Assembly (NCBI RefSeq): GCF_947568905.1
Contig: NC_079170.1
Span: 28,086,001-28,150,000, forward strand
Direction of reading: 5' to 3'
DNA from: Ostrea edulis
Lineage: Eukaryota
Length of the DNA: 64,000 nucleotides
Part shown: in pieces, positions 1 to 64,000 of the stretch
How the letters are laid out: the number at the start of each line of letters is the position of its first letter
How positions within the stretch are numbered: position 1 is the first letter of the stretch
The notes under the pieces: model-generated
What the model saw: the letters and a program-made list of their open reading frames with translations, nothing else
What the model was told of the DNA's origin: nothing
The model's database searches: none
Program-made: the position numbers and the translations under genes

Positions 1-380
1 ATGTTCGCTTTTCCTTATCATTTAGCTTTTTATTAATGAATATAATAAAACATTTAAACTTATCGTTTGGATTTAAACAGCACTAAACCACTGCGAAACA
101 GCTCCTGTACCTACCGTTTATTCGTTTAGAAATTACAATTGATCTTTAGATTTTAGTCACCTGCCTTTGGAAGACACATCTCTGACACAGAGAGTCACAT
201 TCACACCAGAGCCAATGATAAGCAAAAGATATTATTGGTGATTATCGACAGGGCAGTTACTCTGGGAGGTGGGATATAACATATTCATTTGAGGCCATTG
301 ATTGATTCACAGGAGCCGGCTCTTGAAGAACCGTCCCTCCTACTTCCCACATGTAATCGATGACGACAGCGTTACTATCT

Positions 381-415
381 TATAAAGAGTGGAATTTCAT
401 GTGTCAATTCATTTC
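381..415 (+). promoter_or_regulatory. Candidate core promoter (TATA box plus initiator) of the neuropeptide gene
   Basis: TATAAA at 381-386. TCATTT (Inr-like TCAKTY) at 409-414 puts +1 at A411, 30 nt downstream of the TATA. A CRE-like TGACGTCG lies at 496-503. Confidence 0.5.
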
Positions 416-596
416 GCTTTCAGATAGGTGCTGCTACAATTTATGCAACAATAATGCTTAGGGATATTAGAACTATGTAACCACTGCATTATTTTTGACG
501 TCGTTGGACAAAGTTATTAACTGCATCTCGTAAACAATAGGAAGCATATATTTCTAGGAGGTAACACGGTTGAGAAGTGAAACTGACAGCTCAAAA

Positions 597-1226
597 ATGA
601 GCCTCAATATTTGTTTATACGGCCTCGTGGTGGTTTTGAGTTTCTGCCACGGTGAAGCGATATCCACTGACCAAAACACAGACGTTTCCCCACAGGCGAT
701 AGGCCAAGAAGCACAGGACACAGCAATTTCAAAAAGGCGGTACGGAGACGAGGACTTTCAAAAACGTTTGCGATATTTCATTGGCAAACGTGCAGACGCA
801 GACGACAAAGAGGAAGAAAAACGCATGCGGTATTTTCTCGGAAAACGTTTTAATTTGGACAGTGACGTGAACAAAAGATTACGATATTTTCTTGGAAAAC
901 GTGATTCTTCAGAGGATGACAAGAGAATGAGATACTTTCTTGGGAAACGTCCTGACGGAGCCGCTGGTGGAGAAACGGAGAAACGAATGAGATATTTCCT
1001 TGGTAAGCGTGGATCCAATTTTGAAGTTGACCCTGACTTGGAAAAAAGAATGCGTTATTTTCTCGGCAAACGAATGCGATACTTTCTGGGGAAACGATCG
1101 GACGATGAGACGCTGGTGAACTCGACCCCTGAAAACGAACTTTCAAAACGAATGAGATATTTTCTTGGAAAAAGAGATGGAACAAGATACTTCTTAGGAA
1201 AACGGTTAAGATACTTCCTAGGATAA
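597..1226 (+). CDS. Neuropeptide precursor with ten xRYF(L/I)amide peptides (MRYFLamide/LRYFLamide; LRNFVamide/PRQFVamide-like molluscan pentapeptide type)
   Basis: AAAATG at 597 opens 209 codons; the ORF track starts at an upstream TTG (570). Hydrophobic signal peptide MSLNICLYGLVVVLSFCHG. Repeated KR-peptide-G-KR units give 6x MRYFLG, 2x LRYFLG, 1x LRYFIG and 1x DGTRYFLG, mostly separated by acidic spacers. Family assignment is inference. Confidence 0.95.
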   Translation: MSLNICLYGLVVVLSFCHGEAISTDQNTDVSPQAIGQEAQDTAISKRRYGDEDFQKRLRYFIGKRADADDKEEEKRMRYFLGKRFNLDSDVNKRLRYFLGKRDSSEDDKRMRYFLGKRPDGAAGGETEKRMRYFLGKRGSNFEVDPDLEKRMRYFLGKRMRYFLGKRSDDETLVNSTPENELSKRMRYFLGKRDGTRYFLGKRLRYFLG

Positions 1227-1470
1227 ACGTGTTCTGTAAGTTGGCTCCAGTTCCAAAATGTACTCATGTTGTTTCAAATGCATCTGCTCAATTTTACGAG
1301 GCAATTTGAAATTTTTTATTTTGTTTTGTTTAAGTTTATTGGTTTTGCGAGAAACGTTATCTCGAAAAAATGAAGTATTGCATGGTATTCTTAAACGTTA
1401 TTGTATAACACATATAATTTATTTGTATCACGCATATATTTTTGTTGATATTCAATTTGTTAACCGTCAA

Positions 1471-1616
1471 AATAAAAGAAAAGTGTATGAATTGTCTCCA
1501 ACTTCTCTTTGCAAATTATTCCAGATCTATCCTTTGAATATGATGCAAATTCCATGAAATTTAATGCTGTTGTGCTTTTTCGTGTGGTGCATCATTATAT
1601 CATTATTGTGATTAAA
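1471..1616 (+). terminator. Candidate polyadenylation signals of the neuropeptide mRNA
   Basis: AATAAA at 1471-1476 and ATTAAA at 1611-1616 in the AT-rich region after the stop codon. Confidence 0.35.
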
Positions 1617-1957
1617 TGGAAGCATTCAACTGAATCTTATGTCTTATTATGATTACTTAATATATTGGAGTAAAAGTATAGAAAGTGTAACGTCTCTCAC
1701 GAAAATTAAGATCATCTTATCGACGCATATTCATCTTTAGGAAGCATAGTTTATATTCCTGATATAAGCTATATTCCGCTTGCTGAGAGACCCTATGTAT
1801 TCTACACATGTAATATTCAACAACATTAGATCATGTGAATTTCCCACATATTTCTATCTAAATTTTCTATCATCATTATATGATGTTAATTTCTCTACAT
1901 TCCTTAGAAATATGGCAAATTTGACAATGCTAGTTTCGTAAATTATCTCAATCAATT

Positions 1958-2302
1958 TTAGTCAAGCATGATAACCGTAGTATGTTTTAAAAATGACTTG
2001 CGATCAATCTCTGCGATCAGGAAGACGCTTTTCTGGAAGCGTAAAGTGTAAAGTCCGGTGGTATATTTTTCTTCACGGATCCGGATGAAACACGAACAAT
2101 AAGGAACAAAAACTTTGTAACATCGGGAGTTATCAGTTTTAACGTTTTTCCACCCTATAATCCAGACGTGATTTACATTTACCCGAAGAAAATTCCCCGA
2201 TATGAGTGTCACTTTCAGTAACCATTGGGTAAACCAGTCGGGCGGATAATATGGTTTTGCGTTGGTTATTTTATTCACATCGAAGGTATATACCATTTTC
2301 AT
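1958..2302 (-). CDS. Possible 114-aa ORF of unknown function (weak CUB-domain-like pattern), convergent with the neuropeptide gene
   Basis: ATG-initiated ORF outside any repeat recognised here. YPPDWFTQWLLKV..SGNFLRVNV loosely resembles the CUB YPxNxxCxWxI...GxxIxLxF segment. An ORF of this length could arise by chance. Confidence 0.25.
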   Translation of the reverse strand: MKMVYTFDVNKITNAKPYYPPDWFTQWLLKVTLISGNFLRVNVNHVWIIGWKNVKTDNSRCYKVFVPYCSCFIRIREEKYTTGLYTLRFQKSVFLIAEIDRKSFLKHTTVIMLD

Positions 2303-3067
2303 GCATAAAAGTGAAACACTGTCTTGGTACCCGAATATCGTTCAACTGATAGATATAAGAAGGACAGTACAACAAGCTGTTAAAATGGAACAGTTTCCTG
2401 CAGAAAGCAACCATCACACATTTTTATGGAAAAACCTTTCTCTACTTTTTACAACGATATTCTAGATATACCAAAGTGCGTTTAAAACATGATTCTATCC
2501 GTACGTTTCAGGTATTCTGTGTATCAAACTTTCGACATGTGTTTGGGCACTTTACATTGCCATAACGTGTCAACTAAACAGAAACTATTTTAAGTTTTTG
2601 GGGGAAATATTGAAATGGATTGCCATAAATTGTCACGCTCAATATGTATTTTGTCTATATCACAAAATAGGGGAAAAAGTATTTAAAGGGTATCTATTCC
2701 CTACAATCAGCCGGAAAATGTTTAAAAGAGCCATGGTGTATTGTTAATCAGTGTTCACTACTTTTTCAGCGTAGGTAACTCTCTCATTCAAGATCACACG
2801 ATTTAGGCATATTCGTATTGAGTGTCCTCTATACTAGGGTTGCACCAAGTATGAGAAAATTCATTGACATATAAGTTTAAATGCCACTGTGTCCCCTCTT
2901 TAACACACTCCCACTGCATTTGGAAAATATCCCTCAAACAGATTGTCATTCAACGACGACCAATTACATTAATAATTATATTCTTATGACAGTTAGTAGG
3001 GGATATGTCTTTCACGTAATAGACTTCATTAATGAAATAAAAGCTCGTGCAATTATTTAAAAGAAAA

Positions 3068-3208
3068 GCTCGCGGCGACTCAGTGATTAGAGTGTTCGAA
3101 TCGTAACCGGAAATGTCGTGGGTTCGAGTCGCACGCACCTTTGCCACGTAAAAAGCAAGCACTTCACCTACAGCTGGTGACGTCTCCATATAAGTGAAAC
3201 CAATCAAC
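3068..3208 (+). mobile_element. tRNA-derived SINE, internally deleted copy
   Basis: A-box-like start and GGTTCGAGTC B-box at ~3121, then the family 3' core GTGACGTCTCCATATAAGTGAAA and a CAAT tail, as in the other SINE copies in the window. Confidence 0.75.
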
Positions 3209-3256
3209 AAATATTTTATTTCTTGAAGAACTAAGCGTTGTTTCCATTACTTAGAG

Positions 3257-3471
3257 TGAAAGGTGAAGATAACGAACAGTGATCAATCTCACAACTCCTG
3301 TAAGCAATATAAAATAGATAGTTTGGCAAACACGAACCCCTGGACACACCAGAGGTGGGATCAGGTGACCAGGAGGAACAAGCATCCCCTGTCGACCGGC
3401 CACACACCCCGTGAGCCTCACATCCCGATCAGGCAAACGTAGTTATCCGTAGTCAAAATCAGTGTGCCAAG
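3257..3471 (-). mobile_element. Dispersed SINE-like retroelement 'family A' (core GGTGTGACCGGTCGACAGGGGATGCTTACTCCTCCTAGGCACCTGATCCCACC)
   Basis: Highly similar to copies at ~10205-10313, 37676-37842, 45320-45556, 51765-51965 and 56128-56275; where the 3' end is retained it reads ...TTATCTTCACCTTTC. Confidence 0.85.
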
Positions 3472-3827
3472 AGTATTATATCTAATCAAATTTTGAATAA
3501 TCGATTGTCTCTTTTGTGTTCCTTAAAATAACACGAACATTTGATGCAAATGACAGTATGAGTGAAAGTAGACGAAGTCGTAGTTGAATATGTGATCGTT
3601 ACAAAACGCCTAATCATTTTAAACACCTGAATACAATGCATTACACTATAGGACTATGGTGTTAAAATTGACAAATTAAGGTGCCTAAGAATTTGCTTGA
3701 ACACAAGGATTTATCAACAACTGCGCGTGTAGTACCGCTAAGCTGGTGTTAAATTCCACTCTGTGACTGGTGTGCAGTATGTTGTATAAACTTATATAAT
3801 ACATGTATGTAATTTGTTTCAGCTGAA

Positions 3828-4157
3828 GGGGGTATACTACTTGTACATCATAATGACTACCATCCTTTAAAAAGTTAATTGAAATATAAATATCTATAAA
3901 TCTCTATTCTGATTAGATTACTTGTCTTTCAGAGTAGCTCAGTGAGTTAGTATATCGACTGCTGATCTGTAAGTCATGGATTCGAGTCCAGCAGGGTTTA
4001 TCAACAAACAAAAATTCAGATTACTTTATACTAAAACTGCACTTTATTTTTACTAAATAAAGTAAATTTGACAGTTTTCAATTTCAGAATACTGTTGTAC
4101 ATGTACATATATTCCACTTTACGTCCGTATCAAATTTCTCTAGTGTAGTATTTCTCC
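3828..4157 (+). mobile_element. Kolobok-like MITE carrying a tRNA-like cassette (copy 1, degenerate ends)
   Basis: Reverse-complement homolog of 38548-38864 and 52073-52387. Internal TAGCTCAGTGAG...GGATTCGAGTCC at 3930-3999. Confidence 0.7.
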
Positions 4158-4542
4158 TTGGCAATTGAGTATGTACATACATGCATACAACTGTACCTAC
4201 ATACGTACGTACGTGTACACACATACGTACGTACGTACCTACACACATACAGACAGACAGACATGTGCTCCATTTGATTAGGAAATAACGCTAGTAATTT
4301 GTATAACTTTTTACAATGCCAAGAAAACTGTCATATCTTTCCCCTCAATTGTATAATACAAGATACAGAAAGTCCTTCAATTTAAATGCAGCTCAATGTC
4401 GGTAGTTACTCTACATGCATCATAACCTAATCATTATGCAAGTTAAGGGTCGACAAATCTTTCAAAAGCTATCGATCGTGCCGTACATTGACCTATAGCT
4501 ATGCTAAATGAAATCCATTGATGCCAGACTAGTACTCATGTG

Positions 4543-4712
4543 ATTGATTGATTGATTGTATATTGCTCGAGAACTTTTCACTCATATGGAGACGTCGCGG
4601 TAAAGGGCTGCAAATTTTAGGCCCATGTTCGGCGTTTACGGTCTTTGAGTAGGAAGGGATCTTTATCGTGCCACACCTGCGGGGACACGGGGCCTCGGTT
4701 TTTGCGGTATCA
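4543..4712 (-). mobile_element. tRNA-derived SINE, 3' half
   Basis: (ATTG)n tail, then CACTCATATGGAGACGTC...GGGATCTTTATCGTGCCACACCTGC, matching 21040-21945 and 25678-25927. Confidence 0.85.
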
Positions 4713-4970
4713 GATATATCGATAATTTACATGGAAATTGTAAGAAATCACCCCTTCATATTTTGATGATCTTTAATCAAAGTGCAAATTGACATACTGC
4801 CTAAAAGCAATACTATCGGATACATGTACAAGTCATATATGTGCTGTCCCTTTTTCTCATTGTCATTATGAAAAATGTCCAGTCCTAAGATACGTTCAAA
4901 ACGCAGCTTCCGCACACGTAAAATCACTCGTAAAGCCTACATTTACTGAATTAACTACATTTAGTAAAAC

Positions 4971-6706
4971 CACAGGAGTCTGAAGTTTTATCAATAAAAT
5001 CAAAATAAAAATCCGGGAAAAAATTATCCAATCCGGAAAAAAATTATACACCGTTTTAAAGTAAAGCGTTCTACTTGAAGGTCAGAGGGATAATTCGTAC
5101 CCTCAAGTAGGACCCATGGTCACCCGAAAGTAGTTCTTCTATCTCGAAGTAAATGTATGTAATAATAAATAAAAGTGAAACTCTTATCTGTTAGAAAATA
5201 GTAAATGTGCCTACTTTCTGCATGACTTTGTCATTGTCGAATCACAAATCTTTCGGCGGATGGACATGTTTCTATGTACATTCTGTTATGAATCCGTTTA
5301 TTAGGTCTATCCACTTTTCTGTGTTTTTCTTATGTACATTACTATTGCTATTATCATTTCATATATTTTTCCTAATTTAATGATTTTTTTGTTTCAATGC
5401 TTGCAGATGAATAAACTTCAACATTATATAGAACCTAACAACATAGGCTTTAGTGGGACCATATCCATATTGGGGAATTGTTCCAACCCGTTGATTAATG
5501 GTTCTACAAAGGTTACCCGTGGTCACCATTATAATGTAGTGATTATACAAGGGTCTCCTCTGGTCATCCATGAATGTCATGTTCATATACGGGTTACCTC
5601 TGATCACCCATTGATGTAATTGACATGTAAGAGTTACCTCTGATCACCCATTGATGTAATTGACATGTAAGAGTTACCTCTGATCACCCATTGATGTAAT
5701 TGTCATATACGGGTTACCTCTGATCACCCATTGATGTAATTGTCATGTAAGAGTTACCTCTGATCACCTATTGATGTAATTGTCATATACGGGTTACCTC
5801 TGATCACCCATTGATGTAATTGTCATGTAAGAGTTACCTCTGATCACCCATTGATGTAATTGTCATATACGGGTTACCTCTGATCACCCATTGATGTAAT
5901 TGTCATGTAAGAGTTACCTCTGATCACCCATTGATGTAATTGTCATATACGGGTTACCTCTGATCACCCATTGATGTAATTGACATGTAAGAGTTACCTC
6001 TGATCACCCATTGATGTAATTGTCATATAAGGGTTGCATCTGGTCATCCAATGATGTAATGGTCATGTAAGGGTTACCTTTGGGGTGACCCTTGTACGAC
6101 CATTATTATATCAATAGGTGACCAGAGGTAACCCTTTTATAACCAATTGCTTCTATGGGTGATCAACGGTTACCGTTATAATATTGTTAAACATATGGTG
6201 ACCAGAAGTAAACCTTTTATGATATTTACATCAATAAGTGATCAGAGGTAACCCTTATATGATAATTACATCAATAGGTGACCAGAGGAAACCCTTATGT
6301 GACCATTATATCAATGGGTAACCAGAGGCAACCCTTATATGACAATTACATCAATAGGTGAGCAGAGGTACATGTAACCCTTGTATGACCATCACATCAA
6401 TGGATGACCAGATGTAACCCTTTTTATATAATCATTACATTAACTGTGACCAAAAGTATCTTATATACATCAATGTCACCCATCGATGTAATACCCATTT
6501 AAAGGAAACATTTGGTCAACCATAGATGCACTAATTATAAAACGGTTGGGTTCTACTTGAGGGTACGAATTATCCTTCTGCACTTGAGAGTACGAATTAT
6601 CCTTCTGTTCTATGAATTAAAAGACGGTATATAATTTTTTTCCGGATTGGATAATTTTTTCCGGATATTTATTTTAATTTGATTGATAAAACTTCAGACT
6701 CCTGTG
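4971..6706. mobile_element. Non-autonomous foldback DNA transposon with 7-bp TSD (P-superfamily/Galileo-like)
   Basis: Long TIRs start CACAGGAGTCTGAAG (4971-5115) and end CTTCAGACTCCTGTG (6548-6706). The element is flanked by identical GTAAAAC (4964-4970 and 6707-6713). No transposase ORF. Confidence 0.85.
5591..6500. repeat. 40-bp tandem array followed by an inverted, more degenerate array of the same unit
   Basis: 12 units of G(A/G)GTTACCTCTGATCACCCATTGATGTAATTGTCAT(GTAA/ATAC) at 40-bp spacing from 5591 to 6070. Orientation flips at ~6083, and reverse-complement units continue to ~6500. Confidence 0.95.
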
Positions 6707-7874
6707 GTAAAACTGCGTCCAGGGCCCAGTTGCACAAAAGATGATGAATTTAATTGGCGGTTAGCATCTAGTTAACACTATATATCGTGTGAGAGTTAAT
6801 GACAGGTAAATTATCAGTTACAAACCCTCAGAAAACTGGGTCCAGAAAATCATGGTGGGGTCAATGATGGTAAACGACACACAAATACATTTATGTCCCA
6901 TGTAAGGTTGTCTCCCTTCTTGTACAGCGACATCACCAACTGTAGGTATAGTGCTTCAAGTTCGACCTCAACATGGAGATCAAGACGGTGCGGGTTCTTT
7001 AACATGCCTACTCAACTCGGGGAAAGTCTTATAACCATGTCCAAGCCCTTCTAGGTGTATTAAGTCTTTATTGTCTATAGATTACTAATAGAATGCACTA
7101 TATCATTTCATTTGAATTCTCCTATTAGGGAGAGGGCTAAAATAGGCTATGCCTGATGTCCGATCTCATCCACTTATTTGTGAACGAAATATTGTTTAAA
7201 TTAAATCATTTAAATATCATGTCATATTGAAATTATTTTACCGATTGCTCTACTTTTGCTACTAATGACTAACTTTTTCTTCAAAATAAAATATCGATAC
7301 TGTGAGTGACAGATTTTTCTGTGGTGGAGAACTCCTGCATTTATACAGTTTCTTGAAACTTGATCCAAGCACTCAGAAACAATCTTCTTATCTCTTGCGT
7401 TCGATCTTTAACACTTTTACCAGAAGTTCATATATATCTTTATCTTATTTGTAAATAGTTTGTATTTATAACCGATGAACTGCATAGCTTAAAAGGAAAT
7501 AAAGAATATGGATCTGTATGAAAATAACAATATATTGTGGAATTCGAACCTAATTGGAGAAAATTACTGCTTTCAAGCATTAGCGTAGGATCTGATAATT
7601 TTGAACATGAAATCTTTGGAAAAGCATATACCTTTTTTAACTTTACGACTTAAAAATAGAATTGACGAAAGTACAAGTAGAAACACAACTGTCCACGTGT
7701 CACCATTTTTGGAAGGAAGAAGTTCCCCGCCCCCGTCCATAAGCGATGTAGTTGTTTGGTTTTTTTTAAATTTTTTTTATTTTAACCGCCAATCTCTCTT
7801 TTGTATAAAAAAAAAAAAAAAAGAAAGAAAGAAAAAAAAATCCTGTGGTACAGATTTACGTCAAAACCAATAAT

Positions 7875-8270
7875 AAACTAGATATTATTGTGATGATAAG
7901 CTTTGTGACATTATTTATAGGAGACTCAAAATTGATATGCATTCCTTTGATATAAGCTCATATACAAATTTTCAATTCATTTGCAGCAGGGATAAGTAAA
8001 AGAGTCTGGAAAATTGTCAATCCCTGAAATTTAAGTTTAAGGTCTATAACTCTTTTAAATATAGCTCAACAAAATCTAATACTCCAACTTTATTTCTTAC
8101 ACATTGATAGAAGTTCATGTATAAATTCTAATTCGGAAAGCTGCAGGGATAGCCAGAAAAAAAAAATTAATAAATCCAGAAAAGCATTAACAAGGACGGA
8201 AGGATGCACGCTCAAACAGGCTGATCACTAAAGGACACTCGTCTATCGCAGGGTGGCAATTATCACCATG
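7875..8270 (+). mobile_element. Degenerate Helentron-like non-autonomous element
   Basis: AAACTAGA start, internal AGCTCATATACAAATTTTCA/GGAAAATTG motifs typical of bivalve Helentron cores, and an eroded GGACGGA/hairpin end. Confidence 0.35.
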
Positions 8271-8529
8271 GCGGTCACTCTGCAGGAGAGTTTTTCAATG
8301 TGTGAAATATCTTGTGGTTGAAACTTAATGGTTCCTTGTGATTGGTCTTCTTAACATAGTAGAAGTAATTGAACATTAATTAAGAATTTTAGAATTTAGA
8401 CAAAGAAAATGTTATCATTAAAATTTCTTTCACTAGAGAAAACAAGTTGCTGTCTTTTAAAGGGAAAACGAATGCAGTGCATGGAGCATAGGCATGTGTT
8501 TCTAATAGATACATCATCTTTCAAGTTGA

Positions 8530-8830
8530 AATGAAAATGTGTTTTAAAGCAGATTTTTAAATCTTGAAACATACAAATATTTCATTACAAGTCATTGCTA
8601 GAGCTGTAATGATATATAGTGGATATGAAATATCTGTAGTTTTGACCTTTAACCTCAGAATTAAGAGCCATCCTTGTCGTTGATCTGGATCTAAAATTCA
8701 ACAGAGGACACAATTTGGTCTAGATAATAACGTTTGAGTTCCATACCTTAATTCAATGATACAGAAACGATGCTCACAAGCTTGAATGTCGTTCTTCAGT
8801 ACGATAGCTCAGTGCAACTTCACCAATTGG
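8530..8830 (+). repeat. Diverged member of a dispersed family also present at 32290-33310 and 33840-34330
   Basis: Collinear similarity: AAAATGTGTTTTAAA..TCTTGAA..ATTGCTAGA..CCTTTAACCTCA..TTGATCTGGA..GCTCACAAG.TTGAATGTC..GATATGAACAAC. Confidence 0.6.
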
Positions 8831-9439
8831 ATATGAACAACTATATATTACCTTTCTAATTTAATGCTTTATTTATTTAAAGTGGATTGCAAACGGCCCT
8901 AGAGCTGGGAATATGCTCTTTATCTTTTTGTTGACCGTTGATGAAATAAATATGTTGTCATGTATGCATAACTGAATAAATTAGACCCAATAACATTTAT
9001 CCTTTTTTGTTACGAACACCCTCCCCCCTAAATTCTGTTTTTCACAAACGACACAGAGCATGTTTTTTAATTGTCTTGACAATTGTGTATAAAACATTGT
9101 CGATCCCGATAAACATGTACTTGCGCATGGTCATGATCAAATTGGCTTTCCCTCCATGTGTACGATCAAGTGCTAACCTGTTAGGTTCCAATCTATACTT
9201 AAAGGTCATCAAACTAAAGTTTAGCCTAGTTCCCTGTCCCTGCTATGCTCCGCTCTACTGCTTTTAGTCAAGGTGCCAGGGAACCAACTAGCTAAGTTTC
9301 CCGCATAGCAGCCGGTGAATACCGATCCCGATTTAGATAAATGCGTACATTTATACATGTACAAATTGACTTCATGGGTTTTTTATTTGTACTCTGGAAT
9401 ACTCCTGTTTAAGAGGCATACACAAGTCAAAATTTGTAG

Positions 9440-9680
9440 CACTTTATCTAAACCTGATAAGGCAGTAGCAAAGAGAGCTCTTTATCATGCCCACGCTTTA
9501 TCGATGCACGGGACATCCCCTTTTTAAGATCATATTTGAAAACCCTGTGACTTTCACGTCTAATGCTGTGTGTTTTGTGACTTAAGGAACAGTCACTACC
9601 AATATTGAATATCTTATAAGTTTGACGTGGTGCCAGGGTCGATAATCTAAACCGGGCCTCCTGGTTGCGCGGTAATTATT
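9440..9680 (-). mobile_element. Diverged tRNA-derived SINE
   Basis: Reverse-complement similarity to 53855-54162 (CACGGGACATCC..TTTAAGATCAT..GTGAC..GGAAC.GT.ACTACC). Confidence 0.65.
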
Positions 9681-10204
9681 TGCAATACAGTAACTTCAGT
9701 GAACAATTCGGACGTAAAACAGCTAACAAACAAGCAAAACTGTATCGCATATCTCTTATACTGTACATATATTTAATTTAATGCTGTTTTGACTTACATG
9801 TATACATAAATATTTTAAAACAGAAGTATTCCAGAGTACAAATAAAAAAAAACCCATGTTCTCACTATTTGATTTTCTGAGAGTTTGAGAATTTGAAGAC
9901 CATGCCTCTGCCTTGCAATCCTCTGAAATATAAAATGTAGTCGGATCACTCACATTTGCCCGGGTCCAAATTCGGTATGTTAAGTGTACTTATTCTTTAT
10001 TATCTATAAATTGAATGCAGTGTATCGTAGCATGTTGGCACTGTATCACACAGATTTAATAAAAACGACAAATTTGTCATGGAAATTTGATACAATATTA
10101 ATACCATGAATTCTGTATTCATTTAATTTAAACCAGAGTTGCATGATGGAAAGTAATTTGAAATATTTCAAGATTTGACATTTTATCAACCACGATTATG
10201 AAGT

Positions 10205-10313
10205 TTTGTTTACCCAATCGAGATATAGGGCTCACGGTGGGTGTGACCGGTCGACAGGGGCTGTTTACTCCTCCCAGGCACCTGATACCACCTCTGGTAT
10301 GTCCAGGGGTCCG
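10205..10313 (+). mobile_element. Family A retroelement fragment
   Basis: GATATAGGGCTCACGGTGGGTGTGACCGGTCGACAGGGG...CACCTGATACCACCTCTGG. Confidence 0.8.
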
Positions 10314-13009
10314 TATATACATATTTCTAGACTTCAAAAAGGCGTTTCTTATTTCAAAGCACTCTTCCAAAAGTGAAAACACTTTTCCCGGTATATTTTT
10401 AACTTGTAAAGTTAATGCGTCTCATATAAGTGAAAGTAGTCCCCGAACATTCACAATGCGGGCTATTATAGCTCTGTAAAACCCCAGGTACTCTATATAA
10501 AATCTATAAGAAAAAGATCAATGAAAGAATTATTGATTTGAAATAAATTTACACATTAAACTCTATAGCAGTATGGTATACGGTATCAGCTGATCTGACG
10601 AACGTCACAAGTAAATCCTGCGTTACCATTCAAGGAATGAAGACAGTACAAGTTAACCATAGTAGTCGATTTAAAATGACTTGGGACAAATTGCACTTTA
10701 CAAAATATATTACAGGCAGGTGCACGGACAATGGACATCTTTCGACTAGTACTGCAAACAATTGACTCAAGTAATGTTAATGAATATCACAAACATTAAG
10801 GACGTCATATCTAGTTCAACAAGATAATGCGTACTTCGTAATAACAACAGTTTTTCCCTCTCGGTTAAAAAATTGAAATAACAGTTTTAACTATGTGAAT
10901 ATTTGCCTTTTTAACTTTAAGTGAACATTGTTGTTTAGCTTACACAGAATTAATGACAGCATGCAACCTTTTGACTAGAAAACCCTTCTTAATTTGGCCT
11001 TTATGGCAGTGTAAACAATGCTTTGTAACTCGTTTAAGTGAGCTCTTTTAGCCTAATGGCAGGCTATATCAAATGATCTAAACATTTTAATTGTAAGGTT
11101 CCATGTTTTTCTTGCCATATATTTGAAACAGCGTCATCATAATAGGAAAAGTTTCATAACGAATCCTATCAACGTGGTCCGGATGTTCGATTTTTATTGA
11201 TGTGTCCACTCTCCTTTGTTGTGATTAAATCTTCCAAACGAACCTAAATTTCTCCGAAAGCTCAAAATTAACATCATGAAGTGCAGCAATTGATTTAGAC
11301 GATCAAGCCAAGACTAAGTAAATGTATCCAAATATCAAATCTAATATTGCTGATTAATCCGGATATTTGTAATTTGGCAAGCTACATTCACTTAACATTA
11401 TCAAATAAAGTTATTACATCGACTACAATTGAACAGTCCCTTAACAACGTTTATGTTAAGCCTGTGGCTAGTTTTATTGTGTAGAAGATACTAAATGTTA
11501 TTACCGGAAGTGTCACGTCCTCATTCCCTGCGGGTCCCTTAAGCCAATAAAGAATTTTATAACATTATTCCCGGTAAATCACGATTCAAATGGTTTTGCT
11601 GTTTTAAAATTGGACTTTTCACCATTTTCGAAAATAAAGGACATAATTATACTCAGCTGGTCGGCATTTCCCTCAGTCATCAAGCCGAAGCCGTAACAGC
11701 TAGAGGACATATTGCGCGCGCATCTACACATCTCTGTATAACACCGGAGTATTCAGCTGAACAGATGAAATACTCACTACAGCTGGGTTCGAATCCACTC
11801 AGAACAAAAAAAAACAAAAACAAAAAAAAAACTTGAAAGTAAAAAATACGATCAACTTGTGTGTTGGTTGGTAAAATGAACACAGTAGGTTGAGTTCACG
11901 CATTGAGACTGATGAGAAGTGGGCGTTTCGTGATCAATTGAACCGCGTGAGGAACAAGTATAAGCAAACAAAATGTTAAAGGTACTCATATGCATGCTGT
12001 AATTGGTATCGTTTTAGAGTGTGCTTCAGACATTGATATATACACAGTGGTAGACTCGTATTTATGGGGGTTGAGTCTCCCATCTCAATGTTTGTACAGT
12101 TTTTGAGCCATTCAGCAGCAATCTGTTTTGAGCGATAAAATGCTACCTAAGCCCCATGATTTTTTTTTTATTCGTCTCCGTGTGTTTTCCGTGTACATAT
12201 TTTATTTTAAACAAAATGTTTAATCTGAGTGTCTGTGTGAGGGGAAAAAGTACAATTCTTTGTGGTTTATCTATGTATGTTATAAATTTCGTCCTAACAA
12301 CAATTTTGCCTTGTATCACCACCCTCTACCGTGTTCCATGGGTCACGTGATACAGAGCGATAGATTGCTAAATTAATATCAATGTTAACGTATCTATTGA
12401 TTACTGTTTAACAAATTATCGATTTTGATGTCGGATATCCTCCGCGTCTTGCAGGGGCGTTGACAGGCGTACGATGGTACATCCTGCGGCATCCCCACCA
12501 TTAATGAGAGAGAGAGAGATGAGAGAGAGAGAAAGAGTTATTAGTTGTTCCGTAAATACATAGAGATACGGATAGGCCATGAAGACCGGATTTACGGTGT
12601 ATTTCCGCTAAACCGAGGACATTACTTTTAATTATATTTAATTAATGACGGGCTCGTCTGCTGTGACGTGACATCGTTTTTCATTCCACGATGCCATGGC
12701 TAGGAATGTTTGTTGTTGTTTTGTTTTTAATCTAGACGTATACGTAGCCTTTGTGATTGATTTTACGTGCGAGTGAGCTGCGTTTTACGCTCCACTCGTA
12801 AACGTAGAATTAAGCGTAAACTTTGACGTATATTACGACTGGAATTCTTTTATATGCTTTAGACAAATGAGCTAATAACTTTTGCATAATGTGAAATAAT
12901 TTTAAATCCCTATCTATACATACAATGTACCTTGGGAGGGGGCCTATATAGGCTATGCCTGTTGCCCGATCCTATAGAGCTTCTCAATAAATATGTTTAA
13001 ATTATAAAT

Positions 13010-13396
13010 TACACCTGTTTATATAGGTTAAATAAACTAGTAAAAATTTCGTGTAAAGCAGATTTTTCAAATTGCAAGTGAATTCTGAACACAATTCGAC
13101 AGTTTGACACATTTCATTTTGTTTTAAACAAGCTATTGTCTATTAAACGGTCTAAATGTAAAAAAAACAAAAAAAACAAAAACAAAAACAAAAACAAAAA
13201 AAAAACAAAAAACATGGCACGAACCTTGTTTACATAACAAAGAATTGAGAGTGCTGTATTTCACTTGTAACACAAAATCTGATATTCAAATTTTGGTTGA
13301 CCATTACAAATATTTTAGTTAAGCATTGTAAACAATGAAAATGAAAAAAATATATAATTTGAAACTTTTCAGCTTAAATCGTGTCCATGTCCCTTT
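13010..13396. mobile_element. Kolobok-like non-autonomous element (one intact end)
   Basis: Right end CGTGTCCATGTCCCT followed by TTAA; the other terminus is not clearly preserved. Confidence 0.4.
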
Positions 13397-13746
13397 AAAA
13401 GAAATTCGGGATTGTGTTATGAATGGGGATTGGGGACTGTAGAGTAACTGCCGACATTGAGCTGTATTTAAATTGAAGGACTTTCTGTATCTTGTATTAT
13501 ACAATAGAGGGGAAAGATATGACAGTTTTCATGGCATTCTAAATTTATACAAATTACTAGCGATATTTCTTAATCAAATGGAGCACATGTCTGTCTGTCT
13601 GTATGTATGTATTGAATAAAGAATGAATGAATGTATGGTCCGAATTACAATAATTTTTTCCATCTCGTAAAACCGCTATGAAATCATCGCACGTATGTAG
13701 TTATGAGACTGTACGACATATCATAAATTATTTCACCTATTTTAAC

Positions 13747-14069
13747 CAGGGCCGTAAATTACATGGAGGCGGAGGAGGCAGCTGCCTCCTCCAACTTTTG
13801 AGCCAAAAAAAAATTAAAATTTACAGTTCATTAGAATTTATGTTGTTCCCAATAACTAAGAACATGATACCTCCCTTAAAAAGCATTCCAAATCTTTCTT
13901 TTAGAATGAGTTAGTCAAGTAACATCTTAGAAGGCCCTAGAATCAAGGATTTTGCACGAAACGTGTTCAGTGTGCACAAAATGTGCTCAGCGTCTGGGGG
14001 CCTGGGCGACCCCCAGACCCCCGCCTAATTTCCTGCCTCCTCCAAATTGAAGGTTAATTTACGGCCCTG
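13747..14069. mobile_element. MITE with perfect 15-bp TIRs and an apparent 5-bp TSD
   Basis: CAGGGCCGTAAATTA ... TAATTTACGGCCCTG, flanked by TTAAC (13742-13746 and 14070-14074). Confidence 0.85.
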
Positions 14070-14844
14070 TTAACCCAAATAATTTGATTTTAAATCGATG
14101 TTTACAAATAACCGCGTCACTCTGCCATTTCAAGTGACAGTCACTTGACCAGTTCAAACTTTCAGATCATCGCTGGTTTTATCTATGTAAAGCTGTGTAT
14201 TTTGTTATAACAGTGCCGTACCATAAGTTTAATAGAAATAAAAATATAAAATATATCTTAGTAATTCGTTGTTTTACGCTCTTTCAGCCTTAATACTAGA
14301 CAGTTGCGTATGAGTTAATACATCATGTTGGGATTCCCCTGACGCGCGTGGGTCTATTTATAGACGTCTATTATGGGATGATTTATATATGTAGCCACTA
14401 TATTTACTTTCTAATTAATATTCGCACTGTTTTCTTTTACATGCAGATATTTTCAAGCATGTAATTAAGGGAAAGTTAATAACTTTATAAAGTAATTAAT
14501 CTGCTTTAAAGTAATTATGTACAAAAATAATACATGAACATCGGGTCATACAGCTTTAATAATGACCACATGTGTAGATTTCTTACAATTACTATGTTAA
14601 TTATCAATTCATCTGAAATTTTTAAGCACTTTTAAAAGGTTAAAAGTCCTTGATGTTGCATGTAAACACATGTTCAGTTTGACCTTGTAGTATAACGTAA
14701 AATGTCCGTAGGTTTCACTTTCTTAGTTCTACAATTCAATTCAAGACCTTTAGTAAAACTTCGTCCTGGAACTTTACGTCACCTTAACCCTCATTTATTT
14801 TTTTCCAGTCAATCATGCCTGTCTGTCTGTGCGTATGCATACAT

Positions 14845-14850
<6 letters not shown>

Positions 14851-14886
<36 letters not shown>

Positions 14887-14920
14887 CTCGCTCTCTCTCT
14901 CTGTGTGTGTCTGTCTGTCT
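14851..14920. repeat. (CT)n microsatellite with a (GT/CTGT) tail
   Basis: Direct reading. Similar microsatellites at 12505-12535, 22737-22775, 25928-25966, 26742-26820, 41567-41625, 41690-41750 and 63525-63573. Confidence 0.95.
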
Positions 14921-17399
14921 GTATAGATTTTAACTCTAGGTTCTCGTCAATCGATACAAGCTTTCATAATTATGTTTGGTAAAGATCAGAAGCAGGCAAC
15001 GAGAGGCGGCTGTAAGTGGGACGTATGCCTCCTCTCCCCTCTTTTGTTGGCAGAGCTTAGTATAATATGCATTGATGATGTATCATTGTTAGGTATATGT
15101 AATTATTAATTGAATATCGGACATGATAACTTTATATAAAGTTTCAAGATTCGTGATTCTTCGCACTCAGTCACTGTCTTAACACACGTCCTTCCTTTCC
15201 GTCAGAGTCCCACCCCCTCCCGAGAGGGGGGGGGGGGGTCAGGGATTCTCCAGAATTCAAAACTATATAACAAGCAATAGATTTATTTTATTTTCCATAT
15301 TTGTCTTAATACATATTAGCGTATATGAAATATAAAATGTATGTAACTTTAAAATGACATTTTGTTCCAGATTCTTTTATATTGTTACAGATTAATGTTA
15401 TTTATAGATGTCAATTCTGTCAAAGTTTTGCACTAGGAAACAAGAGAACCAAATTACGAATAAAAATAAAAGTAAAAATGAAACGAAAAGGCAAAATAGA
15501 TTATTTTGTTGTAACGAACCCGTAGAACGCAAAATTCTGCTTCGTTTTTAGAAAAACTGTTCAATGGAAACATGTCCCCGAACCACCACCCTATAGAAAA
15601 TGCGTTACCTCCCCTTGATAATTCCTAGATCCACCCCTGGTAAACTCAGTTAAAATACTTTTGATAAAGATTAAAACATCACTTTAGTATTTCGATGGTG
15701 ACAGACTCTTATCAAATCGACATAATACAAATTTACCGATACCACACATTACACTGTTGAGACGCGTGCGCAGTAAGTCACCGCTTCCAATGCAGAGCGA
15801 AAACTCTTTCATGTGAAGAAGTACACGAATAATGCAAGAATCCACAGTGTGACACGGTTTCAGGCAAATTGTGATTTGGAGATTTGATAACATCATTCAT
15901 TTAAACGTACAAATGATTCTTACAACGATTTCTTCATCAGGGAGTGATTTACGGAGGCAATAATCCTTTCATATTCTTTTCTGATTACAAATTCAAGGAG
16001 CGCTAGTGTGCGACACGCATGAATAAACTACCCCCTATCATATTTCCTGTTGGCTGAGAAATAACGCAATCCCATATCAAGTATTCAGAATATTTGTCAG
16101 TATTTCAAGTTAATTATAAATGATACAAAAGGCAATAGAGGCCATTAATAAGAAAAACAGGGGAAATCTGAAGAGGGGAAATTATTGAAATGATCACGTT
16201 GGTCATGTACGGAAAACTGAATAAAATTGCATGTTTTCATTTGCATATATTGGACTCTTAGAGATACATTGCAATGAAAAATTAAAGTTTCCTTAAAGAG
16301 GGAAACCAGAGACCAGATTGTTTTCTTTCTTTCTTCTTTATTATTTTAAAATAATATTTTATATCCATCAGAATTGGTAGATTAAGTGCCGCTTTGATCG
16401 TAATCTACCCCCTACAATTGGAACGTAATGAAGTTCACGAGAACTCTGCTGGTGAAAGGTTTGAATTTATCGGTTAATTGTGAATCTGTTTAAAGCCATA
16501 ACAATACCTGTACCATAGGCATGTATTTATTTTTTCATGATCAATGGAAAAAGATTATTTGGGGGATAGAGTATTGTACTCTGTATGAAATTAGCGTAAA
16601 TTTGTCATGTGAATTCGCCACCGCTCATTATCTTTCGGCGAGTGTTACGAAAATTAACGATCGTCAAGGAAGCACGTGCGAAATGCTGCGACCGAAGTAG
16701 TAACCCGTTTTCGTGTAGTATGACTGCACAATATACATGTGAAGTATAATTCCCCAATGTAAATTCTATATTAATTTAGAGCTTTAAAACGGCTTCCCCC
16801 TGCCGTCATTTTTGTGCCGAATCAATCAATATTGTTTTTTTCCAACATTTGTTTCAAGGTCATAAACTGTTCGTGCACCCGTAGAACTTCTCCGCGGAGC
16901 GATTGACATTTAACACTTGCATACTGCGTTTACGTCATACAAATACTGCTAGGTCGGTGAATCCCGATTCAGGTAAACGTACACTTGTGCATGCACAAAC
17001 TAACTCCCCATAGCTTCCGGTTTAATCTCGCTGGTACATTTTCTACGTAGATCCATGCAAAAAATAATAGATCTACATCAAATATAATGGTTACAAAAAT
17101 ACCATTGAACAGGCTACAGTTCGGTTGAAAGAACATTAAAAACTGCATTATGAGTTACCTTCATGAAGAATGAAGTGGCTATTTAACTAAGGCAATCCCC
17201 CAATCATTGTTTTCAATGTGAAAATGAAAGCCCTGTCCAAGTAAACAGAGTAGATTATCTGAAATTCTTATCACTTCGGCCTGTAAGTATTGCATCAAAT
17301 TGTCGGAATCAAATATTTACATTAAGCTTTTGGAGTAAAAAATACTAGAAATAAATCGAGGCCGAAGTGTCAGAATTTTTCTTTCCGACAAAATCTTGA

Positions 17400-18000
17400 G
17401 ACAGGAGATAATCATCCCGCTATTTCCACAAAGATGAAATCAAGCTTGTTTGTAAAGCTCTTGACTAAACGAGAAACTAAGTTACGTTTCAATTTGCAAT
17501 TTCTCAATGATTGAATTACACGAAATGTGTTTGAATTTGATTACAACAGATGTAGAAACAATTGGTGCACTGATTTGAAAGAAACATTTCATCGTTTAGA
17601 ATTGGACCATGATTTTTGAATCAAAACTAATGGTAGCAATAGATTTGTATCAATAAAAAACGCACTTACTATTCAAACCTTTGGGGCAATGAATTTTTCG
17701 ATATTCCTAAATTGCGTAGTTTGTGTATCTTTTAAAATAACAAAATTAGTAGCATTGGATATGCGTTAATATTTACGTTAAGCCGTGGCGCAATTTAGAT
17801 GTGGAATTTTACCATTACGAATAGAGACTGGTAGGTATCATGGAGAACCTGTTGAAGAACGACTTCTGTACATTTTGCTCCGAAAATAGTGTAAAAGACG
17901 GAATTCATTTTTTTATTGCACGATTCATTGTACTCTGGACATCGATCAAAACTTTTTTTAAAAACACTGGATTTAACCAAATGTTAGACTAGTATGGTCA
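17400..18000 (+). mobile_element. Decayed LINE ORF2 C-terminal region (CCHC-type end; RTE-X-like by inference)
   Basis: Joining frames gives AQFRCGILPLRIETGRYHGEPVEERL-CTFCSENSV.DGIHF at ~17790-17910, the LxIETGR...RxCxxC...DExHF motif of LINE ORF2 C-termini. Multiple stops and frameshifts. Confidence 0.75.
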
Positions 18001-21000
18001 ATAATGGATGTATAGTGTATTCCAATTTCAAATTACCTTCGCCAGGATGCCAAGTATTTGTATTCATCATATATATGTAGACATTGAGTAATTTTCAAAA
18101 AATGTATTTCAATGATGTATGCATACATGTAGATCAAGTTTAAGTTCATTTATTTTCACTCATACCATCCACCGGTGGTACATGAGATGCAATATAAATA
18201 TGCCATAATACTTATATAATCATTTTAATTGGAATGACTTCTTATCCTTTTACTTCATATCTATATTGTAATTTCTTGTGTGTATAATTATGTGGACTTT
18301 ACCTTGTACCTTAAAGGAGAAGGCTTATATATACATTGCCTGCTGTCCAATCCTTATTATGTTATTCATAATAAAATACTGTTTAAATCAATATAAATAT
18401 GTATATTATCATCATATCATAAAAGACACTGCTGAATTTATCACATAAGTATATATGTTTGTATTTCTATGGTGTATATTTTCATGTATTTTCCCTTTAT
18501 TTCTTAATGCTGTGCTCCTTCCTCCCCCTGTCCCCCCTTTATGTACTGAATTTAAGCTTCGTACTTCAAGTGGCATGTATAGGCCTGATGGGCCGGGTGT
18601 TTCATTTATTTTTATACCCTCTGTTAACATAATGTCCAAGACTGTACAAATATCACTGTAAATAAATAAATTACTTACTTGTCTTTTGATTCTGTGTTTT
18701 ACATGCAAGCTCCATTTGATTAAAACAAAGAACATAGTATAACAACGGCCTTTAAAAATGAAGTAATTTGTAATTTAAATCGTAAAAAAAAAGTTACATA
18801 TTTGAAAAGTTATCTAATGTTATTGATTGAAAGCAAATATGAAAAAAAATAGTAGTGTTATGAATAGAAAGACTAAAGATTTAAAACATATTATTCTAGT
18901 GTCCCTAATATACAATGTATATGCATTTGGAAAGTATCAGATACAGCCAAATACATGCCATGGATAATTGGATATATAAATTTCACGAAAAGGCAAACTT
19001 GTGCTCTTTTGTGTGCTAAAAGAACACTACTTTTCAGTTGATGAAATGTATAAAAAATGAAATGAAAAAGAGGGATATAGAAACTACACTGTGACCTTTC
19101 TGTGTAGTCCCTATACATTGATTCTATCACTTAGATAAAGCTCGCTTTGAATCAGACGTCATCATAGACATGAGCTGAGTACGAACTAATTACCACATTT
19201 CTAGGGGTGTCTCTCTTAACAAAGGCCAGTTTACAGTTTATCGAATGGTGTATATGTTTTTCAGATATGCAATACAATGATATAACCTACATGCATGGCG
19301 CTTGTTGTATTTCCTTCATCTTTCGCGCGACCTCATACGAATACACTCAACATTGGACAGATTTCTGCAGTCTGTTCCTTTTCTCTCCTAATTCTAATTC
19401 ACAATCACAGCGACCTTGTTATTGTCGGTTCTAAATAAAATATCTTACGACTAAGATCAAAATCTACAAACATTGTAATTTCTTGTAGATTTTCTTCATT
19501 AATATGTAAATTAAAGTACATCCATAATTCATAAAACTTGCATACATATTTACATTGTACATGTATAAACTTGTGATCGGTATTTGATTACCAGACATAA
19601 TTTTTTCCTCTTATAGTCGTAAGATATTTTGTAAATTGGGCCTCAGAATCTAAATTATGTAACATCTGCACAATTTACTGTCCTATTATTTATTAAGATA
19701 AGGGTATTATTTGAATATAATCAGAAACATAAAAAAATGTCTTCTCTGTTTGTGATGAATTGTTCTGGTTACAACAGGATGAAAAGCCATCCTGTGGTTG
19801 TCATACATATGCCCATAGGTCTTGGTCCATAGAATGATATAGTCTAAGCAGACACGTGTTTTGACAATGCACTCTCGTGTTTCTTTTGTATCCGGTGGCT
19901 GTTGATACCAACTCAAAAACGTTGAATATTTATTTCAATCTCCGTTTTCATCATCACAACCACAATCTGATGTCGTCACACCCATGCCACACCTTCATAC
20001 AGATAACTACATGTACATGTAAATGCATATCTACTTAAAAATGTTAAAAACAATAAATCGTTTTCAAGAACTATTTCTTTAACAAAGTCATCATATTTTT
20101 CGTACACAATCGACAAACAGCCTGACTGCCTCATATTGAAATGTTTACACGTCACCTTTCATATTCCGACCGAGCAAAACTGTTTACAAAAACGGAAATT
20201 ACGTCCATGAAGGGAGAAAATCGCAATTTACTTTCATTTCTAATAACTCCCGTTTCATACTCTTATTAGTTCCAATTTTCTCCCAGAGAGCGAAAGTTGT
20301 GCAGCTAAGTATATAATGAGTGCTAAAATATGACAGTGCGAAAATTACTTTTGAACCTCGAGTGTACAAGCTGAGGGTGTTGATAAATGAGAGGACATTC
20401 TTTGGGTTTATTTCACCATTGAAACCCACTAATCAATACACATACTTAAAGATCGATATTTTCATTTTTAACAGTAATAAGTTTGTAATCCCCCCCCCTT
20501 ACCAAATATTTTCAGAATGAATATTTAAAAAAGGGATTGTTTTTCGATAAACGCTGTTTATTTTCATGGTCCAGAGGCGTGCTCCAATACAAATTTTTGA
20601 TTACTGAGAGATACTGTGATAATGCACATTTGAAAGAAATTCTACTTTAGTACACGCATGCGGAGGTAATTAATATGATTAATATATTAAGAAAATAATT
20701 AGATTTCAATGATTGTTGTGAAAACAACGTCATAAGAGCGGGTGAATGTGACGTCATTGGTACAAGCTTTCCCAGAAGTATGTCTATATTTGGAATACCG
20801 AAATGGTCAGGAGTAACTATGGAGTAGTGTTAAATTTATCGACTGAATATAAAAAATATGCAAATATGGGACCGATTTTGGCCCTTAGAGCCCCTAGCTC
20901 TTTTCATAACGCTCTAACACGCGTTGTTCAATTTGTATGCACACACTGTTGCAACTATGAGACAAAATCTTTCACAAAATAATGAGTTATTTCTTAACTG

Positions 21001-21130
21001 TGATACATCGTAGTGTGACGGCCGCATATTTTATGTTGTATAACATTCCTCTCGAGAATATTTCACTCATATGGAGATGTCACCAATACCGGTGAAGGGC
21101 TGTAAAGTTTCAGCCTATGCTCGGCGCTTA

Positions 21131-21335
21131 CGAACGAAAGCCGACTACTAATAATGAGTTAGTATTTCGTTATAACGAGTAAATATCTCGTTATAACGAG
21201 TTAATTATCTCGTTATAACGAGTTAATTATCTCGTTATAACGAGTTAGTATATCGTTATAACTAGTTAATTATCTCGTTATAACGAGTTAGATTTTTTTC
21301 ACTTTTCAAAAATGAGCCTATCCGGCTTTCGTACG
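21131..21335. mobile_element. TA-targeting MITE (Tc1/mariner-type by TSD) with internal 21-bp palindromic repeats
   Basis: TIRs CG(A/T)ACGAAAGCC ... GGCTTTCGTACG, TA on both sides (21129-21130 and 21336-21337), and about 6 copies of a unit with core TCGTTATAACGA. Confidence 0.85.
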
Positions 21336-21476
21336 TACGGTCTTTGAGCAGGGAGGGATCTTTATCGTGCCACACCTGCTGTGACACGGGGTGTCATTTT
21401 TGCGGTCTCATCCGAAGGCCACCCTATTTCGTCGCCTCTTACGACTATCAATGGGTAACGAGGACCTATTCTAACC

Positions 21477-21913
21477 CTAAGGCTGTATACATTTTGTAAT
21501 AAAGGAGAAGTAGGAGATGAATTCCATTTTATTTTACAGTTCCAACTTTTTCACAATTAAGGAAAAAATACATAGACATTTTTTTTTATGAAAGACCAAA
21601 TGTTCTGAAGTTTTCTAATCTATTGTCAACTCAAGATATGAAAATATTAAGAAATCTCTGTGGTTTTATTTCTCAAATTTTTGAGACTGTCTGTTGTTCT
21701 TCGTAATTGTTCTTCTGCTACCTCTTAAACGTATTACTATTATGTTTAACTATCCATACATTGTATATAATATACACTGTTCCCCTCTGGCATCTAAGAA
21801 AGTTGCATTTTTCCATATATGACCCTCTGATGATTTTTCTTGCATGTACATTGCATTATATTTATTGTACCTCACATACCGTTAAACATGGTTTGAGCGA
21901 ATTAAATTGAATT
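21477..21913 (+). mobile_element. 5'-truncated LINE 3' end with 17-bp TSD
   Basis: Reads RLYTFCNKGEVGDEFHFILQFQLFSQLRKKYIDIFFYERPNVLKF...* and ends in an AATTAAATTGAATT tail. GAGGACCTATTCTAACC is duplicated at 21460-21476 and 21914-21930. Confidence 0.9.
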
Positions 21914-22734
21914 GAGGACCTATTCTAACCGTATCCTCACGGGATGATTTAGTAAAGTAACAGTTACATATATTATGTAGTGTGTTTGACTTCGAGACTA
22001 AAAAACAGAACACTAGTACAGCAAGAGTATATTTCACAAGAATTCCATTACATGTGTATCTGTTAATTTTTTATGCAAATCAGTATTTCAGAATATTTAA
22101 ACAAATTTTCTTATTTATACCAACTATTTAATGTACTAATTAGCAAATGTTAGTGGATTATATTATGTAAGTTTATTAAAAGGAAAAGGAATCCATGTGG
22201 AGAGGATACAGTTTAAAGGGGAAACAACTCCCGCTTTTGTTAGTTTTTTCACGCAAGTATTTCTTTAAAAGAATAAATGATATATTATATTCCTTGCATC
22301 TATTCTTCGTAATGGTGTACATTATAAAGCAAGAATACACATTGATTACATAGTAGGTGGGCTTGAACAAAATACAAACAAATCATGAAATGGATGCAGT
22401 GAATAGAAACAGTGTGTTTTGGCTAGTCGAACAAATAAAACTCATTAAAGGTAAGAGATATTCTTTTTGTGGGGTTCTTGGGGGGGGGGGGTAGTAAAAC
22501 TACTAAATTGGTAGGGCTACTTAGAATGCTGTACCTCCAACCTAATTAATGACCACTATTTGAGGTATGGGAATAGACTAAGCTTTATGTACAGGTTTGT
22601 CGCAGATGTGACGTGTACGTGTTGGTTGCCTATAAATCAAACCTTTTTCATGTATAGCCTCATACGTTTGGAATGCTTTCTTCTCACGCTTACCCAACCC
22701 ATCCTACAATTACTTCTGGAAAGCAATGGAAGGC

Positions 22735-22778
<44 letters not shown>

Positions 22779-22894
22779 AATTTGTTACAGGCATAAACAC
22801 GTCTAAATAACATTATTTTGTGAAATTTCAGAACACTATATCAATCCATTCACTTCCAACTTACAATATATCAAAATCGACAACTAGTGATACT

Positions 22895-23135
22895 GACCGA
22901 TCGCGGTAGCTCGATCAGTATTCGATCTATGGTCGGGAGATTGTGCGACATAAGACGAACTTAAGACGTAAAATTATATGTTGATTGCTCCTTCGCTAAA
23001 CTCTCTGCAATTAGAAGTGAAAGCTGCGGGTCCTACGGATGGAACCTTAAAAACCGAGGTCATATAGAGCGGCAGGCGTTGACACGATTAAGAGAAACCT
23101 CAATTCTACAAACTGAGCGCCAAGCAGTTCATTCT
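22895..23135 (+). mobile_element. Diverged tRNA-derived SINE
   Basis: GCGGTAGCTC head; body ACCTTAAAAACCGAGG...GGCGTTGACACGATTAAG similar to the other SINEs. Confidence 0.55.
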
Positions 23136-24680
23136 GATCAAAATACACCCATGTGTTTTTCACACTATCCCCATAGCATCCTAAACTAATGTTTGTACTG
23201 TACACTGAAATAAAAAAAAAATGGGCTGACATACAATTTCCTGTTATTTACAGTAGTGTGGATTCATCAAACTTCATAAATCAATTGTACATCAAATATT
23301 ATTTCAGCACTAAAATTATCTAACTTTCAGTTTAAACTACAAAGACGTTTCGGTAGCATCACTTAATTCTAAATGAAAATGGACGAGAAATGTTTTGTGT
23401 AGTTCTTGACATTAGGGTTTCCTTTTGAACAATGACGTCATTATTGTGTATCTAAAACTTGAATAGATGTTTACCTATTAATAAGTGTCAGAAGTTTGAA
23501 AGCTATTCAGATAATTCAATATGATTAACATTGAGGATTCTACGGCAGTGTTTCTAATCTGGGAACTACATTGTGGGTGGACAGGAGGACTCGGGGTCAT
23601 ACAGGTGGAGATGGCTAATTAGCTGTCTCTTTGTTGTCAACCTGGAAAAACATCAGGGATCTTTTAGTATACGGTTTGGCGTATTTTTGTAGGCAGACAA
23701 GAGGAAAGAAATTCAACGATACCACGTGCAGAGAATACAAAACACAGATGACCCTGCTCTTTATTGATATGTATCAGAAAAAGATTGAGCCCTTGGACCT
23801 GACATTCATTGGCAATTTTCTCCTAATCACCTGACAAGAAATGGCCATATTCTTACTGTAAATTGCTTCTTTGTGTTGCACAAAGCATAAGTAAGCCAAT
23901 CACTTCCATACCACGGAGACTTTATTAAACAAATAGATACAAATCTACGCTTTCCGCTCTGTAGTAGAATAAAGCTTTCCAAGGGACCAGAATCTTAGCG
24001 TCGTGCAAGACAAAGCCAAGAACGGAGCTAAACGCACGTGAATTATTGGTGAATTTTGCCAGGAGAACCGATCAATCACTGTAGCTATTTCCGAAATGTT
24101 ATTTCATAATGGCAGTGTATATTTTCGTAATGTTTCCGAATTGTAACCGTGGAAATTCCAAATAATAGCCCCGGAATCTAATAGCGCCATGAATCAAGAC
24201 ATAAGTAAACTATTCTGGAAACAGGAGACATATGTTTCCACCGAAAGTGGAATTCTGTTTATGATATAAGATTTGAATTTAAAAAATTCGGTGAGACAGG
24301 AGCAATTCATGCATGTACGTTCATGGGGTTATTCTTTTTTCAAGTACAGTGGTTTCTATAATCGCGATACGCAATATTCGTTGTTTTCGTGTTAAAAAAT
24401 ATGGAACTTATAACCGAATTTTATATAGAAAATGCACAACTATCACATCTTTATATCTTTTAAATGAACTTATCTCAAACATTATTTTGATCCTCAGTAA
24501 TACTCATGTGTTTATTGTCTCTTATTTTGTAGTTCTTATCTGTATGTATAAAAACTGTGATATTTCCATGTTTTGTGATATATGTTCTCGATATGTATAT
24601 ATTTTATAGACAGGACCAAAATATGAACTAGTTTGTATAAATAATTGTGCAAACCTGTATAAATAAAGGGTAATGCTATT

Positions 24681-24829
24681 NNNNNNNNNNNNNNNNNNNN
24701 NNNNNNNNNNNNNNNNNNNNNNNNNNNNNNNNNNNNNNNNNNNNNNNNNNNNNNNNNNNNNNNNNNNNNNNNNNNNNNNNNNNNNNNNNNNNNNNNNNNN
24801 NNNNNNNNNNNNNNNNNNNNNNNNNNNNN
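24681..24829. other. Assembly gap
   Basis: Run of 149 N. Confidence 1.
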
Positions 24830-24907
24830 ATCGTCGAGAGATATATCACGCTGGTAGCAAGATGCTATAGGAGATTTGGTTCCACAGGTCGTGAGTATCC
24901 GTATATA

Positions 24908-25380
24908 TAGCTTGGTACCCGAGGCCTTCCGATGTTCAAAGAACGAAGGCCAGGCATCTGCTGTCGAGTGGATTCTTCCACTGATCAAAATCCAATATGG
25001 CGGACTCGATGGTAAGTAATGGGAATGTACGTAAATGAAGAAACGAAGTGACACGGTTAGATTTAATTTAACACACGTGAAAAATATGTGAGTTGACGAG
25101 TCACCTACTTACTTGAAAACAAAGGGATAAGACTGTATCAAACAAGCGTGTCACATGAAAAACCAAGTATTATACATTTCCAAAGGTCTGTCTCTGGCAA
25201 ATAATGACATAAAATCGAAAATAACACAGCTAATTAAGCCATGATACGCTCATTTACGTACATTCCCATTACTTACCATTGAGTCCGCCATATTGGATTT
25301 TGATCAGTGGAAGAATCCATTCGACAGCAGATGCCTGGCCTTCGTTCTTTGAACATCGGGAGACATCGGGTACCAGGCTA
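24908..25380. mobile_element. Non-autonomous DNA transposon with TAG...CTA ends and 9-bp TSD (AcademH-like)
   Basis: ~130-bp TIRs TAGC(T/C)TGGTACCCGA ... TCGGGTACCAGGCTA. CCGTATATA is duplicated at 24899-24907 and 25381-25389. Confidence 0.85.
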
Positions 25381-25677
25381 CCGTATATAATGCTTTATAT
25401 TAAATATTTCTTCTCTTACAGCATTTATGTTTTACCTTTATTCAAAAGTGCATTGCAATCCCTGTGCTTTATGTTTTAAAAAAAATAAATCCAGTGTATA
25501 TATTTCGCATTATTCTCTTACATTTACGTCAAATGACTGAATCCCTTTCTATTTACTAATGACCGTGTAGTACGAGTATGTGACAGCGCTGCGAGAATCC
25601 CGTCGTTATCGTCCGTCGTTCAGTCGTTATCGAGAGCGATGTGCCTAGGCGGTGGAGTGGTCTAGCGATACATAGAT

Positions 25678-25924
25678 GGATTGATTGAATATTGTTTAAC
25701 GTCCCTCTTGAAAATATTTTATTCATATGGAGACGTGATCAGTGCCGGGAAAGGGCTGCAAAATTTAGGCCTATCCTCGGCGCTTACGGCCTTTGAGCAG
25801 GGAGGGGCCACACCTGCTGTGACACGGGGCCTCGGTTTTTACGGTCTCATCAGAAGGATCGCCCCATTTAATCGCCTCTTACGACAAGCAAGGGGTGCTG
25901 AGGACCTATTATAACCCGGATCCC

Positions 25925-25927
<3 letters not shown>
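25678..25927 (-). mobile_element. tRNA-derived SINE (5'-truncated)
   Basis: (ATTG)n tail and the full family body, matching the other copies. Confidence 0.9.
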
Positions 25928-25965
<38 letters not shown>

Positions 25966-25970
<5 letters not shown>

Positions 25971-26740
25971 CCAATGTTATTTATTACAAGTGTTTTGATT
26001 GGACAAAAATAAAGCTGAACAAGAGTTTATACATCAATAAATCCGAAAACGCGATGTATTCATACACGCCTGAAAACAAATAACATAGTGCGGGGACAAA
26101 CTCCCCGTCGAGGCCTCATTACGTCACCTACGAATAGACCTCTCCTATGTGACACAGCACAATATACAGATTTGTATATTGTGAGTCCGCGATTATCACG
26201 TAGGCAAATAAACTAAAGAAGTAGTTCGCAGTTAAAAGTTTGAAGATATTGATATTAAGAGCATTAATATAAAAGTATGGATTTTATTTTAAACATAAAA
26301 TGATCAAAAGAACATTAAAAAGTAGGGAGACTCTGTTCAAATTATTGTGTAAAGTAATGAACTTGATGTTTACGTTCTTGTTTTGAAAGTTGTTTGACGT
26401 TATGTTTTTTCGTCATTCTACAGTGACGTCACAGTATACGCGGCCTAAGAAATCGCTATCCCATAATGCCCAAGTGGAAGAGTTTGGTTTGTGAGCAAAC
26501 GAACTCTGGTGGAAGTTTGAGTGCGGGGAAACTATTCAAATTTTCACAATTGTTAATGAAGTGAATGAATTGGAATTATAAGAATCAAACATTCTTTTTG
26601 AAGAATTTATCGATGTGTAAACTCCGGCCATTTTACTCACAAACTTAAATAAAAGTGCTTCGCACTTTTATTCAGTTTGTGAGTAAAATGTCCGGAGTTT
26701 ACACATCGATAATTCTTCAAAAAGAATGTTTAATCCTATA

Positions 26741-26742
<2 letters not shown>
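25966..26742. mobile_element. Hairpin-terminated non-autonomous element, full-length copy
   Basis: Starts TAATTCCAAT, with inverse ATTGGAATTA before a ~145-bp near-perfect hairpin (26587-26731, loop TTC). A second copy is at 34392-34737. Confidence 0.85.
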
Positions 26743-26821
<79 letters not shown>

Positions 26822-29399
26822 AATCTGCAGTTCCAACACTAACACACTCTGGATTTTTGAATCCATTTTCAGGTGATTAATTAATATTCTTTGTAACTGC
26901 ATATTTTCTTTCTTTTTACATTAATTGATTTCACTGATTAATAACTCTTTCGTTTTTGGATTATTTATATATATAGAATATGCTGAAAGTAGCGTGAAAG
27001 ATACGGCGCTGTATACAATTTTTCAAGATTCCAATTTCTTACAATCACCATTCAACGTACAAATTCCTTTCGTCGGAGATGACAAACTTTTATGGCTTCA
27101 CCATTCCACATCATTTCCAAGACGGATATATTTCACCGCTATCAATTTCTACTCCGTGTTATGTGCTAGCTAGAGAATAGTTTGATAGGCACATTTTTGG
27201 TGCACTCGAGTTTCGCGGGTGAAGGGGATGGTGCATTAATGTATGAAACACGTATTGTTTCCCGCAGACGACTCTGCACAAAGGATAAATCATGTAACTT
27301 TCATTTGATGACCCTGATTACCGATAGTAAATATTTACTAACTCATGCACGGATTTCTGTAGCTATTTAGTGTTGAAGTTCTGTACAAATATGGATCCCA
27401 ATTGGAGAATTAGTGTGCCATTAATCAATCCTTACCGAGGAGACACTATGTCACCACGGATCGATACGTAATAACAGTCCCCTATGATACGATCAGTCTG
27501 TCGAAGACGGAGGTCTCTCTGTTCATTTGCCCTCATTGCTAAAATACCAATCTAATTGACATTTTAAGCCGTTCATTAAACATGCAATGATTAGTAACGC
27601 CTTATAATTTGCATTAATGAACTTGAAATATGTAATTATAGTATCAAATAGTTGAAGACGTGTGCTGACAGGCAGGGAAATCAGCCATGCTCACAATCAT
27701 TATCTAGTAAATCAAGCGACATTATCTATCTATGTGAACTCGCATTATTTTCGACATTTTTAATAAAAGCATTAAAAGAACGGTATAGATAGCAAGTTGT
27801 TCATTTTATTTTCTACGGAAAGAATATAAAATCTAGGTTTTCAAAACTTAATGTGAGTAAGAACTCTATTCAAATGATATTTTGTTTTTAAGTACAGATA
27901 ATCTTGTTAACACACAATGTTTAGTAAATCACATGGTATCGGGACTGACTTTTTTTTTTTAAAGAAATTGTTTTTAACGAGCATGGCCTTTTCTTCACTT
28001 GAACAGCAATTATTTCCAGAGTTTCGACCATAGTATGTTGAAATGATGAACCATTTCGCAAAGCATAGTAGTTTAACAAAAAGAATTTAAAACCGCCCCT
28101 ACATCCTGTACAGTCTCACAAGGAAACACTACAGTAGCTACTATTAACTATAGTAGTTTATACTAAAAATGAAAGATACAGTCATCCGTTCACTCCTAAA
28201 TGTAAGAATCGATAAAAGTCAAATACGGTCTTTTGTTGACATTCGTGATTAATTTACATTGATAGGATGATGGAAGATGCTCATTTATTCCTCGTTATTA
28301 AAGTAAAAGATAAATTTCACCCCTTTTATATAAATGTAAATGTAAGAAAATCGACAATGGTTTGATATTCGATCACTCCTATCATGCTATGAAATAGAAA
28401 AATATTTATGAAAATTGAAAACGTTATTTGCTAATATTTTTTAAATCTATGGATAAAATCTGAGAAATATATTTTAAAAAGAAATTAAAATGAAATAGTC
28501 AAAATTCAGAAATATTACGATTTTTCTAATTTGAACCAAGCCCGATCGGAATTATAAAAAAGTAGTCATAGAGAACATTATAATCATAAAACTACATTCC
28601 CTTGATATAAAATGGTTTGCAAATTAAACGGCTTTATAAGGGAAACTAATTTCTTAATGGACAGTGCATACAATTAGCAAGAATGTATTATTTTAGTAAT
28701 TTCTATTAATTTTGATCGGGAGCGGTACTTTTTTCCCCAGTTTGAAAATACTGATTATATCTCAAATTTGGACATTTCGTTTCAATTTCTTTTTATAATA
28801 TATTTCTTCGATATATCTGTTTTCCAACTGACATGTTTTTTTGAAGATTTTATCCGTAGATTTAAAAAAATATTAACAAATGACGTTTTCAATTTTCAGA
28901 AAATTTTTCTTTTAAAAATTTAGAATCCTTATATCTGAATCTTCTTGGCATGTTTTATTAGATATTCATATCATGAACAAAATCACAGCAAAATTTGGAC
29001 TCTAGAATCTCTTATCTGCAAACAAAACACCTTTTTATCATTCCGGGAAAAACACAATTTTTTTTTTTTTACATAAAACAATGGAGAGCTTGTATCATTT
29101 TTTCGATAGTGAAATACTTTATGAGAGGTGTTTTAACGAACTATTAAATAAAATTTTAGTGTAATGAACCACCTTAAGGGGGAATTACTTCAAACTGTGC
29201 ATCCAGGATTTTCCCTTTTTGCTTTCTTTTGGTATCTGACCAATTCAGATCATGGTCAATAACCACTATTGTCATGTCATCGGTGACAAATTTGAAGCAC
29301 ATTTTGTTTCAGACAATATAGACACACACTTGCCTACCTCTTAAACTTATATATCCTATACACGTGTAAGTCTGTCACCTGCAGCTTTTGTTTGAAAAT

Positions 29400-30665
29400 T
29401 GTACATAAGCAATCTTGTGCTCCATGTTTTTCAAAGCGAAATGTATGTAGAATTTCAAATAAATATGTCATTTTCTTTTGAAACCTTGAATTTGCTCAAA
29501 TCTGTGACAATATTGTGGATTTAAACAACATGATCATGATTATATGTTTTTAGTAAAAGCATCATCATAAAATACACAAGTTAAAATTGGGGCCACATTG
29601 TGCACTTATTACACCTTGTCATTCATTAATTAGGCAATTATGCCATGCGTCACTTTGACTTGGCTAAAAATAAGAGACAAATTATGTGAAACTGTGTTGA
29701 ACAAAATCTCTTACAATGCCCTATGTGTATTCAAAACATTTTTGATTCTTGCAATTGTGAGTTTTCTAATATTTGGAATGAACGGGGTATGCTCAATGTG
29801 AAATGAATAACAAATGCAGGTAGACAAAGACTGAAAGATGAATTTATACAGAAATGTACCAAATTTTATAATAGCTCATTCAAGGGTCATGCGTATAAAA
29901 TTTTCAAATATTTGTCAAATTCAAAACTTCAAATCATCATCTACCGATAGAGACTGGTACATGTAGGTGGCTGGGTGTACCATTAGAGACTGGTACATGT
30001 AGGTGGCTGGGTGTACCATTATAGACTGGTGCATGTAGGTGGCTGGGTGTACCATTAGAGACTGGTACATGTACATGTAGGTGGCTGGGTGTACCATTAG
30101 AGACTGGTACATGTAGGTGGCTGGGTGTACCATTAGAGACTGGTACATGTAGGTGGCTGGGTGTACCATTAGAGACTGGTACATGTAGGTGGCTGGGTGT
30201 ACCATTAGAGACTGGTACATGTAGGTGGCTGGGTGTACCATTTGATGACAGATGCTGTACTTACTGTGATTGAAAACAATTTGCAGATGGAATGCACTTT
30301 ATTTTAGAATGTAAAGCTTTTTTCAGATGTAAGAAACAAATCTAGACACGAAATTCTGTTACATACTAAATACTTTTAAATTATGTGAATTGATGAAAGG
30401 TGAACATAACGAACGGTGATCAATCTCATAACTCCTTGATGCCATCTTTGAAACTGAAATTTTTTGAAAGCTCTCTGCATGTTCATACTGGATATTTATG
30501 AATCAGTCTCCCCTCCTTGATTATATATATCTCGTGTACTTGCGCTTTTTTTCTAGTATAATTCATGCTATTCCTCTGACAAATTGCTTAATTACGAATT
30601 TATAAATTGCACCTCATGTACCAATATATAGTTGGTTTAAGTGAATAAACTGAATTGAATTGAAA
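29400..30665 (+). mobile_element. Decayed LINE ORF2 3' region with AATAAA+(TGAAT)n tail
   Basis: RQRLKDEFIQK..SSFKGHAYKIFK..FKTSNHHLPIETG..RW.GVP.DDRCCTYC..HFILECK can be read across frameshifts; tail at 30644-30663. Confidence 0.8.
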
Positions 30666-32287
30666 AAGAGTTAGCTACCCCTTGTTTGTGTTTTACGGGG
30701 GCCCATATGGGCTTTTTTATCCTCCCCTGTGTACATGCTAACTATCGCGAGACTTATTATCCGCTAATGAGAACTCCAGCGGGATTCCAAGCACGTGACT
30801 AAGTCCGTGTTATCCTGGAGAGGCTGGGTATTACAATCGCAGCGGGGTATTTTTCTTCGTATTTATCAAACCAATTAAATCGTTCTGTCTTACTTTGAAG
30901 GTTAATGATAAATCTATCAACAAGTTGTAGTCTTTAAAACACACTGCAACGCGTGGACCTATTCAACAACATGTGTTTCTAACAAAAACTTGATGGTTTA
31001 GGTTGTGCACTTATTACACCTTGTCATTCATTAATTAGGCAATTATGCCATGCGTCACTTTGAATTGGCTAAAAATAAGAGACAAATTATGTGAAACTGT
31101 GTTGAACAAAATCTCTTACAATGCCCTATGTGTATTCAAAACATTTTTGATTCTTGCAATTGTGAGTTTTCTAATATTTGGAATGAACGGGGTATGCTCA
31201 ATGTGAAATGAATAACAAATGCAGGTAGACAAAGACTGAAAGATGAATTTATACAGAAATGTACCAAATTTTATAATAGCTCATTCAAGGGTCATGCGTA
31301 TAAAATTTTCAAATATTTGTCAAATTCAAAACTTTAAATCACCATCTACCGATAGAGACTGGTACATGTAGGTGGCTGGGTGTACCATTAGAGACTGGTA
31401 CATGTAGGTGGCTGGGTGTACCATTAGAGACTGGTACATGTAGGTGGCTGGGTGTACCATTAGAGACTGGTACATGTAGGTGGCTGGGTGTACCATTTGA
31501 TGACAGATGCTGTACTTACTGTGATTGAAAACAATTTGCAGATCTATGGAATGCACTTTATTTTAGAATGTAAAGCTTTTTTCAGATGTAAGAAACAAAT
31601 GTCTAGACACGAAATTCTGTTACATACTAAATACTTTTAAATTATGTGAATTGATGAAAGGTGAACATAACGAACGGTGATCAATCTCATAACTCCTTGA
31701 TGCCATCTTTGAAACTGAAATTTTTTGAAAGCTCTCTGCATGTTTATACTGAATATTTATGAATCAGTCTCCCCTCCTTGATTATATATATCTCGTGTAC
31801 TTGTGCTTTTTTTCTAGTATAATTCATGCTATTCCTCTGACAAATTGCTTAATTACGAATTTATAAATTGCACCTCATGTACCAAGTGAATAAACTGAAT
31901 TGAATTGAAAAAGAGTTAGCTACCCCTTGTTTGTGTTTTACGGGGGCCCATATGGGTTGTTGTAACATATTTAATTCCCTGCACATGACAAGGCTTTTTT
32001 ATCCTCCCCTGTGTACATGCTAACTATCGCGAGACTTATTATCCGCTAATGAGAACTCCAGCGGGATTCCAAGCACGTGACTAAGTCCGTGTTATCCTGG
32101 AGAGGCTGCGTATTACAATCGCAGCGGGGTATTTTTCTTCTTATTTATCAAACCAATTAAATCGTTCTGTCTTACTTTGAAGGTTAATGATAAATCTATC
32201 AACAAGTTGTAGTCTTTAAAACACACTGCAACGCGTGGACCTATTCAACAACATGTGTTTCTAAGAAAAACTTGATGGTTTAGGTTA
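29600..32287. repeat. Tandem segmental duplication 1 (about 29600-31003 / 31004-32287)
   Basis: Near-identical copies joined at GGTTTAGGTT|GTGCAC with 2-bp TT microhomology. They differ in minisatellite copy number and small indels. Confidence 0.95.
29945..30241. repeat. 36-bp minisatellite, 8 units (4 units in the duplicate at 31350-31497)
   Basis: Unit ACCATTAGAGACTGGTACATGTAGGTGGCTGGGTGT. Confidence 0.95.
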
Positions 32288-32377
32288 AAATAAAAATGTG
32301 TTTTAAAACAGATGTTTTAAATCTTGAAGTATTATTGCTAGAACGGTAATGATACATACATACATACATACATCTCA

Positions 32378-32737
32378 TTATTATATACTTTCAATTTCAT
32401 CTCTTCTTTTTTCTTTAAAAGTTTGCGGGCATATATCACACGATATATGTCCGGAAACATTCCGGCCCGCAAACATTACGTCACAATCAATACACAAGCA
32501 AATTACTACGTCGTTAATTTTCAAAATTTTCGTATTTTTCATCTTTTACTCAGTTAAACCGATAAAGTTATTTTTAAAAATAAAAGTATTGTTAGTATCT
32601 AAATGAAATTGAAAGTATATAATAAAAAGGTTATAGACTTTGTATGGGAAATATGACGACCTCCTATTTTGTCGCGAGGGCGCCAAAAAAAAAAACTCGG
32701 TCGTCATATTTTCCTATACAAAGTCTATAACCTACAA
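32378..32737. mobile_element. Hairpin-terminated element with A...A'-B-B' inverted-repeat architecture
   Basis: A is TTATTATATACTTTCAATTTCAT (32378-32400), with a perfect inverse at 32603-32625. B (32629-32661) and B' (32699-32732) form a 33-bp stem with a 37-nt loop. Confidence 0.8.
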
Positions 32738-35102
32738 TTATCGTTCTAGCAATAATGCCTTTGTTTGCATGTTTCAAGATTTAAAAACATCTGTTTTAAA
32801 ACACATTTTGGCCTTTAACCTCAAAACTGAGAGTCACCCTTGTGTTTGATCTGGACCTTAAAGTTCAAAGTTCAACAGGGGGCACAATCTGGTCTGAATG
32901 ACAAAGTTTGAGGTTCATACATGGACCTAATCCAGTGATATGAATCTGGTAACAAAATACCTTAAACAAATGATATAACTCTGGCAACAAAATACCTTAA
33001 TCAAATGATATAACTCTGGCAACAAAATACCTTAATCAAATGATATAACTCTGGCAACAAAATACCTTAATCAAATGATATAACTCTGGCAACAAAATAC
33101 CTTAATCAAATGATATAACTCTGGCAACAAAATACCTTAATCAACAAAATACCTTAATCAAATGATATAACTCTGGCAACAAAATACCTTAATCAAATGA
33201 TATAACTCTGGCAACAAAATATTAATGCTCACAAGTTTGAATGTCATTTTCAGTTCAATAGCTCGGCGCATCTTAAATGATGTGAACAACAAGATATGAA
33301 CAACAACATACTACTTCCTATGTTGAGTGTTGCTGATGTGATGTTAAGCACAATATATACAGATGAATCAATTAGATTCTTTAACATAAATTGAGTTTTT
33401 TTCCATAAAGAAAACTAAACATATTTTTCACAAACCATACTTAACATTTTTTTTTAAATTCTCTAAAAATGTACTTGTGCAAACTGACTTATCTCCCCAT
33501 GTGGACGGTCACGTGTTACCCTGGACCTCATTCTCACCGTATATTTAATGCCACTGATGTTTGAGTGCATTTCCCTTTCGAATACATTTATTGCATCTGT
33601 AACAGAAAGGGAGACAAGAGGCCCATAGGCCTAGAATCGCTCTTCTGATACATTGTAGAACAGGCAAAAATTCTCACTAACCAAGATTCATCAATTAAAA
33701 AGGTTTTAAAGACCTATCACATGATAGCGAACGCGCCAAAAATCTCGGTCGTCATATTTTCCTATACAAAGTCTATAACCTATAATTATCGTTCTAGCAA
33801 TAATGCCTTTTGCATGTTTCAGGATTTAAAAACATCTGTTTTAAAACACATTTTGGCCTTTAACCTCAAAACTGAGAGTCACCCTTGTGTTTGATCAGGA
33901 CCTTAAAGTTCAAAGTTCAACAGGGGGCACAATCTGGTCTGAATGACAAAGTTTGAGGTTCATACATGGACCTAATCCAGTGATATGAATCTGGCAACAA
34001 AATACCTTAATCAAATGATATAACTCTGGCAACAAAATACCTTAATCAAATGATATAACTCTGGCAACAAAATACCTTAATCAAATGATATAACTCTGGC
34101 AACAAAATACCTTAATCAAATGATATAACTCTGGTAACAAAATACCTTAATCAAATGATATAACTCTGGCAACAAAATACCTTAATCAAATGATATAACT
34201 CTGGCAACAAAATACCTTAATCAAATGATATAACTCTGGCAACAAAATATTAATGCTCACAAGTTTGAATGTCATTTTCAGTTCAATAGCTCGGCGCATC
34301 TTAAATGATGTGAACAACAAGATATGAACAACAATATACTACTTCCTATGTTGAGTGTTGCTGATGTGATGTTAAGTGCAATATATACAGCTAATTCCAA
34401 TGTTATTTATTACAAGTGTTTTGATTGGACAAAAATAAAGCTGAACAAGAGTTTATACATCAATAAATCTGAAAACGCGATGTGTTCATACACGCCTGAA
34501 AACAAATAACATAGTGCGGGGAAACTATTCAAATTTTTGCAATTGTTAATGAAGTGAATGAATTGGAATTATAAGAATCAAACATTCTTTTTGAAGAATT
34601 TATCGATGTGTAAACTCCGGCCATTTTACTTACAAACTTAACATAAAAGTGCTTCGCACTTTTATTCAGTTTGTGAGTAAAATGTCCGGAGTTTACACAT
34701 CGATAAATTCTTCAAAAAGAATGTTTAATCCTATAATGAATCAATTAGACTCTTTAACATAAATTGAATTTTTTTCCATAAAGAAAACTAAACACATTTT
34801 TCACAAACCATACTTAACATTTTTTTTTTTAAATTCTCTAAAAATGTACTTGTGCAAACTGACTTATCTCCCCATGTGGACGGTCACGTGTTACCCTGGA
34901 CCTCATTCTCACCGTATATTTAATGCCACTGATGTTTGAGTGCATTTCCCTTTCGAATACATTTATTGCATCTGTAACAGAAAGGGAGACAAGAGACCCA
35001 TAGGCCTAGAATCGCTCTTCTGATACATTGTAGAACAGGCAAAAATTCTCACTAACCAAGATTCATCAATTAACAAGGTTTTAAAGATCTATCACATGAT
35101 AG
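32674..35102. repeat. Tandem segmental duplication 2 (32674-33727 / 33727-35102), each copy with ~7 units of a 35-bp minisatellite
   Basis: Collinear copies. Unit ATGATATAACTCTGGCAACAAAATACCTTAATCAA at 32970-33221 and 34015-34250. Copy 2 carries an extra 346-bp element. Confidence 0.95.
34392..34737. mobile_element. Internally deleted copy of the 25966-26742 hairpin element
   Basis: Same ends and hairpin; lacks the 433 bp between two AGTGCGGGGA direct repeats (26087 and 26520). Confidence 0.9.
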
Positions 35103-36439
35103 TGTATGAAGGGAATATCATACAGTACACTATTAGATTAGGCAATCAAAATCCAAAGACTCAAGATGCATCAACTGACAAAGTTTGATAATTGAAGTCA
35201 AATACTATCTGAAATATTCAGATATAAACGTCAAATTCAAAAGTAGGTCACAGTGACCTACTTTTTGGTTGACACACTCTGAAGACTCAAGACCCATCAA
35301 CTGACAAAGTTTGATGATTGTAAGTCAAATAGTATCTGAAATATTCAAATATAGCCGGAAAAATCCAAAAATAGGTCACGGTGACCTACTTTTTAGTCAA
35401 CACACTCTGAAGACTCAACATGCATCAACTGACAAAGTAAGTCAAATAGTATCTGAAATATTAAAATATAACCGTCAAATTCCAAAAGTAGGTCACGGTG
35501 ACCTACTTTTTGGTCAACAAACTATGAAGACTCAAGATGCATCAACTGACAAAGTTTGATGATCCTAGCTTTCATAGTGTCCAAAATATGCATCTAAAAT
35601 TGAAAATGTGAAATTTGAATGTATGCAAAATTCAAAAAGTAGGTCACTGTGACCTACGTTTTTAATAAATATGTTTCGAGGCCTCTAGATGCATCAACTT
35701 ACAAGGTTTGATGATTCTAAACCTTTCAGTATCTGAAATAACAACCTAAAATGTATTCATAAATAATTAGCCATAGAATTCAGAAAGTAGGTCATGGTGA
35801 CATACTTTTTACATGCCGCATTTCAATATCCCATGATTCATCAACTGACAACTTTTGATAATCATAGGTTCAAAACTGTCCAAGATATGCATCAAAATCC
35901 ATTTAATAATTACCTGCGAAATTCAAAAAGTAGGTCACCATGACCTACTTTTGAGACAACATGATATTAGATCCTAAGATGCATCAACTGACAAAATTTG
36001 ATGATCCTAGTCCTTATACTAAGCAAAATATCAAAGTTTTAACAAAACAAAATTTAAGGTCAACTTTGAAGTGACCTTGAGACCACACCCTTTGCCCCAG
36101 GATGATGTCTTGAACAATTTGTTTTATCTACAACCTATCCTCATCTTTATGCATAAGTTTGGTGATGATTTGCCCAGTGGTTCTTGAGAGGAAGATTTTT
36201 AGCCACCACTACTTTTGTTTGCATTTTCCTAATTATCTCCCCTTGTTAAAAGGTAACAAGCCTAGTTTTAGTACAAATACAAGTCCTTGGACCAAGGATA
36301 CCCTGTGACAAATTTGACAAAAATTGGCCGAGGGGTTCTTAAGATATAGCCCTTTTTCCAAAAAGTTGACGCACACCGCACGCCAAACATATGGCCATAT
36401 GATTAGCTCTTTGAGCCTTCGGCTCAGAAGAGCTAAAAA
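34989..36439 (+). mobile_element. Helentron-type non-autonomous element with an internal ~117-150-bp tandem array
   Basis: 5' box ACAAGAG.CCCATAGGCC; about 7 degenerate units with AAAAGTAGGTCAC.GTGACCTAC and ATGCATCAACTGACAAAGTTT; 3' end AGCTCTTTTGAGCC-TTC-GGCTCAGAAGAGCTAAAA (sub-TIR plus stem-loop). Confidence 0.8.
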
Positions 36440-37675
36440 TGCAACGAACCAGACCGGGATTCGAACCAGGTGCGCTACCAATGAAGCTGTGGCACTGGCA
36501 ATCAAAACCTTCTGACCCTCACATTTCTCCCTCCGTAAAAGGTTTCACACCTTAAACAGAGGCTGGAATATGACATCAAATGTAACTGGAAAAGAAAAAA
36601 AGCAACAGATTAGAGCGAGGCCAAACACAGGCTCCCTGAATCTCTGGTCAGGTGCTTTACACTGTACCAATTGAGCTCTGTAGTCACATGTGAAGGGAAC
36701 TGGCTGACAGCCACACAGGAAATAAACAAAACACTAATAAGAATTAGTACTCTTTTAATATCGAAAATGACAGATTCTATATTCCATTCCCAATGTAATA
36801 TTCAAAACATTTCAGATTAGAAATATATGTACGGCTGTGTTATACGACACTCAAGAAAAAGACGCACTGTGTAAAATTGCGCTTTGCGATTTCTTTCTGA
36901 ATACGAAAAAATTGGGTCCGGCTCAACACGCATTGTTATAAAAATTTAAGAAAATGTTATTAAAATTGAGTCTATCACTGCTTAACAATATTTGGAGGAA
37001 AATGTCAAAGTGATTGAATGAGATAATTCAAAATTTGATATCACTTTGCTTATCATACATCCATAGACTAGAACAATATTTTCTAGCTAGAATTACATTT
37101 GTACATGCACTACTGTGACATCATTTTAGATTTTGTTGGAGTGCTAAAATAATTTATGCCGTAAAATGGCTGAAATAATGCCAAAACGGGTACAACATCA
37201 ATTAATCAATCAATCAAACTAAAGGAATTTCATTTCAATAACAGGATTTTTATTTTTTCTAAGGAATTTATTTTTCTAAAAGGATATATAAAAAAATCTC
37301 ATAAGTTTTCCTTTTTCAAATTCTTATAAGGTCAATAATTGTATATGACAAACTCTCCATTTTATGTTCGAGTGAAATATGATACAATTAATGACATTTT
37401 TTTGGTTAATACTACATCTGTATGTTTTAGTTCCGGACCACACTCCATAATATTGTACTTCGAGGGTAGTTAAACCCACAGATACCAACGCAATTGTACG
37501 CTTTTATCAAAATCCATCCAGAGTTCCGCAGCTTTACTGGAAATACATAACAAGACGAGAAGCAGGCTCATGTAAACAATAAATCGGTTCCCAGGTTGGA
37601 CTGGAGTTTTGATTTACAGATTTCCTGTCAACGGTAGTTAAGGTGGGATGTTGGTTGGTTATCTGGTTTGTTGTA

Positions 37676-37842
37676 TGAAAGATGAAGATAACGAACATTG
37701 ATCAATCCCATAACTCCTATAAGCAATACAAAATAGAGATTTTAGCAAACATGGACCTTTGGATATACCAGAGTTGGGGTCAGGTGCCTAGGAGGAGTAA
37801 GCATCCCCTGTCGACCGGTCACACCCGCCATGAGCCCTATAT
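37676..37842 (-). mobile_element. Family A retroelement
   Basis: Reverse complement of the family A core; followed by a related repeat fragment to ~37965. Confidence 0.85.
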
Positions 37843-38547
37843 CTAACAATCGGTGTGAAACACGTCAGACAGCATTTGACCAATGATAGGTGAGATCGTT
37901 ATAACGACCATATAATTTGCGAAATGCTGACTTCAATCGAGACTGTTGAAACCTCTGTACAATCAACTTGTTTGTCAATAGCTTGCCTTTGTATTTACAT
38001 TTTAACCTGGTCACTTTAGCTTCGTATTGGCAATTCGCTAGGTATATTGAGACCGAAGGGGGGTGTAGTTGCGTTGGTCTTTATACCCCTATCAACTCTG
38101 ACAAACTATTGCAATTTTGCCTTTTATCTGCACTGATGATGGACTTTTCTCCGCTAGCAAGTACACTGGAGATTGAGTACTATAGATCTGTGTCGGTCAA
38201 TGCCATTGGTTAGACCCGCCATTGAGTAACCTCGGGCATCTTCTAATGTAATACCGAAAAACACCAAGGCGTGTAGTATTACTGAAAGAACATTAAAAGT
38301 TCCACCTTTTTTGGTGGGGGTACTCCTAGATATAGTTTAAATAATTGCGCATTGTCATGCACTATGATATGAATTATCGACTACATTTATACATGTACAT
38401 AATGGACCATCGAAAAGAGCCAAAACAATTTTAATACACCTAGACGTATTGTTTGCCTGCGAATAAAAAACAGAACACGGTATAAACGGATTCAAAATTT
38501 TAGAAATGCAAGATTGCGATATTTTGTCGAAATGGCATTTAATTTAA

Positions 38548-38864
38548 GGAGGTATGCTACACCACAGAAATTTGATGTAGATGAAAAGTGGAGATATGTA
38601 CAACAATATTTTGAAGTTGAAATTTTTTTTAATTTACTTTATTTTGTCAAAAAATACAGTTTTAGTAGAAGGTAATCTGAAAAAATTTAAAACCCTTGCT
38701 GGACTTGAACCTGCGACCTACAGTTCAGTAGTCAGTATTCTAACCTACTGAGCTACTCAGCTAAGTTTTTAAATAGAAAAGAAAAAGTCTAATATTGCTG
38801 ATATCGATTTTTTCATCCATGTTTTTAAAGGAAGTCAGCCATTATGACGATGTAGAGTACTACC
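38548..38864 (-). mobile_element. Kolobok-like MITE carrying a tRNA-like cassette (copy 2)
   Basis: TTAA|GGAGGTATGCTACA ... TGTAGAGTACTACC|TTAA. Minus-strand cassette TAGCTCAGTAGGTTAG...GGTTCAAGTCC...GGGTTTT at 38692-38761. Confidence 0.85.
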
Positions 38865-41190
38865 TTAAGTATACACGACTAATCCCCGATTTGCTGTTAA
38901 CAGGACATCTGTAAATCAGATATCATTGACCTCACTAATCATGCTGTTCCTGATTGCTGCGTACCACCTGGATATACATGTACGAGTATATTTAATCCAG
39001 TAAAACTTTGAAACTTGAGAGTTTAATAAAAGCGCCAAACGACAATGGGAAATGATAAATAGATACAATAGTCATGGAATCCATGAATTTTCAGGATATA
39101 GTTCTGATTACTTTTGTTGATTAAAAAGCGGCTGAATCAAAATTAGTGTGTAAATTAATCAAAATCAGATCCTTTGTAACCCTCCCCTATAATTGCTACA
39201 CTTGTATTGGAGTGTATCGTAAGTACAGCGGAATACACGAGTCCAATTTTAATTAGATTAGGGTTGTGGGTCCATATACCAGGTGTCTGTGGCTAAAACA
39301 TCATATTGACAGAAAAAAATGTCAGTAATTGTTTTATCGTATGATTAGATGATTCAAAGTATCGAAACTGGTTACTAATGTCTACGAAACGATATCAAAG
39401 ACAACTGAAAAGTCGGCTAAATGGGTACACCCAACAGGCTGTCCTTTTAATTGTCTTTAATAATGAGTCTTTACGTAAAGCTTATTTGATATATAATGCT
39501 GAAATAAATCATTGTGTTAAAGATTGCAATATGATATTGTTCTAATTCACTCTGTCAGTGCTACATGGAGATCCAATATAACCTTCAGTATACAACTGTA
39601 TCACCGCCTCGCTATCAAATACAGATTTGGGAAGTTTTTTTTTTATCCCATTGTCAGTATTGTGCGATCATCGTTTCATTACATTTTTACTTGTTATTCT
39701 TTAAATTAACATTCCATTAGAAGAGGTTTTGCCAGGCGCGCCTGTAGAAGGGGGAGGGTGGTGGTGGTACAAGCTCTCCCCCACTGATCTGGGTAGAAAA
39801 TAAATACATTTGCCTTCTAATTGTACATATATGTAATTTGATAAAACGCTTCTGTACAACAAAACCGTGTATGCTAAACTTAACGACAATCGTTTCTGTA
39901 GAACAAAATCTTATATGCTAAAATCCTGATTGTGTTAGCGCAGGGTTTCATAATAGTACAATATGCTGGTTGAACTGTTTGCTGAAGTCTTACTATCCGA
40001 TCACTATATCTGATTTAAAAGTAACAGATTCCATTTTGATCTTCCAATAAGATCGGGAAGTGAAGAGCCATATCGATTCTCCACCTCGATAAAATCATGG
40101 CACTTTAACATCTCCTTCACACAAGCAAGGAATTATTGACGTATTAGTTCAAGTAATTTATTTGAACCGTTGATGAGGTGAAAATGATATATGCGGTATT
40201 TACATAATTTTGTTCAACACATTTCAAGATATGAAAAATATCTTTATTTCCGTGAGCCATACCTGTATATCATATGGCATCTATAAATCTAAAAACGTGA
40301 TAAGTAATAGACGTTTTCTATTAAAAATATCTCCTTTTTTCCAATGTTAATGACTTTCAGTTTTCCCTTAGCATCAAAATACCATCAAAATAATTTTTAT
40401 TTGGAATCTATATTCGATTTTCACATGTGTAAACCCCTGTACAGGTGTCATATTTCCTTGTTTTATTTACTGACTTTGTGTATAAATACCAAATTCCTGC
40501 GAGTAAATTATTTCAAACGTTTTTTATTAATACAATTGTATCAGTATTCATTGTTAAGAATGATGGTCAAGTCGCCCTGAATACAACTCACCCCCTGTCT
40601 ACAACTCACCCCCTGTTTGGGACAACTCACCCACTCCGTCAAGACAATTCGCCCTCTCTATGAAAACACTTTTTCCATTGCTGAATCAATATCTTTTTAG
40701 TATAAGAAATATATAAACCTTGATAGCCTATTCTATTTTCATGCTTTTAGTAACACAAGCGTGTATCTTATTTCATTAGTTCATTTTCCCACCCACTTTA
40801 GACAACTTGCTCGTGCGAGATCCTTGTGGTTTGGCAGATATATAGAGAATATCACAAGCTATTAAAATCCACACCATTTGTTTGTTGTTTTTTTTTTAGT
40901 TTCAGTTTCTTTATTTCCGTGAGCCATGCATGTATGTCATATGGCCCCATATCTATAAATTTAAAAACATGATAAGTAATAGACGTTTCCTATTAAAAAT
41001 ATCTCCTTTTTTTCAAGTGTTAATGACTTTCAGTTTTCCCTTAGCATCCTTCATGACTTACGTGTAAATATTTATTACCAAGAAAACGGGTTTTGTTTTC
41101 TTTTTGTAAAGTTGTGTACGTTGTGTTAATGCCTTCATATAAGACGACATATCAAAAAATCGCAAATGTTTTCATTCTTTCTTTTCTCCT

Positions 41191-41503
41191 AACAGTACTA
41201 CATGCACAGGTATAAACAGTACTACATGTACAGGTATAAACAGTACTACATACACAGGTATAAATAGTACTACATACACAGGTATAAACAGTACTACATA
41301 CACAGGTATAAACAGTACTACATGTACAGGTATAAACAGTACTACATGTACAGGTATAAACAGTACTACATGTACAGGTATAAACAGTACTACATACACA
41401 GGTATAAACAGTACTACATGCACAGGTATAAACAGTACTACATGCACAGGTATAAACAGTACTACATGTACAGGTATAAACAGTACTACATACACAGGTA
41501 TAA
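41191..41503. repeat. 24-bp minisatellite, ~13 units
   Basis: Unit AACAGTACTACAT(G/A)(T/C)ACAGGTATA. Confidence 0.95.
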
Positions 41504-41560
41504 AGAAATGGTAAGGCTATAGAGTATGTAAAAGGGAAACAGTAAATTATGATGACTGTA

Positions 41561-41626
<66 letters not shown>

Positions 41627-41684
41627 CATATACTTTTGGCAGCGTCTTATAAACATGTACAAGTTTCTTTGCAGAATGTTTGTA

Positions 41685-41752
<68 letters not shown>

Positions 41753-42289
41753 AAAAAGAAAATAAATACTTAAAAAAAAGTTATGATGATTGCCTTGAAC
41801 CCAGCTTGACCCTGCAAAGGGAGCTAACTTCCCCTGAATGTGCTATTCAACAATTTATTTTCATTCTTTTGGTGACAGCATTCAATTACAAAGTTGCTGA
41901 TTCCATTTCTTATTCATGATTATTGCGATGGGTAATTAACGCAAGACCAAACGATAAAATGATAATACCTCAGTCTTAACACGCTCTCATTTATCATTGA
42001 ACCTTTCCAATCGATTTTAAAACTTCTTTAAGATAATTATGTCCGGTTCCCACTTTAAATAAGTTAAATTAACATTTTAAAACAGAAAGCAAAAAAATAA
42101 ATAAATAAAAATGAAAAAAAAATGACGGGCTTGCCAAACAAGTGAACATAAAATGATCGTAAAATAAATATTTCATTTCTCGATAAAAGTGCGTAGTACA
42201 TTGACCTATTTGTTTGTGTTAGTATAGTTAATATGACAAGGGATATAAAAGCAACAGGGTCATTTCTTCACACTTCTATTTGCTTGTAT

Positions 42290-42590
42290 TATTATTTATA
42301 CTTTCATGTAAAATACTCAAATCTGATTGGACGAGAAGCATTTGAAAAAACATGACATTGTTACCCTCTGAGAACAGAAAGCGCGCGGTCCAGGGTGATA
42401 GTATCTAGCAACGGGTAACAGTACTTGATAACAGTGATACTATAAAAATTATCACATGCGTCAAATGATTGATCAAATGTCAACAGACATAAGTTTTCTG
42501 CTTTGTTGTTTTTATAACATTCAGTATGATAAAACAAATATTGTAGGTAGTTGAGGGTAACAATGTTACCCTCAAACTACATGCAATATC
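42290..42590. mobile_element. Hairpin-terminated non-autonomous element
   Basis: TTATTATTTATACT start, internal TCTGATTGG motif, terminal stem GTAGTTGAGGGTAAC-AAT-GTTACCCTCAAACTAC. Confidence 0.55.
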
Positions 42591-42853
42591 TGTATGATAC
42601 TCCCATGAAACAAACAACGTATACATTTATTCGTACATCTAAGAAAGCGGTCCAGCATCGCTCGCTCGCGTAGCATGATCAAAGACTGTGACAGAGAAAA
42701 CTCGACCTACATAAACGTCAGAATTTTTCCCGACCAAAATTTCCCATAATAACGAATAAACTGCCTCTAGCAGCACAGTCCCTGACCATCTTAACCAAAA
42801 ACATTAAAAACAGGTGAAAAATGTAAGGGGCCGGGCGTTCTTCACATGATACA

Positions 42854-43188
42854 CACAGGTGCTTGTGGACAGTACTTCCGGTACTCCCCTTCTTTTATTT
42901 TTAAATGTTCAATTCCTTGGGTATTTCGGACGTATTTTTGATAAAATATGTAACTTCAGAGTTTATCTATTTCAATGGAATACACAAATATCGCATAGAA
43001 ACCGTTTTTATGATCGGTGATATGACATTTTTAAAAACGGTTTCTATGCGAGATTTGTGTATTCCATTGAAATAGATAAACTCTGAAGTTACATATTTTA
43101 TCAAAAATACGTCCGAAATACCCAAGGAATTGAACATTTAAAAATAAAAGAAGGGGGGTACCGGAAGTCCTGTCCACAAGCACCTGTG
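42854..43188. mobile_element. 335-bp near-perfect palindromic foldback MITE with CACAGG ends
   Basis: 157-bp arms (42854-43010 / 43032-43188) with about 3 mismatches and a 21-bp spacer. Flanks are ATGATAC(+A) and ATCATAC. Confidence 0.9.
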
Positions 43189-43705
43189 ATCATACATGCT
43201 GTACTCATATAGAAATGGGTATCCGTAAGTGTCATACATACGGATATCCTAACCACCGTTCTGCTTTTTATTATCAGCCGCCCGGAGTTTTAGAGTATAG
43301 AATCATATTGCTGCTATGTGCTTCTCGAACCATCGCTGCGATGATACGATAACATGACACTACCATCCTCATCGCACTCGCCGTCTTTAATAGTGCAATT
43401 ACGCATGCGCGAATAGGTGAAAGTTTTGAAGGAGCTATTGGTAACACAAGCAAGATAGTCGGAAATACTTGTCGATATCATTTGGTTCTTTTTTATTACA
43501 TCAATATCTGTACATGCCTTGATTTAATTAAAAACTGCTCATACGCAGAATAAGCTTTTGCGTATCGAATTAGTTGAGAGACATAAACACCATATGCAGG
43601 TTATAATGGAATATTACTACGTAAATATAGGTTGTTGACAATGGAAAAGCTGAATATATTTCCGAGTCTAAAGTATTGTATGCATTTTTTCTACTTATAT
43701 CAGAA

Positions 43706-44647
43706 CAAGTGTTGTAGCATAGACCCCCCCCACCCCGGGAAAACGGGCCTGGGATAAATGTTCCTTCGTAGGAGGAAAAGGCACCCCAGCGTATAATTTC
43801 CCCTATCTACAAAGTCCGTATAGAGTTTCCCCATGGGCCGAAAAACCGCCCTGGTATAGAACCCCCCCCCCCCCCCCCCCCTCTTGTTTCCAGATTTCAT
43901 TTGTTATAGTTTAATGAAATAAATATGCGCTCATTAATATTACGATATTCATGAAATAAACGATTTTTTTAAGATGTTGAAGTTGGGTTTACACGCTGAA
44001 AACTTTGAATTGCATATAGTAAATACAATATGCTTTCCAAAAGACTGAAACGATGGTTAATATCATTAGGATTTTTCGTAAAAAGTTGACTAAAAGATAT
44101 ACAATTAAAATAATTATCTGAAAAGTAAAATAGATGCACTGTATAAATAAAAGTAATTTAATTTTCCCGTTTTAATATTTAAATTCGAACTTTTGAATTT
44201 AAAAAACTTCTTTCCAACTTCACTATTTCAAATATTAGATACGACAAAGACTTGAGGTGTCTGAATAAGGGTATACCATTACACGATTTGAATAATTTCC
44301 TTTAAAAAAACCATAAGATGATGATTGTGTAACACAAGACCCTGCTCAAAATAAAAAATAAAAAAAATAAGAGGAATTCCTGGGTCTAGATAAGCAAAAC
44401 AATTCTAGTAATAGAACTGGAAACGGACACATAGCTAAAATGTAAGAAGGGGAGAAAAGCGTACTCTTATTTAGGGGGAAAATCTATACTGGGACGGTTT
44501 TTCCTAGGGAGGGAATTGGGCCCGGGCTAATTCTTTCTTGGGGAATTTCCATGCTAGTCCCACCTTTCCGGGGGGGGGGGATGTATCCCGGGCCCGTTTT
44601 TTCGGAGGAAAAGTCTATGCGGGGGAAATTCTATGCTACAACACCGG
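43706..44647. mobile_element. Non-autonomous DNA element with subterminal repeats (EnSpm/CMC-like by inference)
   Basis: C(A/C)(A/G)GTGTTGTAGCATAGA TIRs, GC-rich subterminal arms with repeated CTATA(G/C) motifs, AT-rich core, AA on both flanks. Confidence 0.6.
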
Positions 44648-45319
44648 AACCCATTCATAACGCCCCATTTAGTGGTTATTTATTCTATTTTACTCAATTT
44701 TATGGAATATATATGTAACAAATTCTGTTGAATACAGCACATATAGCTTTAAAATGCTTTTAAAAAAGCACATTCTGTGCAATTTTAAGGACCATAATCA
44801 CCCCACCTCCATATGGGATGGAGATACATTATTTTCAAAAATTGAAAAATCACTACTCCCACTGCACCTTTGGAAAATATGAGATATACATGTATATATA
44901 CTAATATCTGCATTCAGAGTGTTATTTAAATTTAGTATGAATTAGGAATTAGTTGTGAAATTTTATGAATATAGATTAGGTATTAGTGATGAAAATTTTT
45001 GAGTATGAATTAGAAATTGGTGTTAAAAATATTGAGTACATTGTATATATTAGCAAGTGATAGAAATTTGTGAGCATAAATTAGGAACTGGTGAAAAACT
45101 TGGTGGACTGAGATTACTCCATCAAGAATTCAGAGACATTGTCGTGATATCCCTGTATAATGTTGATGTCTACAGTGACCTTGCTCTCCAGCCTCACACA
45201 TCTACAGGAGATCCGAGAGTTTACAGGAGATCCGAGAGTTTGGGAACGAAACAGTTATCCAGCCTCACACATCTACAGGAGATCCGAGAGGTTGGGGGAG
45301 CAAACAGTTATCTAGTGTT

Positions 45320-45556
45320 TCATAACGATTGTTAAGCCGTTCTTGGCACACTGATTTTGACTGCGGATAACTCCATTTACATGATCAAGATATAGGGTTC
45401 ACGGCGGGTGTGACCGGTCAACAGGGGATGCTTACTCCTCCCAGGCACCTGATCCCACCTCTGGTGTGTCCAGGGGTCCGTGTTTGCCCAACTCTCTATT
45501 TAGTATTGCTTATAGGAGTTATCAGATTGATCACTGTTCGTTATCTTCACCTTGCA
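45320..45556 (+). mobile_element. Family A retroelement, long copy, inserted at the start of the satellite
   Basis: CTTGGCACACTGATTTTGACTGCGGATAAC...TTATCTTCACCTTGCAT separates satellite units at 45188-45312 from the main array. Confidence 0.9.
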
Positions 45557-45564
45557 TCTATTAG

Positions 45565-48445
45565 AGGTCCGAGAGTTTGGGGAGGAAACAGTTATCCAGC
45601 CCCTCACATCTACTAGAGATCCGAGAGTGTGGAAAGGAAACAGTTATCCAGCCTCTCACATCTACGGGAGATCCGAGAGTTTGCAGGAGATCCGAGAGTT
45701 TGGGGAGGAAGCAGTTATCCAGCCCCTCACATCTACTAGAGATCCGAGAGTGTGGAAAGGAAACAGTTATCCAGCCCCTCACATCTACTAGAGATCTGAG
45801 AGTGTGGGGATGAAACAGTTATCCAGCCTCTCACATCTACTAGAGATCTGAGAGTGTGGGGAGGAAACAGTTATCCAGCCCCTCACATCTACTAGAGATC
45901 TGAGAGTGTGGGGAGGAAACAGTTATCCAGCCTCTCACATCTACTAGAGATCTGAGAGTGTGGGGAGGAAACAGTTATCCAGCCTCTCACATCTACAGGA
46001 GATCCGAGAGTTTGCAGGAGATCCGAGAGTTTGGGGAGGAAACAGTTATCCAGCCCCTCACATCTACTAGAGATCCGAGAGTTTGGGGAGGAAACAGTTA
46101 TCCAGCCCCTCACATCTACTAGAGATCTGAGAGTGTAGGGAGGAAACAGTTATCCAGCCTCTCACATCTACAGGAGATCCGAGAGTTTGCAGGAGACCCG
46201 AGAGTTTGGGGAGGAAACAGTTATCCAGCCCCTCACATCTACTAGAGATCTGAGAGTGTGGGGAGGAAACAGTTATCCAGCCCCTCACATCTACTAGAGA
46301 TCCGAGAGTGTGGGAAGGAAACAGTTATCCAGCCTCTCACATCTACAGGAGATCCGAGAGTTTGCAGGAGACCCGAGAGTTTGGGGAGGAAACAGTTATC
46401 CAGCCCCTCACATCTACTAGAGATTTGAGAGTGTGGGGAGGAAACAGTTATCCAGCCTCTCACATCTACTAGAGATCTGAGAGTGTGGGGAGGAAACAGT
46501 TATCCAGCCTCTCATATCTACAGGAGATCCGAGAGTTTGCAGGAGATCCGAGAGTTTGGGGAGGAAACAGTTATCCAGCCCCTCACATCTACTAGAGATC
46601 CGAGAGTTTGGGGAGGAAACAGTTATCCAGCCCCTCACATCTACTAGAGATCTGAGAGTGTAGGGAGGAAACAGTTATCCAGCCTCTCACATCTACAGGA
46701 GATCCGAGAGTTTGCAGGAGACCCGAGAGTTTGGGGAGGAAACAGTTATCCAGCCCCTCACATCTACTAGAGATCTGAGAGTGTGGGGAGGAAACAGTTA
46801 TCCAGCCCCTCACATCTACTAGAGATCCGAGAGTGTGGGAAGGAAACAGTTATCCAGCCTCTCACATCTACAGGAGATCCGAGAGTTTGCAGGAGACCCG
46901 AGAGTTTGGGGAGGAAACAGTTATCCAGCCCCTCACATCTACTAGAGATTTGAGAGTGTGGGGAGGAAACAGTTATCCAGCCTCTCACATCTACTAGAGA
47001 TCTGAGAGTGTGGGGAGGAAACAGTTATCCAGCCTCTCATATCTACAGGAGATCCGAGAGTTTGCAGGAGATCCGAGAGTTTGGGGAGGAAACAGTTATC
47101 CAGCCCCTCACATCTACTAGAGATCCGAGAGTGTGGAAAGGAAACAGTTATCCAGCCCCTCACATCTACTAGAGATCTGAGAGTGTAGGGAGGAAACAGT
47201 TATCCAGCCTCTCACATCTACAGGAGATCCGAGAGTTTGCAGGAGACCCGAGAGTTTGGGGAGGAAACAGTTATCCAGCCCCTCACATCTACTAGAGATC
47301 TGAGAGTGTGGGGAGGAAACAGTTATCCAGCCCCTCACATCTACTAGAGATCCGAGAGTGTGGGAAGGAAACAGTTATCCAGCCTCTCACATCTACAGGA
47401 GATCCGAGAGTTTGCAGGAGACCCGAGAGTTTGGGGAGGAAACAGTTATCCAGCCCCTCACATCTACTAGAGATTTGAGAGTGTGGGGAGGAAACAGTTA
47501 TCCAGCCTCTCACATCTACTAGAGATCTGAGAGTGTGGGGAGGAAACAGTTATCCAGCCTCTCACATCTACAGGAGATCCGAGAGTTTGCAGGAGATCCG
47601 AGAGTTTGGGGAAGAAACAGTTGTCCAGCCCCTCACATCTACTAGAGATCCGAGAGTGTGGAAAGGAAACAGTTATCCAGCCCCTCACATCTACTAGAGA
47701 TCTGAGAGTGTAGGGAGGAAACAGTTATCCAGCCTCTCACATCTACAGGAGATCCGAGAGTTTGCAGGAGACCCGAGAGTTTGGGGAGGAAACAGTTATC
47801 CAGCCCCTCACATCTACTAGAGATCTGAGAGTGTGGGGAGGAAACAGTTATCCAGCCCCTCACATCTACTAGAGATCCGAGAGTGTGGGAAGGAAACAGT
47901 TATCCAGCCTCTCACATCTACAGGAGATCCGAGAGTTTGCAGGAGACCCGAGAGTTTGGGGAGGAAACAGTTATCCAGCCCCTCACATCTACTAGAGATC
48001 TGAGAGTGTGGGGAGGAAACAGTTATCCAGCCTCTCACATCTACAGGAGATCCGAGAGTTTGCAGGAGACCCGAGAGTTTGGGGAGGAAACAGTTATCCA
48101 GCCCCTCACATCTACTAGAGATCTGAGAGTGTGGGGAGGAAACAGTTATCCAGCCCCTCACATCTACTAGAGATCTGAGAGGGTGGGGAGGAAACAGTTA
48201 TCCAGCCTCTCACATCTACAGGAGATCCGAGAGTTTGGGGAGGAAACAGTTATCCAGCCCCTCACATCTACTAGAGATCTGAGAGTGTGGGGAGGAAACA
48301 GTTATCCAACCCCTCACATCTACTAGAGATCTGAGAGTGTGGGGAGGAAACAGTTATCCAGCCTCTCACATCTACAGGAGATCCGAGAGTTTGCAGGAGA
48401 CCCGAGAGTTTGCAGGAGACCCGAGAGTGTGGGGAGGAAACAGTT
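45565..48445. repeat. Satellite array: 52-bp monomer, 175-bp trimer, 525-bp higher-order repeat
   Basis: Monomer GAGGAAACAGTTATCCAGCC(C/T)CTCACATCTACTAGAGATC(T/C)GAGAGTGTGGG; every third unit carries a 19-bp internal duplication (71 bp). Diagnostic variants recur every 525 bp. Confidence 0.95.
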
Positions 48446-50559
48446 ACACTACCAGTACATGTATCTACGTGAAAGTGCCAGGTGATAACACTAGGCAGAC
48501 GATAATATTCGAACTGATAACCATCCGCGTTTGAAAGTACCGCTCTGCTTATGGAACTCTATCGTGGTTTAAAAGGAAACAAAATAGTTTCTCCAAATTC
48601 TCCATGTATGGGACCAAAATGACAAAAGTCAGCAAAAGGTTAGATCTCCAATTTAAAATACCAATTTTCATTTCATCACTTTTGCAAACATAAAATCTGG
48701 AAAATTTAGAAATAAATATTTAGTTTAAGGAATTAGTTTGTTTTAAACAAACACGCTGCTGTCCCCGCTTAATCACTACAGCGGATTAAAGCGAGTTATT
48801 TGCCGCCGTTCGAGTGTCATCCAGTTTTTCCACGTATTCTCGGAGATCATTTAATTTGACAACCTCGTGTTCATTACTTTTCTCGTCCTCGTGCCCAGCA
48901 CAACATCTCTTCTGTCTGTATCATTAACGGGGAAGAAACTAAAGGTCTTTTCTCTCTCCTTCAGAGAACATGAAACACGCTGACAGATTTCAGCGTTCAT
49001 ATTTTTTCTTCAGGATCCATTATGAATTATTCCAACAAAGTATCGATTTCCATCACTGCAGAATCTTGAAATGATTAGAAAGAATTAATTTGATGACACG
49101 ATCGTAAAATCTGAAGATTGCAAAAGCCAGCGAAATCCTACTATACTAAAATAGAAAGACTTTAATGAATAACAGGAAATTATCACAGGTTTTACGGTGT
49201 AACATCGAGGGCATTGACAAAGTAATAAATTTAAGTCTAATTCTCAACATCACAACCTGTAGGTAATTACTAGATGGAATATGTATCACATTTCTTTCTT
49301 ATTTCGTTCTTAAAGCGAAACTGACCGCATAATGGCACTCCGTACACTCAGAGAAGTTCTACAACCCGACATTTTGTGCATTTTACCATATTTCTTGAAA
49401 AGAAAATTGCACATCACAAATAGCTCGAATTTCATGGGTGATCTGCATTATATAGTCAGTGATGGCGCCAGTGTCTGTATTATGAAAGACTTGTGAAGTC
49501 TCGTCAAAATAAACAAGTTATCAGATGTAAGTTCGGATCGGATCACTTACTTTCAGAATTAGAAAGAAAGTACAACCTGCTGTTAATTTTTTTTTTAGAA
49601 CATGGAAATTGACAACGTTAGAACGGCTTTAGAACCATATCCAGCCTTAGTAGTCACCGTTTTCCTTATCTTTAGAAGTAAGTTTTTAGAAGTAATTCTT
49701 ACGCTAAACAGTGTTTACTACATTTGATAAGCACGATATTACCCCCCCCCCCCCAAAAAAAAAATACAAACCAAAAAAAACAAAAAACAATACTCTGTCG
49801 AGTGGGAATTAATAATTACTTATTTAACATCTTCCAATATACAATCACACTTATACGTGTTTATTTATGGAATATTGTATCTCATAGATACCCTGGTTTT
49901 GTCCTCATGTGATTAACCAAGGAAGTTGTTTTTAAAGAAGTAATCATATCCTTTAAAGGAGCATATTTCACACTAAACCCACGAGATATGTCTGTTTTCG
50001 ACATATGGAGAAAAAAAAGCAAAATACAAATTCTCAAAAAAGTCTTTTGGTAAAAAAGGTACATAACTTCTTTTTTATAATCTAAAGAGAAAAATATAGG
50101 TTATGATGCACTTATCTTAGTTAGAGTCAGAAGAAATGGGTCTTTCAAAAACATTGAGACATTGAACTTGTGAAAGTTATAAACCCTTAGCGCTGGGCCA
50201 AGTCAAACAATGTGATAAAGCAGTACTTATTTCTATAATTAATTTATCCATGATTTATTAGTACCTTTTATTGGTCTGAATTCTGTAAAACGTTTCTATT
50301 TTATAGATAGGATACCTAAAGAAAATTCACACTTTTCAACAGTGTGTCATTTTCATTAATGAGGCAGTAGCGCGGGATTGTAATACAATGAATTAAATAA
50401 TTTCTCTATTCCCTTCAGAGTAAATGTCTCTGACGTTACAGGAACCCGATCATATCTTGAAATAAACTTCAACTAATCACTCTTGAAATTTAGATTTTTA
50501 CACTTTATTATTCAATAGCAGTTTTAACCAGATTGAAATCCAACCTGCCTTGCCAACCA

Positions 50560-50830
50560 CTTAGTAAATAAATCTTCGTTCTGACTTAACCATGCTGAAA
50601 ACAAATGCTCATCAATTATACATTGAAGCTGGTAAATATTGCAATTCTATTATGATCCCAAAAGAGATCGGATTCTGTTACAGTTGTACAGACATTGTTA
50701 AGAGCGAAACGCATTTTCTATTAAAGAGGCCTCGTATACAAACCTTTATGAGAAAATCATTCACAAAGATTTCCTACCAAACCGAGTGCGTCTGTTATTT
50801 TAAGTCCAAATAATCTTGAATTTCTTGCAA
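50560..50830 (+). mobile_element. Decayed LINE ORF2 C-terminal fragment
   Basis: LKTNAHQLYIEAGKYCNSIMIPKEIGFCYSCTDIVKSETHFLLK matches the HxLxIExGRY...RxCxxC...ExHFLL motif. Confidence 0.65.
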
Positions 50831-51039
50831 TTTAAAAAATATGCATCACTGAGAAACCAAATTCGACTGGTTTATTTCTTTCTTTTTTCTTTTTGGACCC
50901 ATTTATCAAATTAAACAAATTATACTATGTGGTCGTGGATGTGTTGTTCACAGACGAGCTCCAGAAGCGAAACACTAGAGGGGCTTGTGCAGGACAGGCG
51001 AATGAAATAAAATTCGTTGTCACCGTACTGTGTAGGGAA

Positions 51040-51760
51040 TAAATTAAAGTAATTCAATTCAATTTCAATTCTTTATTGTCCTTGACTTATACAATTCATG
51101 GGAATGCATCTAGTACATGTACATGTATTTACACAATATATCAAATTGTATAAGATAAACAACAGGTGAGTGGACATGAGAAGATAGGAGGAGAAAAAAA
51201 TTACAAATATAAGATGATATACATATACATGTAATCACATTATGAGATGCACAATTTATTAGAAAAATTACATTATTGACTTACAATGCTAAACTTCGTA
51301 TTTTCACAGCTTGAACTAAGAATTTTCCCAAGTTATTGAGTTCTTTGGTATTGTCTACACTAAGGAGCTTAACTAATTTAAAGACAATTGGTTTTTTGTA
51401 ATAGAAACCCTTAATATATTTCTTTCTCAAATCGATGTAAAATGGACATTTCAGGATAAAATGAAACCCATCTTCTCTATCATTATAATCACATAATTTA
51501 TAAAGCCTCGCAGTCCTTAAAACTTTGTAATAGATGTGCAACAATTTCTTTTATCAGATATTTGTTGTAGTTTAGACAGACATTGGAGTGATTGATTAGA
51601 ATGTTTGTTGGGTGTATGAAGGGCATTTGCGTGTACAGGTATTGTTTTAAATAAATAAAATGAAATACTAGTAGAAATGACACGAATAGTTACGGGTCAT
51701 AAGATATTGTACGCAGTGTACAGGTAATTGTCCTAAAAACGAGTTCCTCAAAATAGTAAT
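51040..51760 (-). mobile_element. LINE 3' end (ORF2 C-terminus, 3' UTR, tail)
   Basis: RLYKLCDYNDREDGFHFILKCPFYIDLRKKYIKGFYYKKP.VFKLVKLLS..N.KELNNLGKFL*; minus-strand AATAAA+(GAATT)n tail at ~51050-51075. Confidence 0.85.
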
Positions 51761-51764
51761 TATT

Positions 51765-51965
51765 AGCATGAAAGGCGAAGATAACGAACAGTGATCAATC
51801 TCATAACTTCTATAAGCAATACTAAATAGAGAGTTGGGCAAACACGGACCCCTAGACATACCAAAGGTGGGATCAGGTGCTTAGGAGGAGTAAACATCCC
51901 CTGTCGACCGGTCACACCCGCCGTGATCCCTATATCCTGATCAAGTAAACGGAGTTATCCGTAGT
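51765..51965 (-). mobile_element. Family A retroelement
   Basis: Reverse complement of the family A core. Confidence 0.85.
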
Positions 51966-52072
51966 CAATACAAAATCCCATTACTAAGCATCTAGTGGAT
52001 TTAGATATGAATAGAATAAGTTTGCAAAGTATTAATGCGACGAATATAGTCCTCTTACAAATTCTCGATTAA

Positions 52073-52387
52073 GGAGGAATGTTACACCAGAGATATTTGA
52101 CGTGGATGAAAAGTGGATAATATGTACAATAATATTTTTAAATTGAAAACTTTAAAATCTACTTTATTTAGTCAAAAATACAGTTATAGTAGAAAATGAT
52201 CTAGGAGAAAACAATTAAAACCCCTGCTGTTGAACACGATCCCGCGATCTACAGTTCAACATTCAACATGCTAACCTACTCAGCTTGGCAAATAAATCTA
52301 AAAGGAATAGATAAATATTGTTGATATTCATATTTTCATTAATGATTTAAAATGAATTCATCCATTATGAAGAAGTAGTATGCCACC
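52073..52387 (-). mobile_element. Kolobok-like MITE carrying a tRNA-like cassette (copy 3)
   Basis: TTAA|GGAGGAATGTTACA ... GTAGTATGCCACC|TTAA; collinear with 38548-38864. Confidence 0.8.
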
Positions 52388-53854
52388 TTAAATATGTAAC
52401 TTTTTAGACAAAATGAAAGAATGTGTGTAGCATATGTATTTTTAAAAAAATGATATAAAAGTTCCCTTTGACAGGATTTGAACCGAAATACCCCATTAAC
52501 GCAATGGCAAAGCCATTCCTAGTAAATAGCTAGATGTTTATGATAGAGTTCATATGTCGATGGCACAGGTAAAATGAGCTCGGTGATAATTACAGGAGCG
52601 AAAAGTAATTTCCGAAATATTAGACAAAAATTGTTATCGGTCCACTCCTGCGATTCTATTATGAAAAAAACTGTTCTTAATCGTAAAATGAAGAATGCAG
52701 GCTTTGAATTTTGTACATTTGAATAAGAACCTTTGACCAAGCAATGACCGAACGAAGACCGTAAGACGTGCGTATCATTGGTCAATTTAGTGCTTTGTAT
52801 ATTTCCTGTACAGTGTATTTGACCTAGTATCCTCGTTGTGGATCCAACACATATAGGTATCGGGTGTTGTTGGAACATTAGTGCTTTATATATACACTAT
52901 ACATGTATATATTTTTTTCATTAGATTTAGATCAGATGAATAATGACTGTACTTGTTAAAAATGGAGTACCTGCAAAGCATGATGCAAAGAGGTATCAAT
53001 GGAATCCACATCAACTGTACACACTCACACACCCTTCATTATATAACTGGTTCATAACCCCCCCCCCCCCCCCCCCCCCCAGCATAACAAGTTGATTACA
53101 TGGCCAGATACACTGTTGAAAGTGTCGTGGGTTATAAGGCGATTTACTAGGAAAAATGAACCTGCACGCTGTACATGCGATGTGAATGTTATACACAGCG
53201 TGATGCTTTGAACAGAAAGCTGAACTGTTTAATTACTAATTACAATATATTGTATCTCATTAGCGCATTTTGAAAAAAAAACCTCTCCAATTATGTTGAA
53301 CTGCATGGCCAATTTCTGACGTACTTCAAACTAGTTTTTTTTATCAATGTGCACTGCGAAGGACCAAATTTTCAACGCACCTTGAAAAATTAAAGTACTG
53401 AAAATACTGGTAGGCGTAAGTTTATGTGAAATGATCTGCATGGCTATTGAGAAGGTGCAGAAATATGTCATAGTACTTGCATTTGACAGTATCGTATACT
53501 CATATCAGTGTACTTCTTCATCTGCGTTTCCAACACTACTGTCAATGTAACACTGTCACTGGTATGCTTCCATAGTTAACAAACAGTTGAAACAATGGGA
53601 TTACGCTATTTATGACCTGGGAATTCCCTTAATCATTCATTAACCTCACTTTCTAATTTATACACTTACTTGTTTACCTGTACTCGGTGTGTTAGTTTTC
53701 GTGGATATGTAACAAACACAATGAGATTACATAACCACAAACATTACCTACATGTAATTGTATATGTACAATATGATGCAATCTATTTTAGTACAAAATG
53801 GCGACGTGTTTACGTTCGCGCTTTGACCTACAATTTGTACCCCATGTTTGCGCC

Positions 53855-54162
53855 CCATGCGGAAGGTTAGGGTTCGAATCCCGGCCGCGACAGACCTAAG
53901 TCGTTAAAACAGGTAGTTACAGTTCCATCGTCAAACACTCGGCATCAAATGTGAATGTCACTTGTCCTTGGAGATGACCTTAAAACGGATGTCCCGTGTT
54001 ACAGTACATTTGTAGGTGTGGCACGCTAAAGAACCCTCACTTTTCAATGGCCGTAAGTGACGAGCATGGGCCTAAATTTGAAGCTCTTCACCGGTCTTAA
54101 TGGCATCTCTAAATGAGTGAAAAATTCTCGAGAGAGACTTGAAACAAGATACAATCAATTAA
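53855..54162 (+). mobile_element. tRNA-derived SINE, nearly full length
   Basis: GGGTTCGAATCCCGGCCGCGACAGACC head, family body, GAGTGAAAAATTCTCGAG 3' core and CAAT tail. Confidence 0.9.
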
Positions 54163-54226
54163 TTCATGTGTCACACGATTTTGTTGTCGTCTGCTTTATA
54201 AACAAATCTGAGCCGGCGGAAGCAAA

Positions 54227-54765
54227 ATGGGGCGCAAAGGTAAGGAGTTGAGCAACGAGGTAAAAAAAATCGCTTGAAAATTATTACAAGAAGGGAAAAC
54301 TATCAGCTACGTGTCGGAAACATTGGATGTGTGCAGGATTACAATCGCAAGTTTTAAGGAGCGTGTAGAACGTCGATGATCCATATAAAACATCCCGAGA
54401 CGAGGCAGAAAACCTATCGTGACAGCCATGGACTATCGACAGTTAGACAGGCCAGTAAAAACTAACAGAGGAGAAAGTTTACAGGAAATTACGGACAAAT
54501 TTAATGAAAATACAAAATCGACCAATATCTAAATGAACTGAACAATCACATGGATTTGTTAGACGGATTGCGAAGAAATGAACTGAACAATCACATGGAT
54601 TTGTTAGACGGATTGCGAAGAAAGAACTAGTAAGTCGAGAAGTTAACAGGAGAAAGCGCTTATCGTGGTGTCGAGAAAAAAGAAAACTGACAGTTGACAA
54701 CTTCTGGAGAAAAAGTTATTTTCTCAAATGAATCCAAGACAGTTGTGGGACAAGATTCTCGTGTA
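54227..54765 (+). pseudogene. Tc1-family transposase pseudogene (N-terminal HTH region to the first catalytic motif)
   Basis: MGRKGKELSNEVKK...PRRGRKPIVTAMDYRQL...HGFVRRIAKK...RKRLSWCREK...WRKVIFSNES, with stops, frameshifts and a 45-bp tandem duplication (54531/54576). Confidence 0.9.
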
Positions 54766-55580
54766 TACGCGGGCTGTTCGATATGTAATGTGCATTGTAC
54801 TTTGCACGATTTCGTGGATGATGATACTCTTGAATAGCTCTATTCAATACTTTTCCAACGGTATAAAGACGAGCCTTCAGCTCCACATTGTTTTAAACAA
54901 ATTACTTATTGTCATTTCAATAGAGCCAGTCGTTGATCACTGCTATAAAAATGGTTGGGAAACGGGTTGAGCATATTGAAGAAATTAGAGCTTGTATATA
55001 AGTTCGCACAAAACTCGGTCATTCGGTAATGCAGATTTTTACTGATTGGGGGGAAGATTATGGGTCTGATAAGGTATCTTATGAGACAGTTCGTAGGTGG
55101 AGAAAGAAATTTCTGACTGGCACAGAATCCGTCAAAGATGCAGCAAAATCTGGCCGACCTGTGACTGTAAAAGGCAAAGCAAATGTCTCAAAAAGTCAGG
55201 GAAATAATTGAAAGTGATGGCAGATACACGATTCGTGATATTGACAAAACTGTTGGCATATCACTATCACAAGTGAATTTCATTTTAAGCGTATTTTGAT
55301 AGTGCGAAAGATTTCTGCCAGATGGATACCGCATATATTGACAGATGGCCAAAAATGGGTTCGAGTATAAACCGCTAAGCAATTGCTTAAAATGTTTCCC
55401 ATATTCAATGAAAGACAATTTGCAAACATTGTTACCAGTGACGAAACAAGGGTTTACTATTTCAAACCAGTAAGAAAAATTGGAAACAAAATATGGCTAT
55501 AGCTAAACACGGTAGAAGGGCTGTAGTTGCCAAAAGCACCATAAGCACAAAGAAGGTTCTTTATTGCATATTCTTCTCAC
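54766..55580 (+). mobile_element. Truncated mariner element (left TIR plus transposase pseudogene) inserted in the Tc1 relic
   Basis: TA|TACGCGGGCTGTTCGATATG mariner-type end. Transposase from ~54977: VSYETVRRWRKKF...KSGRP...RKISARWIPHILT...IVTSDETRVYYF (WVPHxL and TGDE motifs), with stops and frameshifts. Confidence 0.9.
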
Positions 55581-55789
55581 GTTTACATTGAGGTATTTTC
55601 TGGTAGATAGAGGACTTCCGCCAGTTCTGACTATCCCTATGAAGCGCTGGTGCATGCGCCTTGAGGTTAAATAGATCTTAAAAAGTGCGTGTTTGCATTT
55701 TTCAAAATGGGCTTACATATGTAACAGTGCTTTATGCTCCCGATAAAATGCCACATCTATATTTCCAGTGGTTCTACCTTTAATATTTT

Positions 55790-56050
55790 TATAAATTGTA
55801 ATGATGACCATTTCCTAATGAACGCGCTGCAGTTGTAAACAATGAGCGTATCAATCTTGATAATTATAGTACATCTATATTAAACGACTGAGAATTCCGT
55901 CAGAAAAAAGTGGAATGTAAATATAGGAAATATATTTCATTTTGAAAAAGGCATGAGGGTATAAACTGCAATGTGCTACACCGACATACTTTTCGTGAAG
56001 CCTATTGTGAAGTGTGCCGGGGTGAAGCGTATAAGTTCATACTCTCATGC
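55790..56050. mobile_element. Hairpin-terminated repeat, homologous to 61150-61386
   Basis: Shared GCAGTTGT..CAATG..GAATGTAAATATAGGAAATA; terminal stem CATGAGGGTATAAACTG ... GTTCATACTCTCATG. Confidence 0.6.
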
Positions 56051-56127
56051 ACTGTAGAAAAGAAATGTATTTCCTTTTTAAGATTAGAATACTGCATAGA
56101 CTTTATTTAAAGGATATAATGATATAT

Positions 56128-56275
56128 TGTGTGACCGGTCGACAGAGGATGCTTACTCCACCTAGGCACCTGATCTCACCTCTGGTATGTCCTGGGGTCC
56201 ATGTTTGCCCAACTTTTATTTTGTATTCCTTGTGAGAGTTGTGAATTGATCCACTGCTTGTTATATTTGCCTTCC
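56128..56275 (+). mobile_element. Family A retroelement, 5'-truncated
   Basis: GTGTGACCGGTCGACAGAGGATGCTTACTCC core. Confidence 0.8.
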
Positions 56276-57360
56276 ATACCATGCCCACGCCGACTCTTGG
56301 CGCTCACGTTCTTAATAGGATGTCTTTCTAAGAAAAATATGCATACAAGTTTGTCCTAATCTTTACTGAAAAAAAATCTCCTTGTCAAATCGAAGTTCTT
56401 AAACAAAAATGAGGTAGTCTAAGATATCGGATGTTATTGATAAAAACAACGACACAATCGCCTTCAACATCAGTATCTTATTTTTCAGGAACTCTTACGT
56501 CCCAATGCACTTGTTAAAACCCACTTCCGTAGCTTTAAGTGGTGGTTAGGGAAAAAGCTCGTATTACATAATATTATGCAGTAAAAGCTTGAAGTCGTTT
56601 CCCCTAAACAAACTAATGAAGTACACGTGTACATAATAAGCGGCATTGTATTCTTAAAATCTCGAGGTTTTTTTGTTTTTGTTTTGGTATATATATATAT
56701 CCTTATTTATCAACGAGCCGCTAAGTTCCTCTGAAATATGTAGAGTTTTATGTTAGTTTTTAAATGGATAGAACCTGATACTTTCGATCTGGGTAAGGCG
56801 TAATAAATATGAACTTTAATGAGATCAAAAAAGGTTTTCAACTTAATTGAATGTTTAGAGTCAGCTAAGCGGAAGCAATTTTGTCGTCTGCTTGAAAGCC
56901 TGCTTGATCCCATCGGTGGACGACAGTATGTGTTAGCATTTCCGGTGTTTAGGGTTTTAATTACAACAATAGTTGGATTCCAATCAATTTCTGTGCAGAA
57001 CTTGACAAACATGGACAGTTAAATGATAATAATTTTTCTTAATTACGGATATACCGATGTGTGAATATATTGATTTCCCGATTATTTTCCGTCAATATCA
57101 ATTTATTTTATCGAAAGTATAATTTTTTCCTTGCATTTCGTTTTCAAATAAGCAATGATGGGCTTACATCATGGGATGAAAAGTTGACTTTTATTCAAAA
57201 TTTTTGAAAAAGCATATATTTTTTGTCGATACGGTAGATACGAATAATAATCGATTGGTAAATTGATACCAGCTCTTTAACTGAGTCTAACTCTTTTAAT
57301 TACGTCTAAACACGTTCACCTTCCATCAGGATGCTTAAAGAAATCCTCATAACCAGACCT

Positions 57361-58100
57361 AGGACTATGAATAGAATATGACAGGACTATGGACTATGGA
57401 TAGAATATGACAGGACTATGGACTATAAATAGAATATGACAGGACTATGGACTATGGATAGAATATGACAGGACTATGGACTATAAATAGAATATGACAG
57501 GACTATGGATAGAATATGACAGGACTATGGACTATAAATAGAATATGACAGGACTATATGGAATATAAATAGAATATGACAGGACTATGGACTATAAATA
57601 GAATGATAAGACTATGGACTATGAATAGAATATGACAGGACTATGGACTATAAATAGAATATGACAGGACTATGGAGTATGAATAAAATATGACAGAACT
57701 ATGGACTATGAATAGAATATGACAGGACTATGGTCTATAAATAGAATGACAAGACTATGGACTATAAATAGAATATGACAGGACTATGGACTATGAATAG
57801 AATATGTCAAGACTATGGACTATAAATAGAATATGACAGGACTATGGACTATGAATAGAATATGTCAAGACTATGGACTATAAATAGAATATGACAGGAC
57901 TATGGACTATGAATAGAATATGTCAAGACTATGGACTATAAATAGAATATGGCAGGACTATGGACTATAAATAGAATATGACAGGACTATGGACTATAAA
58001 TAGAATATGTCAGGACTATGGTCTATGGATAGAATATGACAGGACTATGGATAATAAATAGAATATGACAGGACTATGGACTATGAATAGAATATGACAA
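57361..58100. repeat. 29-bp minisatellite, ~25 units
   Basis: Unit GGACTATGGACTAT(A/G)AATAGAATATGACA with internal GGACTAT doubling. Confidence 0.95.
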
Positions 58101-59164
58101 GACAACACTATAACCAATTGTAATCAAAGAAAACAGTCCGTGTCTCAGCATTGGGTAACGTAAAAAGTCCAAGAGATTGTCAAATGCAAGACGAATATAC
58201 ATGTAAAATACCAGGGTATAACGTCTCCGTGTGCAAGTGTAAAGGCTACAACAGGGTGTGTGCATACATCATGAAAATTCATACGAATTAACCCTTTCTC
58301 ATGGCTTTCATTACCAAACTAAATAGATGAAAAAGCTGATGCTTAAATGAAATTCAAAAATATATTTTGTCTTTGAAATAGGCCTCAGAACCCCGACAAG
58401 ACGGTTCTAATTCCCCCGATGTTATAAAATGATAATGGTAAACTATTTCGTCTGTGATCCGACACGTAGTCTTTACCACAGCTGACAATGGAAAGAGTCC
58501 CCCAGTGCTATGCAATGACTACATCTGTTATTCCTATAAATATGTGTGAAATACCGTTCTCATCCCTCTAAGTTCGTGACATATCACATTGAATGTGATG
58601 AGGATACGCATGCTTCAATTCACATGTACATCCAGAACATGTATATTAATCTGTTTTGGTTAGTTAATAGTACATATCAACACCTTCTGACAGAACTATC
58701 GATATAAGTACACATAAAGAAACTAGGACAAGGTCCTATTTCTGACAGGGACAGTAGTGAAAATTGAACACGGCAATTGTTGAAATTGAAATTTACGTAC
58801 ATGTAGAGAGGCTTCGAAATTTTTCTGGATCCGCCACTGGTACATGTAATAGATGAATGTTTCATATTTGCACCATATGTAGGCCTAATGAATGGTTTTG
58901 TGGTCACGGGTTCAAAAGCCGTGATGTCCGTTACTAAAATACATACATGAATGGGCACTGAACTGGTGTAATGAAAAACTCGTCTGGAATTACCTTTGAG
59001 ATCACAGGTCAAGGGGTGGTTTCGGTTTGGCAAAAGCTTGAGTAAGGTTTGGGCTTAAATGTGTGATTTCCTCTGGGTCACGTGGCAAAAGGGCATGTGC
59101 ACTGCTACTGAAAGATATATCATACGGATGTATATTTAATTGCTGTTATAGCTCGTATTCTTAG

Positions 59165-59330
59165 ACGAATTTGAATCCACTTTCTTGGCACACTGTTTTT
59201 CCCTATAATAGCTCTAAAAATTCATTATTATTTCGGATTTCAAACATTTCGGTTGACCATCACTGAAGAGACATTATTTGTCGAAATGCGCATCTGGTGC
59301 ATCAAAATTGGTACAGTATAAGTTTTACAT
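59165..59330 (+). mobile_element. Dispersed repeat sharing its 5' motif with family A
   Basis: GAATCCACTTTCTTGGCACACTG start, as in the family A copy at 45340, but with a different body (CATCACTGAAGAGACATTATTTGTCGAAATGCGCATCTGG). Confidence 0.5.
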
Positions 59331-59979
59331 TGATGATAAAATATATGAGCATAGATTTCAGTCTAATGACTCTTGTTCTGGGTTTAAACTTACATTAGTA
59401 AAACTTTACTTTTAACATTTTCACAACTGAAAACCGCAATTTACATATACATGCACTTATATCTATCGCTGCCATATGGAACATACGCAATCATTATGTC
59501 TGATGACGTGAAAAGTCTATTTTGGGTATCAATACATGTGTAACATAGTAAACATGTATAAGAATATATTTTAAAGTTAAGCCGATAGGACACACTAGTG
59601 CGTCATTTTACTTTCAGACATAGACGTGTATGCAGACATGCATAAGAATCTCCAACATGTGATTTAATGATCCAAAAAGCCCATGGTCCACCGTGCTTTA
59701 TCAAAAATCTATATATGTTGTCATATAAATATCGAAGTATCGAACCCTTCTTGTCGTTCCGTTCTGACCCTAGAAGTCAAACAACTTAACTTTATACAAC
59801 ATGAGAAGCCATTGCAAATTTTATTATATCTATGACATGTAATCCCCCCTCTGCGTGGACCACCACACTCGGGCTGTTGGCATTGTGTGAATAAAATTCT
59901 GTACTGAATAAGGGTGTCTGTACATCAGTTTCACAAACCGTACTCATGTGGTTTTTGGCGAAGATTTAAAAAAACAACA

Positions 59980-60494
59980 AAAAAACGTATGTCGTCATCC
60001 CTTGAAAACTTTGAACTCATGTTGGACTCCCATATGACTTTTGGGTTATTGTGTGAATAAACTTGAAAGTGCACTAGATGAGGGTGCTTGCATATCAATT
60101 TAATTCATTGTAACTTAAACCCCCAACCTAATTCCCGCCGGATCATAGTTTACACACATAGATGAATTACCATCACATTCAGAAGTGTCCCTGCAAGTAC
60201 TGGCTATTCTAGAACTTTCAGTATAGTTCTCGGGAACAAAATCAAATTAGTATTTAACAACACAACCCCCTATTTTCATTTCATCTTCATCTTGTCTCAT
60301 TGACAAGGGTTTGGGCCTTCATTTGCAACACTGAATCCCCTATACTTGAATACGTATGATTTGGGCAAAGTTGCCCAGTGGTTCTTGAAACTAAGTCTAA
60401 AATGTGAATTATAGTCTTCTTATAGACAACAAACAGACGCCAAAGAAACGATATACAGAAGGCACGTATAACTTTCAGTCCAGGTGAGCTAAAA
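59980..60494 (+). mobile_element. Degenerate Helentron-type element
   Basis: Internal GGCCCTTCATTTG-like and CCCAGTGGTTCT motifs; 3' end CAGGTGAGCTAAAA. Confidence 0.55.
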
Positions 60495-60573
60495 CGCATA
60501 CGAACCTAGCTGCAAATAACGTAAGTGTTTGGTGATATGTGACATTGGAAATAATCGTATATAAGGATTATCT

Positions 60574-60778
60574 GTCTTGTTGACGTATACATGTCTTGTT
60601 GACGTATACATGTCTTGTTGACGTATACATGTCTTGTTGACGTATACATGTCTTGTTAACGTATATATGTCTTGTTGACGTATACATGTCTTGTTGACGT
60701 ATACATGTCTTGTTAACGTATATATGTCTTGTTGACGTATACATGTCTTGTTGACGTATACATGTCTTGTTGACGTAA
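60574..60778. repeat. 19-bp minisatellite, ~11 units
   Basis: Unit GTCTTGTTGACGTATACAT. Confidence 0.95.
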
Positions 60779-61149
60779 CAAGCACACAGATCCAGGCTAC
60801 CCATTTTGAAACTTGATTGAGGGCGCTACGTGCGCATAGGATGGATTTAAGAATACGGTGACATTCAAAATGGACGTTTTCAAAACATACACAAAGCCAC
60901 TTAAATAGAAGTACGTGCAGGCAAGAACTAAACCTTATTTTCTCATGTTCTTCATACGTCATGCTAAAATCACATCAATGTGGTGCTAACGAGATATCCG
61001 GAGTTGGCTGTGACGTAATCAGACACGATGATGGCGGACTCGGGTAGAACTACAATTTGGTTATAGACGTTAGAAGTAACCTGGCATGCAGACCAACAGC
61101 GTCATAACACACTATTCACATTTCCAATGTTTTTGCCTTTGACATCTTT

Positions 61150-61386
61150 AAATTATAATGGTAAGCATTTTCTCATGAATGCCCAGCAGTTGTGAGCAAT
61201 GCAATGCGCGTATGAATATTGATGACGATACTTCTATTTTAACAGCTGGGGTATCAGGCAGAAAGGAAAGTAGAATGTAAATATAGGAAATAAACAGTTT
61301 TGAAAATACACGAGGGAATGAACTGCATCACTTCGTGTCGGTATGAAGTATGCCGACGCGAAGTCTTTCAGTTTACACCCTCATGT
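61150..61386. mobile_element. Hairpin-terminated repeat, homologous to 55790-56050
   Basis: Terminal stem CACGAGGGAATGAACTG..CTTCG.GTCGG ... CCGACGCGAAG..CAGTTTACACCCTCATG. Confidence 0.6.
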
Positions 61387-61664
61387 AAATATACACGTAC
61401 AAACGTAATTACATGTATATGCATAGCTTGAGAAGGAATTTACCGATGATTGTCGGGTACCAATATCCGTAAAATTAGTATTTTGTAACACTCGCCGTAG
61501 ATTTCAAACAGTCCATACTGCTAGCGTTACATTCTGTACATTTGGCAAGGCGGGATCTGCTGTGTAAAGTGTTTTGATTAAACGCATTCTCTTTCTTGTT
61601 TGCGAATGATAAAAACGAAATCTTTGCACTGACTGAAAATTTTTGATGGGTGACTAAAGGTTTG

Positions 61665-61760
61665 GTTTTATACTGTTTAACGCCCCTTTCGAGAAGTTTT
61701 CACTCATATGGAGACGTCACCATTGTCGGCGAAGTGCTGCAAATCTTAGGCCTATGCTCG
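61665..61760 (-). mobile_element. tRNA-derived SINE 3' fragment
   Basis: TTTCACTCATATGGAGACGTCACCATTGTCGGCGAAG...TAGGCCTATGCTCG. Confidence 0.8.
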
Positions 61761-61916
61761 AAGAAAGAATTTACATTAAATGATGTGTTTCCGTAATGCA
61801 CAGAAATTCTTAAGAAGAAATTCGAAAGAAAAAAAAACTCTTCCTTTTGATCGATACCATATTTAGTTAAGGTCATTTTTCAAGATTACCATTTTACACT
61901 CCAGATTTTTCACCGG

Positions 61917-62750
61917 TTGGAAAATCTTCTTACGCTGGAATTAAAACCAACAGAGAATGAGATGCAATGCAAAGAACCCATAGAAAACGATGAGCACGAC
62001 CAAATATTTTATGACATCGTCATTACATGGGAATTCTGCCACATCGATATCGATGAAACGAAGAAAAAAAGCCAGCGTATAATTCACGGCCTTGTATCGT
62101 TTTTATGCTATAGTTTGCAACAGATGGTATTTATAGTCATAAAACATTTAAACAGTACAGAAGTGGATCGAAGGATTCTTCCACCATCACCGTAAAACTC
62201 GGTAATTAGCTCGCCTCCCACGGATTGACCACGTACATTAAAACCTTGTAAAAGCCTTCTCGGCTAATGACGTGTGTGTACTTCTGTTTTCTACCTATGA
62301 AATTTGACAGAGAAAAAAACTCCGCTTGATAAAAGTATTTCTGAATGAAGAGTACGGATAGTGATCATTCGTTTTTTTTCCTCAGAAAAGGCGGAAGAAG
62401 TGTTGGTAATTAGCATCTGTAAATTCTTCGATCCTTGTATCAAAGGATCCTACATATCCCCGGCTTACAGATGCAAATACGATGAAGATCAAACTATTTA
62501 TTAATGACATACTCATATCCTAAGGCATAATGGAATTTTTGACAAATGGTTGTAACAGAGTGAATAAAATCAAAGACTGTTGTATTCGGATAATTAAAGA
62601 GAGAGTGTCGGTTGAATGATTTGTCCTTCAAACCGTAAGATGTCAAAAGAAATACAAGATGATTTATCCCGAGGCCTGCGCAACAAATTCTGCAAACGGC
62701 GACAAAACTCTTTTCTATATCTTTGTGAAATGATAGATTCGATCTAACAA
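61917..62750 (+). pseudogene. Possible decayed LINE ORF1 (degenerate PHD finger plus RRM-like region)
   Basis: QCKEPIENDEHDQIFYDIVITW..C..CYS(C) resembles an eroded PHD finger. Downstream RVRIVII..EKAEEVLV.SIC..I..AYR..Y.EDQ.IL.TY.YP..W...LK....L.DLS resembles the ORF1 NxII.G...AxRxG...RPIxVxF...DL pattern. Many stops. Confidence 0.35.
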
Positions 62751-63519
62751 ATAATGTGTTTTACTGCCTTACTACGTCACGAGTAGCGAAAAATCAAAGC
62801 CAATTAATTCTGCTGCTAATTGATATGATGTAGAAAAAGTTACAACCTTTGCTCAAACGAAAATATGGGAAACTCAAACTCATCACAACGATGTGTTCTA
62901 TGTATGACAAACGCTGATTTGTTTTTCCTTATTCTATACCGAACATACTATGTAATTAAAATCGCCCTCGTTAAAATACTAATTACGTCATGTTCTTCTA
63001 TGGTTATTTTTGTATTTTGCGTAAACACATTTGTCCACATTAAGATGTAATTAATGTTATATTTCACAGGACAACTATCATTTCATAACGACCAAATTGG
63101 AGTCATCGAGTCCAGTAGAAACAGATTGTAATATTTGGTCCTACATTTAGTTCTTGTATAATGAATTAATAACGAGAAGAAAGGAAAGCACAACTTTAAA
63201 ACATCGTCCACCACGTACTTCCGAACAGAATATTCGATTTTATTTTCATCCTTTAAATTTTTACTTCAATTTCCTTCTAATGATGATATAACACTTTCAT
63301 TGTGGTCAGAAATGAGATTAATATATTCACGTCTTTCTGACATATCTATCTTCTCGTGCGCAAACATCCCTCCATTCATACACCTGGTCATTGGGTTTTG
63401 TAAAACCGTTTGTTTTTTTAAATTGATTAATTCTAGGTTTTCAATAAATAAATTGTAAAGGTATCATTTCCAACTACAGATTGAAAATTAAAGAAAGGCA
63501 AACACCAAAGACATACGCA

Positions 63520-63575
<56 letters not shown>

Positions 63576-64000
63576 ACTAAAGCACTATTCAAAACTCAAC
63601 ATCCAAAGTGTCGGATCTATTTATAAATAGAAGGTCAAATAATCGGTCTGGTCTTCCGGACGTTAGAATATTGCGCGGGTATAAGGCCACGCATAGCGTG
63701 TTTAAATCTTAGGCACAGCATACTTTTCATGAAACGCTATTAGCGCGCGTCCTGATCGCATGAAGTATGGCCGGGCCGAGTGAATCGGTGCAGTTCATTT
63801 CAAAAGTGAAAGGATGAGAACAATGAGATATCGTCCATCTAACCTCAAAACGGAATGTATGTAGAGTGATGCTGTATCTGCCATCAATCTTCAACAGGAT
63901 TTGATATTGAATAATGAGGTGCATGTTTCTTGCATCAAACCACAAACATCGAGTGTTGATAAAATGACGAGATGTTTTCCATGAAGCTTGAAACAGGAGT

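What the first reader, a model, noticed from the sequence alone, without database searches (positions are those of the whole stretch)
3800..61417. Recurrent TA-to-TACATGTA conversion across unrelated repeats: a candidate transposon-excision footprint written genome-wide
Seen: in unrelated repeat families one copy has TACATGTA where relatives have only TA. (i) Foldback 40-mer: GGTACATGTAACCC at 6367 versus GGTAACCC in sister units. (ii) LINE ORF2: GAGACTGGTACATGTAGG at 29950 versus GAGACTGGTAGG (codons ETGR) in a related LINE at 17824. (iii) Kolobok-like MITE copy 1 at 4098 has 6 extra bp relative to copies 2 and 3. (iv) The SINE at 54005 has TACATTTGTA. In (i) and (ii) the inserted CATG is not a copy of the flank, so slippage does not explain it. 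Outside tandem arrays I counted 22 TACATGTA sites (3800, 4098, 4821, 6369, 9354, 9795, 18124, 19558, 20008/14, 38390, 38975, 44887, 48456, 51114/20, 51226, 52900, 53749, 58798, 58841, 61410). About 2.5 are expected at an assumed ~33% GC. Established: Tc1/Tc3-type elements duplicate TA, end in CA...TG, and can leave TA-CA-TG-TA on excision. Inference: a very active cut-and-paste element, or another TA-directed 6-bp insertion process, has peppered this genome. The motif also sits in the 24- and 36-bp minisatellite units.
Basis: partly seen in the sequence, partly recalled or inferred. Interest (0 to 1): 0.78.

Follow-up and report, generated by a model that had tools for sequence, protein, structure and literature searches.

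The report
Oyster TACATGTA transposon-excision scars
The eight-letter palindrome TACATGTA is about ten times too common in this flat-oyster genome because the letters CATG plus a second TA have repeatedly been added at plain TA sites. This is most likely the scar left when a Tc1-type cut-and-paste jumping gene leaves, so the genome keeps a rare fossil record of past excisions.

Summary
TACATGTA occurs 40 times in the window against about 2.4 expected, and 309,050 times in the 895-Mb genome. In 227 kb of tandem-masked sequence it occurs 79 times against 8-12.5 expected. The whole 8-mer is the unit, because its one-letter neighbours sit at expectation. TA on the left and TA on the right of CATG are coupled (odds ratio 5.1, p=7e-19).

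Comparison with paralogs shows a derived insertion at a single TA. One family has 4,450 copies with TA at a site where 9 copies (2 events) carry TACATGTA. Of the 7 non-duplicative +6 alleles at the two TA sites tested, 4 are TACATGTA.

New here is a junction spectrum, TACA-(0 to 3 filler letters)-TGTA. It is in excess in that order only, as expected of end joining.

The best reading is Tc1/Tc3-type excision scars (TA, 2-nt CA and TG overhangs, TA). The genome has at least 2,380 DDE_3 transposase candidates, many with about 348-aa open frames.

The process looks mostly old.

The scan found this phenomenon three times before on other pieces of this genome.

The parts
3800..3807 (.). TACATGTA site, single
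   Evidence: flanks unrelated to other sites
4098..4105 (.). TACATGTA in a MITE-like repeat; +6 relative to 3 relatives, but it equals a tandem copy of TGTACA (7 nt of homology)
4821..4828 (.). TACATGTA site, single
6369..6376 (.). Clean TA to TACATGTA insertion in one 40-bp unit of the foldback element: GGTACATGTAACC against GGTAACC in 7 aligned sister units
9354..9361 (.). TACATGTA site, preceded by TACATTTA
9795..9802 (.). TACATGTA site, single
17824..17835 (+). Comparator for example (ii): GAGACTGGTAGG (codons ETGR) in a degraded LINE ORF2 tail that reads AQFRCGILPLRIETGRY
18124..18131 (.). TACATGTA site, single
19558..19565 (.). TACATGTA site, single
20008..20021 (.). Double motif TACATGTACATGTA
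29948..30242 (+). 36-bp minisatellite, 8 units, each with TACATGTA (one unit has the double motif). It lies in a LINE tail that reads LPIETG-TC-RW, so the +6 is in frame.
31353..31497 (+). Second copy of the same 36-bp minisatellite (4 units), inside a 97.6%-identical local duplication
38390..38397 (.). TACATGTA site, preceded by TACATTTA
38975..38982 (.). TACATGTA site, single
41191..41504 (+). 24-bp minisatellite. Its units carry TACATGTA, TACATGCA or TACATACA, which differ by substitution; 5 units have the exact motif.
44887..44894 (.). TACATGTA site, single
48456..48463 (.). TACATGTA site at the edge of the 175-bp satellite
51114..51127 (.). Double motif TACATGTACATGTA
51226..51233 (.). 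TACATGTA site, single
52900..52907 (.). TACATGTA site, single
53749..53756 (.). TACATGTA site, single
54005..54014 (.). Filler-class scar TACA-TT-TGTA: an 8-bp insertion relative to 4 relatives of the same repeat family
58198..58205 (.).
58798..58805 (.). TACATGTA site, 43 bp from the next one
58841..58848 (.). TACATGTA site
61410..61417 (.). TACATGTA site, single

Best explanation
Most TACATGTA sites are fossil excision scars of Tc1/Tc3-type (IS630-Tc1-mariner) cut-and-paste elements.

Proposed mechanism:
1. The element inserts at a TA and duplicates it, giving TA|CA...TG|TA.
2. On excision the transposase cuts the 3' ends exactly at the element ends and the 5' ends 2 nt inside.
3. Each donor flank therefore keeps its TA plus a 2-nt overhang, CA on the left and TG on the right.
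4. Host end joining keeps both overhangs and ligates them, sometimes after adding 1-3 filler letters. The result is TA-CA-(N0-3)-TG-TA where there was one TA.

Shown here:
- The insertion is derived and sits at a TA.
- It is specific to the whole 8-mer and occurs genome-wide.
- It has a junction-like filler spectrum.
- Tc1-type transposases and at least one TA|CAGT...ACTG|TA non-autonomous family are present in the genome.

Inferred:
- That excision by such elements made the scars.
- That the stagger was 2 nt.
- That most events are old.

Once present, the scar can spread in other ways. It sits inside minisatellite units, and double motifs may arise by slippage or by a second hit.
For: Enrichment:
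- 40 sites in the window against 2.4 expected, and 309,050 genome-wide.
- 79 against 8-12.5 expected in 227 kb of tandem-masked sequence. It is the commonest of all TA-N4-TA words.

Whole-word specificity:
- The 24 one-letter neighbours total 265 against 223 expected. For example, TACATGTT is 10 against 12.5.
- Left TA and right TA are coupled across CATG, with odds ratio 5.1 and p=7e-19. Fourteen other palindromic cores show no such coupling, except GGCC, which lies inside a repeat family.
- The other 15 TA-XY-Y'X'-TA palindromes are not enriched, again apart from TAGGCCTA inside that family.

Polarity (the TA state is ancestral):
- L006:3473 has 4 partners with TA, and window 6369 has 7 partners with GGTAACC.
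- At one site of an abundant family, 4,450 copies have TATAAGCAA-TA-CAAAATAGAG. Nine copies, representing 2 events, have TACATGTA there.
- At a second site of the same family, 2 of the 4 listed +6 alleles are TACATGTA.
- Over both sites there are 10 independent +6 events: 4 TACATGTA, 3 tandem duplications and 3 others.

Junction spectrum:
- Counts of TACA-(n)-TGTA in the sample are 79, 28, 34 and 24 for n=0-3, then a baseline of 13.5. The reverse order TGTA..TACA and control palindrome pairs are flat.
- Genome-wide the counts are 309,050, 104,247 and 90,810 for n=0, 1 and 2, against 64,114 at n=10.
- Filler alleles are derived insertions at TA in window 54005, L007:6135 and L009:1558.

Target context and slippage:
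- Flanks are otherwise diverse. A purine at -1 and a pyrimidine at +1 are favoured relative to generic TA sites (p=9e-6).
- 62% of sites have 3 nt of homology or less, so they are not slippage products.

A plausible agent exists:
- PF13358 (DDE_3) gives 2,380 candidates. All 150 that were scored pass the cut-off, and many have uninterrupted frames of about 348 aa.
- A TA|CAGTCCCTG...CAGGGACTG|TA family is present.
- 16 of its 1,153 ends (13 independent) abut CATGTA, against about 5 expected.

Literature:
- Cleavage 2-3 nt inside the 5' ends at TA targets (PMC2170065).
- End-joining scars equal to the overhangs (PMC7827188).
- TcMar is the largest curated DDE group in bivalves (PMC10294476).
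Against: - No scar was linked to a particular element.
- The words TACAGT and TACATG, outside TACATGTA itself, are not enriched. Resident TA|CA ends are therefore not abundant enough to show up in word counts.
- Two CA-3' overhangs are not complementary, so a single dominant repair outcome is not self-evident.
- Partial scars TACATA and TATGTA are only 1.11 times expectation.
- Double motifs are about 5 times commoner than random re-hitting predicts (5 of 74 loci), and 4 nt of homology is enriched 2-fold. Some slippage or microhomology contribution is therefore likely.
- Scars are 10-35 times rarer per TA in well-preserved copies of the most abundant family than the genome average. This needs an age or chromatin explanation.
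Confidence: 0.68

Rival explanations
1. Another TA-directed process makes the same product without excision of a resident element. One possibility is aborted integration: strand transfer of CA-3' ends at a TA, followed by loss of the element. Another is an unknown nuclease or repair pathway.
For: Everything shown directly fits equally well: a derived insertion at TA, whole-word specificity, the filler spectrum and the symmetric R-TA-Y context. No donor element was tied to any scar. Words marking TA|CA element ends are not enriched.
Against: No such process is known. CA...TG are the canonical Tc1 and pogo termini. Tc1 transposases are abundant in this genome. Scars are about 3 times over-represented next to ends of a TA|CAGT element family.
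Confidence: 0.14
2. Replication slippage or a hexanucleotide (CATGTA)n microsatellite process, acting on pre-existing TGTACA or TACAT words, generates most sites.
For: Window 4098 equals a tandem copy of TGTACA. Double motifs occur at 5 of 74 loci. Four nt of homology is seen at 20% of sites against a 10% baseline. ATGTACAT is also about 3.6-fold enriched.
Against: 62% of sites have 3 nt of homology or less. Clean cases such as GGTAACC to GGTACATGTAACC have no template. Filler variants TACA-N(1-3)-TGTA are in excess and are derived insertions, which slippage does not predict. The enrichment needs TA on both sides.
Confidence: 0.08
3. The motif is ancestral in the consensus sequences of repeat families, or is spread by tandem arrays, and the TA copies are deletions.
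For: 17 of the 40 window sites are copies inside three minisatellites. At L018:9573 and L009:3386 the relatives carry one-letter variants of the motif at the same place.
Against: After tandem masking the enrichment stays at 6-10 fold. 68 of 79 sites lie in sequence with no paralog in the sample, and the rate per TA is the same inside and outside repeats. Flanks are diverse. At the tested family site 4,450 copies have TA and 9 have the motif.
Confidence: 0.04
4. TACATGTA is a functional protein-binding palindrome kept by selection.
For: It is a perfect palindrome. Another palindrome, TGACGTCA, is also enriched in diverse contexts.
Against: There are about 309,000 copies, spread almost evenly at 0.42% of all TA sites. 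They arise as insertions, including inside decaying repeats. Decayed neighbours accumulate, with transitions at 101 against 72.6 expected.
Confidence: 0.02

Closest known systems
Tc1/Tc3 excision footprints in Caenorhabditis elegans, and the 2-nt 5' stagger shown for ISY100 (PMC2170065; the Tc3 work of van Luenen et al. 1994 is cited there)
   Same: The target is TA and it is duplicated. The 3' ends are cut at the element tip and the 5' ends 2 nt inside. The donor flanks keep the terminal element letters, and host repair seals them into a short scar.
   Different: There the scars were seen at individual loci or on plasmids. Here the same form is the most over-represented TA-N4-TA word of a whole animal genome. 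The element was not identified, and the exact C. elegans footprint sequences are recalled from memory, not checked.
Sleeping Beauty and mariner canonical footprint TAC(A/T)GTA (PMC7827188)
   Same: It is an end-joining scar made of the duplicated TA plus the 3' overhangs left by the transposase.
   Different: Sleeping Beauty and mariner cut 3 nt inside the element, and the two overhangs pair. The 7-mers TACAGTA and TACTGTA are not enriched here, at 0.79 times expectation.
hAT (Ac/Ds) and other hairpin-type excision footprints in plants
   Same: They are short insertions left at former donor sites and are a source of small-scale sequence diversity.
   Different: Those scars are palindromic copies of the flank itself around an 8-bp duplication. 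Here the inner CATG is not a copy of the flank, and the duplication is TA.

Membership tests
Tc1/mariner-superfamily excision footprint | The added letters sit at a TA and are bounded by TA on both sides, where relatives have a single TA | tested here: met
   Paralog alignments at L006:3473 and window 6369. Two sites in an abundant family: 4,450 TA copies against 9 TACATGTA copies, and 4 of the 7 non-duplicative +6 alleles are TACATGTA. Filler alleles.
Tc1/mariner-superfamily excision footprint | The inner letters equal the outermost letters of both ends of a TA-targeting element resident in the same genome | tested here: inconclusive
   One non-autonomous family, TA|CAGTCCCTG...CAGGGACTG|TA, with about 1,150 ends, and at least 2,380 DDE_3 candidates. 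The ends of the transposase-bearing copies could not be read.
Tc1/mariner-superfamily excision footprint | The number of letters kept per end equals the transposase's 5' stagger (2 or 3 nt) | tested here: met
   Two letters are kept per end (CA and TG). Three-letter forms (TACAGTA, TACTGTA, TACAGCTGTA) are not enriched. A 3-nt CAT/ATG overhang that pairs through AT would give the same word and is not excluded.
Tc1/mariner-superfamily excision footprint | Junction heterogeneity typical of end joining | tested here: met
   There is an excess of TACA-N(1-3)-TGTA in this order only. The filler matches background base composition.
Tc1/mariner-superfamily excision footprint | A donor state: the element still in place at the same site in another allele or individual | not testable with these tools
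Tc1/mariner-superfamily excision footprint | A symmetric AT-rich target context around the TA, like that of Tc1/mariner insertions | tested here: inconclusive
   R at -1 and Y at +1 are favoured (p=9e-6), with weak T at -2 and A at -3. The comparison with published Tc1 and Sleeping Beauty consensus sites is from memory only.
Microsatellite or replication-slippage product | The inserted unit is a copy of adjacent sequence | tested here: not met
   Homology is 3 nt or less at 62% of sites, and 8 nt or more only at the double motifs, which are 13% of motif instances.
Motif inherited from a repeat consensus | The same position and conserved flanks in most copies of a family | tested here: not met
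   Flanks are diverse, and the rate per TA is the same inside and outside repeats. The feature is met only within the 36-bp and 24-bp arrays.

The most novel reading that the evidence does not exclude
The flat-oyster genome preserves several hundred thousand datable scars of cut-and-paste excision: about 250,000 exact scars, tens of thousands with filler letters, and a decayed fraction. That would make the normally invisible excision half of DNA transposition measurable genome-wide, including its rate through time, its target choice and the repair outcome in the germ line. It would also show that excision scars are a major source of small insertions, in-frame two-codon additions and minisatellite seeds in an animal genome. 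A further possibility is that the uniform scar reflects an uncharacterised family with self-pairing CAT...ATG or CATG ends rather than classical 2-nt CA overhangs.
Probability: 0.6. Interest if true: 0.72.

Novelty: new variant of a known kind. Interest (0 to 1): 0.6.

Why it matters
Cut-and-paste transposons are normally counted by the copies that stay. Excisions leave almost no trace, so their history is unknown in nearly all genomes.

If these sites are excision scars, about 0.4% of all TA dinucleotides in this oyster record a past visit by a transposon. This would:
- Give a direct estimate of how often such elements moved, and when.
- Show how the germ line repaired the breaks: both overhangs kept, with 0-3 filler letters.
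- Identify a specific, recurrent source of 6-bp insertions that can land in frame in coding sequence and be amplified in minisatellites.

It is also a practical warning. The motif is a mutational signature, and motif-discovery or k-mer analyses of bivalve genomes should not read it as a regulatory word.

I found no paper in the searchable library that links TACATGTA to footprints or reports such a genome-wide record.

Tried and rejected
1. A 2-Mb random genome sample. The all-against-all indel spectrum therefore had only 8 six-bp events outside tandem arrays, one of them TACATGTA. That is too few to stand alone.

2. Reads test for TA/TACATGTA or element-filled alleles at window 48440-54100. 

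3. Fetching copies of the TA|CAGTCCCTG element. Matches were listed, but the loci could not be cut out. Both sample copies abut TACATGTA, yet genome-wide only 16 of 1,153 ends do. Adjacency is therefore a modest enrichment, not a rule.

4. TAGGCCTA as a second scar type (GG...CC ends). Rejected: half the sites lie inside one repeat family whose sequence continues past the TA.

5. Polarising example (ii) from other copies of the LINE. Only the two window copies match the flanks.

6. Tc1 transposase remnants in the 264 kb. A motif scan found none. Large-insertion junctions between paralogs showed no TA|CA...TG|TA insertions.

7. Third base of the element ends, inferred from TACA-NN-TGTA fillers. 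The fillers follow base composition, with no CAG/CTG or CAT/ATG signal.

8. Clustering of sites. It is only mild, with variance/mean of 1.6 and gaps under 1 kb at p=0.02.

9. Higher-order Markov models. Order 5-6 expectations (38.6 and 61.6 against 79) are circular, because the 6- and 7-mers come mostly from the motif itself. The neighbour and coupling tests were used instead.

Full report
**Setting.** The window is G000:C7:28086001-28150000 of an 895-Mb assembly in 52 contigs. Earlier notes of this scan call it the flat oyster. GC is 35.8%, and there is one assembly gap at 24681-24829. The gap is more than 4.6 kb from the nearest motif sites (20014 and 29958). Words containing N were excluded, and nothing below depends on continuity across the gap. 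An ORF listed across it (24536-25054, minus strand) should be ignored.

The scan had already reported this phenomenon three times on other pieces of the genome (s1-306967, s1-279201, s1-306964). I treated those notes as leads and re-tested the claim.

**Is the word enriched?** TACATGTA occurs 40 times in the window. Dinucleotide-preserving shuffles give 2.38 on average and at most 6. Markov orders 0-3 give 2.1-4.5. Seventeen sites are copies inside three minisatellites.

Genome-wide there are 309,050 sites, or 22 per 64 kb, so the window is typical. In 20 arbitrarily placed 10-kb pieces there are 60 sites, spread over 17 pieces. After masking tandem repeats, 227 kb remains, with 79 sites against 8.0, 6.7, 10.0 and 12.5 expected at orders 0-3. 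It is the commonest of all 256 TA-N4-TA words, ahead of TATATATA.

**Is the whole 8-mer the unit?** Yes.
- The 24 one-letter neighbours sum to 265 against 223 expected. For example, TACATGTT is 10 against 12.5 and TACATGAA is 13 against 13.5. The small excess is mostly transitions, 101 against 72.6.
- Among CATG sites, TA on the left and TA on the right are coupled, with odds ratio 5.1 and p=7e-19. Fourteen other palindromic cores show no coupling except GGCC, which sits inside a repeat family.
- Order 5-6 Markov expectations (38.6 and 61.6) are circular, because the sub-words come from the motif itself.
- Flanks are diverse.

**Polarity.** Where a site lies in repeated DNA, the relatives show what was there before.
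- Clean cases. L006:3473 has four partners with a single TA.
- An unbiased test used the most abundant interspersed family of the sample, which has a GACCGGTC core. At the site TATAAGCAA-TA-CAAAATAGAG, 4,450 copies carry TA. There are 41 insertion alleles, and the +6 class holds TACATGTA in 9 copies. These represent two events, one on C6 and one segmental cluster on C8.
- At GGTGAAGA-TA-ACGAACAGTG there are 106 insertion alleles, of which 100 are listed. The four listed +6 alleles are TACATGTA twice, one tandem duplication and one other.
- Over both sites there are ten independent +6 events: four TACATGTA, three tandem duplications and three others. For a pre-specified hexamer, four of the seven non-duplicative events is far beyond chance, on the order of 1e-12.
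- TA is therefore ancestral and TACATGTA derived.

**A junction, not a repeat.** New here is the spacing profile.
- Counts of TACA-(n)-TGTA in the sample are 79, 28, 34, 24, 14 and 14 for n=0-5, against a baseline of 13.5. Poisson p values for n=1, 2 and 3 are 4e-4, 2e-6 and 6e-3.
- The reverse order TGTA..TACA, and control pairs such as AACA..TGTT, CACA..TGTG and TAGA..TCTA, are flat.
- Genome-wide the counts are 309,050 (n=0), 104,247 (n=1) and 90,810 (n=2), against 64,114 at n=10.
- The filler letters follow base composition.
- Filler alleles are also derived insertions at TA. L007:6135 is TACA-CC-TGTA at +8, and L009:1558 is TACA-G-TGTA at +7, inside the abundant family.
- Two fixed ends, ...TACA and TGTA..., joined with 0-3 untemplated letters, is what end joining of a double-strand break looks like. 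Slippage does not predict it.

**Slippage.** Treating CATGTA as the inserted unit, 44% of sites have only the 2-nt TA homology and 62% have 3 nt or less. Slippage is not excluded everywhere.
- Example (iii) at 4098 equals a tandem copy of TGTACA.
- Double motifs TACATGTACATGTA occur at 5 of 74 loci, about five times the rate expected from random re-hitting.
- Four nt of homology is twice the baseline.

**Example (ii).** The 36-bp array lies in a degraded LINE tail that reads ...LPIETG-TC-RW, and a CTYC-type motif follows the array. A second degraded LINE at 17.8 kb reads ...LPLRIETGRY...CTFC. The +6 is in frame and predates the array expansion and the local duplication.

The support is weak, however. 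The two regions share no nucleotide homology. No other genomic copy has the same flanks. Neither copy has an ORF of 60 aa or more on that strand.

**Mechanism.** Tc1/mariner elements insert only at TA and duplicate it. They are cut exactly at their 3' ends and 2-3 nt inside their 5' ends (PMC2170065; ISY100 is cut 2 nt inside). End joining leaves scars equal to the overhangs (PMC7827188). An element TA|CA...TG|TA cut 2 nt inside should therefore leave TA-CA-TG-TA.
- Sleeping Beauty-type 3-nt scars (TACAGTA, TACTGTA) are not enriched, at 0.79 times expectation.
- A variant I cannot exclude is a 3-nt CAT/ATG overhang pairing through its AT, or a 4-nt CATG cohesive end. Either would give the same word and would explain why one outcome dominates.
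- The target context is symmetric. A purine at -1 and a pyrimidine at +1 are favoured over generic TA (p=9e-6), with weak T at -2 and A at -3.

**Agents.**
- PF13358 (DDE_3) has 2,380 candidates. All 150 that were scored pass the cut-off, and many have uninterrupted frames of about 348 aa with identical scores, which suggests young multi-copy families.
- TcMar is the largest curated DDE group in bivalves, at 332 of 762 families (PMC10294476).
- A non-autonomous family TA|CAGTCCCTG...CAGGGACTG|TA occurs twice in the sample. It has about 1,150 ends genome-wide. Sixteen of these (13 independent) abut CATGTA, against about 5 expected.

**What is missing.**
- Words marking resident TA|CA ends are not enriched.

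**Age and number.**
- 0.42% of TA sites carry the exact scar, and the rate is the same inside and outside low-copy repeats.
- The excess of decayed neighbours (about 42) over intact excess (about 66) suggests roughly 7% per-site decay. This is a noisy estimate.
- In well-preserved copies of the abundant family the rate is 2 in 4,450, and about 2 in 17,000 at the second site. That is 10-35 times below the genome average.
- Most events therefore predate those copies, or such repeats are poor targets.
- Clustering is mild.

**Literature.** Searches for the word alone, for the word with 'footprint' and 'transposon', and for excision footprints in bivalves found nothing describing this.

**Verdict.** The TA-directed, derived, junction-like insertion is established. 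The Tc1-type excision origin is the best-supported explanation (about 0.68) but remains circumstantial.

Noticed in passing
L003:2440-2905 and L015:5181-6850: Both sample copies of the TA|CAGTCCCTG...CAGGGACTG|TA element share the same immediate surroundings, TACATA[element]TACATGTA, on different chromosomes, while the outer flanks differ. An alternative parse is a subfamily whose ends have grown to CATACAGT.../...ACTGTACATG, still flanked by TA. Genome-wide, 16 ends read CAGGGACTGTACATGTA.
   Followed up: partly
264-kb sample, e.g. window 20749, 23433, 26424: The CRE-like palindrome TGACGTCA occurs 17 times against 3.5 expected, in diverse contexts.
   Followed up: no
window 25766, 33626, 35001, 58880, 61747 and L007-L020: TAGGCCTA occurs 16 times against 1.5 expected. 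About half the sites lie inside one repeat family (...GCAAAATT-TAGGCCTA-TGCTCGGCGC...) and the rest are in diverse contexts. I rejected it as a clear second scar type.
   Followed up: partly
G000:C6:55159701-55159730 and the 264-kb sample: One insertion allele at the tested TA site reads TTACCGGTATA and contains TACCGGTA. That word occurs 4 times against 1.2 expected in the sample, and TA..TA coupling across CCGG has odds ratio 3.4 (p=0.06). It may be a rarer scar of elements with CC...GG ends.
   Followed up: no
window 10245, 37813, 45412, 51906, 56133 and many loci: This is the most abundant interspersed family of the sample, at roughly 25 copies per 264 kb, with a conserved GACCGGTC core. 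One 21-mer of it occurs 4,450 times genome-wide.
   Followed up: partly
window 45555-48428: A long satellite with a 175-bp higher-order unit built from 52-, 71- and 123-bp sub-repeats, with 19-bp sub-repeats at both edges.
   Followed up: no
window 4964-6713: A foldback element made of two inverted arrays of a 40-bp unit (5549-6079 and 6105-6422). It was noted earlier by the scan as Galileo-like. One unit carries the clean TACATGTA insertion.
   Followed up: partly
window 29598-30101 vs 31003-31500, and 33626 vs 35001: Local duplications about 97.6-97.8% identical that carry the 36-bp and 35-bp minisatellites. One unit of the first array has gained a second CATGTA (30066-30079).
   Followed up: partly
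G000:C8:5386678-6010573: Eight copies of the same scar-bearing repeat, spaced about 55-165 kb apart. This indicates a large tandem segmental duplication on C8.
   Followed up: no
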